Below, piece by piece: positions 1-64,000 of a stretch of 64,000 bases of DNA. The DNA is taken from NCBI GenBank assembly GCA_034932685.1, contig JAYFOM010000018.1, positions 15,011 through 79,010 of the forward strand, written 5' to 3'. The translations under genes and the position numbers were made by a program. Below the pieces are notes generated by a model. It ran no database searches. It saw only the letters and a program-made list of their open reading frames with translations, and had not been told where the DNA came from. This DNA is from Erysipelotrichaceae bacterium. Lineage in GTDB: Bacteria; Bacillota_I; Bacilli_A; Erysipelotrichales; Erysipelotrichaceae. Numbering within the stretch: position 1 is the stretch's first letter; each line of letters starts with the position of its first letter.

Positions 1-3
1 TAA

Positions 4-1278
4 CTATTTTTTCCCAAGTAAGCTAAACATATTGCGTTTATATACTTCAACTCCTGGTTGATCAAAAGGATTAATATCCAATAGATACGCACTCATTGCA
101 CAACTTAAGAAGAAGAAATATGTGAGATAGCCATAACTAAACGCTGTACTTTCAGTAAGTTTGATAATAATGTTTCTAACATCTCCTACCTGTGTATGAG
201 CGTTATAGGTGCCTTCAGCCGCTTTTTTGTTTACATAATCCAATGTTTTACCAGCAAGATAATTCATCTTATCTAAGTCATTTTCAGATGCTGGAAAAAC
301 CAGATCGCTTTGTGGTTTATCAACCAGTAATAAGGTTTCAAACAAACACTTCGTACCCTCTTGAATAAACTGTCCCATCGAATGTAAATCAGTTGAGAAA
401 CAACAACTAGTAGGTAATAAACCCTTGCCTTCTTTACCTTCTGATTCACCAAATAATTGTTTCCACCACTCAGCAAGCATGATCATATTAGGCTCATATG
501 TCACTAGCATTTCGACATTTTTACCAGTACTTTCAATAATCCTACGAGCTACAGCGTATTGATAAGCTACGTTGTCTTGAATCGTTGCTGAATCAAGGTT
601 TTCCATAGCTGTTTTCGCACCAAGCATGATTTGATCAATATCAATTCCAGCAACAGCGATAGGTAACAATCCTACCGATGTTAAAACAGAGTAGCGACCA
701 CCAATATCATCAGGTATTGTAAATGTACGATAATTCTTAGCTGTTGCTAGTTCTTTCAATGTGCCACGATTAGCATCAGTTGTCGCAATTATTCTTTTTT
801 CACATTCTTCTAATCCATATCTTTCTTCAAGTTTTTGCTGTAAAACTCTAAAAGCTAGTGCTGTTTCCGTTGTAGTTCCCGATTTTGAAATAACATTTAG
901 ATAAACACTTTTATCAACGATGTAATCAAGAACTTGATTTAAGTAATTTGATGAAAAAGTATTACCTACATAGATAATCTCTGGCTTATCTTGATGATAA
1001 AGACCTTTTAGCCATTCAATAGCACTACGACTACCTAAATAAGATCCTCCAATACCACAAACCAATAATACATCAGCTTTTTCTCTTATTTCCTGAGCAA
1101 CGATCTTAAGTCGTGAAAATTCTTCTTTGTCATAATTAATAGGACAACTCAACCAACCTAAGAAGTCACTTCCCCGACTTGTTCTCTTTTTTAGAGCATG
1201 ATGAATGCTGTTAACCTTTTCTTGATAAGATAACAACTCTTTTTCTTTAACTGCGTTACTTAGATCAATACTAATCAT
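4..1278 (-). CDS. pgi: glucose-6-phosphate isomerase
   Basis: 424-aa ORF with PGI hallmarks (CGIGGSYLGSRS, ISKSGTTTET, GGRYSV, GESEGK). Stop at 4-6, so complete. ATGA overlap with the upstream S1 gene. Confidence 0.9.
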   Translation of the reverse strand: MISIDLSNAVKEKELLSYQEKVNSIHHALKKRTSRGSDFLGWLSCPINYDKEEFSRLKIVAQEIREKADVLLVCGIGGSYLGSRSAIEWLKGLYHQDKPEIIYVGNTFSSNYLNQVLDYIVDKSVYLNVISKSGTTTETALAFRVLQQKLEERYGLEECEKRIIATTDANRGTLKELATAKNYRTFTIPDDIGGRYSVLTSVGLLPIAVAGIDIDQIMLGAKTAMENLDSATIQDNVAYQYAVARRIIESTGKNVEMLVTYEPNMIMLAEWWKQLFGESEGKEGKGLLPTSCCFSTDLHSMGQFIQEGTKCLFETLLLVDKPQSDLVFPASENDLDKMNYLAGKTLDYVNKKAAEGTYNAHTQVGDVRNIIIKLTESTAFSYGYLTYFFFLSCAMSAYLLDINPFDQPGVEVYKRNMFSLLGKK

Positions 1279-1637
1279 TTCTTCATCTCCTTTGTAGTGT
1301 CTTCAATCCATTGAGGCAACATTTCTTCAATCGTCTTAAAACCTATCTTCATGACTAAAGGATGGCGACGACGTACCATCTTTTCTTTTCGTATATTACT
1401 GTTGATGGCTTTTAGTGATAGTCGTAATTGTGATGTTTGCTTGTCAATATCAATGATCTTGACTTTGATCTTGTCATTTACCTTAACATAATCACTGATA
1501 TCGCTGATAAAACCATGCGATATCTCAGATATATGAATCAAGCCAGTTTTATTACCATCAATCAGCACAAACGCACCATAAGGCTGAATACCACTAACTA
1601 TCCCTTCAACAATCATTCCAATAGTTAAATCTTTCAT
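1275..1637 (-). CDS. S1 RNA-binding domain protein (YugI / general stress protein 13-like)
   Basis: S1 OB-fold signature GMIVEGIVSGIQPYGAFVLIDGNKTGLIHISEIS. I prefer the ATG at 1637 (MKDLTIG) because the longer GTG-started ORF would run into the promoter. Confidence 0.8.
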   Translation of the reverse strand: MKDLTIGMIVEGIVSGIQPYGAFVLIDGNKTGLIHISEISHGFISDISDYVKVNDKIKVKIIDIDKQTSQLRLSLKAINSNIRKEKMVRRRHPLVMKIGFKTIEEMLPQWIEDTTKEMKK

Positions 1638-1656
1638 ATCCGTTTTCTTTCCGTGA

Positions 1657-1695
1657 TTATTATAGCACACACATTAATTTATCTGTGCTATAATG
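1657..1695. promoter_or_regulatory. back-to-back divergent extended -10 promoters (TGCTATAAT on each strand)
   Basis: ttatagcaca (1660-1669) and tgtgctataa (1684-1693) form a perfect 10-nt inverted repeat. Each arm reads TGnTATAAT toward its own gene. No good -35 seen. Confidence 0.4.
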
Positions 1696-1713
1696 TCACG
1701 GTAGGTGAGAAAT

Positions 1714-1941
1714 ATGGAAAAAGAAATTATTAAAGTATTAGAAAAAATCCGTCCTTACATCCAAAGAGATGGTGGCGACGTGGAATTTGTCAGAGTAGAT
1801 GAGAATGGCGTAGTGACAGTGCGAATGTTTGGCGCCTGTGTCGATTGTATGGCTCTTGATACTACATTAAAAGAAGGTATTGAAGTCACCCTGATTGAGG
1901 AAGTACCTGGCGTAACTCAAGTTGTGCTTGACATATTCTAA
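1714..1941 (+). CDS. NifU-like Fe-S cluster domain protein (Nfu C-terminal type, YutI-like)
   Basis: 75 aa from the ATG at 1714 (SD aggtga upstream). Contains IRPYIQRDGGDVEFV and GACVDCM (CxxC) typical of the NifU C-terminal domain. Confidence 0.8.
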   Translation: MEKEIIKVLEKIRPYIQRDGGDVEFVRVDENGVVTVRMFGACVDCMALDTTLKEGIEVTLIEEVPGVTQVVLDIF

Positions 1942-1945
1942 AGCT

Positions 1946-1977
1946 AAAAGTGATACGAATTGAGTATCACTTTTTTA
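1946..1977. terminator. rho-independent terminator, probably bidirectional
   Basis: aaaagtgatac / gaattga / gtatcactttt hairpin with an A-run before and a T-run after. Sits between convergent genes. Confidence 0.7.
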
Positions 1978-2017
1978 TTGTACGTATAAAGCTGTATAAA
2001 TCTAATAGTGACCTTCT

Positions 2018-2741
2018 TTACATGAAATTGAACGAAAATGTAAAGAACTCAGCGAAAACTGATCCAACAATCATAGGAATTTTCTTAGCTTGCTCAGAAA
2101 AAACTAAATAAACTGGATCTCCTAAATAATCGACATTCTTTGTCGGTCCATTAAATGGCATTCCAATTCCTTTATGATCAATATGGACATTAAGATATGC
2201 ATCAGCTATTCCCTGTTGTTTAAATGTATGAATCTTCTCAATTTCATTATTATTAATGCCTAACACCTCAAGCATTCTTTCCACATTTTTCGACATATCT
2301 CTACCAGCATCAGTAAGTTGATGACCCATTGTACCACTCATGATCATTACTTTCGAGTATAGTCCTGTTGATGCTGGCATATTCATTTCTGAAACAGCTT
2401 TTGCTCCACCACCATAAAACCAAACTATTGCTGGTATTTTTACATTGTTATCAATGTTATCTGTCCAAACATTTATATTGCGACAATCTTCTGATTACGG
2501 CCAAAAACGATGTGAGTTCTTCAGGTTATTACCAATCCTATCTGATAAAAAAGGATATGATATAACCATAGCTAACAGTTTCCTTTACCCCTTCCCGTTT
2601 TTTAATCGCAACAGGTGGCATAAATCTACTAGCTTGTGCGTAATCGATACCATAAAAATGATAAACACCACTATCTTTGAACCCTCTAATCAATCCTTTT
2701 GATGTTTTACTGTTGTACTTCTTCGGCGTTTGAAATCCATC
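2018..2741 (-). pseudogene. type-B carboxylesterase remnant (frameshifted, internal stop, internally deleted, 3' truncated)
   Basis: My minus-strand translation reads MDFKRRRSTTVKHQKD*, then in another frame GLIRGFKDSGVYHFYGIDYAQASRFMPP...NSHRFWP*SEDCRNINVWTDNIDNNVKIPAIVWFYGGGAKAVSEMNMPAST. This is colinear with the intact esterases at 6973-10047 but lacks about 100 codons, including the GQSGGG serine. It ends shortly after the AEF motif. Confidence 0.8.
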
Positions 2742-2783
2742 TTAATTTCTACTTATCGTAGAGTAATTTATTTAAATAATTTC

Positions 2784-3968
2784 TTAAAGTTCGACTTTTG
2801 CGATAATTTTGGATTTCTTATGATCAAAATAGTAATAGACTACTAATCCTACTATTAGCATTGCTGAGTATAATAAAAACATTGATTCATAATCGGTTTT
2901 CATGACCACATAGCTTGCAAAGATCGGACCAAGTGCATTACCTATATCTTGACCAATCAAACAAGTTGATATTGCAACACCATTACGTTTTATACCTAAT
3001 TTTTTAATCGATTCAGCTTGAATTGCCGGTGTACCATTGCCTTGTCCAACAGCTTTAAATACAGCTGCGATCAAAACTGGAAAAAGCGTATATGATTTCG
3101 CAAGCAATGCCATACCCAAAGCATAGAAAAGAAAAGCGGGATATAAAATAACCCTAATTCCTTTAAGATCTTGAATACGACCAGCAAACGGTTTCATTAC
3201 CAACATCGCTACTGAGTAAACCGTGAAAAACAATGCAATATTTGCTATGCCTCTTACAACTCCAAAATTTACTAGATAGTAAGATATGATGCCATTGCCA
3301 AAAGAGAACAATGCGATCATTACAACATACAGTAACAATTCTTTCGCAAAGAAATTATTGAAACTGATGCTCACTTTACCATTCTCATCTTTTTCACTTA
3401 CATATTTGTAAGGAACTATTTGAATTATCACCAAACAAACAATACATAAAATTGCTGAACATAGAAAAATTGGTTCAAATCCATACACTGAAGATATCAT
3501 TGTTCCAAGTTGAGGACCAATCATCGTTCCTAAAAGCATGGCAATACCCATATAACTGATACCTTCAGCTATTCTGTTCTTTGGTATGAATGAAGTCGCA
3601 AATGCCATACTAATAGTTCCACTTATAGCAAATGCAATACCATGAATCACTCTTACAAAAATAACCATAACAAAGTTTACTGAAAATGAGTACCCAATCA
3701 TGCAGAGTGCTGTGGCAAGATACGAATAAAACATAAGTTTTTTTCTATTTAGTTTGTCACTCATAGCCCCAGAAAATGGACGAATTACAAGCGCCACCCA
3801 CGAAAGAATACTTGATATAATTCCTGTTACTTCAAATGCTACACCTTTTGATTCTAAAAAAATAGGCATAGAAGGATTTACCATAAAAGATGAGATACCA
3901 TTTAAAGCATTAACGATTAATAATAGAATAAATGACATCGTCCAAAGTTTAATATGTTTGCTTTGCAT
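2784..3968 (-). CDS. MFS transporter
   Basis: About 12 hydrophobic segments and an MFS loop motif (GAMSDKLNRKK). The ATG at 3968 is preceded by aaggagg, so the ORF-track start at 3989 contains the SD. Confidence 0.85.
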   Translation of the reverse strand: MQSKHIKLWTMSFILLLIVNALNGISSFMVNPSMPIFLESKGVAFEVTGIISSILSWVALVIRPFSGAMSDKLNRKKLMFYSYLATALCMIGYSFSVNFVMVIFVRVIHGIAFAISGTISMAFATSFIPKNRIAEGISYMGIAMLLGTMIGPQLGTMISSVYGFEPIFLCSAILCIVCLVIIQIVPYKYVSEKDENGKVSISFNNFFAKELLLYVVMIALFSFGNGIISYYLVNFGVVRGIANIALFFTVYSVAMLVMKPFAGRIQDLKGIRVILYPAFLFYALGMALLAKSYTLFPVLIAAVFKAVGQGNGTPAIQAESIKKLGIKRNGVAISTCLIGQDIGNALGPIFASYVVMKTDYESMFLLYSAMLIVGLVVYYYFDHKKSKIIAKVEL

Positions 3969-4055
3969 TAAACCTAACCTCCTTATCATAAGGGTTTGCT
4001 ACCATATCTAACCCAATAAACTTACTGCATGTTAAATGAGAAGATAATCTTTCGA

Positions 4056-4955
4056 TTAACTTTCTTTTGGAATGACTGGTAACGTTGTTTTCGGTAAACC
4101 CTTAGATTCAGGAACCCAGCTTTTGCCATGTGATCCGTATATTGAAATCATTTCCTTTAACTTTTCCTTGAAGCCTAACTGTGCAGTCTTAAATATGAAA
4201 TATGCTCTATTGCCTTCTAAATCAGCATTTAAAACAGCACTCACTGCAGCCTTGCATAAATCGTTGTTTATATTTACTTTATTTATACCCAAGCTACACA
4301 CTTTTCTTAACACTTCATTATCAGTGCCTGATGATCCATGTAAAACAAGTGGAAAGTTGTTCGTTTGTTTTTTGATTTCGATTAATCTATCGATGTCAAT
4401 TACTGGCGTTGAACCTTTCGGATATGATCCGTGTGCTGTACCAATTGCAACAGCCAAGCAATCAACTCCAGTTTGTACAATATATTCTTTAGCGAATTTT
4501 GGATCAGTTAATGCCGCATCTCTATCATGACTATAGTTTTCAGCATGTCCAACATGGCCTAACTCTGCTTCAACAGAAACGCCTACAGCGTGAGCAAGCT
4601 TAACAACCTCTTTAACATCTCTGATATTATCTTCATTTGAGTATGATGATCTATCGATCATTACTGAAGTAAAACCTGCTCTTATCGCTTTTTGTACTTG
4701 TTCAATGCTTGCGCCATGATCTAAATTTATGGCAATTGGAACATTTGATTGTTCTGCAAGTTTTCTTAATTGATGACCAAAAAAGAATATGTCAACAGTT
4801 GCTCTAAATGCTACATCCAAAATTAATGGTGCTTGCATTTCTTCAGCTGCCTCTATACAAGCCCTTGCTGTTAATTCACTATCAACATTTGGTGCAGCAA
4901 CAGCATAATTATCTACATTTGCTCTATCTAATATCTCTTTCATAGTTACTAACAT
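4056..4955 (-). CDS. class II ketose-bisphosphate aldolase (tagatose/fructose-1,6-bisphosphate aldolase family)
   Basis: N-terminus MLVTMKEILDRANVDNYAVAAPNV plus LDHG, HVG and LVLHGSSG metal/phosphate motifs of the FbaA/GatY/KbaY family. GGAGG sits 9 nt upstream. Confidence 0.85.
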   Translation of the reverse strand: MLVTMKEILDRANVDNYAVAAPNVDSELTARACIEAAEEMQAPLILDVAFRATVDIFFFGHQLRKLAEQSNVPIAINLDHGASIEQVQKAIRAGFTSVMIDRSSYSNEDNIRDVKEVVKLAHAVGVSVEAELGHVGHAENYSHDRDAALTDPKFAKEYIVQTGVDCLAVAIGTAHGSYPKGSTPVIDIDRLIEIKKQTNNFPLVLHGSSGTDNEVLRKVCSLGINKVNINNDLCKAAVSAVLNADLEGNRAYFIFKTAQLGFKEKLKEMISIYGSHGKSWVPESKGLPKTTLPVIPKES

Positions 4956-5911
4956 TATAATTTACCTCCAAATTCTAGTTCATTCAATTTTTTATCAAGC
5001 ATTTCTTTTTCTTCATCTGTTAGTTCCCAATTAAATGATTCACAATTTTCTATTGCATGTGCGGTAGTTGACGCACCTACAAGACACGTTGCCACATAGT
5101 TTTGTTTAATAGACCAATTTAATGCAATCTGTGATAATGGAACTCCTCTTTTCTCAGCAATTTTATCCATTTCACTCAACAATAATTGTATTTTTGAAAA
5201 GAATGGTTCGTTATAATAATCATAAAACCGCCAACGTAAATCATTTGACGGAAAATTTGGTTTTGTCCTATATTTTCCGGTTAAAACTCCAGCTCCCATT
5301 GAGCCATAAGTAAATGAATCTATTCCTTGTTTATTACACCATTGCATCAATTCAACATTCTTTTGATCTACCATACAAAACAAAGGTTGTATTACATCGA
5401 TTTTTGCATACTTCATTGCTTCTTCTACCTGTTCTTTATTGAAATTTGATAACCCAATAAATCTTATTGCACCTTTTTCCTTTAGAATGTTTAATGCTCT
5501 CATTGTTTCTTCAATAGGAGTATTATTATCGGGCCAATGAACAAAGTAAAAATCAATATGGTCTGTTCCTAAATTTCTTAAAGAAGATAACACTTCGCGC
5601 ATAACGTTCGCAAAACTTGTATCTCTTCTATATGGGTTTAAATAATTGCCAGCTAAACCAAATTTAGTTGCTATTAATACTTTGTCTCTATACCCATCTT
5701 GCAAAGCCTCGCCTACTAATTGTTCAGCATAACCATTTCCATATACTGGTGCAGTATCAATTAGATTAACACCATTATCTATCATGGCTCTTATTGCTTT
5801 TATTGATTCTTCACGATTTACATCTCCATAATTCTGTCCACCAATCGCCCATGTTCCACTTGCTAAACATGAAACATCTATGTTTGCATTCTGTAAATGA
5901 GTGTATTTCAC
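4955..5911 (-). CDS. aldo/keto reductase
   Basis: AKR motifs (GTWAIGG, NLIDTAPVYGNGYAE, IATKF, HWPD, IGLSNF). GTG start overlaps the upstream stop (GTGA), with GGAGG upstream. Confidence 0.85.
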   Translation of the reverse strand: MKYTHLQNANIDVSCLASGTWAIGGQNYGDVNREESIKAIRAMIDNGVNLIDTAPVYGNGYAEQLVGEALQDGYRDKVLIATKFGLAGNYLNPYRRDTSFANVMREVLSSLRNLGTDHIDFYFVHWPDNNTPIEETMRALNILKEKGAIRFIGLSNFNKEQVEEAMKYAKIDVIQPLFCMVDQKNVELMQWCNKQGIDSFTYGSMGAGVLTGKYRTKPNFPSNDLRWRFYDYYNEPFFSKIQLLLSEMDKIAEKRGVPLSQIALNWSIKQNYVATCLVGASTTAHAIENCESFNWELTDEEKEMLDKKLNELEFGGKL

Positions 5912-6519
5912 TGTTTTTCCTCCTCTTGATTACCTACTTTACTAAAATAGTACTCTGACTTTTTTATGTCTTTTTTATTTACATACATTGTTGCAACTAG
6001 TGTTAAAAGATTATCTTTATCTTCACCTTTAGCTATTTTCAACATTTCTTCAGCTTCATTTAAATACGCAAAACCTTTTTTTACAAATGTATCGTTTACC
6101 ATCATTACGTATTCTTTTAATTGACTATCCTTGCATTCAAGAACTTTTTCGTATGTTTGATCTTTTTTGATGTTATTATCAGTCGAAACATAATATGAAA
6201 ATGCTTTTGAATATAGGTGAGTTTTTTGCTCATCATTCATATTAATCTTTTCTGCTCTGTTTAACATTTCATTTAAAAGTTTCTCATCTTTGATCAAAAT
6301 AGCTTTATTAATACTTAAAATTATAAAGTTGTAAATTGGAATAAAGAATTTTGTACTTTTCCTGTTCAATAGTTCATCAAATTGTTCTAATTCACCTGCT
6401 AAAAACAAATTCATTAATTCATTTTGTCTTTTTTTCTTCATACTAGATAGAATGATTTCAAAAACTACTGAACAAACAAATATTACTGAAACAATGATCA
6501 AAGCTTTCTTAACATCCAT
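5908..6519 (-). CDS. hypothetical N-terminally membrane-anchored helical-repeat protein
   Basis: One N-terminal TM segment (ALIIVSVIFVCSVVFEIILS), then a K/E-rich all-helical-looking region. Good SD (aaggag). No family recognised. Confidence 0.5.
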   Translation of the reverse strand: MDVKKALIIVSVIFVCSVVFEIILSSMKKKRQNELMNLFLAGELEQFDELLNRKSTKFFIPIYNFIILSINKAILIKDEKLLNEMLNRAEKINMNDEQKTHLYSKAFSYYVSTDNNIKKDQTYEKVLECKDSQLKEYVMMVNDTFVKKGFAYLNEAEEMLKIAKGEDKDNLLTLVATMYVNKKDIKKSEYYFSKVGNQEEEKQ

Positions 6520-6557
6520 ATATTTCTCCTTATATGCCTAAATATATTAGTAATAAT

Positions 6558-6971
6558 TTAATCTAAAAAGTCATCTCCTTTATCTACATTCATCGTATTA
6601 AGATGAACTATACCACTTCTTCCAGTTTCTACTAATGCTTTAAAATCATATGAATCACTTAATCTATTCCCTAATTGTTCAAGCACAATTGATAAGTTCA
6701 TACCTGCAATAATATCTATATCGTTTGACATAAACTGAACACATCTATTGCACGGAGTACCTCCAAATAAATCAGTGAAAACTATTACTCCCTCACCAGT
6801 ATCAATATCCTCGATTAAAGAACTAATCTTTTTATCATAATCTTCGATGATATCATCTTGTTCTAAGCATAAATATCCAAATTGTGGAATATCTACTCCC
6901 ATAAACCATTTTGTAGTTTCAAAAATCCCTTTAGCCATTGGGCCATGGCTTAATAATGCTATACCTTTCAT
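6558..6971 (-). CDS. PTS mannose/sorbose-family EIIA component
   Basis: MKGIALLSHGPMAKG (phospho-His context) and FTDLFGGTP motifs. The ATG at 6971 follows gaggaa and lies 1 nt after the esterase stop. Confidence 0.8.
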   Translation of the reverse strand: MKGIALLSHGPMAKGIFETTKWFMGVDIPQFGYLCLEQDDIIEDYDKKISSLIEDIDTGEGVIVFTDLFGGTPCNRCVQFMSNDIDIIAGMNLSIVLEQLGNRLSDSYDFKALVETGRSGIVHLNTMNVDKGDDFLD

Positions 6972-6972
6972 A

Positions 6973-8502
6973 TTATTCCTCACTCGTACAATGTTTAATA
7001 CTTAATAAGTATTCAATTAACTCTTTATCAAAATTTTCTCTTACTTCGCACTTTTCACTAAAAATCATTGTTTTTATTGAGTAGCTAGAACTTGCTTTCC
7101 ATTCTATATCATCATCTATTTGCGGCTCTCCTGTTTTAGCAAAACTCAATAAACGATCTGCCATCTCATGTTGAATGTGTTCAGCAACTCCTTCACCCAT
7201 ATAGGTAGATGGAACCATTTGAATGTTTTTAAACATAAATGCAATATCAGAAGAATGAAGTGCTGTAGACCCATCATTGATTCTAAAAATAGGATTAAAG
7301 AAATAATTATAAGTTGGTGCACAACCATTATCACATCTGCACTTAATCATGTCACAAGTTGTTTTTCTCATCATTTCAACATCGTATGCTAAAACATCAA
7401 TTAATTTATTATTTGGAAATGTTTTCTCAAATAATTCAACAATTTTTACTGTATGATCTTTGCCAAACTTTTCTTCTATAGCTAGCACCATTTCTTCTTT
7501 AGTCATTGTATTTCTATCATAACATTGCGGAAGATTACTAAATTCGGAGAAATTTGTTCCGATAATTAATGGAGCTTGTTTTGCATGTTCAGTAAATCCA
7601 TTGTGAAATGGTTCTCCAATATAATCTTCTGATTTGCTTGGCCCGAAATATTCAACTCCCAACATTCCTAATTCTTTATAAGCTTGAGCATAATTTTTTG
7701 CTAATACTCTTGGATCAATAGTTTCAATGTCTGTAAAGTTATCATTACTGATTCCTGATTTCATTAGTGTCAATGAAACACATTCTCTCATATCTCTACC
7801 AAAATCCCACATTGAAGGACCTGAAACACCACTCATAATAAGTCCGCGTTTAAATAAGCCTTTACTTGCTGGCATATTCATAATAGAAGCAACTTTTGCT
7901 CCACCACCTGATTGACCAAATAAAGTGACATTATCTTTATCACCACCAAAATGTTCAATGTTTTTATTTATCCATTTTAATGCAGCCAATAAATCCAAGT
8001 TTCCTACATTTTTACTTTTTGCGTATTTTTCATCATACTCAGATAAGTCTAAGTAACCTAGGGCATTTAATCTATGATTTAACGTTACAACTATAACATC
8101 TCCTGTATCACATAAATTATAGCCATCGTATGATTTATGTTCCAAACTTGACCCATAATGGAACCCTCCACCATGAAACCAAACCAAAACAGGTCTTCTT
8201 ACGTCATTATTTATGTTTTTAGTCCATACATTTAAATATTGACAATGTTCACTTGTTGGCCAAAAACGATGAGGGTTTTTTAAGTTATTTCCAATTGTTT
8301 GTTCGCGTAAACTAGGGCATATATATCCATAGCTTGTAGCCTCTTTTAAACCTTCCCATGGTTCAACCTCTTCAGGAGGCATAAATCTTTTAGCATCTGC
8401 ATATTTAATGCCGTAAAAATGATATACATCGTTAAATTTAAAACCTCTTAGTAATCCTTTTTCAGTTCTGGCTATTGTATTTTTCCCATGTTCAAAACTC
8501 AT
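6973..8502 (-). CDS. type-B carboxylesterase (PnbA-like), no signal peptide
   Basis: 509 aa with WFHGGGF oxyanion motif, GQSGGG nucleophile elbow, GTNFSEF acid position and ALHSSDIAF His position. N-terminus MSFEHGKNT is not a leader. Confidence 0.85.
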   Translation of the reverse strand: MSFEHGKNTIARTEKGLLRGFKFNDVYHFYGIKYADAKRFMPPEEVEPWEGLKEATSYGYICPSLREQTIGNNLKNPHRFWPTSEHCQYLNVWTKNINNDVRRPVLVWFHGGGFHYGSSLEHKSYDGYNLCDTGDVIVVTLNHRLNALGYLDLSEYDEKYAKSKNVGNLDLLAALKWINKNIEHFGGDKDNVTLFGQSGGGAKVASIMNMPASKGLFKRGLIMSGVSGPSMWDFGRDMRECVSLTLMKSGISNDNFTDIETIDPRVLAKNYAQAYKELGMLGVEYFGPSKSEDYIGEPFHNGFTEHAKQAPLIIGTNFSEFSNLPQCYDRNTMTKEEMVLAIEEKFGKDHTVKIVELFEKTFPNNKLIDVLAYDVEMMRKTTCDMIKCRCDNGCAPTYNYFFNPIFRINDGSTALHSSDIAFMFKNIQMVPSTYMGEGVAEHIQHEMADRLLSFAKTGEPQIDDDIEWKASSSYSIKTMIFSEKCEVRENFDKELIEYLLSIKHCTSEE

Positions 8503-8514
8503 AAGATCATTCTC

Positions 8515-10047
8515 CTATCCTACTATCAATTTAAAAGTCTTGATTTTCCCTAATTCTTCCATTAGTTCTTTATCAAAATCAGTTTTTTCTTCTGTACTTC
8601 TATCAAATATCATTGTTGGTAAACTATGATCATTTACTGGATGCCAGATTGATCTACCTTCTAATTGAGGAGCATCATTTCTTGCAAAGTTTAATAATCT
8701 TCCTACCATCTCATATTGTAAATCTTGTTCTTTTCCATCTAAGTAAGTTGATGGAACCATATGAATATTATTGAAAATAAAAGCTATATCTGTAGAATGT
8801 GAAGCAGTAAAACCATCATTTAACTTAAATACTGGGGTAAATAAATAGGAGTATGTTTCAGCGCATCCACTTTCAACTCTAGCTTTACAAAACTGATATA
8901 TATCTGGTCTTATACAACAACAATCATAAGTTAAAATGTCAATGATTTTATGACTTGGAAATGCATTAGTGAATAAAGGTATCAATCTACTTGCATTTTC
9001 TTTACCTAATTCGACTTCAACAGCATGCTCCATCTCCTCATCGTTCATTAAGCTTCTTTCATATTTTGTTGGTAAAGACAAAAACTCAGAAAAATTTGTT
9101 CCAACAACCAAAGGTGCTTTTTTTGCATGTTCAGTAAATCCGTATTCGATTGGATTACCTATATAGTCTTCATTTTTTGTTGGAGCAAAGAAAGGAATGC
9201 CTCTTCCTTTTAATTCTTTATAAGTAGAAATATATGTATCTAAAATTAATCTACCATCCATACTTATTAATTCATCAATGTTATCTTTACTTATATTTAA
9301 TTTATCCAATGTGGCTTTAACTAAATATCGTGAATCAGATTTATGATCTGAAAAAGACTTTGTTCCCTCCAATCCACTCATTACAAATCCACGTTTAAAC
9401 AGTCCTTTGCTTTCAGGCATATTCATAACTGAAATAACTTTGATTCCACCACCTGATTGTCCAAATAAAGTAACATTTTCTTTATCGCCACCAAAATGTT
9501 CAATGTTTTTATTTATCCATTTTAATGCCGCCAATAAATCTAAATTACCAACATTCTTACTTCTTTTAAATTTATCACCATAATCACTTAAATCCAAATA
9601 TCCCCAAATGCTGAGTCTATGATTTAGTGTTACAACAACGACATTCCCAGTGTTACATAAACTATATCCATCATAAGTCTCATGTTCTAAAGAAGAACCA
9701 TCAAAAAAGCCTCCACCATGAAACCAAACTAGAACTGGCTTTTTTTCATTATTATTAATATTTTTTGTCCATATATTTAGGTATTGACATTGTTCACTTT
9801 CAGGCCAAAAACGATGTGGATTTTTAACATTTGTTCCTATCCGATTGAATTGTACATTTGGGCAAATATAACCATAATTAGTCGCATCTTTAACACCATC
9901 CCATTGTTCAACTTCTTCAGGTGGCATGAATCTATTTGCATTTGCGTACTTAACTCCATGATAGTGATATATATCGTTGTACTTAAATCCTCTTAATAGT
10001 CCTTTATCGGTTTGGACTATTGTGTGTTTTCCATGTTCAAAACTCAT
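8515..10047 (-). CDS. type-B carboxylesterase paralog, no signal peptide
   Basis: 510 aa, colinear with the 6973-8502 product (roughly 60% identical by eye) with the same catalytic motifs. Confidence 0.85.
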   Translation of the reverse strand: MSFEHGKHTIVQTDKGLLRGFKYNDIYHYHGVKYANANRFMPPEEVEQWDGVKDATNYGYICPNVQFNRIGTNVKNPHRFWPESEQCQYLNIWTKNINNNEKKPVLVWFHGGGFFDGSSLEHETYDGYSLCNTGNVVVVTLNHRLSIWGYLDLSDYGDKFKRSKNVGNLDLLAALKWINKNIEHFGGDKENVTLFGQSGGGIKVISVMNMPESKGLFKRGFVMSGLEGTKSFSDHKSDSRYLVKATLDKLNISKDNIDELISMDGRLILDTYISTYKELKGRGIPFFAPTKNEDYIGNPIEYGFTEHAKKAPLVVGTNFSEFLSLPTKYERSLMNDEEMEHAVEVELGKENASRLIPLFTNAFPSHKIIDILTYDCCCIRPDIYQFCKARVESGCAETYSYLFTPVFKLNDGFTASHSTDIAFIFNNIHMVPSTYLDGKEQDLQYEMVGRLLNFARNDAPQLEGRSIWHPVNDHSLPTMIFDRSTEEKTDFDKELMEELGKIKTFKLIVG

Positions 10048-10048
10048 T

Positions 10049-11305
10049 TCATTTAACCTTAAAAATTTTCTTTACGAAATCCTTTGCACAATAGCGCCAA
10101 ACATTCCATTCATGTTGTCCTTTATATCCAATAAACTCAATATTAAACCCTTTTTCTATATAATTAGATACTTGCTCTTTTGTAAGATCATGTCTTGGAT
10201 CAGCATCTCCACATGCAACGGTAACCACATCCATATATTCATTAAATTTTCGGGCATCCGAAAATAAATCTGATAAATCCATATCTTCTGTTTTTATAGG
10301 GAAACATTCACCTGAAGAAAACATACCACAATTTGCAAATACATCAGCGTGCAATAGACCTAGTCTTCTTGCATGTCCTCCTCCCATTGATAAACCAGCA
10401 GCAGCTCTAAATCTTCTATCTTTTTTAACGCGATATCTTGATTCAATATGCGGAATGCATTCTTTAGCGATGACTTCATCTAATCTTCCCTCTATAGCCG
10501 TCGTTTCTTTATTTGGGATGAAAACATAACCATTGTTTGCTACAACAATCATTTCTTCTGCTTCTTTTCTAGCAATTAAGTTATCTAAAATCATGTCTAT
10601 TTTCCCTGATGCAAACCAGCTAGTTTCATTTTGAGAACCGCCATGTTGAATATACAACACAGGATATGTTTTATCACTTGTTGCATATGATGCGGGAGTA
10701 TAAACCCAACAACATCTAAATCTATTAGTCGTATTAGAAAAATATATTTCTCTTGTAAGTGAACCATGAGGCACATTATGCAATTGTGTATCTGCATCAT
10801 CTGGTATATCAACTATATTTCTAATACCATCATCATCATGAACATATGGGCTTTGTAAATTTATAGATGTTTGCCCATCGACAACATAAAAAATAGAATG
10901 ATAACCAGGTCCTGGATTTATTGTTTTTCTCCAATATCCATCCTCGTTTAAACTCATATCATCTATTACATAATCCTTACTATAAAATTTTGGATCTTTT
11001 CTATATTCTGGTGAAGAGTTTAAATAATTGTGTAAGCGATATTTCACTTGAACAAGTTTTGCATTTGGTGCGAAGTATTCTAAAGTCACAGTTTTATCTT
11101 CATTATAATTAACACCATCCACCAAATTAAATGGAATATTATCTCCTCCATAATGAATCATTCTCATATATTTAGTAGGTTTCAGTTTTTGAAACATACC
11201 TGTACCCTTATTTAATTCTTCATTGTATTTTGTTACTGATTCATTTTTTGGATAAACTGGATCAAAACTTAATAGATGCATATTTTGTGCTTGATTTGCT
11301 TTCAT
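10049..11305 (-). CDS. esterase-D/Fes-type (PF00756-like) esterase with N-terminal beta-sandwich (E-set/CBM48-like) domain, no signal peptide
   Basis: YPVLYIQHGGSQNETSW and AGLSMGGGHA nucleophile elbow. The ~150-aa N-terminal region resembles those preceding feruloyl/acetyl-xylan or enterochelin-type esterases. Confidence 0.7.
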   Translation of the reverse strand: MKANQAQNMHLLSFDPVYPKNESVTKYNEELNKGTGMFQKLKPTKYMRMIHYGGDNIPFNLVDGVNYNEDKTVTLEYFAPNAKLVQVKYRLHNYLNSSPEYRKDPKFYSKDYVIDDMSLNEDGYWRKTINPGPGYHSIFYVVDGQTSINLQSPYVHDDDGIRNIVDIPDDADTQLHNVPHGSLTREIYFSNTTNRFRCCWVYTPASYATSDKTYPVLYIQHGGSQNETSWFASGKIDMILDNLIARKEAEEMIVVANNGYVFIPNKETTAIEGRLDEVIAKECIPHIESRYRVKKDRRFRAAAGLSMGGGHARRLGLLHADVFANCGMFSSGECFPIKTEDMDLSDLFSDARKFNEYMDVVTVACGDADPRHDLTKEQVSNYIEKGFNIEFIGYKGQHEWNVWRYCAKDFVKKIFKVK

Positions 11306-11308
11306 AGA

Positions 11309-11975
11309 TTATATTACCTTTCTTGTTTTATATTGATTATGAGTAAAACGTAAGACTAAACTCACTATTAGTATCATTGCATAAATCAAGAACATTGACT
11401 CATATCCAATAACACCAACCATTGAACTAGCAAATATTTGACCTACCGCAATCAACACTGAAAATAGTGAATAAAATTTTGCTAAAATTACTACTTTCAC
11501 GGTATATAGAAGAAAAGCAGGATATATAATTAGCGTAATTCCCTTTGTATCTTGAATTTTCCCTATAAATGGTTTCATAATCATCAATGTGAGTGAATAT
11601 ATTGTAAAACTACTAAATATTTACTATTTTTCTTGCCTCTGCAAAATCCAAAAGATAATAAGATATACTACTATTATCTAGTGTGGATATTGCATTCAAT
11701 ACTACATACATAATTAAACTAATTAATATAAAGCAACAAAAACATATAAATTCTGATATGAATAACACGTATTGAAATCCTATATTTTCATAAATTAATC
11801 CAACTTAATAAACTTACGATAATGCATGTATATTCAAATTCTACTCCTCAAACAACTAGAAATTTTGCCATTATTGGGGTAGAAATATAAAGAGCTAATC
11901 CATTTATTACATTAATACATATTATTGCAACAACTCTCTTTGTCCAAAGTTTATTTACTTTTTTATAAATACCCC
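11309..11975 (-). pseudogene. decayed MFS transporter paralog
   Basis: The 92-aa ORF (MKPFIGKIQDTKGITLIIYPAFLLY...GYESMFLIYAMILIV) matches the C-terminal part of the 2784-3968 MFS with a gap. My translation upstream gives KVNKLWTKRVVAIICINVINGLALYISTPIMAKFLVV*GVEFEYTCIIVSLLSWINL*, matching the MFS N-terminus but with in-frame stops and large deletions. Confidence 0.75.
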
Positions 11976-12050
11976 TATTTTTTCTATAAACCAATAAATA
12001 TGATTGAAACAGCTATAAAAGCTATTTCAATCATATATTTAAAAAATTAA

Positions 12051-12878
12051 TTATAAAATACCAAGGAAGCCTAAAACAAATGCTAATCCCATAATTAAGA
12101 AGATTAAATTATTAACTTTCATTCCTTTTTTCAATAAACTGTAGCAGAAGAATGTAATACCAATAGGCAAAATACCTTGCATAATTTGATCAAAATATGA
12201 TTGAACTAAGATCGGTTCTCCACCTGGTATAGTTAAGGTAATTGCTAAAGATGACCTAACTGTAGTTACGATCATAAATCCAACCATAGTCATACCTACA
12301 ATTCCTGCTGCTTTTGTTAGAATTGAAACAAATCCTGACTCATAAGCCTCTTTTAAGAATGTTTCACCCAATGTATATCCCCAATATGTCATTAGATAAC
12401 GGCATACTACATTTGGCACGTTATATAAAACAAAGAATAAGATAGGTCCCATAATTGAACCATTAGCTGCTAAAGAAATACCAACAGATGCAGAAATAGT
12501 TCTTACAATACCCCAGAATAATGCATCACCGATACCTGACAATGGACCCATTAATGAAGTTTTAATTGCAGGAATTGCACTTGAATCATAGTTTCCATAA
12601 TTTGCAGCATTTTCTTTTTCCATAGATGCTGCTAAACCCATAGCAAATGTACCAACAGCTTGGGTAATATTATATGGAGTCATATGACGTTGCATAGCTT
12701 CTGTTCTTTTTTCTTTTTCTGGATAATAACGTTCTAAAGCAGGACAAACTGAAAAAGTAAATCCAGGAGCTTGTCTATATGCTGGCATAGGACAAGCAAA
12801 TACCATAAATGATCTCCAGAAAATGCTATTTAGCATTTTTTTATCTTCTTTGGATACGTTCTTGAACATACTACTCAT
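12051..12878 (-). CDS. PTS mannose/fructose/sorbose-family EIID component
   Basis: IID signature region (FWRSF..., PGFTFSVCPALERYY, MQRHMTPYNI). Overlaps the IIC stop. Confidence 0.85.
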   Translation of the reverse strand: MSSMFKNVSKEDKKMLNSIFWRSFMVFACPMPAYRQAPGFTFSVCPALERYYPEKEKRTEAMQRHMTPYNITQAVGTFAMGLAASMEKENAANYGNYDSSAIPAIKTSLMGPLSGIGDALFWGIVRTISASVGISLAANGSIMGPILFFVLYNVPNVVCRYLMTYWGYTLGETFLKEAYESGFVSILTKAAGIVGMTMVGFMIVTTVRSSLAITLTIPGGEPILVQSYFDQIMQGILPIGITFFCYSLLKKGMKVNNLIFLIMGLAFVLGFLGIL

Positions 12879-13677
12879 TTAAGAAATCCTCCTCTTCAGA
12901 AATATTAAGCGATCCACCCTTTTTAACAAGAGTCTTTAAATCTAAAATTTGTTTTTCACTGAATGCAATTGTTACAGCAATAACTACAGCAATTATAGCA
13001 ACAACGATTGCTGGTAAACTGAAGTATTTAGATAAAATAAATCCAATAAATAGGAATCCTACATTATCTTTATTAACTAACATCTTCATTAGTACAGCCA
13101 TACCGACTGCGCCTAACATATTAGCTATAGTACCTAAGCCTTTCATAACACCTGCAGGAAGGTTTGTCATAAATGTTTGAACTACATTTGCTCCTAAATA
13201 TACTAAAGCAAAGATAATTAATGTTCTGACAAAATATTGGAAGAACCATCCTACAAGAATTAATGGTGTCATACCTTTAGTATCTGCATTTTCGCATACT
13301 TTAATGTACCAAGGTTGGAAGAAACTTCCTAATACTAAGAAGAATGGGAATAATGAGTTAAACACTAAACCTACTGGAATTGCTAGCGCAATAGCTTCTG
13401 CTTGTTGTAACCCCGAAGTAATTGCAAATGTAACAGCCATAACTGTAGCTGATACTGGTTCTGCTGCGGTAGCTCCACCAATATTTACAACCCCCATATA
13501 CACAGCTTCTAATATACCACCTAAAATAATACCAGTGGTAATGTCACCAAATAATGCACCTGTAATTGTAGCAACGATAATTGGTCTTTCTAACATACAT
13601 TGACCAAATAACCAGTTAAACGAATAACTGATAAAATATGCCAATGAAGCTAGAAGTGCAACAGTTAAACTAGACAT
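12871..13677 (-). CDS. PTS mannose/fructose/sorbose-family EIIC component
   Basis: 268-aa polytopic membrane protein between IIB and IID with IIC-like glycine-rich helices. SD aaaggagg. Confidence 0.85.
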   Translation of the reverse strand: MSSLTVALLASLAYFISYSFNWLFGQCMLERPIIVATITGALFGDITTGIILGGILEAVYMGVVNIGGATAAEPVSATVMAVTFAITSGLQQAEAIALAIPVGLVFNSLFPFFLVLGSFFQPWYIKVCENADTKGMTPLILVGWFFQYFVRTLIIFALVYLGANVVQTFMTNLPAGVMKGLGTIANMLGAVGMAVLMKMLVNKDNVGFLFIGFILSKYFSLPAIVVAIIAVVIAVTIAFSEKQILDLKTLVKKGGSLNISEEEDFLNE

Positions 13678-13695
13678 AAATTATTTTCCTCCTTT

Positions 13696-14208
13696 TTATC
13701 TATTTTTTTCTACTGCATTAATTAAGTCTGATACTTTACTTTTTGTACTTGACGGAATCAATAAACTGAAGAATTTGTCTTTAAGAATCACAGTCAACTC
13801 TTTTGCCGCAATCATTTCTGGTTCAGACAATGTAACACGTCCACCAGGCAATTTAACTTTTGGACCTGTATCTCCCGTAAAGCTTCCTGTATTTGCAAGA
13901 TTCACTTCACAAATATTATCTTTACAAGCTTTGACTAGATATAGAGCATCTCTCACTGTTTTTGTTAAACCAAAGATCCTCATATCTTTTGATTTAGGAT
14001 TGTTGATTAATTCAACTGCGCCATCCAAATCTTTTATAATTGTTTTAATTCCTGCTGGAGTTGCCATTTTTAAAGTCATCTGAACTGTTTCATTTGTAGC
14101 TGCATCATTATTTGCAACAATGATACGTGATGTATTTAACTCTTTTGACCACACCATTGCAACTTGACCATGAATTAACCTGTCATCGATTCTAATTTGG
14201 ACAATCAT
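13696..14208 (-). CDS. PTS mannose/sorbose-family EIIB component
   Basis: MIVQIRIDDRLIHGQV phospho-His motif diagnostic of sorbose-type IIB. Confidence 0.85.
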   Translation of the reverse strand: MIVQIRIDDRLIHGQVAMVWSKELNTSRIIVANNDAATNETVQMTLKMATPAGIKTIIKDLDGAVELINNPKSKDMRIFGLTKTVRDALYLVKACKDNICEVNLANTGSFTGDTGPKVKLPGGRVTLSEPEMIAAKELTVILKDKFFSLLIPSSTKSKVSDLINAVEKNR

Positions 14209-14242
14209 ATTTTCTCCTTTCTATTGACTATTTACTCTCTAG

Positions 14243-15100
14243 TTATACTAGAGTACTGTCCTTTGATTCTAATCTTTGTAAACTATCTTTAAATCCTTTT
14301 GTAAATCCAAAATATTTTAGAATGTTTTGAATCTCGATTTCCCAAAATCGCCATTCATGAGCATAACCTTCCATCTGATGGAATACAGCATCTAACCCAA
14401 CTGATTCTGCATATTCTTTAAAATGCAACCAATTTGAATATACACCATCAGCAGTTCCGCAACAGAAATAGAATTTTGGTGGATTTTTCATATTAGCTAC
14501 CTTTGGTACTAAGTCCCATGTGTTCTCATAACTATTGAAAAATAAATCTGGTCCTCCTGCCATTTCTACTGTCATCATCTCTCTAGCATAAAATGTGTTA
14601 TCAGGACCGTCATTCATTATTTTTCTTATGTCTGATGGGACTCCACTCATACATGCGACTCCAGCAAATTTTTCTGGCCAGTAAAATCCATATTTGCTTG
14701 TTCCTCTTGCTCCCATAGATAGACCACATATGAAGTTGTCTTCTCTTTTTTCACTTGCTGGAAACCATCCATAAATCAAGGGCATTAGTTCTTCAGTTAA
14801 ATAATCGAACATTCTGAACTCAGGATTAACTTTCGTCCAATTTGAATAATTAGAATTCAATGCGGATGGCATAACGACAATCAAATCATTTTCAGTTGCG
14901 TATAATTCAATATTTGTTCTACGCAAATAATCGTTATAACAACCAAGTGTACCATGAAGTAACCATAGAACAGGATATTTTCTCTTTGATCCATAATATT
15001 CTTTAGCATCATCTTTTTGCTTAATTGAGGGCAGAATCACCGCAATATCTGTATTGGTATTCAAACACCAACTCCTAAAATTTAAATGTAATAAGGCCAT
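14243..15100 (-). CDS. esterase-D-type (PF00756-like) alpha/beta hydrolase, no signal peptide
   Basis: YPVLWLLHGTLG and CGLSMGARG nucleophile elbow, with C-terminal HEW. 285 aa, similar in architecture to tributyrin/acetyl esterases. Confidence 0.7.
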   Translation of the reverse strand: MALLHLNFRSWCLNTNTDIAVILPSIKQKDDAKEYYGSKRKYPVLWLLHGTLGCYNDYLRRTNIELYATENDLIVVMPSALNSNYSNWTKVNPEFRMFDYLTEELMPLIYGWFPASEKREDNFICGLSMGARGTSKYGFYWPEKFAGVACMSGVPSDIRKIMNDGPDNTFYAREMMTVEMAGGPDLFFNSYENTWDLVPKVANMKNPPKFYFCCGTADGVYSNWLHFKEYAESVGLDAVFHQMEGYAHEWRFWEIEIQNILKYFGFTKGFKDSLQRLESKDSTLV

Positions 15101-15111
15101 ATTTTTCTCCT

Positions 15112-16029
15112 TTACTTTATTTTGTTTACTAAAACTTTTTCATACATTTTTTTAACATCAATCATATTCGGAAATCCTATTGTTTGTGCTTTTGCTCTTC
15201 CAGCGGCTTCACCATATTTTAGAAATTCAACTGTTTCAAAATTCTGTGACATTGCGGCTATCGTATAAGCCAACATTGAATCACCACATCCTACTGTGTT
15301 TACAACCTCAACGATGGGTCCATTAACTTTTCTTTTTTCATATTTATTAGCGAAATAAGATCCTTCCTTACCCATCGAAACTAAGACATTTTCAACTCCA
15401 ACTTCGATTAATCGATCAACATATTCCGCGTAATTTGCAGCATCTATGTTTACATCAAATATGCTTGCAAGTTCATCTAAGTTAGGTTTGATCAGAAATG
15501 GTTTTGTTGATTGATAATTCTTTAAAGTTAAATTTGGTATATCAGTTATGAGCTTTGCACCTACAGATGATACATAATTTCCGATGCTTTCAATCAAATC
15601 AGCTGTCATTCCTTTACAAAAACTACCTGATATTACAACATAATCGTCTTTGTTTAGCTTATCCAACTTATTTAGTAAATCATCTTGTTGCTTATCTGTA
15701 ACCTCTGGTCCAATAGCATTAATTGCTGTTTCTTGATCATTACTGATTTTGATATTGATCCGGTTTTCTTGATCAATCTGAACTTTTAGTAGTTCTATTT
15801 CCTTAATCTTTGCGATCTCATTTTCAATATACTGGCCGATTACACCACCAAGGAACATTATTGCTTTAGTTTTAATACCAATACTTGCAAGAACCATCGA
15901 GATATTAATCCCTTTGCCACCCGCCCGAATTTCTGTTGTGTTTGCTCTAACTATTGTACCCTCAATTACCTTTTGTTCTAAAAAAACGAAATAGTCGATT
16001 GAAGGATTAAGTGTTATTGTGTATATCAT
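15112..16029 (-). CDS. PfkB-family ketose-phosphate kinase (1-phosphofructokinase / tagatose-6-phosphate kinase type)
   Basis: MIYTITLNPSIDY N-terminus, GGKGIN and VNTVGCGDSM motifs. Start moved to the ATG at 16029, although its SD is weak. Confidence 0.85.
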   Translation of the reverse strand: MIYTITLNPSIDYFVFLEQKVIEGTIVRANTTEIRAGGKGINISMVLASIGIKTKAIMFLGGVIGQYIENEIAKIKEIELLKVQIDQENRINIKISNDQETAINAIGPEVTDKQQDDLLNKLDKLNKDDYVVISGSFCKGMTADLIESIGNYVSSVGAKLITDIPNLTLKNYQSTKPFLIKPNLDELASIFDVNIDAANYAEYVDRLIEVGVENVLVSMGKEGSYFANKYEKRKVNGPIVEVVNTVGCGDSMLAYTIAAMSQNFETVEFLKYGEAAGRAKAQTIGFPNMIDVKKMYEKVLVNKIK

Positions 16030-16139
16030 ATTGAGGAGATTAATATCCTTTCTGGTCTTTTTATAACATACTGAAATCGCTACCACAATAAGCTAAAGCA
16101 ACATACCTTAACCACTCGAATTTAATGCTTGATAATGTA

Positions 16140-16213
16140 TTATCAAATGAGTGAACGCGCATTTTTAGTGCGCGTTCTTATCAAATGAACATGTTTAAAT
16201 TTGAAATGAGTGA
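16140..16213. promoter_or_regulatory. candidate operator cluster in the DeoR / operon divergent control region
   Basis: Perfect 11-nt direct repeat TTATCAAATGA at 16140-16150 and 16178-16188 flanks a 9-bp GC-rich inverted repeat (gaacgcgca 16153-16161 / tgcgcgttc 16169-16177). AAATGAGTGA is repeated at 16145-16154 and 16204-16213. Confidence 0.4.
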
Positions 16214-16326
16214 TTTTTCTATTTTATTCAAATATAAACATAATAAAAGTGAATTTTTGATTATCAACGATCATTATTCAATTTACAATCTTTTTTTGTT
16301 ATACTATCAATAACTGAGGTTAGATA

Positions 16327-17088
16327 ATGAAAAAAGATAGAATAGCTTCAATATACTCATTGTGCCAGCAATCGTCTCAAGTTCTTGTTGAAGATTTAGT
16401 AAATGTACTAAAGGTATCTCCTGCAACAATAAGACGATATTTGCAAGAAATGGAAGATATGAAATTAATCAATCGTTTCTATGGTGGTGCAGTAATTAAT
16501 AATGATCAAGTTAATGAACCAACTATGCATGCAAAACATCTTGTTAACATGGGTAAAAAGAACATCATCGCAAAGTATGCGGCATCATTGATAAAGGACA
16601 ATAATATCGTTTATATTGATGCTGGAACAACAACTGAAGAAATGATCGATTACATTTATGCTAAAAACATCCTTGTTGTAACACAGGCCTTGTCAATTAT
16701 GGATAAGTTGTATGAAAGACAGATCCGATGTTATACACTTGGTGGATATATAAAATTCTCTACTAATATTATCATCGATAATGATACGATCGAAAAAATG
16801 GCAAAGATGAACTTTGATATATCATTCATTGGCTGTAATGGCATAAACCCAATTTTTGGATTCTCTACTACTAATGAAATAGAAGCAATGTTGAAAAAGC
16901 TCATAATATCAAAATCAAAACAATCCTACATACTTGCTGATAGTAAGAAATTCAATCAAATTAGTAACATTAAGTTTGCTGATCCAAAAGATGCAATTAT
17001 CGTAACTGATGAAATTATAGATAATTTAGATTATACCCCTTATAACGAAGTTATTTTTGTCAATCGACCAAATTCAAAACAACCTTAA
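16327..17088 (+). CDS. DeoR-family transcriptional regulator
   Basis: N-terminal wHTH (VEDLVNVLKVSPATIRRYLQEME) plus a C-terminal DeoR sugar-phosphate sensor domain. Divergent from the PTS/esterase operon. Confidence 0.85.
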   Translation: MKKDRIASIYSLCQQSSQVLVEDLVNVLKVSPATIRRYLQEMEDMKLINRFYGGAVINNDQVNEPTMHAKHLVNMGKKNIIAKYAASLIKDNNIVYIDAGTTTEEMIDYIYAKNILVVTQALSIMDKLYERQIRCYTLGGYIKFSTNIIIDNDTIEKMAKMNFDISFIGCNGINPIFGFSTTNEIEAMLKKLIISKSKQSYILADSKKFNQISNIKFADPKDAIIVTDEIIDNLDYTPYNEVIFVNRPNSKQP

Positions 17089-17093
17089 AGATA

Positions 17094-17127
17094 TAAAAAA
17101 TCATCCAACGATGATTTCTTTTTTTAT
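17094..17127. terminator. rho-independent terminator between convergent genes
   Basis: aaaaaatcatc / caac / gatgattt followed by cttttttt. Confidence 0.6.
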
Positions 17128-17139
17128 GTTTTCTATAAC

Positions 17140-18282
17140 TTATTCTACTGATATTTCTTTTTTTGCCAAACGTTTTTCAGTTGACTTTTTAATATAGAAA
17201 TAGATAACCGCAAATACTGGCACGCCAAAAAACATACCTAATACCCCATAAAAGCCACCACCAACAATGATCGCAAACATGATCCATAATGTTGGTAGTC
17301 CAAGGCTATCCCCAAGGATAGCTGGTCCTATGATGTTACCATCTATTTGTTGAATCAATAACACAAACAAAACGAACCACACTACAAGGATTGGATCAAC
17401 AATAAACAAAATGAACACACCCGGTACAGCACCAATAAATGGTCCAAAAACCGGAATCATATTAGTAACACCAATGATCACACTTAAAAGCAAAGCAAAC
17501 GGCATTCTTAAGATCATTAAACCGATGTAAGTTAATAGTCCAATAATTAGCGAATCAAGAGCTTTACCGATAATGAAACGATTGAAAACATTAGCACTAA
17601 CCCTAGAAAAATCAATTAACTTCTCGGCATTATCTTTTGAGAAAAAAGCATAGCTAATCTTAGTAAACTGACGCGCGAATCTTTCTTTATCAATCATGAT
17701 ATAAAGTGCAATAGCCAAACCAATTATTACCTTTAAGATAGTAGAACCAAATCTTATTGAGAAATTTAGTATCTCAGGTAAATATTGTGAAGCGATATTA
17801 ATAACACGTGAGAATAACTCATCGCTGTATCCAGCAAGTAAATCTGCCAAAGTTTGATCAATATTCAACTGCATTAATAATTGTTCAGATATTTTCTCAG
17901 CTGTATTTAAGTAATTCGGTAAAAGATTCATTAGCTTGATGACACTTTCTGTAAGCTGCGGTAATGAAATTACCACAAAGGCTGTTAATACAAAAATAGC
18001 TAATGTCATTGCGATAAGTGAAGAAATCACCCGACTTGTACGCTTTTTCAATTTAAGCTTAATCAGAATCTTGTTTTCAATAAAGGTACAAATTGGACTT
18101 AAAACAAATGCGATGAAAAACCCAAAGATAAATGAAACTGTTATCGATGTTGCTTTTGAAAACCAAACACCTAAAACATGCATGTTATCGACAATAAGGA
18201 AAAAACTAATCAGTATGATTCCTGACAGGGTCAAGGCAATAATATTTTGTTTGGTACCTTCCTCTATCTTAATCTTGCGCAT
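17140..18282 (-). CDS. AI-2E family transporter (PerM/UPF0118)
   Basis: 380-aa polytopic protein with the C-terminal PVFGPFIGAVPG...QQIDGNIIGP motif typical of this family. Confidence 0.8.
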   Translation of the reverse strand: MRKIKIEEGTKQNIIALTLSGIILISFFLIVDNMHVLGVWFSKATSITVSFIFGFFIAFVLSPICTFIENKILIKLKLKKRTSRVISSLIAMTLAIFVLTAFVVISLPQLTESVIKLMNLLPNYLNTAEKISEQLLMQLNIDQTLADLLAGYSDELFSRVINIASQYLPEILNFSIRFGSTILKVIIGLAIALYIMIDKERFARQFTKISYAFFSKDNAEKLIDFSRVSANVFNRFIIGKALDSLIIGLLTYIGLMILRMPFALLLSVIIGVTNMIPVFGPFIGAVPGVFILFIVDPILVVWFVLFVLLIQQIDGNIIGPAILGDSLGLPTLWIMFAIIVGGGFYGVLGMFFGVPVFAVIYFYIKKSTEKRLAKKEISVE

Positions 18283-18406
18283 ACTACCTCATTTCTCTTT
18301 TTATTATAACAGAAATCCCTTGTTTTGACTTATATTAATAAAATCTTAACATATAGTAGTAACTAATGATTATCTGTTATAATGTTACTTGTTTTGGAGA
18401 TTAAAT

Positions 18407-19777
18407 ATGATAGAAACCCTCAAGCATAAATACCTTGCCCCTAAAAATTTTTATAAATCCACCTTAAAAGTGACATTACCTATTGCTTTACAAAACATGT
18501 TATCTGGTACCATGCAAATCATCGACAGTATGATGGTATCATGGATCAACATGATGACAGCAGTTGGTACCGCATCTCAAATCGACATTTTATGTGGTAT
18601 GATCAACTATGGCGCAATTGGTGGAACAGCAATGTTTTCAGCGCAATTTTTCGGTGCGAAGAATTTTGTCAATCTAAAGAAATCGTTTGGCTTAAGTGTC
18701 ATGTTTAGTTTTTTTAATGGTGTTATTTGGCTTTTTATCGCCTTACTTTTTGGTCAATCAATCTTAAGTTTTTATATGAAGGATACAACTACGGTAAGCA
18801 TCGCATTAAGCTATCTTGCTATCGCAATGTTTTCTATGCCTCTTAACGGTGTTAACTTTTCATTTGCGACAATATATCGCTGTATCCAACGACAAGACAT
18901 ATCATTAAAAATAGCTGTTACTGCCGGCTTAACAAACATTATTACTAACTATCTTTTAATATTCGGTGCTTTTGGCTTTCCTAAACTTGGTGTCATTGGC
19001 GCAGCAGTTGGTACATTATTAGCCCAATTGATTGCCCTAACTTTATATCTATTTCATGCGATATCAACTAAACAACCCTTCATAGGTACATTTAGTGAGA
19101 TGTTTATTATAAAGAAAGATTTTGTCATGACTGTTTTAAAAAAGACATTACCACTTATTATAAACGAAGCTCTATTTGGCTTTGGTATGACCTTATTTGT
19201 GAAAGCTTTCGGACAATTAGGTACCTCATCTATGAATGCATATTATGTTGGTAATCAAATTAATAATATGTTTCAGTTTGTCATTTATGGTTATGGTGCA
19301 GCGGTTTCCATTTTGCTTGGCGCAACACTAGGCCAGGGAAAGATCTTAGAAGCAAAAAAAGAATGTGATTACTTCATTGGGTTATCTTTTATCTTAGCTA
19401 TCATTATGGTAAGCATCATGCTTGTCTTTACCAAACCAATGCTTATGTTATTTGATCTTAAAGATCCGTTTATCTATCAAACTGCTTTTTGGATAGTTCG
19501 TGTTTTTGCGCTTAGAATATCAATGCGCTTATTTAACTTTATGATCTTTTCAATATTAAGATCTGGTGGTGACTCAAAGATTATTTCTTTACTTGATTGT
19601 GGTATCATGTGGTTAGTAGGTATTCCCATTGCTTTTTTAGGAGTTAATGTTTTTAAACTAGATAGTATTGCATTAGTATTATTAGCCGTTCAAGTTGAAC
19701 AATTAATCAGAATGATCGTCGGCTTAAAAAGAGTCAGAAGTGGCAAGTGGGCAAATGACCTTAATGCGCTTGTTTAG
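18407..19777 (+). CDS. MATE-family efflux transporter
   Basis: 12-TM protein with MATE N-terminal motif (TLPIALQNMLSGTMQIIDSMMVS). ATG at 18407 after ggaga, with TGtTATAAT upstream. Confidence 0.85.
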   Translation: MIETLKHKYLAPKNFYKSTLKVTLPIALQNMLSGTMQIIDSMMVSWINMMTAVGTASQIDILCGMINYGAIGGTAMFSAQFFGAKNFVNLKKSFGLSVMFSFFNGVIWLFIALLFGQSILSFYMKDTTTVSIALSYLAIAMFSMPLNGVNFSFATIYRCIQRQDISLKIAVTAGLTNIITNYLLIFGAFGFPKLGVIGAAVGTLLAQLIALTLYLFHAISTKQPFIGTFSEMFIIKKDFVMTVLKKTLPLIINEALFGFGMTLFVKAFGQLGTSSMNAYYVGNQINNMFQFVIYGYGAAVSILLGATLGQGKILEAKKECDYFIGLSFILAIIMVSIMLVFTKPMLMLFDLKDPFIYQTAFWIVRVFALRISMRLFNFMIFSILRSGGDSKIISLLDCGIMWLVGIPIAFLGVNVFKLDSIALVLLAVQVEQLIRMIVGLKRVRSGKWANDLNALV

Positions 19778-19789
19778 GAGGTTATCAAT

Positions 19790-20257
19790 ATGATTATCGT
19801 ATTCAGTTATGTTGTTAGTATCATTATCATCGGATCACAATTATATCGACTTAAACGGTTCACACAAGTTATAAAAAGTGAAAGTGAAAATGGGAACCAT
19901 TTAGAATACAAAGAAAGCTCATGGCTTTGGTATGTTTCACAGGGTCTTTTAGCATTGATAACAATGATATTAAATCTTACCAGTACCCAAAGCACTGATA
20001 AAGCTATCTTTATCGTTTTAACCGCAATGTTTTTAGCAAACCTTATACTAGGCATAACCTTTAAACGAATTTATTATAATGACAAAGGCTTTCTTTACCA
20101 ACAGAGATTTATCCCATTTACCACAATTGATAGTATTGAGAAAGCTAATCAATCTGGTCGTACTTACGCTCTTATCTCAGGTGAAGAAGTATTATATATG
20201 GATAAAAAAAGAGCTGTCTTTATTCAACAGCTCTATGAGTTAACTAAACGTAATTAA
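19790..20257 (+). CDS. hypothetical membrane protein
   Basis: Three predicted TM segments plus a ~60-aa soluble tail. Strong SD (aggagg), 12 nt after the MATE stop. Confidence 0.5.
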   Translation: MIIVFSYVVSIIIIGSQLYRLKRFTQVIKSESENGNHLEYKESSWLWYVSQGLLALITMILNLTSTQSTDKAIFIVLTAMFLANLILGITFKRIYYNDKGFLYQQRFIPFTTIDSIEKANQSGRTYALISGEEVLYMDKKRAVFIQQLYELTKRN

Positions 20258-20260
20258 CCA

Positions 20261-21673
20261 TTATCTTGGATCTTGATAAGTGGAATAATAGACCTTACCT
20301 ACTTCAGGTAGGATCTTTTTATATTCAAATAACTCACTTAAAGTTACTAGTTGATAACCCTTAGAGATTAGCTCTGGGATAATACGTTCACTTGCTTCAA
20401 CAGTACTTTGGTATAAATCATGCATTAAGATAATATCACCATCTTTAACATTTCTAATAACAATATCGTATATTTTCCGACTATCACGCGACTGCCAATC
20501 CAATGTATCAATAGACCAATTTACCATGGCATATCCTGCGTTATCCTTAACATACTGATTGTAATTCCCATAGGTAGGTCGCATAAAACGAATCGTGTAA
20601 TCACCAACATACTCATTTAAATCGTCTTGTGTTTTCTTTAAATCTTTTCTTAGTTCTTCTTTACTCAACTTTGTCATTGAGTATTTATGAGTATATGAAT
20701 GATTACCTATCTCATTACCTTGTTTTAACATTCTTTTTAAAGTGTCAGCGTACGGATAGATACGATTACCTACTAAAAAGAAGGTGGCAGCGCTATTATT
20801 TTCAAGTAAATAATCCAATATCTTTTCAGTTGTTGGCGCATATGGACCATCATCATAAGTTAAAGCTACCATTGGTAAATCAGGATCAATGTACCTTAAA
20901 TACATTTCATCACGATCACAAGGAGTTACTATTGGATCACTGTTTATTGGTGCACTTAATAAAAACGCTAATTGGTTAAGATTAAAACTAATTGTGATCA
21001 GTCCTTTATCTTCATCTAAAACCAAACTTGATTCATAATATATATCTAGTCGATCATTATCAATAGTAAAGGTTTTAAAATTTTCTTTTATTGCCTTAGT
21101 GTTATGATAAAAGTCACTACTTAGATTTTCATTATTATCCTTGATGTTTCTTCTTAGATGCGCAGCTAATTTCTTCTCATAGCCACTGACAAAGATATCA
21201 TCAAGAGTTATTTTTTTGCCACTATTAAGATCATAGTTCAAAAAAGCGATTGGACTTAAAACAAGATCATCAACATCACTACCAACAGCTAACAAGATAA
21301 CAATGCTCGCAAACTGATCTTTAACTTGAAAAAGATTATAGTCTAAATAGAATATTTTATCCTCTTCATCACTATTATTAGCAGTGAACGCGTCAACATA
21401 CTCATTTACTAGTGTTGCTAAATCATCATTTATCGTTTCATTAGAAAAACGAGGATAATGTGCCGCAATTGTAATATTATCAGCTTTCTTTATGATCGAA
21501 GCGTATGGCATTTGATTCTTACTGTGACTTATTGAACTATCAATCATTAAGTTTTGATAAACAAAATAAACCACACCAATAAAAACGCTTGTAATCACAA
21601 ACATAATCAACAAAGTTAAGATTTGCGGATTTTTACGCCGATCGTCTATCTCATTTTCTTCTTTCTTACTCAT
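20261..21673 (-). CDS. membrane-anchored polysaccharide deacetylase (PdaC-like, NodB domain)
   Basis: N-terminal TM segment and a middle domain. C-terminal NodB motifs: LTYDDGP, GNHSYTH, RPTYG, ILMHD. Confidence 0.8.
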   Translation of the reverse strand: MSKKEENEIDDRRKNPQILTLLIMFVITSVFIGVVYFVYQNLMIDSSISHSKNQMPYASIIKKADNITIAAHYPRFSNETINDDLATLVNEYVDAFTANNSDEEDKIFYLDYNLFQVKDQFASIVILLAVGSDVDDLVLSPIAFLNYDLNSGKKITLDDIFVSGYEKKLAAHLRRNIKDNNENLSSDFYHNTKAIKENFKTFTIDNDRLDIYYESSLVLDEDKGLITISFNLNQLAFLLSAPINSDPIVTPCDRDEMYLRYIDPDLPMVALTYDDGPYAPTTEKILDYLLENNSAATFFLVGNRIYPYADTLKRMLKQGNEIGNHSYTHKYSMTKLSKEELRKDLKKTQDDLNEYVGDYTIRFMRPTYGNYNQYVKDNAGYAMVNWSIDTLDWQSRDSRKIYDIVIRNVKDGDIILMHDLYQSTVEASERIIPELISKGYQLVTLSELFEYKKILPEVGKVYYSTYQDPR

Positions 21674-23360
21674 TATTTATCACCTTTAGTAAATGCGCGG
21701 CTGCTTGATTTAAGGCATCATTATCTTTATCCTTAATCCCCAACTGCGTATATACTTCCCCCATAGTTATTTGATTCTCTTGCATAGCTGCAAACATTTC
21801 TTTGATTAAAACCATACACTCTGCTTCAAGCTGAACTGGCCCAAACGGATTAGCGAAAAATGTGGTTGATAGACCAGTCTCTGATGTTGTTCCTAATGCA
21901 AATCGTTTACCCTCACAAAAAGTAGTCATTGCTTCTTGTAATGTATCAAACTTTCGCATTCCTATTTCTTTGGTATAGTTATTCGCATATAAGAACATAT
22001 CTACCTTATGATTACTAATTATTTCATCATAACTCACTACTGGAATTACAACTCTGGCATTACTTGTTTCTGGATTAAAGAAGATGCTACGATCCATTTC
22101 ACGATAAGCACTACCTTTCTCTAAATCATCAAGTCTTACAAAAGCGCCAATCTCAGTTCCTTGAGCACATATCTTACCATTTTCTAAATGTAGTGATCCC
22201 ATATCATCGAAGATGACCCGAGTGGCAATTATATCTTTATAACCTAAATTTTGGATAGCTTCAATGGTTTCAGATTTGCCAGCACCAGAATCGCCAATAA
22301 ATACGATACCTTTTGTTAATCCACTAGCAAAGGTGATATTGATCATTGATCCATGCAGTGGTAGCCACCCCTTTTTGATCATCGCAAGATTATGTAGGGT
22401 TAATGCCATCTTCTTCAAATATCCAAAATATTCAATTTCCATACTATGAGAAACATTACCAATCCATATCTGATTTTCTTTATCATGATAGAAGGTACCA
22501 TCGTTTCTACCATCTTTATTGCCAAATAGTAGGATCGCATCTGGTTTCCTGTTATAACACTCTTTATCAAGTGCCAGTTCAAAGAGATTTGCCAAAGCTA
22601 AACCAGAAAAGATGTAATCACAATGAAAGAAGATATAAGTTAAAAGACTACCAATTTTAGCTGGATAACAAAACCATTCTTCTTTATCACAGTTAAAGCT
22701 TTCAACAGGATTATCACTGCGACTACTAAATGTGCCTGAACGTTTATTACTTGCAGGGTGCAGTAATAACGGTGTTCTTAACATCACTGAATCGATAAAA
22801 GAAATCCCTTTTATGCTTTCATAGCCTTTTGGGATGGCCCAACGATAATCACGCACAACCATACTAGCATTACTACCTGCATTTAATTGACGATAAACGT
22901 TGTTTTTTCTTCCCTGTACATTTTCTTCAATCCGACGATACAATGTTAAAATAAGCTGATTAAACTTGTTATCAGCGTCAATAAAGTTAGCTAGTTGTAA
23001 ACCTTGCTTTGCTCCAGTGCGAATCATGGTACAACGTTGTAACTTGCGCCAATAATTATAGAAATTCTCGACAAACAATGTCATTAATTTGCGATTTTCA
23101 AGATACTTATGATCAATTTCATTAGCATCGATGACGCATAACATTTTAAACAGTTTAATCACATCATCAAGCGCTTCTTCTTCATTATGACCATTTAAAA
23201 ACCAACGAAAGACTTTGATATCATTCTGTTTAATATGTTCAAGATAACAAGCTAAGATAAATCTAAAATTCTCACCAGCAAGAACCTCTTCAACTGTTTG
23301 ACAATAGGATGTCGTGAAGTTAATCAATACCGTGTTATTTTTTAAGTAAAGTGATTTCAT
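21666..23360 (-). CDS. uncharacterised P-loop protein with HprK/PEPCK-like kinase core
   Basis: Walker A VFIGDSGAGKSE (codons at 22269-22295) embedded in LPLHGS...GDSGAGKSE...FDDMG...GTEIGAFVR, colinear with HPr kinase / ATP-PEPCK catalytic motifs. The ~350-aa N-terminal region is unrecognised. ATG at 23360 follows GAGGAG. Confidence 0.55.
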   Translation of the reverse strand: MKSLYLKNNTVLINFTTSYCQTVEEVLAGENFRFILACYLEHIKQNDIKVFRWFLNGHNEEEALDDVIKLFKMLCVIDANEIDHKYLENRKLMTLFVENFYNYWRKLQRCTMIRTGAKQGLQLANFIDADNKFNQLILTLYRRIEENVQGRKNNVYRQLNAGSNASMVVRDYRWAIPKGYESIKGISFIDSVMLRTPLLLHPASNKRSGTFSSRSDNPVESFNCDKEEWFCYPAKIGSLLTYIFFHCDYIFSGLALANLFELALDKECYNRKPDAILLFGNKDGRNDGTFYHDKENQIWIGNVSHSMEIEYFGYLKKMALTLHNLAMIKKGWLPLHGSMINITFASGLTKGIVFIGDSGAGKSETIEAIQNLGYKDIIATRVIFDDMGSLHLENGKICAQGTEIGAFVRLDDLEKGSAYREMDRSIFFNPETSNARVVIPVVSYDEIISNHKVDMFLYANNYTKEIGMRKFDTLQEAMTTFCEGKRFALGTTSETGLSTTFFANPFGPVQLEAECMVLIKEMFAAMQENQITMGEVYTQLGIKDKDNDALNQAAAHLLKVINNE

Positions 23361-23367
23361 GTGCTCC

Positions 23368-24078
23368 TCATTTCTGTAATTGCCGCATGATTTCAAATGC
23401 GATCACACTGACTGCGCTACTAGCATTAAGTGCATTTCTAAACTCATTAGCGTATGGGATATAAATATTTGTATCAGCAAGGCTTAATACTGCTTTGGAT
23501 AATCCTCTTTTTTCGCCACCAATAGCTAAAACCAGTGGTTGATCATAATTTATTTGGTAAATACTGGTTGCATCTTTGCGATCAGCGCACAATATTGAAT
23601 GGGTCTTTTTCAACACTAACAAGTCTTGGGCGATATCTTTGCTGGTATATATTGCTAGATACTCACTGGCGCCAGCACTACTTTTAGTTACAACATCCGC
23701 ACTACTTAACCAGTTTCGCTCACCAACTATTACTCCTTCAAAGCCAGCAGCTAATAGACTTCTTAAACAGTAACCAAAATTAAACGGATCCTCTATACCT
23801 TCAAGCAAGCAGATCAATCGTGCTTTTGCGATTGTATCAAATAAGTCGCTTTCACGCTTATCAACAAAAGCAATTATACCACCATGGTTTGTACTCATAC
23901 ATAGTTCATCAATTGCGTTTCGCTCTGCATATTCAACCGGTATATTACTAGCTAAAGCTTGGTTAATGATATAACTGATATTACGATCGCGCTTATTTTT
24001 ATCTACTATAACCTTTTCAACGATTCGCTTTTTAGCTATGATCGCTGCTTTGACACTAATAGCTCCCTCAAAGATCAT
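23368..24078 (-). CDS. SPOUT (TrmH/SpoU, RlmB-like) RNA 2'-O-methyltransferase
   Basis: N-terminal L30e-like substrate-binding region plus SpoU motifs (LEGIEDPFNFG, LAIGGEKRGLS, IPYANEFRNALNASSAVSV). Confidence 0.8.
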   Translation of the reverse strand: MIFEGAISVKAAIIAKKRIVEKVIVDKNKRDRNISYIINQALASNIPVEYAERNAIDELCMSTNHGGIIAFVDKRESDLFDTIAKARLICLLEGIEDPFNFGYCLRSLLAAGFEGVIVGERNWLSSADVVTKSSAGASEYLAIYTSKDIAQDLLVLKKTHSILCADRKDATSIYQINYDQPLVLAIGGEKRGLSKAVLSLADTNIYIPYANEFRNALNASSAVSVIAFEIMRQLQK

Positions 24079-25274
24079 AGTTTGTATCCCCTTCTGATCA
24101 TGTCATTGATCTTAAGCTTAATAGGTGGTTTAAGCCATACCAATTGCATCGGACGATTACAAACAGTAAGCTCTTGATCATCCATGTCCCTTAAATAATC
24201 TACCACAAAAGTTCTGTTTTCACTATCTTGACTTAATACTTCTAATAAATCATTATATTCAAACCGGTTTCTTACTTCAAGAAGCGCTAAATCCTCTTTA
24301 ATATCAACAATCGTTCCAATGTACTCTTGCGAGGCAGGAGTTTTGATCAAAGCGCTTACCATATCTTCCCGTGGAAGACCGCTTAAATAACCGTCAGTTG
24401 CCGGTCGATTTTCAGCTTTTGCCAGTTCACTTTGATACCAAGCAAGTCGTTCATCACTAATTTCACCTTTTTTATAATATTCATCTATCAACATTCGATA
24501 TGTTTTAACTACCGCCGCAATATAATAAGCCGATTTCATGCGACCCTCAATCTTTAAACTAACAATATTAAGATCTATCAAGTTAGTTATATGTTTGAGC
24601 GCTAACAAATCACAAGCAGCCATCGTAAACAAGGAATCCTTCGTTGTTATTTCATTTTGATCATGATATAGCTGATAAAACCAGCGACAAGAATGGGCAC
24701 ATCCTCCTCTATTAGCATCTCTTAAGGTCATAAAATTACTCAACGTACATCTACCTGAGTAATTAGCACACATGCCACCATGAATAAAAACTTCAAGTGG
24801 TAAAGATGATCGCTCAGATGTCATGGCTATTTCATGCATTGATAATTCTCTTGCTAAAACGATACGATCAACTTGTTGATTCTTAAAGAAAGCGATAGCC
24901 TCTGAGTTGGTTACTGATTGTTGGGTGCTTAAATGAACTTCCATATTAGGCGCTACTGCTTTTGCTGTCTTGACTACTTGCATGCTACTACAGATTATCG
25001 CACTTACCCCTATATCAGCAAGTTCACGTAGATATGCGCTTAATCCTTCAAGGTCTTCTTTATGAGGTATTATATTGACTGTAACAAAAATCTTAGCTTG
25101 ATGCTCTTTTGCAAATAGAACCGCTTCTGCGATATCATCAATTGTAAAGTTGCTGGCGCGAGAGCGCAGCGAGAATTTCTTCCCGCCAACATAAACAGCG
25201 TCAGCGCCATATAAGATCGCTATTTTTGCCCGATACAGATCACCCGCTGGTGCTAATAGTTCTATTTTACTCAT
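24075..25274 (-). CDS. peptidase U32-family protein (YrrO/TrhP-type, RNA hydroxylation-associated)
   Basis: ELLAPAG N-terminus, a Cys-rich HGGMCANYSGRCTLS...GGCAHSCRW segment and a C-terminal beta-barrel region typical of the U32 family. Confidence 0.85.
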   Translation of the reverse strand: MSKIELLAPAGDLYRAKIAILYGADAVYVGGKKFSLRSRASNFTIDDIAEAVLFAKEHQAKIFVTVNIIPHKEDLEGLSAYLRELADIGVSAIICSSMQVVKTAKAVAPNMEVHLSTQQSVTNSEAIAFFKNQQVDRIVLARELSMHEIAMTSERSSLPLEVFIHGGMCANYSGRCTLSNFMTLRDANRGGCAHSCRWFYQLYHDQNEITTKDSLFTMAACDLLALKHITNLIDLNIVSLKIEGRMKSAYYIAAVVKTYRMLIDEYYKKGEISDERLAWYQSELAKAENRPATDGYLSGLPREDMVSALIKTPASQEYIGTIVDIKEDLALLEVRNRFEYNDLLEVLSQDSENRTFVVDYLRDMDDQELTVCNRPMQLVWLKPPIKLKINDMIRRGYKL

Positions 25275-26149
25275 AGGGTTGTCGCCTCATACAAAAAACC
25301 AGTGCTAAATTCATAATTACTATATTTAGATTTTATCATCTTATCAATCTCAGCTATATTGGCGCTGTTTAAAACCGCTAAGTATGCTTTTACGATATCA
25401 AAATACATTTCATCCTCGATAAAACAACGCTCAAAACGGATTACTTTGATTACTTCTGTTAATTTTAAAAGCTCAGTCATACAATAAAATATGTATGGAC
25501 TATAGGTATAGGTTCCATGTTGATCTTCATAAATATAAAACTTTTCTTTTCTTGATTCTTCTTTGGCTCTTATCTTTTCATTTTGATGAAGATTGATCGT
25601 CTTAAAGTCATCTTGATAACCACTTAACATTTTACGACGACTCAAACTCATTCTTAGATAACCAAAGACAATCATTTCACTCTGTTTACCATTATCCTTT
25701 GTGACAGCCAACGTTTTATCAAATGTTAATTCTTTCGCAACAACACAACGTTTAATACCAAGATCAAGATAATTAACTAGATCTTGATCATTGGTTATCA
25801 GTGTCTGTGGATCATATATAAGTAAATCTTTTCTATTATATTTATCAGTTAGTTGATATACTGCCATATCGGCAAAGTAAATACCATCAACATCACAATC
25901 GATGAGATACTTAATATGTTTTTCTAACTGTATTAAATCCTCTTCATAAAAAATTGCGTCAACCCGCACATAAAGTCGCATGTTATTTTCATGAGTGATC
26001 TTTACCGCCTTTGTAATAGTTTCTATCGTCATATTACCCGGGCTATATATCGCAAATCTTTCAGTATGAACGCAAAGACTCTTTACCCCAAGTTCAGCAA
26101 AATGACTGATTTCACTAATATCCTTTAAAGTACAAATCGTTTCTATCAT
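25271..26149 (-). CDS. peptidase U32-family protein (YrrN-type short paralog)
   Basis: 292-aa TIM-barrel-like U32 homolog lacking the Cys cluster. ATGA overlap with the downstream U32 gene, as in the Bacillus yrrN-yrrO pair. Confidence 0.75.
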   Translation of the reverse strand: MIETICTLKDISEISHFAELGVKSLCVHTERFAIYSPGNMTIETITKAVKITHENNMRLYVRVDAIFYEEDLIQLEKHIKYLIDCDVDGIYFADMAVYQLTDKYNRKDLLIYDPQTLITNDQDLVNYLDLGIKRCVVAKELTFDKTLAVTKDNGKQSEMIVFGYLRMSLSRRKMLSGYQDDFKTINLHQNEKIRAKEESRKEKFYIYEDQHGTYTYSPYIFYCMTELLKLTEVIKVIRFERCFIEDEMYFDIVKAYLAVLNSANIAEIDKMIKSKYSNYEFSTGFLYEATTL

Positions 26150-26232
26150 TTACATCTCCTATATGCCAATTAATTATAACATAATGTATTTACTATTTTT
26201 AATAAAACCAGCATAATAAAGAAGGTGATAAA

Positions 26233-26589
26233 ATGAATTCCATAACAACATTAAAGCAGCTACAAGCACAAATAAGAGCTTTTTGTGATGAACGTGATTG
26301 GACACAATATCATAGTCCAAAAGAGCTAGCCATTGGTATTAGTACTGAAGCCAATGAATTATTGGAAATATTTAGGTTTATAAAAGAAGATCAATTAGAC
26401 GATGTCTTGAATCAGAAAAAAGAAGCCATCGCTAATGAATTAAGTGATGTCTTCTTTTATTTATTAAGATTCGCAGATCTTTATGATATTGATCTAGTGA
26501 GCGCTTTTAATAATAAAATGCTGATCAATAGCCAACATTACCCAGTTGCGAAAGCATTTGGTAGTAATAAGAAATATAACGAACTTTAA
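26233..26589 (+). CDS. MazG-like nucleotide pyrophosphohydrolase
   Basis: FCDERDWTQYHSPKELAIGISTEANELLEIF and ELSDVFFYLLRFA (EExxE/D metal motifs). Confidence 0.8.
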   Translation: MNSITTLKQLQAQIRAFCDERDWTQYHSPKELAIGISTEANELLEIFRFIKEDQLDDVLNQKKEAIANELSDVFFYLLRFADLYDIDLVSAFNNKMLINSQHYPVAKAFGSNKKYNEL

Positions 26590-27149
26590 AGCTTTAATAG
26601 TACTCCTAAAACACCAGCGATCGTTAGATAGAATATTGGGTGTTTTGGATATTTATTACTAAAAAATAATACTCCAACAAAGATGATTATGGGAATCACA
26701 TTGAATAGATCGACAAGATTATTACTAACATGAAATAATTCAAAGTTAAATAAAGCTTCTTTTATAATGCCTACACCCGCATAGGCGATCAAGGCCGCTA
26801 CTGCAGGTCTAATAGCATAGAAAGCATCGGTGATAATTTTACTATCACGGAACTTTTCAAAACCCTTAGCCACAAAAATACTTATTACCAAGCTAGGCAA
26901 AGCTACCGCTACACTGGCGATGACACCACCTAATACCCCACCAGCTACACTACCTGCATACGTCGCCATGTTAATACCTATGGGACCAGGCGTTGATTCA
27001 CTAATAGCGATCATATTCACTAGTTCTTTGATATCAAACCATGGATATTTATCTGCGATTTGATAAAGAAAAGGCAATGTGGCTAAACCACCACCAATTG
27101 AGAATAACCCCGTTTTAAAGAACTCATAGAGTAATTGTAAATAAACCAT
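26586..27149 (-). CDS. chromate transporter family protein (short ChrA half)
   Basis: FSIGGGLATLP and SESTPGPIGIN motifs. Paired with a second half-size gene. Confidence 0.8.
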   Translation of the reverse strand: MVYLQLLYEFFKTGLFSIGGGLATLPFLYQIADKYPWFDIKELVNMIAISESTPGPIGINMATYAGSVAGGVLGGVIASVAVALPSLVISIFVAKGFEKFRDSKIITDAFYAIRPAVAALIAYAGVGIIKEALFNFELFHVSNNLVDLFNVIPIIIFVGVLFFSNKYPKHPIFYLTIAGVLGVLLKL

Positions 27150-27679
27150 TATTTAATTCTCCCTAAGATCATACTTAAGATAAATGCACCAACAATAACC
27201 CATATCGTTGAGATTTTAACTAATAACAATATAACTAAAGTACCAACAAAAATAATAAACGTTATTTTATCAATGATACCACTTTTAACCATTTTGATAA
27301 CCGCATTGATGATAATAACTCCAACTGCGATTTGGATACCATTAAAAGCATGATTCAGTATTGGTAGTGTACTAAATCTTTGGATCAAACCTGCGATGAT
27401 TAAAATAATAATTATTGAAGGTGTCAAGATACCAGCCACTGCCGCTACTGCCCCTTTTATCTTATTAGTTTTATACCCGATGTAGGTAGCTGTATTAACC
27501 GCAATGATTCCTGGTGTACACTGACTGATCGCATAGTAATCCATCACTTCTACCATGCTTACCCAACCCTTTTTCTCAACAGCTTCTTTTTCCAAGATTG
27601 GCAACATCGCATACCCACCACCAAAGGTAGAAATACCAATCTTAAAGAAAGTACTGAATATATCCCAAAACATGTTCAT
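27149..27679 (-). CDS. chromate transporter family protein (short ChrA half)
   Basis: FGGGYAMLPILEKE and SQCTPGIIAVN motifs. 1-nt overlap with its partner. Confidence 0.8.
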   Translation of the reverse strand: MNMFWDIFSTFFKIGISTFGGGYAMLPILEKEAVEKKGWVSMVEVMDYYAISQCTPGIIAVNTATYIGYKTNKIKGAVAAVAGILTPSIIIILIIAGLIQRFSTLPILNHAFNGIQIAVGVIIINAVIKMVKSGIIDKITFIIFVGTLVILLLVKISTIWVIVGAFILSMILGRIK

Positions 27680-27942
27680 ACACCCTCCAATAATCTTTTA
27701 TCTGCCATATTTGATACTAACGGAAATAGATCATTATTTCAAGTATCACACTAATAGCACTTCATGTATTATAACTTTTTACCCTATTTTGTCCTAACTT
27801 TTTTTTGATAAGATTATTCTATTTTTTGTGCAACTAGTTTGTTTGATTTTGTAATTTTGATGTCTTATCATGAAATTAAAGAAGTGTGGATACTTGGTTA
27901 ATACTTTAATTAACCGAACCATCCCCCTAATGGAGGTATAAT

Positions 27943-28650
27943 ATGAAAAATGAGTATATCGCAACGGTAGTTAAACTTCTAACTGAAATTGAAGCCAAAG
28001 AAGAAGCAAACATCACCAAAGCTGCCGAATTAGTAGCTGATTCAATCATGAAAGGCGGTATCATGATCGCCTTTGGAAGTGGCCATTCCTTAGTCGGCGC
28101 AAAAGAAATCGTAAATCGTGCTGGCGGACTATTCGCAGCAAAAGCAATCAAAGATCCATCAGATGGTATCTTTGAACAGCTTGAAGGTTCTGGCAAAGCT
28201 TTGATCAAAAGAGTTGAAATTCTACCAGAAGATGTATTAATACTGATATCAAATTCCGGACGTAATCCCGCAAGTATCGAAATGGCGATTGAAGCCCAAA
28301 GAATCGGTGCTAAGATCATCGTTGTGACTGCTTTAAATGCATCAAAGAACCTAACATCCAGACATAGTAGTGGTAAAATGTTATATGAGTTCGCTGATGT
28401 CGTATTAGATTTACACTCAGTTGATGGTGACGCTGCCATTGCAGTTGAAGGAGTACAGGGTAAGATTTGTGGTACTTCAACCGTCGCAACCGTCGCATTA
28501 CTACAAAGTGTAGTGCTATATGCCGTTAAGATCATGGTAGCGAAGGGCTTTAATCCTCCAGTCAGAATTAGCGCTAATGTTGATTATGCTCCAGCCAATC
28601 GCAGTGCTGAAATTGAGAAACAATACGCTAGTCGTATCTATCGTATCTAG
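27943..28650 (+). CDS. SIS-domain protein (UPF0309-like)
   Basis: FGSGHS and ISNSGRNP SIS phosphosugar-binding motifs. SD ggagg. Confidence 0.75.
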   Translation: MKNEYIATVVKLLTEIEAKEEANITKAAELVADSIMKGGIMIAFGSGHSLVGAKEIVNRAGGLFAAKAIKDPSDGIFEQLEGSGKALIKRVEILPEDVLILISNSGRNPASIEMAIEAQRIGAKIIVVTALNASKNLTSRHSSGKMLYEFADVVLDLHSVDGDAAIAVEGVQGKICGTSTVATVALLQSVVLYAVKIMVAKGFNPPVRISANVDYAPANRSAEIEKQYASRIYRI

Positions 28651-28657
28651 TGATCTT

Positions 28658-28683
28658 GGGTGATCTAATGATCACCTTTTTTA
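28658..28683 (+). terminator. rho-independent terminator
   Basis: ggtgatc / taat / gatcacc followed by ttttttt, 8 nt after the stop. Confidence 0.75.
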
Positions 28684-28742
28684 TTTAGATATGTCATACG
28701 TATGAAAATCATATATAATAATAAAAAGAAAGAAGTGTTATC

Positions 28743-29777
28743 ATGAACTATATTGATTTAAGAAGTGATACGGTTACCCAACCAACTAAAGCCATGCGTG
28801 ATGCGATGTATGTCGCTGAAGTTGGCGATGATGTTTACCATGATGATCCCACAATAATTAAACTTGAAAAGCTCGCTGCTTCAATGCTTGATAAGGAAGC
28901 TGCTTTATTTGTGCCAAGTGGTACGATGGGTAATCAGATTTGTATCATGACTCATACCAAACGAGGTGATGAGATCATTACTAATGCGAATAATCATATC
29001 ATTGTTCATGAGTCTGGCGCTCTCGCTGTTTTATCGCAAGTAAATACTCATCAAATTCATAACGATACTGATATGATATATCCTCAAGATGTTAAAAACG
29101 GTTATCGTCCATATGATGTTCATGCTCCTTATACAAGTTTAGTATGTCTTGAAAATGCTTTAAGTAATGGAACCGTTGTACCACTGGCACTAATGCAAGA
29201 AACCTATAAAACAGCCCATGATCTGGGGTTAAAGGTTCATCTTGATGGTGCTCGTATCTTTAATGCGGCTGTTAGCTTAAACGTTGATGTAAAAGCGATC
29301 GCTGCTTGCGCTGATAGTGTCATGTTTTGCATATCCAAAGGCTTATGTGCACCAGTTGGCTCACTGATTTGTGGTGATAGAGCTTTTATTGAACAAGCAA
29401 AACGCAATCGAAAACTACTTGGTGGAGGTATGCGCCAAGCTGGATTCTTAGCCGCAAGTGGCTTAATCGCATTACAAGAGATGACAAAACGACTAGCTGA
29501 AGATCATCGTTTAGCACGTTATCTAGCAAGTGAACTAAAGCAGATAGCTAAGATTGATCTTGATATGAGTAAGGTACAAATTAATATGGTATTCTTTAAG
29601 ATCTATGATGATAAATTTGATCACAGTTTATTCTATCAATATTTATATACCAATGGAATTAAGATAAACCCCATTGATAATGGTTACTATCGCTTTGTCA
29701 CCCATCATGATGTTGATCAAGTAGCTATCGATAAAACCATCAAGCTAATCAAATCATTTATGAAAAAAGATATCTAG
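28743..29777 (+). CDS. ltaE: low-specificity L-threonine aldolase
   Basis: DLRSDTVTQPT, GDDVYHDDPT, SGTMGNQ and the PLP-Lys context CISKGL. Confidence 0.85.
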   Translation: MNYIDLRSDTVTQPTKAMRDAMYVAEVGDDVYHDDPTIIKLEKLAASMLDKEAALFVPSGTMGNQICIMTHTKRGDEIITNANNHIIVHESGALAVLSQVNTHQIHNDTDMIYPQDVKNGYRPYDVHAPYTSLVCLENALSNGTVVPLALMQETYKTAHDLGLKVHLDGARIFNAAVSLNVDVKAIAACADSVMFCISKGLCAPVGSLICGDRAFIEQAKRNRKLLGGGMRQAGFLAASGLIALQEMTKRLAEDHRLARYLASELKQIAKIDLDMSKVQINMVFFKIYDDKFDHSLFYQYLYTNGIKINPIDNGYYRFVTHHDVDQVAIDKTIKLIKSFMKKDI

Positions 29778-29792
29778 TCAGATATCTTTTTT
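29763..29792. terminator. palindrome shared by two convergent gene ends (possible bidirectional terminator)
   Basis: aaaaaagatatct (29763-29775) / agtc / agatatctttttt (29780-29792), a perfect 13-nt inverted repeat. The stem is AU-rich, so function is uncertain. Confidence 0.45.
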
Positions 29793-30569
29793 AATGATCA
29801 TATCAACTGCCTCAGCGAAGCTTTCAACCGCATAATCAGCTTCTTCAACAACCTCAGGATGACCATTTAACATTGCGAAACTAACATTAGCTTCATTAAA
29901 CATGGAAATATCATTAGGCGAATCACCAATCGCCGCTACTTGTTCTTTACGATATCCAAAGTGTTCAATGATCTCTTTAACTGTCTTTCCTTTATCAACA
30001 CCCTTAGCAGTAATATCGATCAATACCTTCCCTGATTGATGAATATCAAAATGATCACTGAAATTAGCTTTAATATCATCTATCAGATGATCAAAGGTTA
30101 AAGGATCATTATTAGAAATTAGAATCTTATTAATTGCGATAGTGTTATCTAATAAAGCATCCTTTAAACTGATTCTCATTGAAGTGTCGCTACTATTTTT
30201 TTGTGACAAACTATCATAGATATACTCAACACTATCATCACCACCAGCGTTAATAAGTATACGTGAATACTTGTTGACTAAGTATTCATACATTAAAAGC
30301 GCTTTATCTTTAGCGATATGATGTGACAGTATGATCTTATCATCAATGTATGCACTTGCGCCATTAGCACCTATTAGGTCAAAACTTAATTGATACTGTG
30401 CTAGTAACTTTTGAGTAAAACCAAGTATCCTTCCGCTTGCTATGATCAACTTGATATCTTGTTTTTGTAGCTTTGAGATCGCTCTTAAGTCTTCTTCAGT
30501 GATATAACTTTGACCATTAGCATGTGTTAACAAGGTATTATCAAGATCACTTATTACTAACTTAATCAT
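29778..30569 (-). CDS. Cof-type HAD-IIB phosphatase
   Basis: DLDNTLL motif I, ASGR motif II, GDSPNDISMF motif IV. Confidence 0.8.
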   Translation of the reverse strand: MIKLVISDLDNTLLTHANGQSYITEEDLRAISKLQKQDIKLIIASGRILGFTQKLLAQYQLSFDLIGANGASAYIDDKIILSHHIAKDKALLMYEYLVNKYSRILINAGGDDSVEYIYDSLSQKNSSDTSMRISLKDALLDNTIAINKILISNNDPLTFDHLIDDIKANFSDHFDIHQSGKVLIDITAKGVDKGKTVKEIIEHFGYRKEQVAAIGDSPNDISMFNEANVSFAMLNGHPEVVEEADYAVESFAEAVDMIIKKDI

Positions 30570-30642
30570 AAAATCACTCCATTTTCTTTTTTTATTATAT
30601 CATCTTGTTGCTTGAATAAAAGATAAAGGGCATAATTAAAGT

Positions 30643-31299
30643 ATGAAAGAACAATTACTAAACCTACCTGTTATCGTGGTTGCCGTTACTAAAAACCATA
30701 CTAAAGCCGAGATTTGCCAGCTTTATGATTTGGGCTATCGCATTTTTGCGGAAAGTCGAATCCAAGAACTGTTAACCAAAATCGATGTTTCTAAGCCAAT
30801 TATTTGGCATATGATAGGCCACTTACAAACCAATAAAGTTAAAACCGCTGTTACTTATTGTAGTATGATTCAATCAATCGATAGCTTGCATTTATTAAAA
30901 GCGGTTGATAATGAAGCCAATAAACAAAACAAGATAATGGAAGTATTGATCCAGGTCAACATAGCTAATGAAGATACTAAGTTTGGAGTTAATGAAAATG
31001 ACGTTTTAGACTTAATAAAACAAGCTAGTTCTTTATCAAACATCATGATCAAAGGCTTAATGGTTATAGGACCACATACTGATGATAAAGAAAAGATCAA
31101 GGAAGTCTTCATTAAGGCTAAATCACTTTATGATCACCTTAAGCTCCTTGATCAGATTAATGTTGATTTTAAATACTTATCAATGGGAATGAGCAATGAT
31201 TATCAGATTGCCCTTGCATGTGGTAGTAATATGTTAAGAATTGGTTCATTACTATTTAGCGATGATATTGATCAATCAAAAAATAACCACCCTAAATAA
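30643..31299 (+). CDS. YggS-family pyridoxal-phosphate homeostasis protein
   Basis: VVAVTK (PLP Lys), WHMIGHLQTNKVK, SMGMSNDY, LRIGSLLF. Confidence 0.85.
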   Translation: MKEQLLNLPVIVVAVTKNHTKAEICQLYDLGYRIFAESRIQELLTKIDVSKPIIWHMIGHLQTNKVKTAVTYCSMIQSIDSLHLLKAVDNEANKQNKIMEVLIQVNIANEDTKFGVNENDVLDLIKQASSLSNIMIKGLMVIGPHTDDKEKIKEVFIKAKSLYDHLKLLDQINVDFKYLSMGMSNDYQIALACGSNMLRIGSLLFSDDIDQSKNNHPK

Positions 31300-31610
31300 A
31301 TATATAGTAAGATAAACGCAACTCGATCAAAAGCCAATAAACTAAATACTTTATTAACAAAGGTAAATTGGAAATAACCCAGTTGATAGAATACTAAGTA
31401 ACTAAAAATAAAAGCGATGATCAACTTCTTGATCCAGGTCTTATATCTTCTTTTAGTTTGTAAACTAATACCAAAGGCAAACAACAACAAAGCTCTAACT
31501 AACAAAATTAGATCATTTTTACCAATTAGATCTTCAATGATGACAATTGTCCAACTGCCAACAATAATGATCAATAAGGCAATTAAATATTTATAGAAAA
31601 ACTTGTTCAT
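31272..31610 (-). CDS. hypothetical membrane protein
   Basis: 112 aa with 3-4 TM segments. Its 3' end overlaps the convergent yggS-like gene by 28 nt. Confidence 0.45.
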   Translation of the reverse strand: MNKFFYKYLIALLIIIVGSWTIVIIEDLIGKNDLILLVRALLLFAFGISLQTKRRYKTWIKKLIIAFIFSYLVFYQLGYFQFTFVNKVFSLLAFDRVAFILLYIYLGWLFFD

Positions 31611-32116
31611 TAGACTGCCTTCACTTTCTCATAACTATATCTGATCATACCACCAATATAAAATGCCAAGGGTGCGCTTATTGTGCTTAAAATCAAGATT
31701 AAATTCTGGGCATCTACTCTTAAACTAATGTTATTAAAAGCCAATGCATTTGGATAATTAATCATTACATAGTACATCCATGCATTAGTGATTATTCTAA
31801 AGCTTACCAAAATATAACATGTGGCGTAAAATACAACCATGATTAACATGAAAATAACACTTCCCCAAAGTAATCCTTTGTTCATACCAGTGATACTATT
31901 CTTTCCCAAGATGAAAAGATATCCAAGAAAACCATAAAGTGGCATCATGATCAATAATGACGATAAGACGAATATTTCAGGTTTTCCTTCCACATAAAGA
32001 AATCGTAATGGATGTGTCACACCAAACACCAAACCACTAAAAACTGATATCACAAAGTGTGACAGTATGATATTGATCAATGTATATGTGATGTTTTGCT
32101 TATACATTACTAACAC
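31610..32116 (-). CDS. hypothetical membrane protein
   Basis: 168 aa with about 5 TM segments. 1-nt overlap with the downstream ORF. Confidence 0.5.
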   Translation of the reverse strand: MLVMYKQNITYTLINIILSHFVISVFSGLVFGVTHPLRFLYVEGKPEIFVLSSLLIMMPLYGFLGYLFILGKNSITGMNKGLLWGSVIFMLIMVVFYATCYILVSFRIITNAWMYYVMINYPNALAFNNISLRVDAQNLILILSTISAPLAFYIGGMIRYSYEKVKAV

Positions 32117-32162
32117 TCCTAACCTTAGTATTATATAACAACTTTACGCAATCACCAAATAT

Positions 32163-32810
32163 TTACCATTTTGTGGTTAAACGCTTTTGATATTCTTGGA
32201 AAGAGTAGATACAACCACAGTATTGTTGTTGATAAAGCTTTAACTGCTTAGCTAATTGAGTTGCTTTATCACTACCTTTACCCTTTTTAAGATCAGCGAA
32301 TAGAAACTTTACATTTGGATACACTTTGCTTAATTCTTCACCAATTTGATTAATGACAACACTATCTTTTTGACGACTAATTGTCATGACTGTTGTCACA
32401 TAATCAAAATTATTACTTTGAGCATACTCAAATGCTTCAGTCATTCTAATACGATAACATAACCAACATCTTTCAGAGCGCTCACCTAATGCGCCATAAG
32501 GTGCTAATTTACGATTATAATCATTATTATCATATGCGGTGATAATTACTTTGATAGTTGTATTATTTTTCTGATTAAATGCTTTTGTATAATCTAAGAG
32601 TTCATCAAGGCGCAATTGATACTCTTCTTTTGGATATATATTACTATTATTAAAGTATAAAGTAAGATCAAAATATTCACTTAAGTATAACATTGGATAA
32701 CAGTTACAAGGCGCACAACAAGAGTGCAGCAATAAGGATGGCTTTTTTTCTGCCGCTTTTATCATCGCTAATGTTTGTAAACCTAATTGATAATAGTGAT
32801 CTTTTTTCAT
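32163..32810 (-). CDS. queH: epoxyqueuosine reductase QueH (DUF208)
   Basis: LLLHSCCAPC, CWLCYRIRM and YCGCIYS cysteine motifs. Confidence 0.85.
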   Translation of the reverse strand: MKKDHYYQLGLQTLAMIKAAEKKPSLLLHSCCAPCNCYPMLYLSEYFDLTLYFNNSNIYPKEEYQLRLDELLDYTKAFNQKNNTTIKVIITAYDNNDYNRKLAPYGALGERSERCWLCYRIRMTEAFEYAQSNNFDYVTTVMTISRQKDSVVINQIGEELSKVYPNVKFLFADLKKGKGSDKATQLAKQLKLYQQQYCGCIYSFQEYQKRLTTKW

Positions 32811-33831
32811 TAATAGATAAACATCGCATCTCCAAATGAGAAGAAACGATACCTTTCTTTGATAGCGTGTTGATAAGCATCTAAGATCAACTCTTTACCA
32901 GCTAATGCACTTACCATCAAGATAAGTGTTGATTCTGGCAGATGGAAATTAGTTATCATAGCATCAATTGCCTTAAACTCGTAACCTGGATAAATATAAA
33001 TATCAGTCATTCCTGAACTAGATTTAAAACTACCATATTTGTTAATGATTGTTTCTAATGTTCTGGTTGATGTTGTTCCAATACCAATAATTCTGCGCTT
33101 TTCTGTTTTGGCTTTATTTAATACCGTTGCTACTTCACTATCCATTATATAATATTCTTCATGCATTTTATGATCTAAGATATTTTCTTCTTTTAGTGGT
33201 TTAAATGTACCAAGGCCAACATGAAGGGTGATATCAACAACACTTACATTCTTAGCTTGTAGTTTATCAAATATCTCCGGGGTGAAATGTAGTCCTGCTG
33301 TTGGAGCCGCTGAGCTACCATTTATCTTGGCATATACTGTTTGATAGCGTTCTTTATCCTCTAGCTTTGTTGTAATATACGGTGGTAAAGGTATCTCTCC
33401 TAGATGATTCAATATCTCTAAGAAGACTCCTTCATAAAGCATCTTAAAATCTCTTAATCCCGCTTCTTTTACTTTTATACATTGGGCCTTTAGAATGCCA
33501 TCACCAAATACTATGATCGTACCCTCTTTTACAACCTTTGCATTACCAACTAAACATTCCCAAACATCATTTTCTTGTCTTAATAATAGTAACTCAACAT
33601 GGGCATTAGTTTGATGTTTATAACCAATAAGACGAGCTGGTATGACTCTTGAGTTATTACGCACAAGGATATCACCCGGCATTAAGTGATCAATGATATC
33701 GATAAACATCTGATCAGTATAAGACTTTGTCTTACGATTGACCACTAACATTCTTGAAGCACTTCGACTAGCTAGTGGTGTTTGAGCAATAAGTTCTTTT
33801 GGTAAATCAAAATAAAAATCCTGTTTGTTCA

Positions 33832-33832
<1 letters not shown>
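32810..33832 (-). CDS. queA: S-adenosylmethionine:tRNA ribosyltransferase-isomerase
   Basis: FDLPKELIAQTP, PLPPYI, GSSAAPTAGLHFT, GTTSTRTLE. Confidence 0.9.
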
Positions 33833-34983
<1,151 letters not shown>

Positions 34984-36819
34984 TTATTGATTCTCATCCT
35001 TTTCTCTTTGCATACTACGATAACTATTCTTTCTTTCGTATGCCTTTAGATATTTTTTACGCATTCTGATCGCGTCTGGTGTTACTTCAACTAACTCATC
35101 ATCACGAATATACTCAACCGCATTTTCCAATGTTAATAATCTTGGCGGTACTAAACGCATTGCTTCATCATTACCAGCAGATCTTACTGCTGTACCTTTT
35201 TTATTTTTTGTAGGATTAACATCCATATCCATGTCTTTATTACATTGACCAACGATCATGCCTTCATAAACCTTTGTTTGTGGTGTGATAAAGAAACTAC
35301 CATGATCTTGTAAATTGAAGATGGAATATGTCATTGCTACACCATCCGCATTAGAGATCATCACACCACTTGTGCGACTGTTAATCTCACCTTTATACTC
35401 TTGATATTCAAACAAGCTACGTACCATAATGCCATCACCACGTGTATCATTGATTAATTCGGTTTTATAACCAATTAAACCACGTGTTGGAACTAACCAA
35501 TGCATACTAACATAGTTATTTTCTTCAATCATGTCTAAAAGGACGCCTTTTCTAGCATTTAGTTTAGTCATGACTGAACCAATATATTCACTTGGCATAT
35601 TAATGATGACTTTCTCAATTGGTTCGGTTCTTTTATTGTCTTGATAATGGAAAATAACCTCAGGTTTACTAACCGCAAGTTCATACCCTTCACGACGCAT
35701 ATTTTCAATTAAGATTGTCAAATGTAGTTCACCACGACCCGATACTTTAAATTTATCAGTCGATTCTGTTTCTTCAACCTTTAATCCAACATTAACTTCC
35801 ATCTCTTTATACAAACGTTCTTTTAAGTTACGTGAAGTGATATACTTACCACTTTGACCAGCAAATGGTGAGGTATTAACTAAAAAGTTCATTGAAAGCG
35901 TTGGCTCTTCAATATGGATCATCGGTAACGCTCTTACATTATCAACTTCACAAATAGTTTCACCAATCGATATGTCATCAATTCCCGCAATGATCACGAT
36001 ATCACCACTATACGCTTCTTTAACAGCAGTTCTTTTTAAACCATCATATACATAAAGCTGTGATATGTTTCGCTTATCTGTTTTACCATTTCTACGGTAA
36101 ATACTGACTTGCTGATTCAGTTTAATAACACCTTCATATACTCTACCAATACCTAATCGTCCAATATAATCATCATAAGCCAATGAAGAAACCTGTAATT
36201 GTAATGGTTTTTGATCTAAATCAGGATACGCTTCAACATGCTCGATGATCGTTTCAAATAATGGTTCAAGTGATGTTGGCTCTTCTTGCATATTACGAAC
36301 AACAGCACCAGCTTTGGCTATACCATATAATATTGGAAAATCTAGCTGTTCATCGTTTGCCTTCAGATCCAAGAATAACTCATATACTAAATCTACAACT
36401 TCTTCTGCTCTTTGATCCTTCTTATCTATCTTGTTGATTAAAAGAATAGGTTTTAAACCTAATTCAAGTGCTTTGTGTAGTACAAATCTAGTTTGTGGCA
36501 TCGGTCCTTCGCTGGAATCAACTAATAAAATAACCGTATCAACAGTTTTGATGATACGTTCAACTTCACCAGAAAAGTCAGCGTGACCTGGAGTATCCAC
36601 GATGTTAATCTTGTAATCTTTATATTTGATCGAGCAATTTTTAGAATAGATCGTAATTCCTCTTTCTCTTTCAAGATCGTTACTATCCATTACTAACTCT
36701 GGTACATATTCATTAGCTCTAAATATCCCACTTTGATTCAAGAATGCATCGACTAAAGTCGATTTCCCAGCATCAACGTGTGCTATTACTGCAATATTGA
36801 TAATCTTCTGTTTACTCAT
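34984..36819 (-). CDS. typA: translational GTPase TypA/BipA
   Basis: AHVDAGKST, DTPGH and NKID G-motifs, with EF-G-like domains and the BipA C-terminal domain. 611 aa. Confidence 0.9.
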   Translation of the reverse strand: MSKQKIINIAVIAHVDAGKSTLVDAFLNQSGIFRANEYVPELVMDSNDLERERGITIYSKNCSIKYKDYKINIVDTPGHADFSGEVERIIKTVDTVILLVDSSEGPMPQTRFVLHKALELGLKPILLINKIDKKDQRAEEVVDLVYELFLDLKANDEQLDFPILYGIAKAGAVVRNMQEEPTSLEPLFETIIEHVEAYPDLDQKPLQLQVSSLAYDDYIGRLGIGRVYEGVIKLNQQVSIYRRNGKTDKRNISQLYVYDGLKRTAVKEAYSGDIVIIAGIDDISIGETICEVDNVRALPMIHIEEPTLSMNFLVNTSPFAGQSGKYITSRNLKERLYKEMEVNVGLKVEETESTDKFKVSGRGELHLTILIENMRREGYELAVSKPEVIFHYQDNKRTEPIEKVIINMPSEYIGSVMTKLNARKGVLLDMIEENNYVSMHWLVPTRGLIGYKTELINDTRGDGIMVRSLFEYQEYKGEINSRTSGVMISNADGVAMTYSIFNLQDHGSFFITPQTKVYEGMIVGQCNKDMDMDVNPTKNKKGTAVRSAGNDEAMRLVPPRLLTLENAVEYIRDDELVEVTPDAIRMRKKYLKAYERKNSYRSMQREKDENQ

Positions 36820-36885
36820 ATAAAAACCCTTCTTTTTTAGCGCAACTAATTATAACACTAATTGAACCATTAAGAAAGGATTTAA

Positions 36886-37569
36886 CTAATCAGTGATAAG
36901 TTCATCAACTATTTCATCATCAGGATACTTTTTCTCTTCAACTGTTGTTTGATTAGCGATAATACGCATTAGATCAACCAAAAATAATATCACGGTATTA
37001 GTTATACCAACAATAAATAGTGAAGCTATTACATCCGTAAAGTGACTAGCTCCTAAATATATCCGTGACGCACCTATTGCGACAATCAAAAAGCTATAAA
37101 TAACAATCAAAGTTATCTTAACAACATCATTCTTTATACTACGACCGACATGAAAGAAAACTAATCCATAAAATACAATAGCTAGACTTACATATTCACT
37201 TGGAAAACTGAATCCACTCAAAGCCACCATATGAATCCCTGAAGGTATTGGACGCATAACAAAATTCATATAACCATAATTAAATAGATAAGTGATCCCT
37301 GTCATAAAAATAACGTATAAACTATCTGATCTATTTCTATTTAATGCTAGTAAGATCATCGCAAAGGCTGTTATGACCAAAGGTGATCCTAACATCGTTA
37401 TTACCTGAACTATCAAAGTCATCTGCGCTGAGGCAAGGGCATTAATACTTGAATATATGATATTATCAAACGCATTAGCATGCTCATTAACTACTAAAAA
37501 AGTCATCACAAATAACCCAATAAATGATATTGCGAATATCAGTGCTCTTTTCTTTGATTCATCTTGCAT
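36886..37569 (-). CDS. PAP2-superfamily-like membrane protein with degenerate catalytic motifs
   Basis: 6-TM protein. SRIYLGASHFTDV resembles the SRx5Hx3D motif, but the His is displaced by one residue. PSGH is PSEY, and the KX6RP Lys was not found. Confidence 0.45.
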   Translation of the reverse strand: MQDESKKRALIFAISFIGLFVMTFLVVNEHANAFDNIIYSSINALASAQMTLIVQVITMLGSPLVITAFAMILLALNRNRSDSLYVIFMTGITYLFNYGYMNFVMRPIPSGIHMVALSGFSFPSEYVSLAIVFYGLVFFHVGRSIKNDVVKITLIVIYSFLIVAIGASRIYLGASHFTDVIASLFIVGITNTVILFLVDLMRIIANQTTVEEKKYPDDEIVDELITD

Positions 37570-37618
37570 TTAAATCAACTCCAAAATATATTATAACAGA
37601 AACATCGTTTAAATAAAA

Positions 37619-38899
37619 TCACTCACAACCAGTAATGACAACATTATCTAAGCATATATACTTAGGTATCTGAAAGTTATCACAAAGTACTAACTCGCTT
37701 GCTAATAGCATTGTTTTCTCACTAGTCTTAATATTACCAGCAATACTACCACCACTAACAGGAACTACTTTCTCACCATCATAGTAATAAGCTAAACGCA
37801 ATTCACCAGCGAAATCTCCTGTTGCGGTATTACATTGAAAATCAGAGAATTCAACAGCGTGCAAGTAAGGATCTTTCATAAATGCGGTAGCTGATTGACT
37901 ACCAGCTGAAAATGCAAAGTTACGAAAGACAGCTGGATTACTTCTATTAAGATAGTAACTAAATTGTTGATTACCCCAGAAATCTACACAGATGTTATCT
38001 TTGATCAAAACGCGATCAATAAGCGGATTGCCATCATCATCATAACTACCATTCTTACTGGAATTATCTATATTAGCTTTACCAACAAGGCTTATTTTAT
38101 CACCAACACTTGCTTCAATGATATCTTGATCTATATCATATTGTGATATCTGCATATACTTGCTTGAAGCATTAGTCATATCAACATAATAGTTCAACAT
38201 CGTTTTAACATTACGCTCACTTAATAATACCTTTATCGTATTTAATGTTGGCGTTTTCTTCGCAATTAAACGATCTTTACCAATCTTGAATGCTTCATTT
38301 ATTTCGTTTGCCAATGCTTTTATATCACATGTTGAAGAGGTAATATTACGATATATTTCTACTTCTTTATCATCTTTTTTAGCTGTTATGATTATCTCTG
38401 CTTGACTGTCCAAGGTATCATAACTTACATCTAGTTTATTACCATTGACGATACGAACTTGTTTCTCATTAACAAATATCTCGAAAGAGTTAATACAGAT
38501 ATCTTTAACATGATCTTGAGCTAAGATAGTTTCTATCATTGCTTTTGCGACAGTTAAAGCATCTGTCTTTTTGTTTTGTTCAATAACGTGCTTCTGTGGT
38601 TGTGGTAATTCATAGTAAGGGTTTTTCACAAACTGCGCGCTATATAACATCTGATCTATTATCTTTATCATCTCATCATCACTGATATTTGGATGTATTT
38701 CCTGACTTGTTGAACCAAGATATTTTTCATCATCAATCTTCTTAAAAATCGTTAAAAATGTATGATCTACTTCTTTGATCCGATTCATTTCAAGTTTGCG
38801 ATCAATAAAGAAGAACTCATGTGCCATTGTTTTAACATTTGTTATCTTATAATTATCAGCACTTGTTTGTGCAACTATCTCTTTTATGCGATCGATCAT
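37619..38899 (-). CDS. PmbA/TldE-like partner of TldD (no HExxxH)
   Basis: 426 aa with the TldD/PmbA-family C-terminal glycine-rich region (GGSIAGN). 1-nt overlap with the TldD-like gene. Confidence 0.7.
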   Translation of the reverse strand: MIDRIKEIVAQTSADNYKITNVKTMAHEFFFIDRKLEMNRIKEVDHTFLTIFKKIDDEKYLGSTSQEIHPNISDDEMIKIIDQMLYSAQFVKNPYYELPQPQKHVIEQNKKTDALTVAKAMIETILAQDHVKDICINSFEIFVNEKQVRIVNGNKLDVSYDTLDSQAEIIITAKKDDKEVEIYRNITSSTCDIKALANEINEAFKIGKDRLIAKKTPTLNTIKVLLSERNVKTMLNYYVDMTNASSKYMQISQYDIDQDIIEASVGDKISLVGKANIDNSSKNGSYDDDGNPLIDRVLIKDNICVDFWGNQQFSYYLNRSNPAVFRNFAFSAGSQSATAFMKDPYLHAVEFSDFQCNTATGDFAGELRLAYYYDGEKVVPVSGGSIAGNIKTSEKTMLLASELVLCDNFQIPKYICLDNVVITGCE

Positions 38900-40353
38900 T
38901 ATCCTAACCTCGCTTTCGCTTTGATATAAGGTCCGCCATCAGCTGCTTTCACATACTCCTTATATCCTTTCCCACAATATCCAGACCCATAAACAGCCAC
39001 ATCTTTACCAATCATAGAAATTGAACATAAAAGTTCTGGAACATAACCAGTCATTATAACCGGATTAACGATCTTACCAGTAAATGCTCCATCCACAATC
39101 TCTCTACCCTTGGTTAACATACATTGAATACCCCAATTTTTAGGATCTTCCATACCACTTTGTACACCTTCAAGTAGGTAACCATGTTTGATAGATGCTA
39201 TCATATCAGCTAGCTCATCATCACCAGACATGAATATTGTATTAGTCATTCGGGTATACGCTTTACGTTCAAACGATTGACGCTTACCATTACCCGTTGG
39301 TTGAACATTTAATCGCAATGCACTTAAAGTATCACAAATACCATTTTCAAGAATTCCATTTGCGATGATCTTAGTATCTTGAGCTAATACTCCTTCATCA
39401 TCAAATAGATATGAGGATGTATTTTCAGCACATAAAGCACCATCATGCATAGAAACATTATCAGCAGCTATTTTATGGTTGAGATGAGATTTAGCTAATG
39501 AACGATTCTTAACAAACATATCCATCTCTACACCATGACCAAACGCCTCGTGAGCGATTAATCCAGCTACTTCAGGTGTACAAATAACATCATATAGACC
39601 AGGCTCAACTCTTTCGGCCGCAAACAACGCCATCGTTGAACTCGCTGTTTCATCAATTTTTAAGTTAAGCTCATCTATTATTTCCGCTCCTTTTAATCCA
39701 GATAAAACTCGATAATCCATTTTTACCTGTTCATTATCACGAGCCAATGCGGCCATTGCGGCTTCTGAAAAGATATAGCTTTGAGCTAATTGCTTACTTG
39801 ACGATATAAAGAGTTTACTAACATTAACCATACTTAATGATACTTGAAATTCAAAAATGCGCTCATCATACTCATACCCTTTATCACTTATATTGCTTAA
39901 TGTGTCAACAACAGTTGCGATAGGTATTGCGCTAGGCATGATCGCTACTTCTTTTTCCGTAAACAGTTCTGTCTTTTCTTCTTTGATCATTGGCGTTTGA
40001 TATATCGTTAACGCTAGCTCTTTGATAAAACGATAATGATCATTAAACTTCTTGGTAACTTTATCAGCCAATATCTCAATGTTTTCAACATCAAGAACAT
40101 TGAAAGAATATTCACTATACAAGCCTTCTTGATATACCCTAATCACAAAACCACGTTCACTTAACATATAGTCACTAATACTTTTTTGTTTTTGACCAAC
40201 CCTGACACTAATACCATTAACATCGGTTGCCAATATACTAACATATGTGAATTTCGGTTTTAAAAGTTCTTCTAATTCTATAATTTTAGCCTTTATCTGC
40301 GCCAAATACATTGAATATTGTTTATGCATAAAAACCTCCACTTTATCTATCAT
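38899..40353 (-). CDS. tldD: TldD-family metallopeptidase
   Basis: HEAFGHGVE (HExxxH) plus the family's GxC/GGP C-terminal motifs. 484 aa. Confidence 0.8.
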   Translation of the reverse strand: MIDKVEVFMHKQYSMYLAQIKAKIIELEELLKPKFTYVSILATDVNGISVRVGQKQKSISDYMLSERGFVIRVYQEGLYSEYSFNVLDVENIEILADKVTKKFNDHYRFIKELALTIYQTPMIKEEKTELFTEKEVAIMPSAIPIATVVDTLSNISDKGYEYDERIFEFQVSLSMVNVSKLFISSSKQLAQSYIFSEAAMAALARDNEQVKMDYRVLSGLKGAEIIDELNLKIDETASSTMALFAAERVEPGLYDVICTPEVAGLIAHEAFGHGVEMDMFVKNRSLAKSHLNHKIAADNVSMHDGALCAENTSSYLFDDEGVLAQDTKIIANGILENGICDTLSALRLNVQPTGNGKRQSFERKAYTRMTNTIFMSGDDELADMIASIKHGYLLEGVQSGMEDPKNWGIQCMLTKGREIVDGAFTGKIVNPVIMTGYVPELLCSISMIGKDVAVYGSGYCGKGYKEYVKAADGGPYIKAKARLG

Positions 40354-40422
40354 ATTCCTTTTTTATCAATCTTACAAACTAATCATATATAGTTTTAACT
40401 GATCTTTATCAGTTCCACATAT

Positions 40423-40446
40423 AAAAAAACGGGATTTACCCGTTTT
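40423..40446 (-). terminator. rho-independent terminator of the rubrerythrin gene
   Basis: On the minus strand: aaacggg / taaat / cccgttt followed by a T-run. Overlaps the stop codon. Confidence 0.7.
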
Positions 40447-40987
40447 AGTAATTCTCGCAGTTAATCTCAAAGAATGCTTGTGGATGATTACATACCGGAC
40501 ACTCTTTAGGAGCAACTTTCCCTGTATGAAGATGTCCACAGTTGCGACATATCCAAACTGTTTCTTCAGCTCTTTTAAAGACAATCTCTTCTTCAATGTT
40601 TGCTAATAGTTTCAAATAACGTTCTTCATGATGTTTTTCAATCTTAGCAACGCCTTCCATTTTTAAAGCTATTGCGGTAAAACCTTCTGCTCTAGCTTCT
40701 TCAGCCATTTTGGCATACATATCGGTCCATTCATAGTGTTCACCATCAGCCGCATCTTTCAAGTTAACGACTGTTGTCGGTATATCATCACCATGTAATG
40801 CCTTAAACCATAACTTAGCATGTTCTTTTTCATTCTCAGCAGTTTCCATGAAAATATCAGCGATATGTTCATAACCTTCTTTTTTCGCTTTGCTGGCGTA
40901 ATAAGTATATTTTGTTCTTGCTTGCGCCTCACCAGAAAAAGCATCTTTTAAATTCTGTTCCGTCTTTGTTCCTTTAAGTTCTTTCAT
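40445..40987 (-). CDS. rbr: rubrerythrin
   Basis: N-terminal ferritin-like diiron motifs ([18 protein letters not shown]). C-terminal rubredoxin CRNCGH...CPVCNHP. Confidence 0.9.
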
Positions 40988-41073
40988 AGTTCCTCCTTAT
41001 AATCTATTTAAAGATACATACTAATCATAACATCAATAATCGCTTAAATGTAGTCTTAATTGTATTTAATAAG

Positions 41074-41097
41074 TAAAAAAACAGCATTGCTGCTGTT
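41074..41097 (-). terminator. rho-independent terminator
   Basis: On the minus strand: aacagca / gcaa / tgctgtt followed by ttttttt, 17 nt after the ECF S-component stop. Confidence 0.7.
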
Positions 41098-41113
41098 AAA
41101 CATCTTAATATGA

Positions 41114-41677
41114 TTATCGCTTTATTGCTTTTATCAAAACAATAGTGATAAACCCCGCTACCACCGCTTCAATAAGGGAGTTAACAGTAAACGCTCCTAT
41201 GACAAAGGGTAAGTAATTTGCGATTGCTCCTGCGACATCAACCGTTGGGAAAAATAATTCTTTACCATTAAAGTATAAGAAACTAAACACTAACAACGAG
41301 TGGGTAATAGTACTTATAAATGCCATTAAACCATATCTTATAAAGGGTGTTTTAACTTTCGCAAAAAGCGATGCATATACCCCAGCAATAATACCAAATA
41401 ACACTCTTGGAGCAACTGATACTAACGGATTAACAAAAAGTAGATCAATTGGCGTTACTGCCCTTGTACTTGCGACAAACCAACTAGTTAAACCAAAAGC
41501 TAAACCAACAATCGTGCCACCTTTTACTTTAAATAAAAGTGCAGCGATGATTACTGGTATATGTAGAATTGTTAATGAAACTGGACCGATTTGAATAATT
41601 CCAATATTGGGAACGATACCTAAGATTATCGTAATAGCTATTAACATAGCTAACTGTGTAAGTTCTTTAACTTTCAT
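41114..41677 (-). CDS. ECF-transporter substrate-capture (S) component, substrate unknown
   Basis: About 6 TM segments with an N-terminus typical of S components (ELTQLAMLIAITIILG...LHIPVIIAALLF). ATG at 41677 follows aaggag. No EcfA/A'/T genes in the window. Confidence 0.6.
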   Translation of the reverse strand: MKVKELTQLAMLIAITIILGIVPNIGIIQIGPVSLTILHIPVIIAALLFKVKGGTIVGLAFGLTSWFVASTRAVTPIDLLFVNPLVSVAPRVLFGIIAGVYASLFAKVKTPFIRYGLMAFISTITHSLLVFSFLYFNGKELFFPTVDVAGAIANYLPFVIGAFTVNSLIEAVVAGFITIVLIKAIKR

Positions 41678-41699
41678 ACTCGTTCTCCTTGTTTTTAGA

Positions 41700-42443
41700 T
41701 TAGCATGCAGAGCGGTTGCTTTCAAGCAAATCGACTTGATAAAATACTTCAGCGATATCTTGATTAATTACTAGATCCGCTTGATTATCAAATGTGGTCT
41801 TATCCTTATTGATGATAATCAGTGATTCACCATCAAAATAATTCAATAAACCAGCTGCTGGATAAACCGTTAATGATGAACCAACGACAATCAAGTGTTT
41901 AGCATTATTGATCTTATTGATTGCTTGCTTTATCACTTCCGTTTTTAATGGTTCTTCATATAAAACAACATCTGGTTTGATAAGTCCACCACAATCACAC
42001 TTTGGTAGTTTCATTATCATTATATCTTTTAAGTTATATTGCTTATGACAGCTAACACAGTAATTAGTATTAATATCACCATGTAGTTTGATGACATCAT
42101 AAGGATAGGCTGCTTCATGTAAGTTATCAATGTTTTGGGTTATAACAGCAATTACTTTGTTTTGTTTTTGCATTTTCGCAATAAAATGGTGAGCAATATT
42201 GCTTGTAGCGTTTTGATATACCATATAACTACGATAAAAATCATAGAATGCTTGGGTGTCTTGATAGAAGAAAGTATTACTAAGTATAAACTCAATTGGA
42301 TAAGAAAGTTTGTTTTGATTTAACCCGTTACTTCCACGAAAATCTGGTATACCACTCAAAGTTGAAATGCCAGCACCAGTGAAAAAAACGATATCACTAC
42401 CATGTGTAAATAATCGATCAAGAATGCTGAGCCAATCCGACAT
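41700..42443 (-). CDS. cobB: NAD-dependent protein deacylase (Sir2 family)
   Basis: GAGISTLSGIPDFRG, QNIDNLH, Zn ribbon CVSC...CDCGG, GSSL. ATG at 42443 follows aggtgg. Confidence 0.85.
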   Translation of the reverse strand: MSDWLSILDRLFTHGSDIVFFTGAGISTLSGIPDFRGSNGLNQNKLSYPIEFILSNTFFYQDTQAFYDFYRSYMVYQNATSNIAHHFIAKMQKQNKVIAVITQNIDNLHEAAYPYDVIKLHGDINTNYCVSCHKQYNLKDIMIMKLPKCDCGGLIKPDVVLYEEPLKTEVIKQAINKINNAKHLIVVGSSLTVYPAAGLLNYFDGESLIIINKDKTTFDNQADLVINQDIAEVFYQVDLLESNRSAC

Positions 42444-42447
42444 TTTT

Positions 42448-43005
42448 TTATCCACCTAAATGAACAACCAGAACTCTAAAAGCCATAAAGATAAGTATAC
42501 AGCCACCAATGATATCAGCTTTATCTTTTAAGAATGTACCACATCTTTGTCCAAAGTTAAGTCCAAAAAGACAAATGACAAAAGTAATGATCGCAATGAT
42601 CAAAGCGCCATAAACAATGTTAACATCTAAAAAGGCAAAGGTTATCCCTACCGCAAAAGCATCGATACTGGTGGCGATTGCCAAACAGATTATGGTTTTC
42701 CAATCAAGCGCACAGTCAATCTGTTCACTTTGATTACGGTCAACTATCATCTTTCCACCAATGATCACTAAAATAAATGCGATAACCCAATGATCATATT
42801 GTTGAATGACATCACTAAACATAGCACCAAGTCCATAACCTAAGACTGGCATCAAACCTTGAAAAAGACCAAACAAACTGATCATTTTTAAGCCATTTTG
42901 CTTACTCATGTTACAATCACCCATTGCTTTGGCAAAGGTGATTGCTAATGCATCCATTGCTAAGCCAAAACCAATGATTCCAATACTAATAAATGACATT
43001 ATCAA
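42448..43005 (-). CDS. mntP: manganese efflux pump MntP family
   Basis: Duplicated DUF204 halves, each with the DA(L/F)A(I/V)G motif (AMDALAI, SIDAFAVG). Confidence 0.8.
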   Translation of the reverse strand: MIMSFISIGIIGFGLAMDALAITFAKAMGDCNMSKQNGLKMISLFGLFQGLMPVLGYGLGAMFSDVIQQYDHWVIAFILVIIGGKMIVDRNQSEQIDCALDWKTIICLAIATSIDAFAVGITFAFLDVNIVYGALIIAIITFVICLFGLNFGQRCGTFLKDKADIIGGCILIFMAFRVLVVHLGG

Positions 43006-44228
43006 TCACCTTTCTTCAGTGATGATGCCATACAAATGATATTATTGATGATACTCACACTTAACACCATATCTTCAACACAACAAAATTCATTACGTCC
43101 ATGGAAATTTTGTCCACCAGCACCAATATTAGGACACAATATACCTTTGTAAGTAAGTTCAGCACCATCAGTTCCACCTCTGATAGCTAATCTTTTTGGT
43201 GTTAGACCTACAGCACTGATCGCTTTCTCTGCTAACTCAACAATATACATCTTATTATCAAACGCTTTTCTCATGTTTTTGTAACTATCACTAATGTTTA
43301 ATGTGACCGTATCATCAAGATAACGCTTATTAACAAAGGCTGCGCAATCAATAAACATTTCTTTCTGCTTAGTAAATAATGATTCATCATGATTTCTGAT
43401 AATATAGTTAAGCTTAGTTAGTTCACAATCACCTTCAATATTCATCAAGTGATTAAAGCCTTCATACCCTTCAGTATGTTCAGGTCTTGCGACACTTGGT
43501 AGTAGCTGATGAAATTCCATCGCAACGTTTATCGCATTGATCATTTTATTCTTTGCACTACCAGGGTGGGTTGATATTCCCTTGACAATGACTTGAGCGG
43601 ATGCCGCATTGAAGTTTTCAAACTCAATTTCTTCTGGTTTACCACCATCAACAGTAAAAGCAAAATCACAATCAAAATAAGCTTTATTAAACTTAATTGT
43701 TCCTCTTCCTACTTCTTCATCAGGATTAAAGAGAACACATACCTTACCATGTTTGACTTTTGGATTGCTTGTAAAGTAACTCAAACTTTCCATGATTGCG
43801 GCGATGCCGGCTTTATCATCAGCGCCTAATAATGTATTACCATCTGTCACGATCAAGGTCTTATTGATATAGTCGCTTAGTTGTGGAAATCGCGCTACTG
43901 TTGTTACAACTTCATCATTTAGCCAAATATCCTTACCATCATAATTTTCAATAACTCTTGGTTTGATATTAGCGCCACTTACGGCATCAGATGTGTCCAT
44001 ATGTGCCATAAGGCCAATTGTTACCGCATTATCAACGTTGGCTTCAAGATACCCATAAACATAACCATACTCATCCATAAAAGCATTATCAATACCAATG
44101 TCTTGCAGCTCTTTGACTAAGTAAGCACCAAGTAGTTTCTGTTTTGCAGAACTTGGAATTGTATTGCTGTTTGGATTAGCTGTCGTGTCATAAGCAACAT
44201 AACTTAAAAAACGTTCTTTTACTCCCAT
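43002..44228 (-). CDS. pepT: peptidase T (tripeptide aminopeptidase)
   Basis: ERFLSYVAYDTT, MAHMDTSD, GADDKAGIA, NPDEEVG (M20B motifs). ATG at 44228 follows GAGGAG. Confidence 0.85.
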   Translation of the reverse strand: MGVKERFLSYVAYDTTANPNSNTIPSSAKQKLLGAYLVKELQDIGIDNAFMDEYGYVYGYLEANVDNAVTIGLMAHMDTSDAVSGANIKPRVIENYDGKDIWLNDEVVTTVARFPQLSDYINKTLIVTDGNTLLGADDKAGIAAIMESLSYFTSNPKVKHGKVCVLFNPDEEVGRGTIKFNKAYFDCDFAFTVDGGKPEEIEFENFNAASAQVIVKGISTHPGSAKNKMINAINVAMEFHQLLPSVARPEHTEGYEGFNHLMNIEGDCELTKLNYIIRNHDESLFTKQKEMFIDCAAFVNKRYLDDTVTLNISDSYKNMRKAFDNKMYIVELAEKAISAVGLTPKRLAIRGGTDGAELTYKGILCPNIGAGGQNFHGRNEFCCVEDMVLSVSIINNIICMASSLKKGD

Positions 44229-44277
44229 ATAAGCTCCTCTTTCTTCATTCAATCATTTTACCACTTATCACTACCAA

Positions 44278-44305
44278 ATAAAAAGCCTTTGATAAAATCA
44301 AAGGC
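44278..44305 (-). terminator. rho-independent terminator
   Basis: On the minus strand: gcctttgat / ttt / atcaaaggc followed by tttttatt, just after the xth stop. Confidence 0.7.
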
Positions 44306-44312
44306 ATGACTT

Positions 44313-45071
44313 CTAAAGTTCAATATTTAGTTGTACTGGACAATGATCACTTCCATAGACATCCATGTAGATAATACTATCCTTTATCTTTGGTGCTAAA
44401 CGACTTGATGTTAAGAAGTAATCAATACGCCAACCAGCGTTATTTTCACGAGCATTAAAACGATAACTCCACCATGAATATACATCCGTTTTATCAGGAT
44501 AAAGATAGCGGAAACTATCAATGAAGCCTTCTTTCAATAAATCAGTCATCTTAGCTCTTTCTTCTAAAGTAAAACCAGCATTCTTCGTATTTGCTTTAGG
44601 ATTTTTCAAATCAATCTCTTGATGAGCCACATTGAGATCACCACATATGATAACCGGTTTATGTTGATCAAGTTTTAATAGATACTTCTTAAAATCATCT
44701 TCCCAATCCATACGGTAATCTAAACGTAGTAAACCATCCTTACTATTTGGTGTATAAACTGTTACTAGATAGTAAGTAGGAAACTCACACGTGATAACTC
44801 TTCCTTCTTGATCATGTTCTATAATATCAATACCATAGGTCACATTAAGTGGTTTTTCTTTTGTGAAGACAGCAGTTCCAGAATAGCCCTTCTTGACTGC
44901 TGAGTTGAAGTATTGATGATAACCTGGTAAATCCAAACTAAGCTGATGTTCTTGCATTTTAGTTTCTTGTAAACAAAACGCATCAGCATCAACATGATGA
45001 AAGAAATCAAGAAATCCTTTATTAACGCAAGCTCTTAAACCATTAACATTCCACGAAACCAATTTGATCAT
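44313..45071 (-). CDS. xth: exodeoxyribonuclease III
   Basis: SWNVNGLRA, LQETK, CGDLNVAH, SDHCPV. Confidence 0.9.
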   Translation of the reverse strand: MIKLVSWNVNGLRACVNKGFLDFFHHVDADAFCLQETKMQEHQLSLDLPGYHQYFNSAVKKGYSGTAVFTKEKPLNVTYGIDIIEHDQEGRVITCEFPTYYLVTVYTPNSKDGLLRLDYRMDWEDDFKKYLLKLDQHKPVIICGDLNVAHQEIDLKNPKANTKNAGFTLEERAKMTDLLKEGFIDSFRYLYPDKTDVYSWWSYRFNARENNAGWRIDYFLTSSRLAPKIKDSIIYMDVYGSDHCPVQLNIEL

Positions 45072-45568
45072 CGATAATAGATCACTTTCTGACCATCAAA
45101 GCGATTTACCTCAAGAGTTGGTTCTTTCAAATAACCAAACTGAACAGCAGCAACTGGTAATAGATTATCCGGAATATTGTAAAACTCACGATAAATTCTA
45201 ATACGTTCAGGATCAGGGCCAATTGCACACCAACAGCTTCCAATATCCATCGCTATCGCTTGTAATAACATATTTTGAATAGCAGCTCCACAATCAGTAT
45301 AGATATACTCAGGTGAAGATACATTTAGATCTCCCATAACTACAATAGACAAAGCTGCTTCTGCTGTCATTTTCGCATGGGAGTTAAGATCAGCGATCGC
45401 TACTAGTTTTTTACGATCGGTGACAACGATAAAGCGCCATTCTTGTTTATTGCGTGCTGTTGGTGCTAACATGGCTGCTTGTAAGATGGCTGATATCTTT
45501 TCCTCTTCTATTGGTTTGGCAAGATATGTTCTAACACTTCTTCTTTTCTTGATAACATCTAGTATCAT
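45068..45568 (-). CDS. nitroreductase-family protein
   Basis: KKRRSVRTY and APTARNKQEWRF motifs. ATGA overlap with xth. Confidence 0.8.
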   Translation of the reverse strand: MILDVIKKRRSVRTYLAKPIEEEKISAILQAAMLAPTARNKQEWRFIVVTDRKKLVAIADLNSHAKMTAEAALSIVVMGDLNVSSPEYIYTDCGAAIQNMLLQAIAMDIGSCWCAIGPDPERIRIYREFYNIPDNLLPVAAVQFGYLKEPTLEVNRFDGQKVIYYR

Positions 45569-45569
45569 A

Positions 45570-47180
45570 TTATAACCCCTTTCTATATACTATATTACCA
45601 TCAACCATCGTTAATAATGGTTTTATGTCTTTTATATTTTTAGCTTCAATTGTAAATATGTCTTGATCAACAACAACAAGATCAGCTAAATAACCTACTG
45701 ATAAGCGTCCCTTAGTTTTCTCCGCAAACTCTACATAAGCACTGCCAAGTGTGTAAGCATCAATCGCTTTTGTCACATCAACACGCTCTAAAGGATAAAA
45801 ACCAACCTCCGGATAACCATTATAATCTTGTCTTAATACTGCACAATAAATATTATAGAAAGGATTACAATCTTCAACAGGACTATCGGTGCTATAAGCA
45901 ATTTTACCATTTAGTTTCGCTAAGGTATTAAAGGCATAAGAAGTTGATGCTAGTTTTTCATCAATCCTTTTATTGACAATATGAAGGTCATATTGCAAAA
46001 AGATTGGTTGATAATACACCCCTATTTGCATATCGGCGATCGTTTCTAATTGTGCGCGATCAGTTACTTGCAAGTGAATTAAACTATGACGATTACGATT
46101 TGATTTAGTTATGACTTGCTTATAGATATCGATTAGCGAAGCAGTTGCTTTATCACCAATTACATGTGTAACAACTTGAATACGATTAGCCTCAGCTAGT
46201 TTACAATAGGCTAAGACTTCTTGACCACTCAATACCTCGATCCCATAATTTTTTGGATCATCTTTATAAGGACTACGCATTAGAGCTGTTCTTGCCCCCA
46301 AACTACCATCTTTATATAGCTTTAATGGTCCAAGTTTTAACCATGGATGATCAATGTTTAAATGATACGCTTTAGCTTTTATCGTATCTTCAAAAGAATT
46401 AAGATCATTAAAACATACCTGAAAACGATAACGTAGTGGCGCTTCTTCACACCGATAAATATCTTCAATTAATCGTATCAATGTAGCATCTTCACTGAAA
46501 TCACTAATGTCATTAGACTGTACACTTGTGATGCCAAGGGCAACTGCTTGTTCCATCGTATTTATCAGTAGTTTTCTTACCGTCTTTAGATCAAGAGTTG
46601 GTAATAAGGCAAGTGGCTTTTCACAAGCTTTTTCGGTAAAGATACCTGTTGGATAACCATATTCATCAACTTCAAAAGTACCACCTTCATATTGTTCACT
46701 ACTATGATCTAAACCAAGCATGGTTATCGCTTTGGTGTTAGTTACTAAAGAATGACCACAAACGCGACGCAGTACAATTGGAATCGTTGTTGATATCTTA
46801 TCAAGATCATGACGATCAGGCATTCTTTGATCATTGAAATAATCTTGATTCCATCCTCTTCCCCCTAATCCGTCTTTTGTAAGTTCAGGGTTTTCTTTAA
46901 TAAAAAGACGACAGCTATCAATTAGATCATTTATGGAACGGCAGTGATTAAGTTGTACTTGTGCTGCGCCTAAAGCCATATTTAAAAGATGTATATGAGC
47001 ATCATTTAAGCCAGGTATTACCGTTTTACCCTCACAATCAATCAAGATGGCATTTTCAGCACTCATTAATACATCTTCATTACTACCAATCATTGTTATC
47101 ATATTGTCATCTATTAATATAGCTTCTTCAAAATGATCATTTTCGATATAAATCTTGCCATTATAAACTACTTTTTGCAT
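45570..47180 (-). CDS. amidohydrolase (amidohydrolase-3 / YtcJ-like)
   Basis: GLNDAHIHL metal motif and C-terminal LADLVVVD...TMVDG. ATG at 47180 follows ggag, so the ORF-track N-terminal extension is dropped. Confidence 0.8.
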   Translation of the reverse strand: MQKVVYNGKIYIENDHFEEAILIDDNMITMIGSNEDVLMSAENAILIDCEGKTVIPGLNDAHIHLLNMALGAAQVQLNHCRSINDLIDSCRLFIKENPELTKDGLGGRGWNQDYFNDQRMPDRHDLDKISTTIPIVLRRVCGHSLVTNTKAITMLGLDHSSEQYEGGTFEVDEYGYPTGIFTEKACEKPLALLPTLDLKTVRKLLINTMEQAVALGITSVQSNDISDFSEDATLIRLIEDIYRCEEAPLRYRFQVCFNDLNSFEDTIKAKAYHLNIDHPWLKLGPLKLYKDGSLGARTALMRSPYKDDPKNYGIEVLSGQEVLAYCKLAEANRIQVVTHVIGDKATASLIDIYKQVITKSNRNRHSLIHLQVTDRAQLETIADMQIGVYYQPIFLQYDLHIVNKRIDEKLASTSYAFNTLAKLNGKIAYSTDSPVEDCNPFYNIYCAVLRQDYNGYPEVGFYPLERVDVTKAIDAYTLGSAYVEFAEKTKGRLSVGYLADLVVVDQDIFTIEAKNIKDIKPLLTMVDGNIVYRKGL

Positions 47181-47247
47181 GCTTGTGACTCCCATCTCTA
47201 TTTTAATTATACAAAACGATAGCGAGGCAAACAAGCAAATAACTAGG

Positions 47248-47508
47248 TCATCGTGATAGTTTATCGATAATCGTCATGATCTCATTTAACTTTTCATTTT
47301 GGTCATCATCAAGTGTTTCTTTAACACAGTGTTGTAAATGAGCGTGTAGTACCTCTTGATTGACTTTTCGTAAAATCGCCTCACAGGCCATTAATTGATT
47401 AGATATATCAACACAATATGCATTATCATCAACTAATTTTATTATGCCATCTACTTGACCTTTGGCGATATTTAAAAGACGTTTAACTTTCTTATGTTCG
47501 GCTTGCAT
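47248..47508 (-). CDS. csoR: CsoR-family copper-sensing repressor
   Basis: RLLNIAKGQVDGI and the C...H...C triad (YCVDISNQ...HAHLQHC). Confidence 0.85.
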   Translation of the reverse strand: MQAEHKKVKRLLNIAKGQVDGIIKLVDDNAYCVDISNQLMACEAILRKVNQEVLHAHLQHCVKETLDDDQNEKLNEIMTIIDKLSR

Positions 47509-47714
47509 TAGCTAATCTTAACCACATCGTAGCCTGCTTCATCAACCACTTTGATCAGTGTTTCATCACTAATTTCAGATGAACTGGTAACGACCGCTTT
47601 TTTCTCACTCAAGATAACTTCTGCTTTCACCCCAGCAATAGCTTCTAAAGCCTTAACAACCCGATTAACACAATGATTACATGACATACCTTCAATTAAT
47701 AATTCTTTTTTCAT
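47508..47714 (-). CDS. copZ: copper chaperone CopZ
   Basis: 68-aa HMA domain with GMSCNHC. Confidence 0.85.
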   Translation of the reverse strand: MKKELLIEGMSCNHCVNRVVKALEAIAGVKAEVILSEKKAVVTSSSEISDETLIKVVDEAGYDVVKIS

Positions 47715-47723
47715 TTGTTTTCC

Positions 47724-49964
47724 TCATTTCTTATATGTATAACGCAAACGTAATGCGTTAGTAACAACACTTACTGAACTAAAACTCATTGCAAAAGCCG
47801 CGAACATGGGGCTTAAGCTAATCTCAAAAAATGGATACAACAACCCAGCTGCGATCGGAATACCAATAACATTGTAGATAAACGCCCAAAAAAGATTTTG
47901 TTTGATATTAGTTATAGTCTTATCACTAATTCTTATTACATCAGCGACGTTATTTAGATCGTTTTTCATTAAGATAATATCGGCTGACTCAATCGCTATA
48001 TCACTACCAGCACCAATGGCAATACCAATATCAGCTCTTGTTAAGGCTATTGCATCATTAATGCCATCGCCAACCATCGCTACTTTCTTACCTATTGCTT
48101 GTAAATCGATAATGACTTGTTGTTTTTGATCAGGTAGCACTTCAGCAATGATACTTTTAACAGCTAATTGCTTACCAATCGCTTCAGCTGTTCGCTTATT
48201 ATCTCCTGTTAACATGATCACTTCATGTTTTTGCGCTAAACGTTTGATTGCTTCAATGCTTGATAACTTAATTTGATCAGCAACACCAATAACCCCAATC
48301 AGCGTTTCATTAACCCCAACATAAAGAGGAGTATTAGCTTGATCTTCAAGCAATGCTACATCAGCAAGACTTGCGTCAACATTGATCTTGGCTTCATTAA
48401 ACAACGCAATATTACCAATACTTATCACTTGATCATCAATCTTTGCTTTAATACCCATACCAACAATTACTTCAATATCACTGGTATCACTTAAGACAAG
48501 CTTATGCTTATTAGCTTTTTCAACTATCGCTGTCGCTAATGGATGTTCGGATTTTAGTTCAACTGATGCCGCTAAGCGTATAATCTCGTCATGATCATAA
48601 TTGTTATAAGCAAATACAGTCGTTACTTCTGGCTTACCATGAGTTATCGTACCCGTTTTATCCAATACAATCGTATCTACTTCGTGAGCTTTTTCTAATG
48701 CTTCACTTGATTTGATCAAAATGCCTTCTTTCGCTGCTAAACCGGTTGCGACCATGATCGCAACGGGGGTAGCCAAACCCAAAGCACAAGGACAAGATAT
48801 TATTAGTACACTAATTCCCATCGATAACACAAAAGCAGCATCATAACCTAACAAAGTCCAAACAATGACACTGATCAATGCGATCAACATGACAATTGGT
48901 ACAAATACCCCCGATATTTTATCAACCATCTTAGCAATCGGAGCTTTAGATGAAGCCGCTTGTTCAACTAACTGAATGATCTGTGATAGTGTTGTATCTT
49001 CCTTAACTTTTGTTGCTTTAAATACAAGATAACCGTTTTGATTCAAAGTTGCACTTATCACAACATCATCAATCGACTTTAATACTGGCATGCTTTCACC
49101 AGTAAGCGCACTTTCATCAACTGTGCTTCTACCTTCAACAACAATACCATCAACAGGTATTACCATGCCTGGCTTTATCACTACCAAATCATCCACAAGG
49201 ACATCATCAACCATAACCTCAATTTCTTGATCATCTTTTCTAATGATTGCAGTAAGCGGTCGTAGTGCGATCAGTTTTTTGATCGCATCAGTTGTCTTGC
49301 GTTTAGCTTTTGCTTCAAGATACTTACCTAGGGTTATCAAGGTCAATATTGTACCAGCTGATTCAAAGTAGAGGTCCATACTATAATGCATTACCAAATG
49401 TTCAATCTGATGGCCCATTCCATAACTAATCATGTAAATCGCAAAAACACCATATAAAACAGCGGCACTTGAACCGATAGCTACCAAACTATCCATATTA
49501 GGAGATCTTTGGATCAAAGCTTTAAATCCAACCGTAAAATACTTATAGTTAACTAACACAATTGGCATCATTAATAAAAATTGCGTAAATACAAAAGCGA
49601 TCATATTATGTTTATCTACAAAAAATGCTGGTAAGGGCCAACCAAACATGTGACCCATCGCTAAATACATAAGTGGAATTAAGAAAACAAATGATACGAT
49701 CAAGCGTTGCCGCATTGTTTTAAGTTGACTGTCTTCATCAGTTTTAACAACGATATCATCACTATTAGCTTGATAACCAGCTTTACTAACACTATTTAAG
49801 ATCATCTCGTTATTAACGATTTGATCATCAAAATCAACCAGCATACTGTTGGTCAATAAACTGACATTTACATTATTTATACCTTCAATCTTCTTGATAT
49901 TTCTTTCAATAGCCGCACTACATGCTGAGCAGGTCATGCCTTCTATATTATACTTTTTTTTCAT
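47724..49964 (-). CDS. copA: copper-translocating P1B-type ATPase
   Basis: N-terminal GMTCSAC, TM CPC, DKTGT, GDGINDA. Confidence 0.9.
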   Translation of the reverse strand: MKKKYNIEGMTCSACSAAIERNIKKIEGINNVNVSLLTNSMLVDFDDQIVNNEMILNSVSKAGYQANSDDIVVKTDEDSQLKTMRQRLIVSFVFLIPLMYLAMGHMFGWPLPAFFVDKHNMIAFVFTQFLLMMPIVLVNYKYFTVGFKALIQRSPNMDSLVAIGSSAAVLYGVFAIYMISYGMGHQIEHLVMHYSMDLYFESAGTILTLITLGKYLEAKAKRKTTDAIKKLIALRPLTAIIRKDDQEIEVMVDDVLVDDLVVIKPGMVIPVDGIVVEGRSTVDESALTGESMPVLKSIDDVVISATLNQNGYLVFKATKVKEDTTLSQIIQLVEQAASSKAPIAKMVDKISGVFVPIVMLIALISVIVWTLLGYDAAFVLSMGISVLIISCPCALGLATPVAIMVATGLAAKEGILIKSSEALEKAHEVDTIVLDKTGTITHGKPEVTTVFAYNNYDHDEIIRLAASVELKSEHPLATAIVEKANKHKLVLSDTSDIEVIVGMGIKAKIDDQVISIGNIALFNEAKINVDASLADVALLEDQANTPLYVGVNETLIGVIGVADQIKLSSIEAIKRLAQKHEVIMLTGDNKRTAEAIGKQLAVKSIIAEVLPDQKQQVIIDLQAIGKKVAMVGDGINDAIALTRADIGIAIGAGSDIAIESADIILMKNDLNNVADVIRISDKTITNIKQNLFWAFIYNVIGIPIAAGLLYPFFEISLSPMFAAFAMSFSSVSVVTNALRLRYTYKK

Positions 49965-49973
49965 GGTCGCTCC

Positions 49974-49993
49974 TATACCCCCCAGGGGGTATA
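49974..49993. promoter_or_regulatory. CsoR-type operator palindrome
   Basis: TATACCCCC-CA-GGGGGTATA lies between a TATATA -10-like box and the copA SD. It resembles known GC-core CsoR boxes (TACCC...GGGTA). Confidence 0.6.
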
Positions 49994-50013
49994 TATATGA
50001 TACAACTTAACCA

Positions 50014-50042
50014 TAAAAAAAGTCAACTACTTTGAGTTGACT
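50014..50042 (-). terminator. rho-independent terminator
   Basis: On the minus strand: agtcaact / caaagt / agttgact followed by ttttttt. The stem includes the stop codon of the dehydrogenase gene. Confidence 0.7.
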
Positions 50043-50913
50043 ATCCTTGTTTTTGATACCAAGCGATCAAAGCTTGCGTACCTAAATCGTTATAACCAGC
50101 TTGTGCTAGCTCTTCATAAAGTGATTCTACTAACTTTAAACCTGGTAATTCTAAGTTCATTGCTTTAGCTTCATCAAGTGCGATTTTCATATCTTTGATA
50201 AAGTGTTTAATATAAAAGCCAGGTGTATCATCATTGGCCAGTATTTTCTGACCATTATTTGTTAATTGCCAACTTGCCGCTGCTCCATAAGCAATGCTAT
50301 CTAAGACAAGCGATGGCTCAAGATTAGCTTTTCTTGCGTAGCTAATAGCCTCACATACTCCTATCATATTGGCCGCAATAGCAATCTGATTACACATTTT
50401 TGTATGTTGTCCGCTCCCCGCTTCTCCTTGCAAGACAATGTTCTTACCAAAACAATTTAAAAATGGTAAAGCTCTTTGATAAGCCGCTTTTGTGCCACCA
50501 CACATGATCGTTAAGGTTGCGTTTTTAGCACCACTATCACCACCTGATACTGGCGCATCGATTACATCAAGTTTTCTTTGCTTGCCATATTGCGCAATTT
50601 CTTTGGCTAATGATGGTGTTGATGTCGTTAGATCTATTAATAATGAACCTGCTTGCGCATAGTTCAAGATACCATGATCAACATTAAAATATACATCCTT
50701 TACATCATTTGGATATCCTACCATTGTCATGATGACATCACATTGCATGGCTAAGTCTTTGATCGTATCACACCAAATTGCTTTTTCAGCGATCAAAGGT
50801 AATGCTTTTGTTTTAGTACGATTGTAGATATAAACCTGATAACCAGCCGCCATTAAATGTCTAACAAGGCTCTGGCCCATTACACCCGTACCGATAAAAC
50901 CAACTTTCATCAT
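50041..50913 (-). CDS. 3-hydroxyisobutyrate / tartronate-semialdehyde reductase-family NAD(P) oxidoreductase
   Basis: VGFIGTGVMG Rossmann motif, DAPVSGG, and the catalytic Lys context KMCNQ. Confidence 0.8.
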   Translation of the reverse strand: MMKVGFIGTGVMGQSLVRHLMAAGYQVYIYNRTKTKALPLIAEKAIWCDTIKDLAMQCDVIMTMVGYPNDVKDVYFNVDHGILNYAQAGSLLIDLTTSTPSLAKEIAQYGKQRKLDVIDAPVSGGDSGAKNATLTIMCGGTKAAYQRALPFLNCFGKNIVLQGEAGSGQHTKMCNQIAIAANMIGVCEAISYARKANLEPSLVLDSIAYGAAASWQLTNNGQKILANDDTPGFYIKHFIKDMKIALDEAKAMNLELPGLKLVESLYEELAQAGYNDLGTQALIAWYQKQG

Positions 50914-50920
50914 ATTCCTC

Positions 50921-51013
50921 CTAGATATTCATAAGCATTGCGATCAAGCTAAGCACAGTACCCATAAGCATTAGTGCTACAATGATCAATATCACTATTT
51001 GTCTTTTCTTCAT
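50921..51013 (-). CDS. unannotated 30-aa hydrophobic small ORF
   Basis: My translation is MKKRQIVILIIVALMLMGTVLSLIAMLMNI*. SD gaggtg overlaps the upstream stop, and its own TAG forms the aggagg SD of the next gene. Absent from the ORF track (too short). Confidence 0.4.
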   Translation of the reverse strand: MKKRQIVILIIVALMLMGTVLSLIAMLMNI

Positions 51014-51021
51014 GATTCACC

Positions 51022-51444
51022 TCAAGATTTACGATCAAAACGATGACGACATTTCGGGCAGGTTACTTCAATCTTTCCTTTTCCCCGAGGAACTCTTAAT
51101 TCGTTTTTACATTGCGGACAACGGAAATAACTGTATTCTTTTAACTTTTGCGCACGCATCTTTTTCTTTCTTATAAACTTCTTAAGCGGATTATATATCC
51201 GCAAAAAGGCGGCGTTTTCCTTTGAGCGACGATAAATATTCTTAGACATGATCCGAAAGTAAAATATCAACAAGATCACTATCAAGATATAACTTGACAC
51301 ATCAGCTAATGAGCGCCAAAACGAAAATATGACCAACAATACCATGTAAGTTACCAAGATTAAATATCCCAGTTGATCCATGCCATAACGGCCATACATA
51401 AAGCGACGAATCGCATAGGTAAGTTTATTTAAGAAATTCTTCAT
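51022..51444 (-). CDS. zinc-ribbon membrane protein
   Basis: Two TM segments, then CPQC...CPKC (RCPQCKNELRVPRGKGKIEVTCPKCRHRF). Confidence 0.6.
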   Translation of the reverse strand: MKNFLNKLTYAIRRFMYGRYGMDQLGYLILVTYMVLLVIFSFWRSLADVSSYILIVILLIFYFRIMSKNIYRRSKENAAFLRIYNPLKKFIRKKKMRAQKLKEYSYFRCPQCKNELRVPRGKGKIEVTCPKCRHRFDRKS

Positions 51445-51488
51445 GATAACCTCACTTTAACTTTCAAATTATAGCATAACCCACTCAT

Positions 51489-52448
51489 TTATTTAACTTG
51501 TTTAACATGTTCTAAAACCTTCATGATCTCTAAGCTTGCACTTTCACTCATGATTGGGCTTTCAACCAGGCCATTTATTACACAAGCAATCGCATGTTCA
51601 ATCTCTGGGAAAAAATCAGTAGGCATTTCTACAGTTATCTGATAACTCTTATCATCCAAGTATACGGTTGCGTGATCATTTTTCCAAAAATCATATGTCT
51701 CAATATAACCTTTTGTACCATAAATCATTGCCTTATTTTCAGTTTTAAGTTCGATTGCTCCCTTAACTTGAGCTTTTATACCATTTTGATATTCTAATAA
51801 AGCAACCGCAAAGACATCACAGCCAGTTATAGCGCGATTTGCCATTGCCTTAATATTCTTAATCGTGCTTTGAGCCATCAAATTAGCGTAAGCGATCGCA
51901 TAAACGCCGACATCAAACATGCCACCACCATCTTCATAACGAAAGACCCAATGATCATATTTACTCGCAAAACCATCATAACAATAGGATGCTTCAATAT
52001 ATTTGACCTCACCAATCAAACCATTTTGAATTTGATGTAGTATCTCTTGATTTAAATAGTTAAATGGCGCTTTCTGAGCTTCCATTAAAAACAAACCTTG
52101 TTGCTTAGCGTATGCAAAACATGCTTTAATTTGTTCGCTTTCTGCCAATAGCGGTTTTTCACACATAACACTTTTATTATGTTTTAAACACAACATGATA
52201 TGTTCAAAGTGTACACTAGGAATTGTCGCAATATAGACAATATCAATCTCATCGTTTTTAAGCATCGCTTCATAATCATCATAAACATAAGGAATTTGAT
52301 ACTGCTCAGCGTATGTTTGGGCTTTAGCTTTGTCACGACTACTTACGGCTATCACCTCAGCATTATTAGCGAAGGCAATCCCCTTCATGAAACGATGACT
52401 AATCTTACCCGGTCCTAGAATTCCAAAACAGACTTTCTGATTACGCAT
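51489..52448 (-). CDS. Gfo/Idh/MocA-family oxidoreductase
   Basis: FGILGPGKISHRF Rossmann N-terminus and the EKP motif (VMCEKPL). Confidence 0.8.
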   Translation of the reverse strand: MRNQKVCFGILGPGKISHRFMKGIAFANNAEVIAVSSRDKAKAQTYAEQYQIPYVYDDYEAMLKNDEIDIVYIATIPSVHFEHIMLCLKHNKSVMCEKPLLAESEQIKACFAYAKQQGLFLMEAQKAPFNYLNQEILHQIQNGLIGEVKYIEASYCYDGFASKYDHWVFRYEDGGGMFDVGVYAIAYANLMAQSTIKNIKAMANRAITGCDVFAVALLEYQNGIKAQVKGAIELKTENKAMIYGTKGYIETYDFWKNDHATVYLDDKSYQITVEMPTDFFPEIEHAIACVINGLVESPIMSESASLEIMKVLEHVKQVK

Positions 52449-52456
52449 ATTTTCTC

Positions 52457-53377
52457 CTATAAGTACCTTTCAAAGAATTTTGTAGTGGTCTTGACTAATT
52501 TAGCTGATTGTTCAGGATGTTCGTCCCATAAACCAAAGCCATGATTAGCATGATCCATATATAAATAGTTGAAATTACATTCCTTATTAACATAGCGCAA
52601 TGCTTTGTTAATAATGGTTGGTGTAACTATATCATCTTTATTGCCCTGTACTATTAGTAGGTTATCCTTATACGTGTTTAACGCCGCTAAAGGATCATAT
52701 TTAGCCATATCTTCATAATATTCTTTACTTATTATCTTATCGTTATCAAAGATGTCCTTAAAGCGGACATAGCCTTTCTTTTCAGCTACTTTGATCATTT
52801 CGTTAAGTTTATCAACACCACCCATGAAGTCTTCTAATCCCTCCATATTATGCGTTAGTGCTGGCGCCCATAATGCCAGTGTTTTAAATTTAGGATTAGC
52901 TGCAGCGTAGATAACAGCCAAACGACCACCCATACTATACCCGATCATACCCATGTGTTGTTGATCGATCTGATAATTACTAATCATATATTCAATACAT
53001 GTAGCTATATCATCAAGCATATTACGAATCGCAAATGCCGCAAACGATTCCTCACTTTGATTGCACCCCGGAAAGTCCATACGGATACTCGCTATTCCCA
53101 TCGCTGCTAAATTATCCGCCACTTCACTAAAGCGACCACCCTCATGACGATCAGCCCCAAATCCATGAGCGAATATGACTAAAGGCATCATTTTATCAGT
53201 ATCACAAACATTGATAGTACAATAAATGTTGGTCAAACGCTTTGAAGTTATCTTAACATTTCTTACCTTAAAAGTAGTTTTGTGACGTTTTTTGTTGATG
53301 AGCGCAACTGTCGCAACTGTTGCGGCTGCTGTTAATCCCAACAAGATCAGACGACTTTTCTTTTTATTTTTTTTCAT
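52457..53377 (-). CDS. membrane-anchored alpha/beta hydrolase
   Basis: ATG at 53377 after ggagg (MKKNKKKSRLILLGLTAAATVATVALI anchor). HGFG oxyanion motif, GYSMGG nucleophile elbow and C-terminal H. The ORF-track 5' extension is rejected. Confidence 0.75.
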   Translation of the reverse strand: MKKNKKKSRLILLGLTAAATVATVALINKKRHKTTFKVRNVKITSKRLTNIYCTINVCDTDKMMPLVIFAHGFGADRHEGGRFSEVADNLAAMGIASIRMDFPGCNQSEESFAAFAIRNMLDDIATCIEYMISNYQIDQQHMGMIGYSMGGRLAVIYAAANPKFKTLALWAPALTHNMEGLEDFMGGVDKLNEMIKVAEKKGYVRFKDIFDNDKIISKEYYEDMAKYDPLAALNTYKDNLLIVQGNKDDIVTPTIINKALRYVNKECNFNYLYMDHANHGFGLWDEHPEQSAKLVKTTTKFFERYL

Positions 53378-54107
53378 GATTAACCTCCGGTTGATAATCA
53401 ATATTACTTTTCTTTGCTTGTATATGTTGGTCTTTCTTAGCGATTTTATACTGCTTGCCATCTTTAATGAAGTTAGCTCCTGTTTGCTTGAAACTAAAAG
53501 CCACTTGCGCATTAATACATTGTTGCTGAATTGCTTTAACCCAGCTAAAGTCACATGGTCGTGCGTTTATTCCTGATTCGCCACCTACGGTAACCTTAGT
53601 GATAGCACCTATCTTTAAGTGATCCTTAAAATCAAGCGCTTCAAGCAAAGGTTCACAATTAAGCTGTTTATGCTTGATCGGTAATTCACTAAACAGTGGT
53701 AATCGTTTTTCTAAACACCTTTGATTTTCAATGGTAACGATGATCGTAACATTGTCATAACCATCATGCCAGTCATTTGGTAAACACTTATAAAAGCGAT
53801 TGATCCTTTTGGTAATGATCAGAAAGTTCAAATCATTTCGTTTCTTTATCATTGACCATACATCAAGGCGCCACTTATCAGCCTCTTCAATAAAGAAATC
53901 AGAACTTAAACAAGTATAAACGTCTGGGTAATCTGGCTTAAAGCGATACATTCCATTACGATCAGTCTTGCTGATCAAATCATAACTTTTCGTTTTCTTG
54001 ACAATAGTAGGATCACGATCAAATTGTTTATCCATACTATAAATATAGCAGTTTAAACAACCTTCACTATACTTATGACAACCATGCCAAGGATTATAGC
54101 CACTCAT
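53364..54107 (-). CDS. DUF5131 (phage Gp37/Gp68-like) protein
   Basis: N-terminal NPWHGCHKYSEGCLNCY motif characteristic of the family. 247 aa. 14-nt overlap with the downstream hydrolase. Confidence 0.7.
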   Translation of the reverse strand: MSGYNPWHGCHKYSEGCLNCYIYSMDKQFDRDPTIVKKTKSYDLISKTDRNGMYRFKPDYPDVYTCLSSDFFIEEADKWRLDVWSMIKKRNDLNFLIITKRINRFYKCLPNDWHDGYDNVTIIVTIENQRCLEKRLPLFSELPIKHKQLNCEPLLEALDFKDHLKIGAITKVTVGGESGINARPCDFSWVKAIQQQCINAQVAFSFKQTGANFIKDGKQYKIAKKDQHIQAKKSNIDYQPEVNHEKK

Positions 54108-54109
54108 AC

Positions 54110-55204
54110 CTAGTTAACATCATCAAACAAGACACAATACTCATCATAAGTTAAGCCACTTTCATATACCTTGGTTGCTAATTCTTCACCCAGATAACGA
54201 TAATGCCAGGGCTCATAACCATAACCTGTGATCAGTTCTTTATCAATTGGATAACGTAATATCCAACCATACTTGTGTGCATTTTCAACTAACCATGCGT
54301 ATTCATCTGTCTTTTCAAACGATGAAGATGTACTTTTAGTAGCTGTAACATCAACCGCTAAACCTAATTGATGTTCACTATGGCCAGGTCTTGCACTGTA
54401 ACGATCAGCCCAACTTTGTCCTTTAGACTTCACATAGTTATTATAAATACGTTCTTGAGTCGCATATGAGCGATAGCCACTATATACATAGATACCACCC
54501 AAGCCATCCTGCTTCATCGCATCAGCCATTATCTTAAACGCCTCATAAGCATCAACCTGTAACTGTTGACCACTTGAGGCATACTGTACAGACATATTGA
54601 CCAGTTCAGGAACATAGTCACTATTAACCATATGATACTTATTGATCAAGGCATCAATACTAGTCATTTCTGTAATATCCTTGATCTTTGTATAGTGCTT
54701 AGTATATATGTTATTTAACGTAAACACTTCCGCGTCACGATTGGCAATTATATCATCAATATAGCTATCAACATCAACAACATCATTGAATACCAATAAC
54801 GGAGTTATTTCTTTGAAGTTTATTTTTTCAAACGCATTAAGTACTTGTTGAAGTGGATAACCAATTTCCAATAGTTTCTCATATAACAAAAGATCATTAT
54901 CATCAATATCGACAGCGACAAAATAAAGATCTAAATAACGATCAACGATCACATTTTTACTCATATTATCGTCAAACGCTGCGCTATATTCACTACTTAA
55001 TGCCGTCTTTGTTAGTTTTTGTGCCACGATATTTCGCGCACTATCACGACTATAACCCATTGAACTTAATCGCATTTGATCAATCAAGGGGATGATAAAA
55101 GTAAAGGTTAAGACCACAAATAATACGGTTACGATCACAAATAAACCATATTTGATCTCTTTTCGTACTTTTCTTCTTTTGCGTCTTCTGAATTCAACAG
55201 TCAT
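54110..55204 (-). CDS. membrane-anchored M15B (VanY-type) D-alanyl-D-alanine carboxypeptidase
   Basis: SGYRSY, SEHQLGLAVD, EPWHYRY zinc-peptidase motifs. N-terminal TM segment. Confidence 0.8.
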   Translation of the reverse strand: MTVEFRRRKRRKVRKEIKYGLFVIVTVLFVVLTFTFIIPLIDQMRLSSMGYSRDSARNIVAQKLTKTALSSEYSAAFDDNMSKNVIVDRYLDLYFVAVDIDDNDLLLYEKLLEIGYPLQQVLNAFEKINFKEITPLLVFNDVVDVDSYIDDIIANRDAEVFTLNNIYTKHYTKIKDITEMTSIDALINKYHMVNSDYVPELVNMSVQYASSGQQLQVDAYEAFKIMADAMKQDGLGGIYVYSGYRSYATQERIYNNYVKSKGQSWADRYSARPGHSEHQLGLAVDVTATKSTSSSFEKTDEYAWLVENAHKYGWILRYPIDKELITGYGYEPWHYRYLGEELATKVYESGLTYDEYCVLFDDVN

Positions 55205-55262
55205 ATTATCACTCTTTCCTTTAACATGATACCATTTTTAAGGCTAGATTTACAGTGGACTT

Positions 55263-55289
55263 AAACGAAAGGGCGCTTAATACGCGCCC
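55263..55289 (-). terminator. probable terminator of metK
   Basis: On the minus strand: gggcgc / gtattaa / gcgccc then tttcgttt. The stem overlaps the last codons. Confidence 0.5.
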
Positions 55290-56449
55290 CTTTTTAACTC
55301 TTCAACCTTATCACATCTTTCCCATGGTAAATCAAGCTCAATTCTACCAAAATGACCATAAACAGCCAAAGGACGATAAATCGGTCTTCTAAGTGCTAAA
55401 TGATTAATGATGCCTGTTGGTCTAAGATCAAACGTATCGATGATAAGTTTTTCAATCAATTCATCCGCAATAACACCAGTATTGAAGGTATCAACAAATA
55501 TTGAAACTGGATTTGCCTTTCCAATCGCATAGCTTAACTGCACTTCACATTTGCAAGCTAGCTTAGCCGCAACGATATTCTTAGCGATATACCGCGCCAT
55601 ATAAGCAGCACTACGATCCACTTTTGTCGGATCTTTACCCGAGAAAGCCCCACCACCATGACGAGCATAACCACCATAAGTATCAACAATGATCTTACGA
55701 CCTGTAAGTCCCGTATCACCAGCTGGCCCACCAACCACAAAACGACCAGTTGGATTTATATGGAGTTTTGTATTAGCATCAATCATGCCTTTATCAATAG
55801 TCTTTAAGATCACTTCGTTTATGATATCTTCTTTCAATACTTCAATATCAACACTTGGATCATGTTGAGCACTGACAACGATCGCTTCAACTCTTGTTGG
55901 CTTATTACCTTGATATTCAACCGTAACCTGTGTCTTACCATCTGGTCTTAAGTATGGTAAAGTTGCATCTTTTCTAACCTGCGCTAATCTTTGTGCTAAT
56001 CTTTCCGCGAGAATGATCGCTAAAGGCATTAACTCTTCGGTTTCATCAGAAGCGAAACCAAACATCATCCCCTGATCACCAGCCCCACTACCATCTTCGC
56101 CACCTTGTTTACTTTCAATAGAACGATCAACTCCCAAAGCGATATCAGGTGATTGTGAATTGATGTTACAAGTAATGCGACATGTGTCATATGCAAAACC
56201 CAACTCATCATCAGTGTAACCAATATCCTTGATCACTTTACGCGCAATCGCTTCATAATCAACCTTAGCATTTGATGTTATCTCGCCCATAATGTGTAAA
56301 CCATTTTTTTCGGCAGTAACTTCACACGCAACCCTTGCATAAGGATCGATCGCGATCAAACTATCCAAGATACCATCAGCGATCTGATCACAGATCTTAT
56401 CTGGATGTCCTTCTGTTACTGCTTCTGATGTAAAATAATATTTTCTCAT
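55277..56449 (-). CDS. metK: S-adenosylmethionine synthetase
   Basis: [33 protein letters not shown]. Confidence 0.95.
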
Positions 56450-56471
56450 TGTACACTCCTTTTCTAATTAC

Positions 56472-56612
56472 CATAAAAGAAAACACGCGGATAATCGCGT
56501 GTTAATAGCTGATCATCCTTATCTTTCGGTTTTCACCGCAGGATTTGGCACCACATCATTCGATAGGTTGCCGGACTTCTTAGGGCCTGACCCTCAGTCA
56601 CTCTTTATAAGG
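56472..56612 (-). promoter_or_regulatory. SAM-I (S-box) riboswitch with intrinsic terminator
   Basis: The minus strand reads CTTATAAAGAGTGACTGAGGGTCAGGCCCTAAGAAGTCCGGCAACC...GTGCCAAATCCTGCGG...GAAAGATAAGG, then aacacgcg / attatc / cgcgtgtt plus a T-run (56472-56503), immediately 5' of metK. Confidence 0.85.
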
Positions 56613-56717
56613 TATTATATACGATTGATAATTTATCATAATCAACGTGTTTATGCAAGCGTTATTATCAAGAAATACTTATTATGTTATGATAGCCTTA
56701 TGAAAGGAAAGTGAATC

Positions 56718-57956
56718 ATGACAACTTTTCGTGACCTATACAAAAAAGTATTAAGTGCTTACGCTGATGATGAGAATACGATCATAAAAAATCTTGAAGA
56801 TTATGATTATGATCATTTGGATTGCCTTCTTTATCCTGAGAAACACCCTTTGATTTGGCAAATTGACAAATGTGATTGTGACCACCATGATAAAGCAAAT
56901 TGTATTGGTAGTTGTATGTTTAAAGCCTTAAGCCATGATGGTGATAAAATAAAGATTGATAATCAGTTATGTGTTGGCTGTGAAGCTTGTTTAGAAGCTT
57001 GCCAATCTAAAAAACTAGTAAGCAGTAAAGATATAATCCCTGCTTTAAAAGCCATAATCGGTAATGAGAAGCTATCATACGCCTTGATCGCACCAGCCTT
57101 CTTAGGCCAATTTAGTGATGAAGTAACCCCTGGTAAACTACGTAACGCTTTAAAGGCTATTGGATTTGATGGTGTCATTGAGGTTTCATTATTCGCAGAT
57201 ATCCTTACCTTAAAAGAAGCTTTAGAGTTTAATAAGAACATTGTCACTGAGAAAGATTATCAATTGACCAGTTGTTGCTGTCCGATATGGATTGCGATGA
57301 TTAGACGCATATATAAAGAACTAATACCCCATGTACCACCATCAGTATCACCTATGATAGCTAGTGGTAGAGCTGTTAAGCAATTACATCCTGATTGTTT
57401 GACCGTCTTTATTGGTCCATGTATCGCTAAAAAAGCAGAAGCTAAAGAAGCAGATGTCAAAGGTGCTATTGATTATGTCTTGACCTTTCAAGAGGTCAAA
57501 GATATCTTTGAAGCCATGAATATTGACCCAGCAAACATGATAGAAAGTGAAAAAGATCACTCATCAAAAGCAGGTCGCATTTATGCTTATACTGGTGGTG
57601 TTAGTGAAGCTGTTGCTGCTACTTTAAATCGACTAAATCCAGACCACCCCATTAAGATAAAAACCCAACAAGCAGATGGCGTTATCGCATGCAAAGCCTT
57701 AATTGAAAAATTAGGTAAAGGCGAAATAAACGCCAACTTCTATGAAGGCATGGGCTGTGTTGGTGGTTGTGTTGGTGGTCCCAAAGCCATCATTGATAAG
57801 GAAAGCGGTAAAGCAAATGTTGAAACATACGGCCAACAAGCCCAATACGCAACCCCCATTGATAATCCATATGTCATAGAAATGCTATATCAACTTGGTT
57901 TTGACACTGTTGAAAGCTTACTTGAAGACAGCGAAATCTTAACAAGACATTTTTAA
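56718..57956 (+). CDS. [FeFe]-hydrogenase-like protein (H-cluster domain plus atypical N-terminal Cys-rich region)
   Basis: All three H-cluster motifs are present in variant form: LTSCCCPIW, GPCIAKKAEA, EGMGCVGGCVGGP. The N-terminus has CDCDHHDKANCIGSC and CVGCEACLEAC. 412 aa. Confidence 0.7.
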   Translation: MTTFRDLYKKVLSAYADDENTIIKNLEDYDYDHLDCLLYPEKHPLIWQIDKCDCDHHDKANCIGSCMFKALSHDGDKIKIDNQLCVGCEACLEACQSKKLVSSKDIIPALKAIIGNEKLSYALIAPAFLGQFSDEVTPGKLRNALKAIGFDGVIEVSLFADILTLKEALEFNKNIVTEKDYQLTSCCCPIWIAMIRRIYKELIPHVPPSVSPMIASGRAVKQLHPDCLTVFIGPCIAKKAEAKEADVKGAIDYVLTFQEVKDIFEAMNIDPANMIESEKDHSSKAGRIYAYTGGVSEAVAATLNRLNPDHPIKIKTQQADGVIACKALIEKLGKGEINANFYEGMGCVGGCVGGPKAIIDKESGKANVETYGQQAQYATPIDNPYVIEMLYQLGFDTVESLLEDSEILTRHF

Positions 57957-57974
57957 AGGATGGTACACCATCCT

Positions 57975-58475
57975 TTACTTTTTATTTTTCTTGATTTCAT
58001 CATAGTATAACTGAAAGACAAACAAGCTTATCTCAGGATAAATATCATCAAGCATTTGAATCAACCACAATAAGTCATCTTGTGATTTATCATTTAAAAA
58101 ACTCATAAGATCAAACTCTTCATCAAGCAAAGCTTGTTGAAAATCATCTAATACTTCATCAATCAATAATTCTTGTTTACTATCTTGAAGTTTTATCTGA
58201 TCAATATTATAGTTAGGATCCTTAAGTTTGATGATCTTTAAAAAACATGCGACTTCATGTTCACAATACCCTTTGGTATCATGACCACAATCGCAATAAG
58301 CATAAAGTATCTTGCTTTTATCCAAGATGATCTTTACTTCATGTGTGTTAACATCATGAAAATGATAAAGATCATTTTTATTATCCATGCTAAAAGTTGT
58401 GTTTTTCTCAAACAGTGAAAAACCAGCTTTTAGATCATCGACAAGGGTATTTTGATTAAATTCTTTTAAACGCAT
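57975..58475 (-). CDS. hypothetical protein with SWIM-like zinc finger and acidic tail
   Basis: CDCGHDTKGYCEHEVAC fits CxCxnCxH. The C-terminal half is D/E/L-rich. Starts 1 nt after the patatin stop. Confidence 0.45.
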   Translation of the reverse strand: MRLKEFNQNTLVDDLKAGFSLFEKNTTFSMDNKNDLYHFHDVNTHEVKIILDKSKILYAYCDCGHDTKGYCEHEVACFLKIIKLKDPNYNIDQIKLQDSKQELLIDEVLDDFQQALLDEEFDLMSFLNDKSQDDLLWLIQMLDDIYPEISLFVFQLYYDEIKKNKK

Positions 58476-58476
58476 C

Positions 58477-59331
58477 TTATCTCACTTTCAAGAAAGCAAT
58501 TATCTCTTGCTTTCTACTTTCCATGTCTTGATAACCAAGTTCAAATAACGCTGTTAGTTGTTCTTTATTACCACCAAATCGCGTTACTCCAATATCTTTT
58601 GTCGGATTAACATAGATCGCTTCTTGTTTTTTTACTAAGGATTTAACTAAAGCTATCTCATCATAATATGCTTGATCACGTTTAGCGATATCTTTTGATA
58701 GTTTAGGATATTTACGATATACAACTTTAAACAACCACAATACAAACTTACTATAAGGTTTACGTACATAATTGTCTGGTTTTGTAGTAATGACTAAATG
58801 TCTTTGATTATCATTAGCTAAGCTTTGTTTGATCGGTATCATCGTAGTAATGCCACCATCAAGATAATCAATGCCATTGATATTAACTTTACGACCAAAC
58901 ATAGGCAAGGTACAAGCGGCTTTAATAAAGAGATTGTCATGATCAAACTCACGATTTGTTATCCAAACGGTTTCACACCTATTTAGATCGTAAACACCAA
59001 TCTCAGCCTTTGTCGTGCTTTGATTCAACCCTATAACATCAATTTTATACTCATCCTGATTAATTTTTCTAAACACATCATCATAACCAACCAATGTCCT
59101 ATACTTTAATAATGGTTTGATGCCAACATTATCCTTATCGCTTGCTAGATTGATCGCATACTCTTTCAATAAACGCTTATTAGCAGTAAGAAAAGCACCA
59201 AGATACAATGCACCAATCGAAATGCCAACACCATAATCAAACTTAACTTCATTATCAATCAGCCAAGTCAAAGCCCCAGCTGTATAAGCACCACGTAATC
59301 CGCCACCTTCAATCACTAATCCTTTTTTCAT
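58477..59331 (-). CDS. patatin-like phospholipase
   Basis: GGGLRG oxyanion motif, GISIGA (GxSxG), LDGGITT (catalytic Asp). Confidence 0.8.
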   Translation of the reverse strand: MKKGLVIEGGGLRGAYTAGALTWLIDNEVKFDYGVGISIGALYLGAFLTANKRLLKEYAINLASDKDNVGIKPLLKYRTLVGYDDVFRKINQDEYKIDVIGLNQSTTKAEIGVYDLNRCETVWITNREFDHDNLFIKAACTLPMFGRKVNINGIDYLDGGITTMIPIKQSLANDNQRHLVITTKPDNYVRKPYSKFVLWLFKVVYRKYPKLSKDIAKRDQAYYDEIALVKSLVKKQEAIYVNPTKDIGVTRFGGNKEQLTALFELGYQDMESRKQEIIAFLKVR

Positions 59332-59380
59332 TCAGAACTCTCCTTAAACAATTATATATCATAGCTATGATCAACTGAAA

Positions 59381-60916
59381 TTACAATATTGGACTTAATA
59401 AATTAAGTAGTGATTGCATTAATCTTTTGATCAAACTAGTGTTTAAACACTGTTGGTAAGTTATCTCTTGACATAACTTTATCGTACTTAGATAATCATC
59501 ACGCATCTGTAATACGGAGTCTGTCTTATAAAGCAGCACCCCGCACTCATGATGTAGATAATAACTTCGATAATCCATATTAGTAGTACCAATGATAGCT
59601 ACTTCATCATCCGCCACCATAAGTTTCGAATGAACAAAGCCTCTGGTATATTCATAAATCTTTACGCCATTTTTGATCAATTGCTTGTAGTTACTCTGGG
59701 TTACCATATGAACATACCACTTATCTGGAATATGAGGGGTTATGAGTCTAACATCAACACCGTTTTTCGCAGCTAAACTTAAGGCATTGATCATCGAATA
59801 ATCAATGATCAAGTATGGGGTATAGATATATATATAAGTACGAGCTTGATTGATCATATTCATATGACTTGAATAACCAGTGGGTTCTTCATCAGTAGGA
59901 CTATCTGAGAAAGGTTGAATATAACCTTCTCCTTTGATATTTTTGATATCATCTTCATCAAAACGATAATCAAGGTAATTATCGTTGATCGCACTTTCAT
60001 AGTTAAAGAATTGTAAGAACATGATCGTTAAACTAAATACCGCATCCCCTTTGATCATGATTGCACTATCCTTCCAATGCCCAAAGCGAACTGTTTTATT
60101 GATATACTCATCAGCTAGATTAAAGCCACCCACAAAGCCGACATAACCATCAATGACACAGATCTTACGATGATCACGATTATTCATTTGAATCGCTAAT
60201 AATGGTCTTAATTTATTAAATGCATGAGCCTCAATACCATATTCAGCCATATGTTGCACAAAACGATCAGGCAAGGTATTTAAACAGCCAATATCATCAT
60301 AAAGAATTCTTACTTTGACACCTTCCTTTACCTTAGCTATCAATATTTCAAGCACCTTATCGAGCATATATCCTGGTGTGATAATGAAATATTCAAGGAA
60401 GATAAATCTTTTCGCTTTACGCAGTTCAATAAGCATCTGTTCAAAGCTAGCTTCACCAGTTGGAAAATAACTTGTTTCATTATGCTTATAAACCGGATAA
60501 TATGCATTATTCCAAATATAGTTAACCCCTTTATATACTGTCTTGCTTTGTTGATATATCTCTTCGATCACTCTTGCATCCTGTTGAAATAATGGTATTG
60601 TCTCTGAAGTTACTTTAATAGCGCTTGATTGTAAGCTTTTAGGTACTTTTTTATTACCAAAGATCAAATACATGACCCCACCAATCAATGGAATACCTAA
60701 AATGATTATGATCCATGCAATCTTGAAAGCTGGATTCTGATTTAGATTAATCACATATACCGCAATGATAAAACTAAGCGCTGTAAAAAAAATGTACAGT
60801 TCTAAAAAGCTTTCACTTAAGCGCAACACCATAAAAACAACTAACCCTAGTTGTAATAATATGGGAACAGCTACCCTAAATGTTCTGCTAAATAGCAATC
60901 TGATCAAACGCTTCAT
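59381..60916 (-). CDS. cls: cardiolipin synthase
   Basis: Two N-terminal TM segments. Two HKD motifs (HRKICVIDG, HSKLMVADD). Confidence 0.9.
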   Translation of the reverse strand: MKRLIRLLFSRTFRVAVPILLQLGLVVFMVLRLSESFLELYIFFTALSFIIAVYVINLNQNPAFKIAWIIIILGIPLIGGVMYLIFGNKKVPKSLQSSAIKVTSETIPLFQQDARVIEEIYQQSKTVYKGVNYIWNNAYYPVYKHNETSYFPTGEASFEQMLIELRKAKRFIFLEYFIITPGYMLDKVLEILIAKVKEGVKVRILYDDIGCLNTLPDRFVQHMAEYGIEAHAFNKLRPLLAIQMNNRDHRKICVIDGYVGFVGGFNLADEYINKTVRFGHWKDSAIMIKGDAVFSLTIMFLQFFNYESAINDNYLDYRFDEDDIKNIKGEGYIQPFSDSPTDEEPTGYSSHMNMINQARTYIYIYTPYLIIDYSMINALSLAAKNGVDVRLITPHIPDKWYVHMVTQSNYKQLIKNGVKIYEYTRGFVHSKLMVADDEVAIIGTTNMDYRSYYLHHECGVLLYKTDSVLQMRDDYLSTIKLCQEITYQQCLNTSLIKRLMQSLLNLLSPIL

Positions 60917-60928
60917 TAATTCTACCTT

Positions 60929-61708
60929 TTATAATCGATCGATAATATTAATATCGATACCATCTAATATTTCCATAACTTTTGTGATTCGCCAATCTTC
61001 ATTCAATGTCGCAGGGTTATGAGCATCATAACCCAAGATAGCTTTACAGCCATACTGGCTAGCTATTCGCCAAAATAGTGGATATGGATATGGATATTGA
61101 TAGCTTCCATCAAGTAATTTCTTACCATAACGCAACCCATTAAGATTGATCTCAAGCGGGATATCGGCAGCTTTTGCCTTTTGACAAATCAAATGCGCTG
61201 CCTTAGTACAAGCTTCACTCCAATACGAGCGTCCAAGCATAAAGTAATCAGGATGCGCAATAATATCAACCACTTTCTCATCGATTGCCATCGTTATATG
61301 TTGGGTGTAGTACTTGAGATCTTCATCATTATTATAGTTACCATAATCATGAAACAAGAAAAAGCGATAATGTTGACCCAATATCAAGATGTCTGTATTT
61401 TGTCTTAACCATTGATAATGTTCTTTTAATTCTGGGTAGTATTCTATCTCAAAACCACTTAGGATTTTGATCTTATCACTATATTTTTCTTTTAACATGT
61501 TGATACTGTCTAAATATGTTTGAACTTGGTTTAAATGCATTCGATCTTGGTGTTGTTCAGGATATTTGATCGATGAATAAAAGACATGATCAGTGAAAGC
61601 CAACTCATCAAATCCAGCTTCAATTGCACTAAGTACATACATTTCATCTTCTACATTTAACGCATGCATACAGCGATATGTGTGGGTGTGGTAGTTTGTT
61701 TTCATCAT
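60929..61708 (-). CDS. PHP-family histidinol-phosphatase-like hydrolase (HisJ family)
   Basis: YHTHTYRCMHA N-terminal metal motif, FTDH, IAHPD, GYDAH. Start set at the ATG at 61708. Confidence 0.75.
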   Translation of the reverse strand: MMKTNYHTHTYRCMHALNVEDEMYVLSAIEAGFDELAFTDHVFYSSIKYPEQHQDRMHLNQVQTYLDSINMLKEKYSDKIKILSGFEIEYYPELKEHYQWLRQNTDILILGQHYRFFLFHDYGNYNNDEDLKYYTQHITMAIDEKVVDIIAHPDYFMLGRSYWSEACTKAAHLICQKAKAADIPLEINLNGLRYGKKLLDGSYQYPYPYPLFWRIASQYGCKAILGYDAHNPATLNEDWRITKVMEILDGIDINIIDRL

Positions 61709-61800
61709 CAAGTTCCTTTTTGATATTATAGCATAATACCCTATATTATTTGACACTAATAAAGCCTCGAAGTAGAATGGAAATAAGGAGAAATAATGAA

Positions 61801-62778
61801 ATGAAATTTGCGATAATTGGCACTAATTTTGTATCTGACACTATCATGGATGCCGCCAAAGAGATTGAAGATTTTGAACTCGCTGTTGTTTGTAGCAGAA
61901 CCAAAGAAAACGCTGAGGCTTTTGCGAACAAATACGGCTGTACTACAGTCGTCACTAACTATGAGGACATAACCAAAGACATGGTAGATGCGGTATACAT
62001 TGCAACACCTAATTCTATGCACTGCAAACAAAGCATTCACTTTCTAAACAAAAAGATTCACGTATTATGTGAAAAACCAATGGCAAGCAACATTGATGAA
62101 GTGAAGGCAATGTTTGAAGCAGCCGATCAAAATAACGTATTCTTATTAGAAGCTATTGTTCCACTTTTTACCCCTAATTTCTTTGCTTTAAAGAAAGCTG
62201 CTGGCATGGTTGGTCAAGTTAGAAGAGCTGTATTCAGCTTTGGTAAATATTCCAGTCGCTATGACGCTTATCGCGCTGGCAATGTAATGAACGCTTTTAA
62301 AAACGAGCTTAGCAATGGTTCGTTAATGGACTTAGGTGTCTATAGCTTATCAAACTGTATCGCTATTTTTGGCAAACCACTAAAGATAGCCGCTAGTGCT
62401 TACATGCTAGAAAGTGGTGTTGATGGCCTTGGCACCATGTTATTCACATACGCCGATAAAGAAGTCATCATCATGCATTCAAAGATCACTGATTCTCACT
62501 TTGAAAGTGAAATCCAAGGCGAAGATGGTACTGTGATCGTTAAAGGTATTAGCTCGCCACAGGCTGTAAAAGTCGTAAGTCGCAAGAATGAAGTCATTGA
62601 ATTAACCGCTGAACAAAAAAAGACTACCAAGTATTATGAATTAGTCGAATTTATCAAATGTGTTAAAAGCGGTGTTTATCGATCCGAGTTAGTACCAAGA
62701 CAATTAACGCTTGATGTTCATAGTGTAATGACTGAAGTACGCAAACAGATTAACTTAATCTATCCCGCCGATAAATAA
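61801..62778 (+). CDS. Gfo/Idh/MocA-family oxidoreductase
   Basis: MKFAIIGTNFVS Rossmann N-terminus, VLCEKPM. ATG at 61801 after aaggag. Confidence 0.8.
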   Translation: MKFAIIGTNFVSDTIMDAAKEIEDFELAVVCSRTKENAEAFANKYGCTTVVTNYEDITKDMVDAVYIATPNSMHCKQSIHFLNKKIHVLCEKPMASNIDEVKAMFEAADQNNVFLLEAIVPLFTPNFFALKKAAGMVGQVRRAVFSFGKYSSRYDAYRAGNVMNAFKNELSNGSLMDLGVYSLSNCIAIFGKPLKIAASAYMLESGVDGLGTMLFTYADKEVIIMHSKITDSHFESEIQGEDGTVIVKGISSPQAVKVVSRKNEVIELTAEQKKTTKYYELVEFIKCVKSGVYRSELVPRQLTLDVHSVMTEVRKQINLIYPADK

Positions 62779-62806
62779 AAAGAGCACCCGCAAGGGTGCT
62801 TTTATT
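62779..62806. terminator. rho-independent terminator between convergent genes
   Basis: agcaccc / gcaa / gggtgct flanked by an A-run and a T-run. Confidence 0.75.
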
Positions 62807-62825
62807 CAAGTGATATTGAATGCTA

Positions 62826-63275
62826 TCAGAGGTTTATCTTAAAGATACATTTCTTTACTTCGTTACGTTGATATAAATCGTGTTCACGAGGAACATCAAC
62901 GGTATCTATATAGTTAACTGGCAGTGCTGTGATCGTTTTGTATGAGGCGATGTTTTCAGGACTACAGGTGATTATCAGTTCTTTAACTCCCTCATCTTTC
63001 GCTAACGCTAAAAGTAAACGACACGCCTTAGTCGCATATCGATGACCACGATAAGGGAAATAGATAGAGTATCCAATATTGCCTAGGTAATAAAGATACC
63101 AGCCACTACCAAAGCGGATATCACATTGACCAATGATATCATTGGTTTGACTTAATACAATATCAAAAAGATACGTTTTATCAATACCGTATTTACGTTC
63201 TTGACCAAATCTTTTATATAATACTAGTTTGATCTGATCATCGTTATACTGTTTCATTGGTTTTTGATCAAACAT
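62826..63275 (-). CDS. GNAT-family N-acetyltransferase
   Basis: YRGHRYATKACRLLLALA acetyl-CoA-binding-type motif. 149 aa. Confidence 0.75.
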   Translation of the reverse strand: MFDQKPMKQYNDDQIKLVLYKRFGQERKYGIDKTYLFDIVLSQTNDIIGQCDIRFGSGWYLYYLGNIGYSIYFPYRGHRYATKACRLLLALAKDEGVKELIITCSPENIASYKTITALPVNYIDTVDVPREHDLYQRNEVKKCIFKINL

Positions 63276-63315
63276 TATCTCACCAAATTTATTATAACAC
63301 TACCCTTATCTAAAA

Positions 63316-63576
63316 CTAAGAACTTAATACCTTATCTAACACATTTCTAACATCATTAAGATCTACCGCTCCTTCAGCTAACTTAACTTCATTAAAGAAA
63401 AAGGATGGTACATAATAATAATCGTAACTATTAGCTAAGTCTTTTTCAATCGCTTCATCGATAAATTTTATCTTGATATCTTTGTATTTTTCTTCTTGTT
63501 GTAACTCTTCTAAATAAACTAATGCCTTACGACAATATGGACAGTTCTTCAAAATAAATACTTGTAATTCGCTCAT
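63316..63576 (-). CDS. glutaredoxin/NrdH-like small thioredoxin-fold protein
   Basis: 86 aa with NCPYC redox motif near the N-terminus. Confidence 0.7.
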   Translation of the reverse strand: MSELQVFILKNCPYCRKALVYLEELQQEEKYKDIKIKFIDEAIEKDLANSYDYYYVPSFFFNEVKLAEGAVDLNDVRNVLDKVLSS

Positions 63577-63717
63577 GTTATTCTCCTTTATTTTATTATA
63601 ACAATACCATCATTTTATTACACATAATTTACTCTATGATATTATCTTCTATCATCTTTAAAGCACATTAATTTGAACCATTTATGATATGATAGTGTTA
63701 TAGAACGGAGTGCATAA

Positions 63718-64000
63718 ATGCTTAAACATGCCTATCTTATCACAAGTGATAATATTAATCCTTACTATAATCTAGCTTTAGAAGAAAGTCTTTTTTTACA
63801 ACATCAACCAACAACGATCATGTTTTACTTATGGCAAAATCATCATACGGTGGTTATTGGTAAAAACCAAAACGCTTATAAAGAATGCAATCTTCAACAA
63901 ATGGAATCTGATCATTGTTATCTTGCTAGAAGAAGTACAGGTGGTGGTGCTGTTTATCATGATCTTGGTAATCTGAATTTTACCTTTATCGTTGATGCTG
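63718..64000 (+). CDS. lplA: lipoate-protein ligase (5' part, runs off the window)
   Basis: NPYYNLALEESLF, LWQNHHTVVIGKNQN, RRSTGGGAVYHDLGNLNF. Confidence 0.85.
   Translation, partial: MLKHAYLITSDNINPYYNLALEESLFLQHQPTTIMFYLWQNHHTVVIGKNQNAYKECNLQQMESDHCYLARRSTGGGAVYHDLGNLNFTFIVDA

Follow-up and report, generated by a model that had tools for sequence, protein, structure and literature searches.

A mannose-family PTS gene cluster with embedded esterases in an Erysipelotrichaceae bacterium and its possible role in the catabolism of acylated ketohexoses

In the 64,000 nucleotides of DNA from an Erysipelotrichaceae gut bacterium analyzed here (the window), a mannose-family PTS, a PfkB kinase, a class II aldolase and several esterases are encoded in one gene cluster, and we see about an even chance that these genes form a single system that breaks down small sugars carrying ester groups (acylated sugars), most likely ketohexoses. 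Their linkage turns up again in numerous other genomes, far from what chance would give. We infer the substrate class, the order of steps, the phosphorylation site, the direction of MFS and MATE transport and a scaffold role as follows. The PTS (IIA, IIB, IIC, IID) would import the acylated sugar and phosphorylate one primary hydroxyl, probably O-1. A 285-aa EstA/FphF-like esterase would strip the acyl group in the cytoplasm, while a CBM48-CE1 feruloyl-esterase-like enzyme and one or two type-B carboxylesterases would broaden the range of removable acyl groups. The freed second primary hydroxyl would be phosphorylated by the PfkB enzyme, which resembles fructose-1-phosphate (F1P) kinases, and the resulting ketose 1,6-bisphosphate would be split into triose phosphates by a class II aldolase, either the cluster's own or, in a variant without one, a housekeeping enzyme. 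An aldo/keto reductase (AKR) would remove an aldehyde side product, the MFS transporter and, if present, a MATE pump would export the released acid, and a membrane-anchored helical protein may tether the soluble enzymes at the permease. Expression would be controlled by a DeoR repressor at this locus and by an Mga-like regulator in other variants.

The substrate might be an acetylated, hydroxycinnamoylated or fatty-acyl sugar, or a lactone; we do not know acylated free ketohexoses as abundant gut nutrients. Besides this, we count against the acylated-ketohexose reading the lack of any gene that would hint at the substrate, the usual preference of type-B carboxylesterases for other esters, the hairpin behind IID, the single copy of the candidate operator, the change of MFS family among variants, the kinase and aldolase scores and the uninformative outside relatives of the PTS, all described below. 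The first-pass annotation knew of no characterised PTS pathway with embedded type-B carboxylesterases, and the open-access literature likewise yielded no published PTS pathway with embedded esterases, which is absence of evidence only. As the cluster is also present in Clostridium innocuum, a culturable human gut species, the acylated-sugar idea is testable.

Layout and conservation of the cluster

Gene families were assigned by Pfam and NCBIfam profiles, and spacing was taken from gene coordinates. Every gene named in the first-pass annotation was found where it had been placed, with the operon genes closely spaced on the minus strand. Spacing ranges from overlaps of 1-8 nt to gaps of 66 nt, with one exception, the 745-nt gap between IID and the 418-aa esterase. 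This is the single large break reported earlier, and it contains a decayed MFS gene (11309..11975, minus strand) that gave several broken tblastn matches to the MFS proteins of related loci. The proposed PfkB start at 16029 was upheld: the open reading frame reaches 16086, yet the family alignment begins at the ATG at 16029. Pfam profiles revealed neither a glycoside hydrolase nor any other enzyme in the cluster that would hint at the substrate. Purifying selection acts on all cluster genes (dN/dS 0.01-0.28 for all 13 genes in comparison with the related species L094).

The mannose-family PTS genes lie on the minus strand, with IIA (6558..6971, PF03610) apart from IIB (13696..14208, PF03830), IIC (12871..13677, PF03609) and IID (12051..12878, PF03613). 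The IIA and IIB histidines are visible by eye in the translations, and the IIA orthologue in L094 has 137 aa. Among IIC homologues, identity drops from 51% to 45% with nothing between. All six IIC contexts examined at 56% identity or more were esterase-linked (P0128, P0131, P0138, P0147, P0153, P0155), and the single one examined at 43% was not. Beyond the clade, the closest relatives of the PTS offered no hint of its specificity.

Gene neighborhoods, proposed earlier as a test of the single-system idea, spoke for it: related genomes interleave the esterase genes with those of the PTS, kinase and aldolase, in at least seven arrangements that shuffle the order and retain the content, and local host G+C spans 31% to 55%. 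Carboxylesterase relatives at 53-80% identity are linked to a Man-PTS in every locus with enough sequence (L002, L005-7, L008, L009, L089, L092-94, L100-103, L124-125), whereas a Man-PTS was found within 10 kb in 0 of 78 genome-scan loci with relatives at 45% identity or less. For the 285-aa esterase, relatives from 68% identity upward lie immediately upstream of IIB-IIC-IID in all loci having downstream sequence, and those at 53% or less never lie directly upstream of IIB.

In most variants IIA is encoded among the esterase genes; the 285-aa esterase sits between kinase and IIB. The minimal variant (L110/L126) retains the PTS, one esterase, the kinase, an MFS transporter and the helical protein; the absence of an aldolase is consistent with a product entering glycolysis as hexose bisphosphate. 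It has jointly lost the CE1-carboxylesterase pair and the AKR-aldolase pair while retaining the PTS, and the AKR is absent from several variants. The aldolase and AKR, listed earlier among the genes of the system, prove dispensable in the minimal variant. The set of four esterases did not survive as a defining feature, as the count varies from one (L110/L126) to four and the 285-aa esterase alone is universal. The core comprises PTS IIABCD, the 285-aa esterase, the F1P-kinase-like PfkB, the MFS transporter and the membrane-anchored helical protein; the CE1 feruloyl-esterase-like enzyme, carboxylesterases, aldolase and AKR are accessory. The cluster combines two cluster types in a mosaic. The decayed MFS gene, decayed also in L094, is nearest to the L002/L005-type MFS, and the intact MFS is 65-67% identical to that of L089/L100.

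At a parallel locus (L091), a carboxylesterase, a PF00756 esterase and an MFS transporter are encoded beside a Lac-type PTS, a GH1 phospho-beta-glucosidase and three YdjC deacetylases, so that the pairing of esterase and PTS recurs with another PTS family. Elsewhere, distant carboxylesterase and PF00756 esterase relatives cluster with MFS genes without a PTS (L010, L121, L122), and L038 carries six tandem PF00756 esterase genes adjoining a carboxylesterase, also without a PTS.

A 17-bp stem-loop lies directly 3' of IID (11998..12036, minus strand), possibly a partial terminator or mRNA-stability element. Stem-loops of other sequence occupy the equivalent site in L094, L002, L005, L103, L125 and L126, and the one in C. 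innocuum and L103 bears a T-run. This conserved hairpin may set the permease genes apart from the distal esterase genes, so that co-transcription across the entire cluster remains putative. If the hairpin splits the cluster into two transcription units, this would suit two independent modules sharing a locus, an explanation that we regard as unlikely. One module would be a plain ketohexose route (PTS, kinase and aldolase) like those for fructose, tagatose or sorbose, the other an ester detoxification by esterases and MFS/MATE pumps directed against non-sugar plant or dietary esters (hydroxycinnamate or another xenobiotic), and they would be retained together solely because both answer a plant-rich diet. 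The joint losses in L110/L126, the distant esterase relatives and the L038 array that lack a PTS, and the resemblance of the MFS transporter to efflux pumps are in line with this. Against it, no variant, not even the minimal one, has the 285-aa esterase anywhere but between kinase and IIB. Most variants also intersperse IIA, a subunit indispensable to the PTS, with esterase genes, and PTS linkage is absolute inside the esterase clades and absent outside them.

The esterases

The 285-aa enzyme (14243..15100, minus strand) is an EstA/FphF-like serine esterase (PF00756; PDB 4rgy, 6vh9, 2uz0) whose gene is separated by 11 nt and 34 nt from the flanking kinase and IIB genes. The 418-aa enzyme (10049..11305, minus strand) is a CE1-type, feruloyl-esterase-like protein with an N-terminal CBM48-like domain (PF00756; NF041944, 1.5e-35), although its CBM48 matches were below threshold. 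These assignments are more precise than the earlier label of esterase-D/Fes-type for the two. The 418-aa enzyme shares its domain layout, a sequence match over residues 116-416 (PDB 7b5v, 6.6e-47; also 6mou and 6rzo) and the Ser/Asp/His motifs with the CBM48-CE1 feruloyl esterases of Bacteroidota. It differs from them in having no signal peptide and an extra N-terminus of ~115 residues, and its gene lies in a Gram-positive PTS operon rather than a xylan locus. CBM48-CE1 feruloyl esterases of xylan loci act on sugar esters, and that the 418-aa enzyme is closest to them in sequence was counted for the sugar-ester reading.

Type-B carboxylesterases 1 (8515..10047, minus strand; PF00135, 2.1e-77) and 2 (6973..8502, minus strand; PF00135, 1.6e-74) are 59% identical. 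Such enzymes act mostly on non-carbohydrate esters, and the closest solved structure (PDB 5a2g, 4e-112 with carboxylesterase 1) was deposited merely as 'carboxylic ester hydrolase'. A third type-B carboxylesterase (about 2000..2740, minus strand) is a decayed pseudogene with stops and frameshifts; residues ~114-198, including the nucleophile serine, are gone and the sequence is truncated past about residue 335. It is nearest to the L089/L009-type carboxylesterase (56-60%).

By prediction, the four intact esterases reside in the cytoplasm and have complete active sites, in agreement with the first-pass annotation. S198, E321 and H417 are invariant across 16 carboxylesterases, as are the Ser/Asp/His motifs GLSMG, CG..D and HEW in the orthologues of both PF00756 esterases. 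None of the four has a signal peptide: the highest 12-residue hydropathy within the first 45 residues is 0.02-1.10, against 3.18 for the membrane-anchored 203-aa protein on the same measure.

Sugar-phosphate enzymes and related systems

The PfkB kinase (15112..16029, minus strand) scored 261.7 bits against TIGR03168 (cut-off 216.4) and 262.4 bits against TIGR03828, under the cut-off of 292. Its GCGD motif is visible by eye, and its best structure matches are the F1P kinases 2abq and 2jg5, a closeness that was counted for the acylated-ketohexose reading. The class II ketose-bisphosphate aldolase (4056..4955, minus strand; PF01116; TIGR00167, 216.6 bits, cut-off 215.6) stays under the cut-off of every equivalog model; its PDB matches are FBA, AgaY and YdjI, and its metal ligands can be seen in the translation. 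Since neither kinase nor aldolase reaches the curated cut-off of any named enzyme model, the sugar cannot be identified from them. The AKR11-like aldo/keto reductase (4955..5911, minus strand; PF00248; PDB 3n2t, 1pz1, 1pyf), whose start overlaps the preceding gene, shows its tetrad by eye; its best NCBIfam model is YdjG, at 181.7 bits far under the cut-off of 550.

It is highly unlikely that the esterases and the AKR process no substrate and form a stress-protection set instead, in which esterase D-type thioesterases and a methylglyoxal reductase would counter methylglyoxal or other aldehydes from rapid PTS sugar use. The AKR does resemble methylglyoxal-reducing AKRs (YdjG, YhdN) and the 285-aa esterase weakly matches S-formylglutathione hydrolase (6.8e-9), but this esterase is far closer to EstA/FphF carboxylesterases, the CE1 feruloyl-esterase-like and type-B enzymes have no known role in thioester detoxification, and several variants lack the AKR.

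Quite improbable, too, is that the esterases open an internal ester of the sugar, the lactone or methyl ester of a keto-sugar acid, as part of a pathway like that of the E. coli ydj cluster, which reportedly handles higher keto-uronic acids (work of the Raushel laboratory). The non-esterase genes parallel ydjE-L, five families lying side by side in both (DeoR, YdjF; AKR, YdjG; PfkB, YdjH; class II aldolase, YdjI; MFS, YdjE/K). YdjG is the best NCBIfam model of the AKR, and the aldolase also matches the YdjI structure (1e-44). Yet sequence scores do not favor orthology: the AKR falls far short of the YdjG cut-off, the aldolase is nearer to FBP aldolases than to YdjI, and the kinase is closest to F1P kinases. 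The ydj cluster has zinc dehydrogenases, absent here, and lacks both PTS and esterases. Moreover, up to four esterase types would be excessive for a single lactone, and the presence of a CBM48-CE1 enzyme suggests sugars that bear acyl esters.

Among known systems, the nearest parallels include the fructose (fruR-fruK-fruA) and D-tagatose (PTS, 1-phosphate kinase, GatY-type aldolase) operons of Bacillota. They share with the cluster a DeoR-family regulator, a kinase of the 1-phosphofructokinase/hexose-kinase subfamily, a class II ketose-bisphosphate aldolase and the path from ketose-phosphate via ketose-1,6-bisphosphate to trioses. In contrast, the PTS of the cluster is of the mannose rather than the fructose family, with four separate subunits, its kinase and aldolase score under the cut-offs of the named enzymes, and it adds one to four esterases, an MFS transporter and the helical protein. 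The GalNAc/GalN (aga) system (AgaR, Man-family PTS, KbaY/AgaY) also combines a Man-family PTS with a DeoR-type regulator (AgaR being the second-best model) and a related class II aldolase (AgaY). Among NCBIfam models, IIA matches AgaF best and IIC matches AgaW best, both below cut-off, and all aga equivalog scores are far under theirs. The cluster lacks the AgaA deacetylase and the AgaS deaminase/isomerase and removes groups by serine esterases, whereas aga uses an amidohydrolase. Gut Bacillota, an example being Roseburia intestinalis with its mannan and xylan loci, import acetylated oligosaccharides and de-esterify them in the cytoplasm. As proposed here, an ester-decorated sugar is taken up and its esters are cut off inside the cell by several esterases of differing specificity from one locus. 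These loci rely on ABC importers, glycoside hydrolases or phosphorylases and CE2, CE17 and CE1 esterases, while the cluster has a PTS, no glycosidase, and EstA-like, CBM48-CE1-like and type-B esterases followed by a kinase/aldolase route.

Regulator, helical protein and efflux transporters

The DeoR-family regulator (16327..17088, plus strand; PF08220, PF00455) is divergent from the operon, and regulators 71-75% identical to it occupy the equivalent position in L089, L100-102 and L126. Between it and PfkB lies the palindrome ACGCGCA-N7-TGCGCGT (16155..16175), a candidate operator or 5'-UTR hairpin. It occurs once in the window, a lone match that is not significant against chance; a palindrome is found at the equivalent site in L089, L100 and L110, with both halves altered together. 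At the other end, a hairpin with a T-run (1946..1974) closes the cluster.

The 203-aa protein (5908..6519, minus strand) has an N-terminal membrane helix and an all-helical TPR-like domain and fits no described family, having no Pfam or NCBIfam match. Its AlphaFold2 model (pLDDT 87) gave weak fold matches of TPR type only. It has 348 relatives at the 50% cluster level, is found in most cluster variants and has a dN/dS of 0.28.

The intact MFS transporter (2784..3989, minus strand; PF07690) is drug/sugar-efflux-like; the MFS family differs among variants, being LacY-like in L008 and L009. A MATE efflux transporter (18389..19777, plus strand; PF01554) is possibly associated with the cluster, and MATE genes also occur within the cluster or next to it in L002 and L008, and in its vicinity in L104.

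Gene families of the cluster

The listing of open reading frames and the family searches bore out the gene inventory of the first-pass annotation, with all cluster genes on the minus strand. A PfkB kinase (16029–15112) is followed by a PF00756 esterase of 285 aa (15100–14243), the PTS components IIB (PF03830; 14208–13696), IIC (PF03609; 13677–12871) and IID (PF03613; 12878–12051), a decayed MFS gene (about 11975–11309), a second PF00756 esterase of 418 aa (11305–10049), the type-B carboxylesterases 1 and 2 (PF00135; 10047–8515 and 8502–6973), PTS IIA (PF03610; 6971–6558), a 203-aa protein without family match (6519–5908), an aldo/keto reductase (AKR; 5911–4955), a class II aldolase (PF01116; 4955–4056) and an intact MFS transporter (3989–2784). 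A DeoR regulator (16327–17088) is encoded divergently. No further copy of the cluster was found elsewhere in the window. The region upstream of the DeoR gene (17140–20257) encodes, besides a MATE pump, an AI-2E family transporter and a small membrane protein that weakly matches DUF986. Of these three, only MATE pumps are again encoded next to the cluster in other genomes.

The 285-aa esterase resembles cytoplasmic carboxylesterases of the EstA/FphF group (structures 4rgy, 3.8e-38; 6vh9; 2uz0). The 418-aa esterase resembles the CBM48-CE1 feruloyl esterases of Bacteroidota xylan loci (7b5v, 6.6e-47; 6mou; 6rzo; NF041944). Its CE1 catalytic domain and Ser-Asp-His triad are clear, the CBM48 domain is sub-threshold in Pfam (0.003–0.045), and the C-terminal part of that domain is covered by the 7b5v/6mou alignment; it is thus classed as a predicted CE1 feruloyl/acetyl-xylan esterase with a CBM48-like domain. 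Both carboxylesterases contain a full-length PF00135 domain with the Ser-Glu-His triad that places them in type B, and are closest to 5a2g (4e-112) and pnbA; on plasmids, matches were limited to distant rhizobial and actinobacterial pnbA-like genes. Ser198, Glu321 and His417 are invariant across 16 carboxylesterases of the clade, and the GLSMG, CG..D and HEW motifs are invariant in the orthologues of both PF00756 esterases. The esterase N-termini are not hydrophobic, with a maximal 12-residue hydropathy of 0.02–1.10 as compared to 3.18 in the membrane-anchored 203-aa protein. The invariant motifs and the N-termini support the earlier proposal that the esterases are intact and probably act in the cytoplasm. 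A siderophore-esterase (Fes-type) role was rejected, the match to enterochelin esterase being marginal (8.1e-5) and iron-uptake genes being absent; a role of the PF00756 proteins as biosynthetic acyltransferases was rejected because the gene context is catabolic.

The PTS is a four-part mannose-family system in which IIA, IIB, IIC and IID are separate proteins, each scoring above the Pfam gathering threshold. The translations of IIA and IIB contain LLSHG and RIDDRLIHGQV, respectively, which we take to be the motifs with the phosphorylatable histidines. All scores against the named equivalogs (Man, Lev, Sor, Aga, Gam) were far below the cut-offs (e.g., AgaW 138.7 vs. 300; AgaF 64.2 vs. 130), and the nearest relatives outside the clade are at most 45% identical. 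This PTS appears to form a distinct subfamily. Attempts to name the sugar from the closest outside systems were uninformative: the PTS of an E. faecium megaplasmid (44% identical) adjoins a gene for a SIS-domain protein and has two GntR regulator genes upstream, and no catabolic genes lie beside that of Pediococcus (43% identical).

PfkB falls into the 1-phosphofructokinase/hexose-kinase subfamily TIGR03168 (261.7 bits vs. 216.4), and its best structural matches are fructose-1-phosphate kinases, although its score for the FruK equivalog TIGR03828 (262.4 bits) is below the cut-off of 292. The aldolase (PF01116, 5.3e-82) barely exceeds the threshold of subfamily TIGR00167 (216.6 vs. 215.6) and is below the cut-offs of all equivalogs specific for fructose-bisphosphate and tagatose-bisphosphate, and is classed by these profiles as a generic class II ketose-bisphosphate aldolase. 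The AKR is AKR11-like. In the structural model of the 203-aa protein (pLDDT 87), a membrane helix at the N-terminus leads into a repeat domain made up entirely of helices. A fold search yielded no match at E ≤ 0.001, only weak, generic TPR-like helical repeats, and no Pfam family matched. Its relatives, all of about 200 residues, comprise 348 representatives at the 50% identity cluster level (142 at E ≤ 1e-10), and the protein belongs to an undescribed family.

Linkage of esterase and PTS genes in other genomes

The comparison of gene neighbourhoods called for by the first-pass annotation was carried out, and in close relatives the esterases are linked to the PTS, kinase and aldolase genes. 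Carboxylesterase relatives with 53–80% identity occur with the same gene set in all contexts. Locus L002 contains genes for an Mga-like regulator, esterase, IIBCD, MFS, the CE1 esterase, two carboxylesterases, IIA, the unknown protein, AKR, aldolase, PfkB and a MATE pump, and L005 and L092 have the same order without the AKR. L103 and L125, the latter from [Clostridium] innocuum (GCA_024592235.1), have one carboxylesterase. The order in L008 is IIABCD, AKR, aldolase, MATE, carboxylesterase, unknown protein and MFS; L009 additionally contains a Cof-type HAD phosphatase and a LacY-like MFS. In L089 and L100 to L102 the order is DeoR, PfkB, esterase, IIBCD, AKR, aldolase, MFS, IIA, CE1 and carboxylesterase. 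At least seven distinct gene orders were found, which is a better measure of independence than locus counts, as these overstate independent events because many loci are from the same or closely related species.

The linkage follows sequence identity. In a metagenome scan, relatives of the 285-aa esterase with at least 68% identity were always located directly upstream of IIB-IIC-IID, those with at most 53% identity never. The identities of IIC homologues show a gap between 51% and 45%; of the contexts examined, the six with 56% identity or more were all esterase-linked (P0128, P0131, P0138, P0147, P0153, P0155), and the one at 43% was not. A genome scan with the carboxylesterase alignment, in which the matches listed were mostly 36–45% identical and close relatives were under-sampled, served as a negative control: none of 78 loci with a carboxylesterase of at most 45% identity (L010–L064, L066–L088) had a mannose-family PTS within 10 kb. 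This pattern speaks for a single system. The alternative, that independent modules share one locus and the cluster is an ordinary sugar operon with esterase genes next to it, is unlikely in our judgment.

The hosts, labelled as in the records and contig names, comprise ruminant gut assemblies, a Hadza-labelled human gut assembly, other gut-metagenome assemblies and Clostridium innocuum, and the local G+C content of their loci ranges from 31% to 55%. Three loci with the same flanking genes as L100 (L110, L126 and L127) hold only DeoR, PfkB, the 285-aa esterase, IIBCD, MFS, IIA and the helical protein, and the core of the cluster therefore consists of the PTS, one esterase, the kinase, the MFS transporter and the helical protein. 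The CE1-carboxylesterase pair, the aldolase, the AKR, the MATE pump and the HAD phosphatase vary between loci. An explanation in which the esterases and this variable AKR protect against thioester and aldehyde stress, respectively, we consider highly improbable.

In two of the minimal loci, a group II intron reverse transcriptase/maturase gene lies between the DeoR gene and PfkB (L110, 7146–8495; L127, 5811–7097), and the DeoR gene is truncated (191–212 aa vs. 253). Beside the cluster in L008 (14520–21527) are genes for a ribose-type ABC transporter, the kinase subunits DhaK and DhaL, a second class II aldolase and two PF00756 esterases, a further aldolase-esterase pairing with a non-PTS importer. 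An uncultured Oscillospiraceae contig (L038, 10001–16636) carries a carboxylesterase gene followed by six tandem PF00756 esterase genes, whose products are 30–47% identical to the 285-aa esterase, and no PTS.

Transcription, gene decay and mosaic divergence

The cluster genes overlap or are separated by at most 66 nt, the sole exception being the 745-nt pseudogene stretch. A 17-bp stem-loop (11998–12036) directly follows IID and may act in internal attenuation or in mRNA stability. A stem-loop of different sequence is kept at this position in L094, a locus of a related species, and in L002 (~7500–7535), L005 (~7507–7550), L103 (~9459–9496), L125 (~11647–11685) and L126; in L103 and L125 a T-run comes after it, immediately ahead of the ribosome-binding site of the following gene. 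A further hairpin (1946–1974), which carries a T-run, closes the cluster. The first-pass annotation had assumed co-transcription from PfkB to MFS, which the short gaps and overlaps favour, but the conserved hairpin after IID and the 745-nt gap point to at least partial termination. Co-transcription of the distal genes, including IIA, is therefore plausible and unproven.

Between DeoR and PfkB we identified the palindrome ACGCGCA-N7-TGCGCGT (16155–16175). It recurs at the same position in L089, L100 and L110 with both halves changed together (ATGAGCA-N7-TGCTCGT in L100 and L110), and may represent a DeoR operator or a leader hairpin. No second copy that could co-regulate the distal genes was present in the window within three mismatches. 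Positions 1–22000 gave no match in Rfam, and hence no recognised riboswitch or antiterminator RNA.

The MFS gene between IID and the CE1 esterase (11309–11975), which is of the L002 type, is decayed at the same place in L094 (4226–5215); the pseudogene is therefore old and predates the species split, while the remaining cluster has been maintained. Its neighbouring genes are under purifying selection, with dN/dS values of 0.01–0.28 relative to L094 (GCA_034932905.1) for all 13 genes, including that of the 203-aa protein. Downstream of the intact MFS gene, a third type-B carboxylesterase gene (2000–2740, minus strand) is interrupted by in-frame stops and frameshifts and breaks off after about residue 335; a deletion that joins the HGGG motif to the GGG motif has taken out the nucleophile serine. 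This gene is nearest to that of the L089/L009-type enzyme rather than to either intact copy.

The block from the 285-aa esterase to the AKR shows 85–97% protein identity to L094 (dS 0.17–0.62) and 72–88% to L002 and L005. Identity to L094 falls to 65–75% for PfkB, the aldolase and the intact MFS, whose dS is saturated (2.6 or more) and which match the L089/L009 type best. DeoR is closest to the L089 type (75%), its gene lying outside the L094 stretch examined. The cluster thus looks like a merger of two cluster types by recombination, with redundant copies decaying afterwards.

Proposed function and relation to known systems

Beyond family membership, the functions proposed here are what we infer from sequence and gene context. 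We give an even chance to a single system in which the PTS imports an ester-decorated sugar that is de-esterified in the cytoplasm and enters a ketose-bisphosphate route. The PTS would phosphorylate one primary hydroxyl of the acylated sugar, the 285-aa esterase would free the other, and the fructose-1-phosphate-kinase-like PfkB would then complete the 1,6-bisphosphate, an order of steps that we infer from the strict esterase-kinase-PTS triad. As the minimal variant has no dedicated aldolase, at least some of the products are probably fructose 1,6-bisphosphate of the ordinary kind. An export of the released acid would fit the efflux-like MFS and the recurrent MATE pumps, the latter found in or beside the cluster in L002 and L008 and nearby in L104 and the window. 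If this single-system reading is true, PTS-dependent catabolism extends to uncharted substrates, namely sugars still bearing acyl groups, and several abundant 'carboxylesterase family protein' genes of gut Bacillota gain a role.

A more specific version, which is possible but doubtful, takes the PTS as a new subfamily dedicated to acylated ketohexoses and the esterase as an obligatory middle step: the PTS would phosphorylate the sole primary hydroxyl that is free, and the kinase would act only after the esterase had unmasked the other. The membrane-anchored helical proteins, as a new family, would dock the soluble enzymes at the permease, and the MFS and MATE pumps would expel the released, possibly toxic, acid. 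In that case, gut Erysipelotrichales, including C. innocuum, would reach plant or microbial acyl-sugars.

The single system would work like the fructose and tagatose PTS operons and the aga pathway. Roseburia mannan and xylan loci de-esterify their substrates in the cytoplasm, a principle the cluster would share. It differs from each of these systems, the distinguishing features being another PTS family, the lack of a glycosidase or deaminase and scores that do not reach the equivalog cut-offs; the fructose operon fruRKA, for example, has a fructose-family PTS (FruA) beside FruK and FruR, while that of the cluster belongs to the mannose family. A pathway resembling that of the E. coli ydj cluster, in which the esterases would act on a keto-sugar acid in the form of its lactone or methyl ester, is very unlikely. 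The cluster AKR scores 181.7 with the YdjG model (cut-off 550), YdjI is not the best match of the aldolase, and the zinc dehydrogenases YdjJ/L of ydj have no counterpart, as the cluster contains no dehydrogenase gene.

In the open-access literature, including that on C. innocuum, we found no description of such a PTS-plus-esterase system and nothing relevant beyond general PTS expression in vivo. We consider the cluster of moderate interest, chiefly for its conservation, selection, spread in gut Erysipelotrichales and presence in a culturable species. It offers a defined genetic target for what these bacteria eat in vivo, and a membrane-anchored protein family of ~200 residues. C. innocuum is a member of the OMM12 mouse model community (10.1101/2025.10.22.683057).

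A further locus, L091 (7949–18547; GCA_045539425.1), encodes an MFS transporter, YdjC, a carboxylesterase (46% identical), GH1, a PF00756 esterase, a second YdjC, a PRD regulator, Lac-type IIA, IIB and IIC, and a third YdjC, the GH1 protein being a phospho-beta-glucosidase and the YdjC proteins deacetylases. This parallel system favours the view that such esterases are paired more generally with conjugates imported by a PTS, and its gene content suggests acylated beta-glucosides as a further class of substrates.
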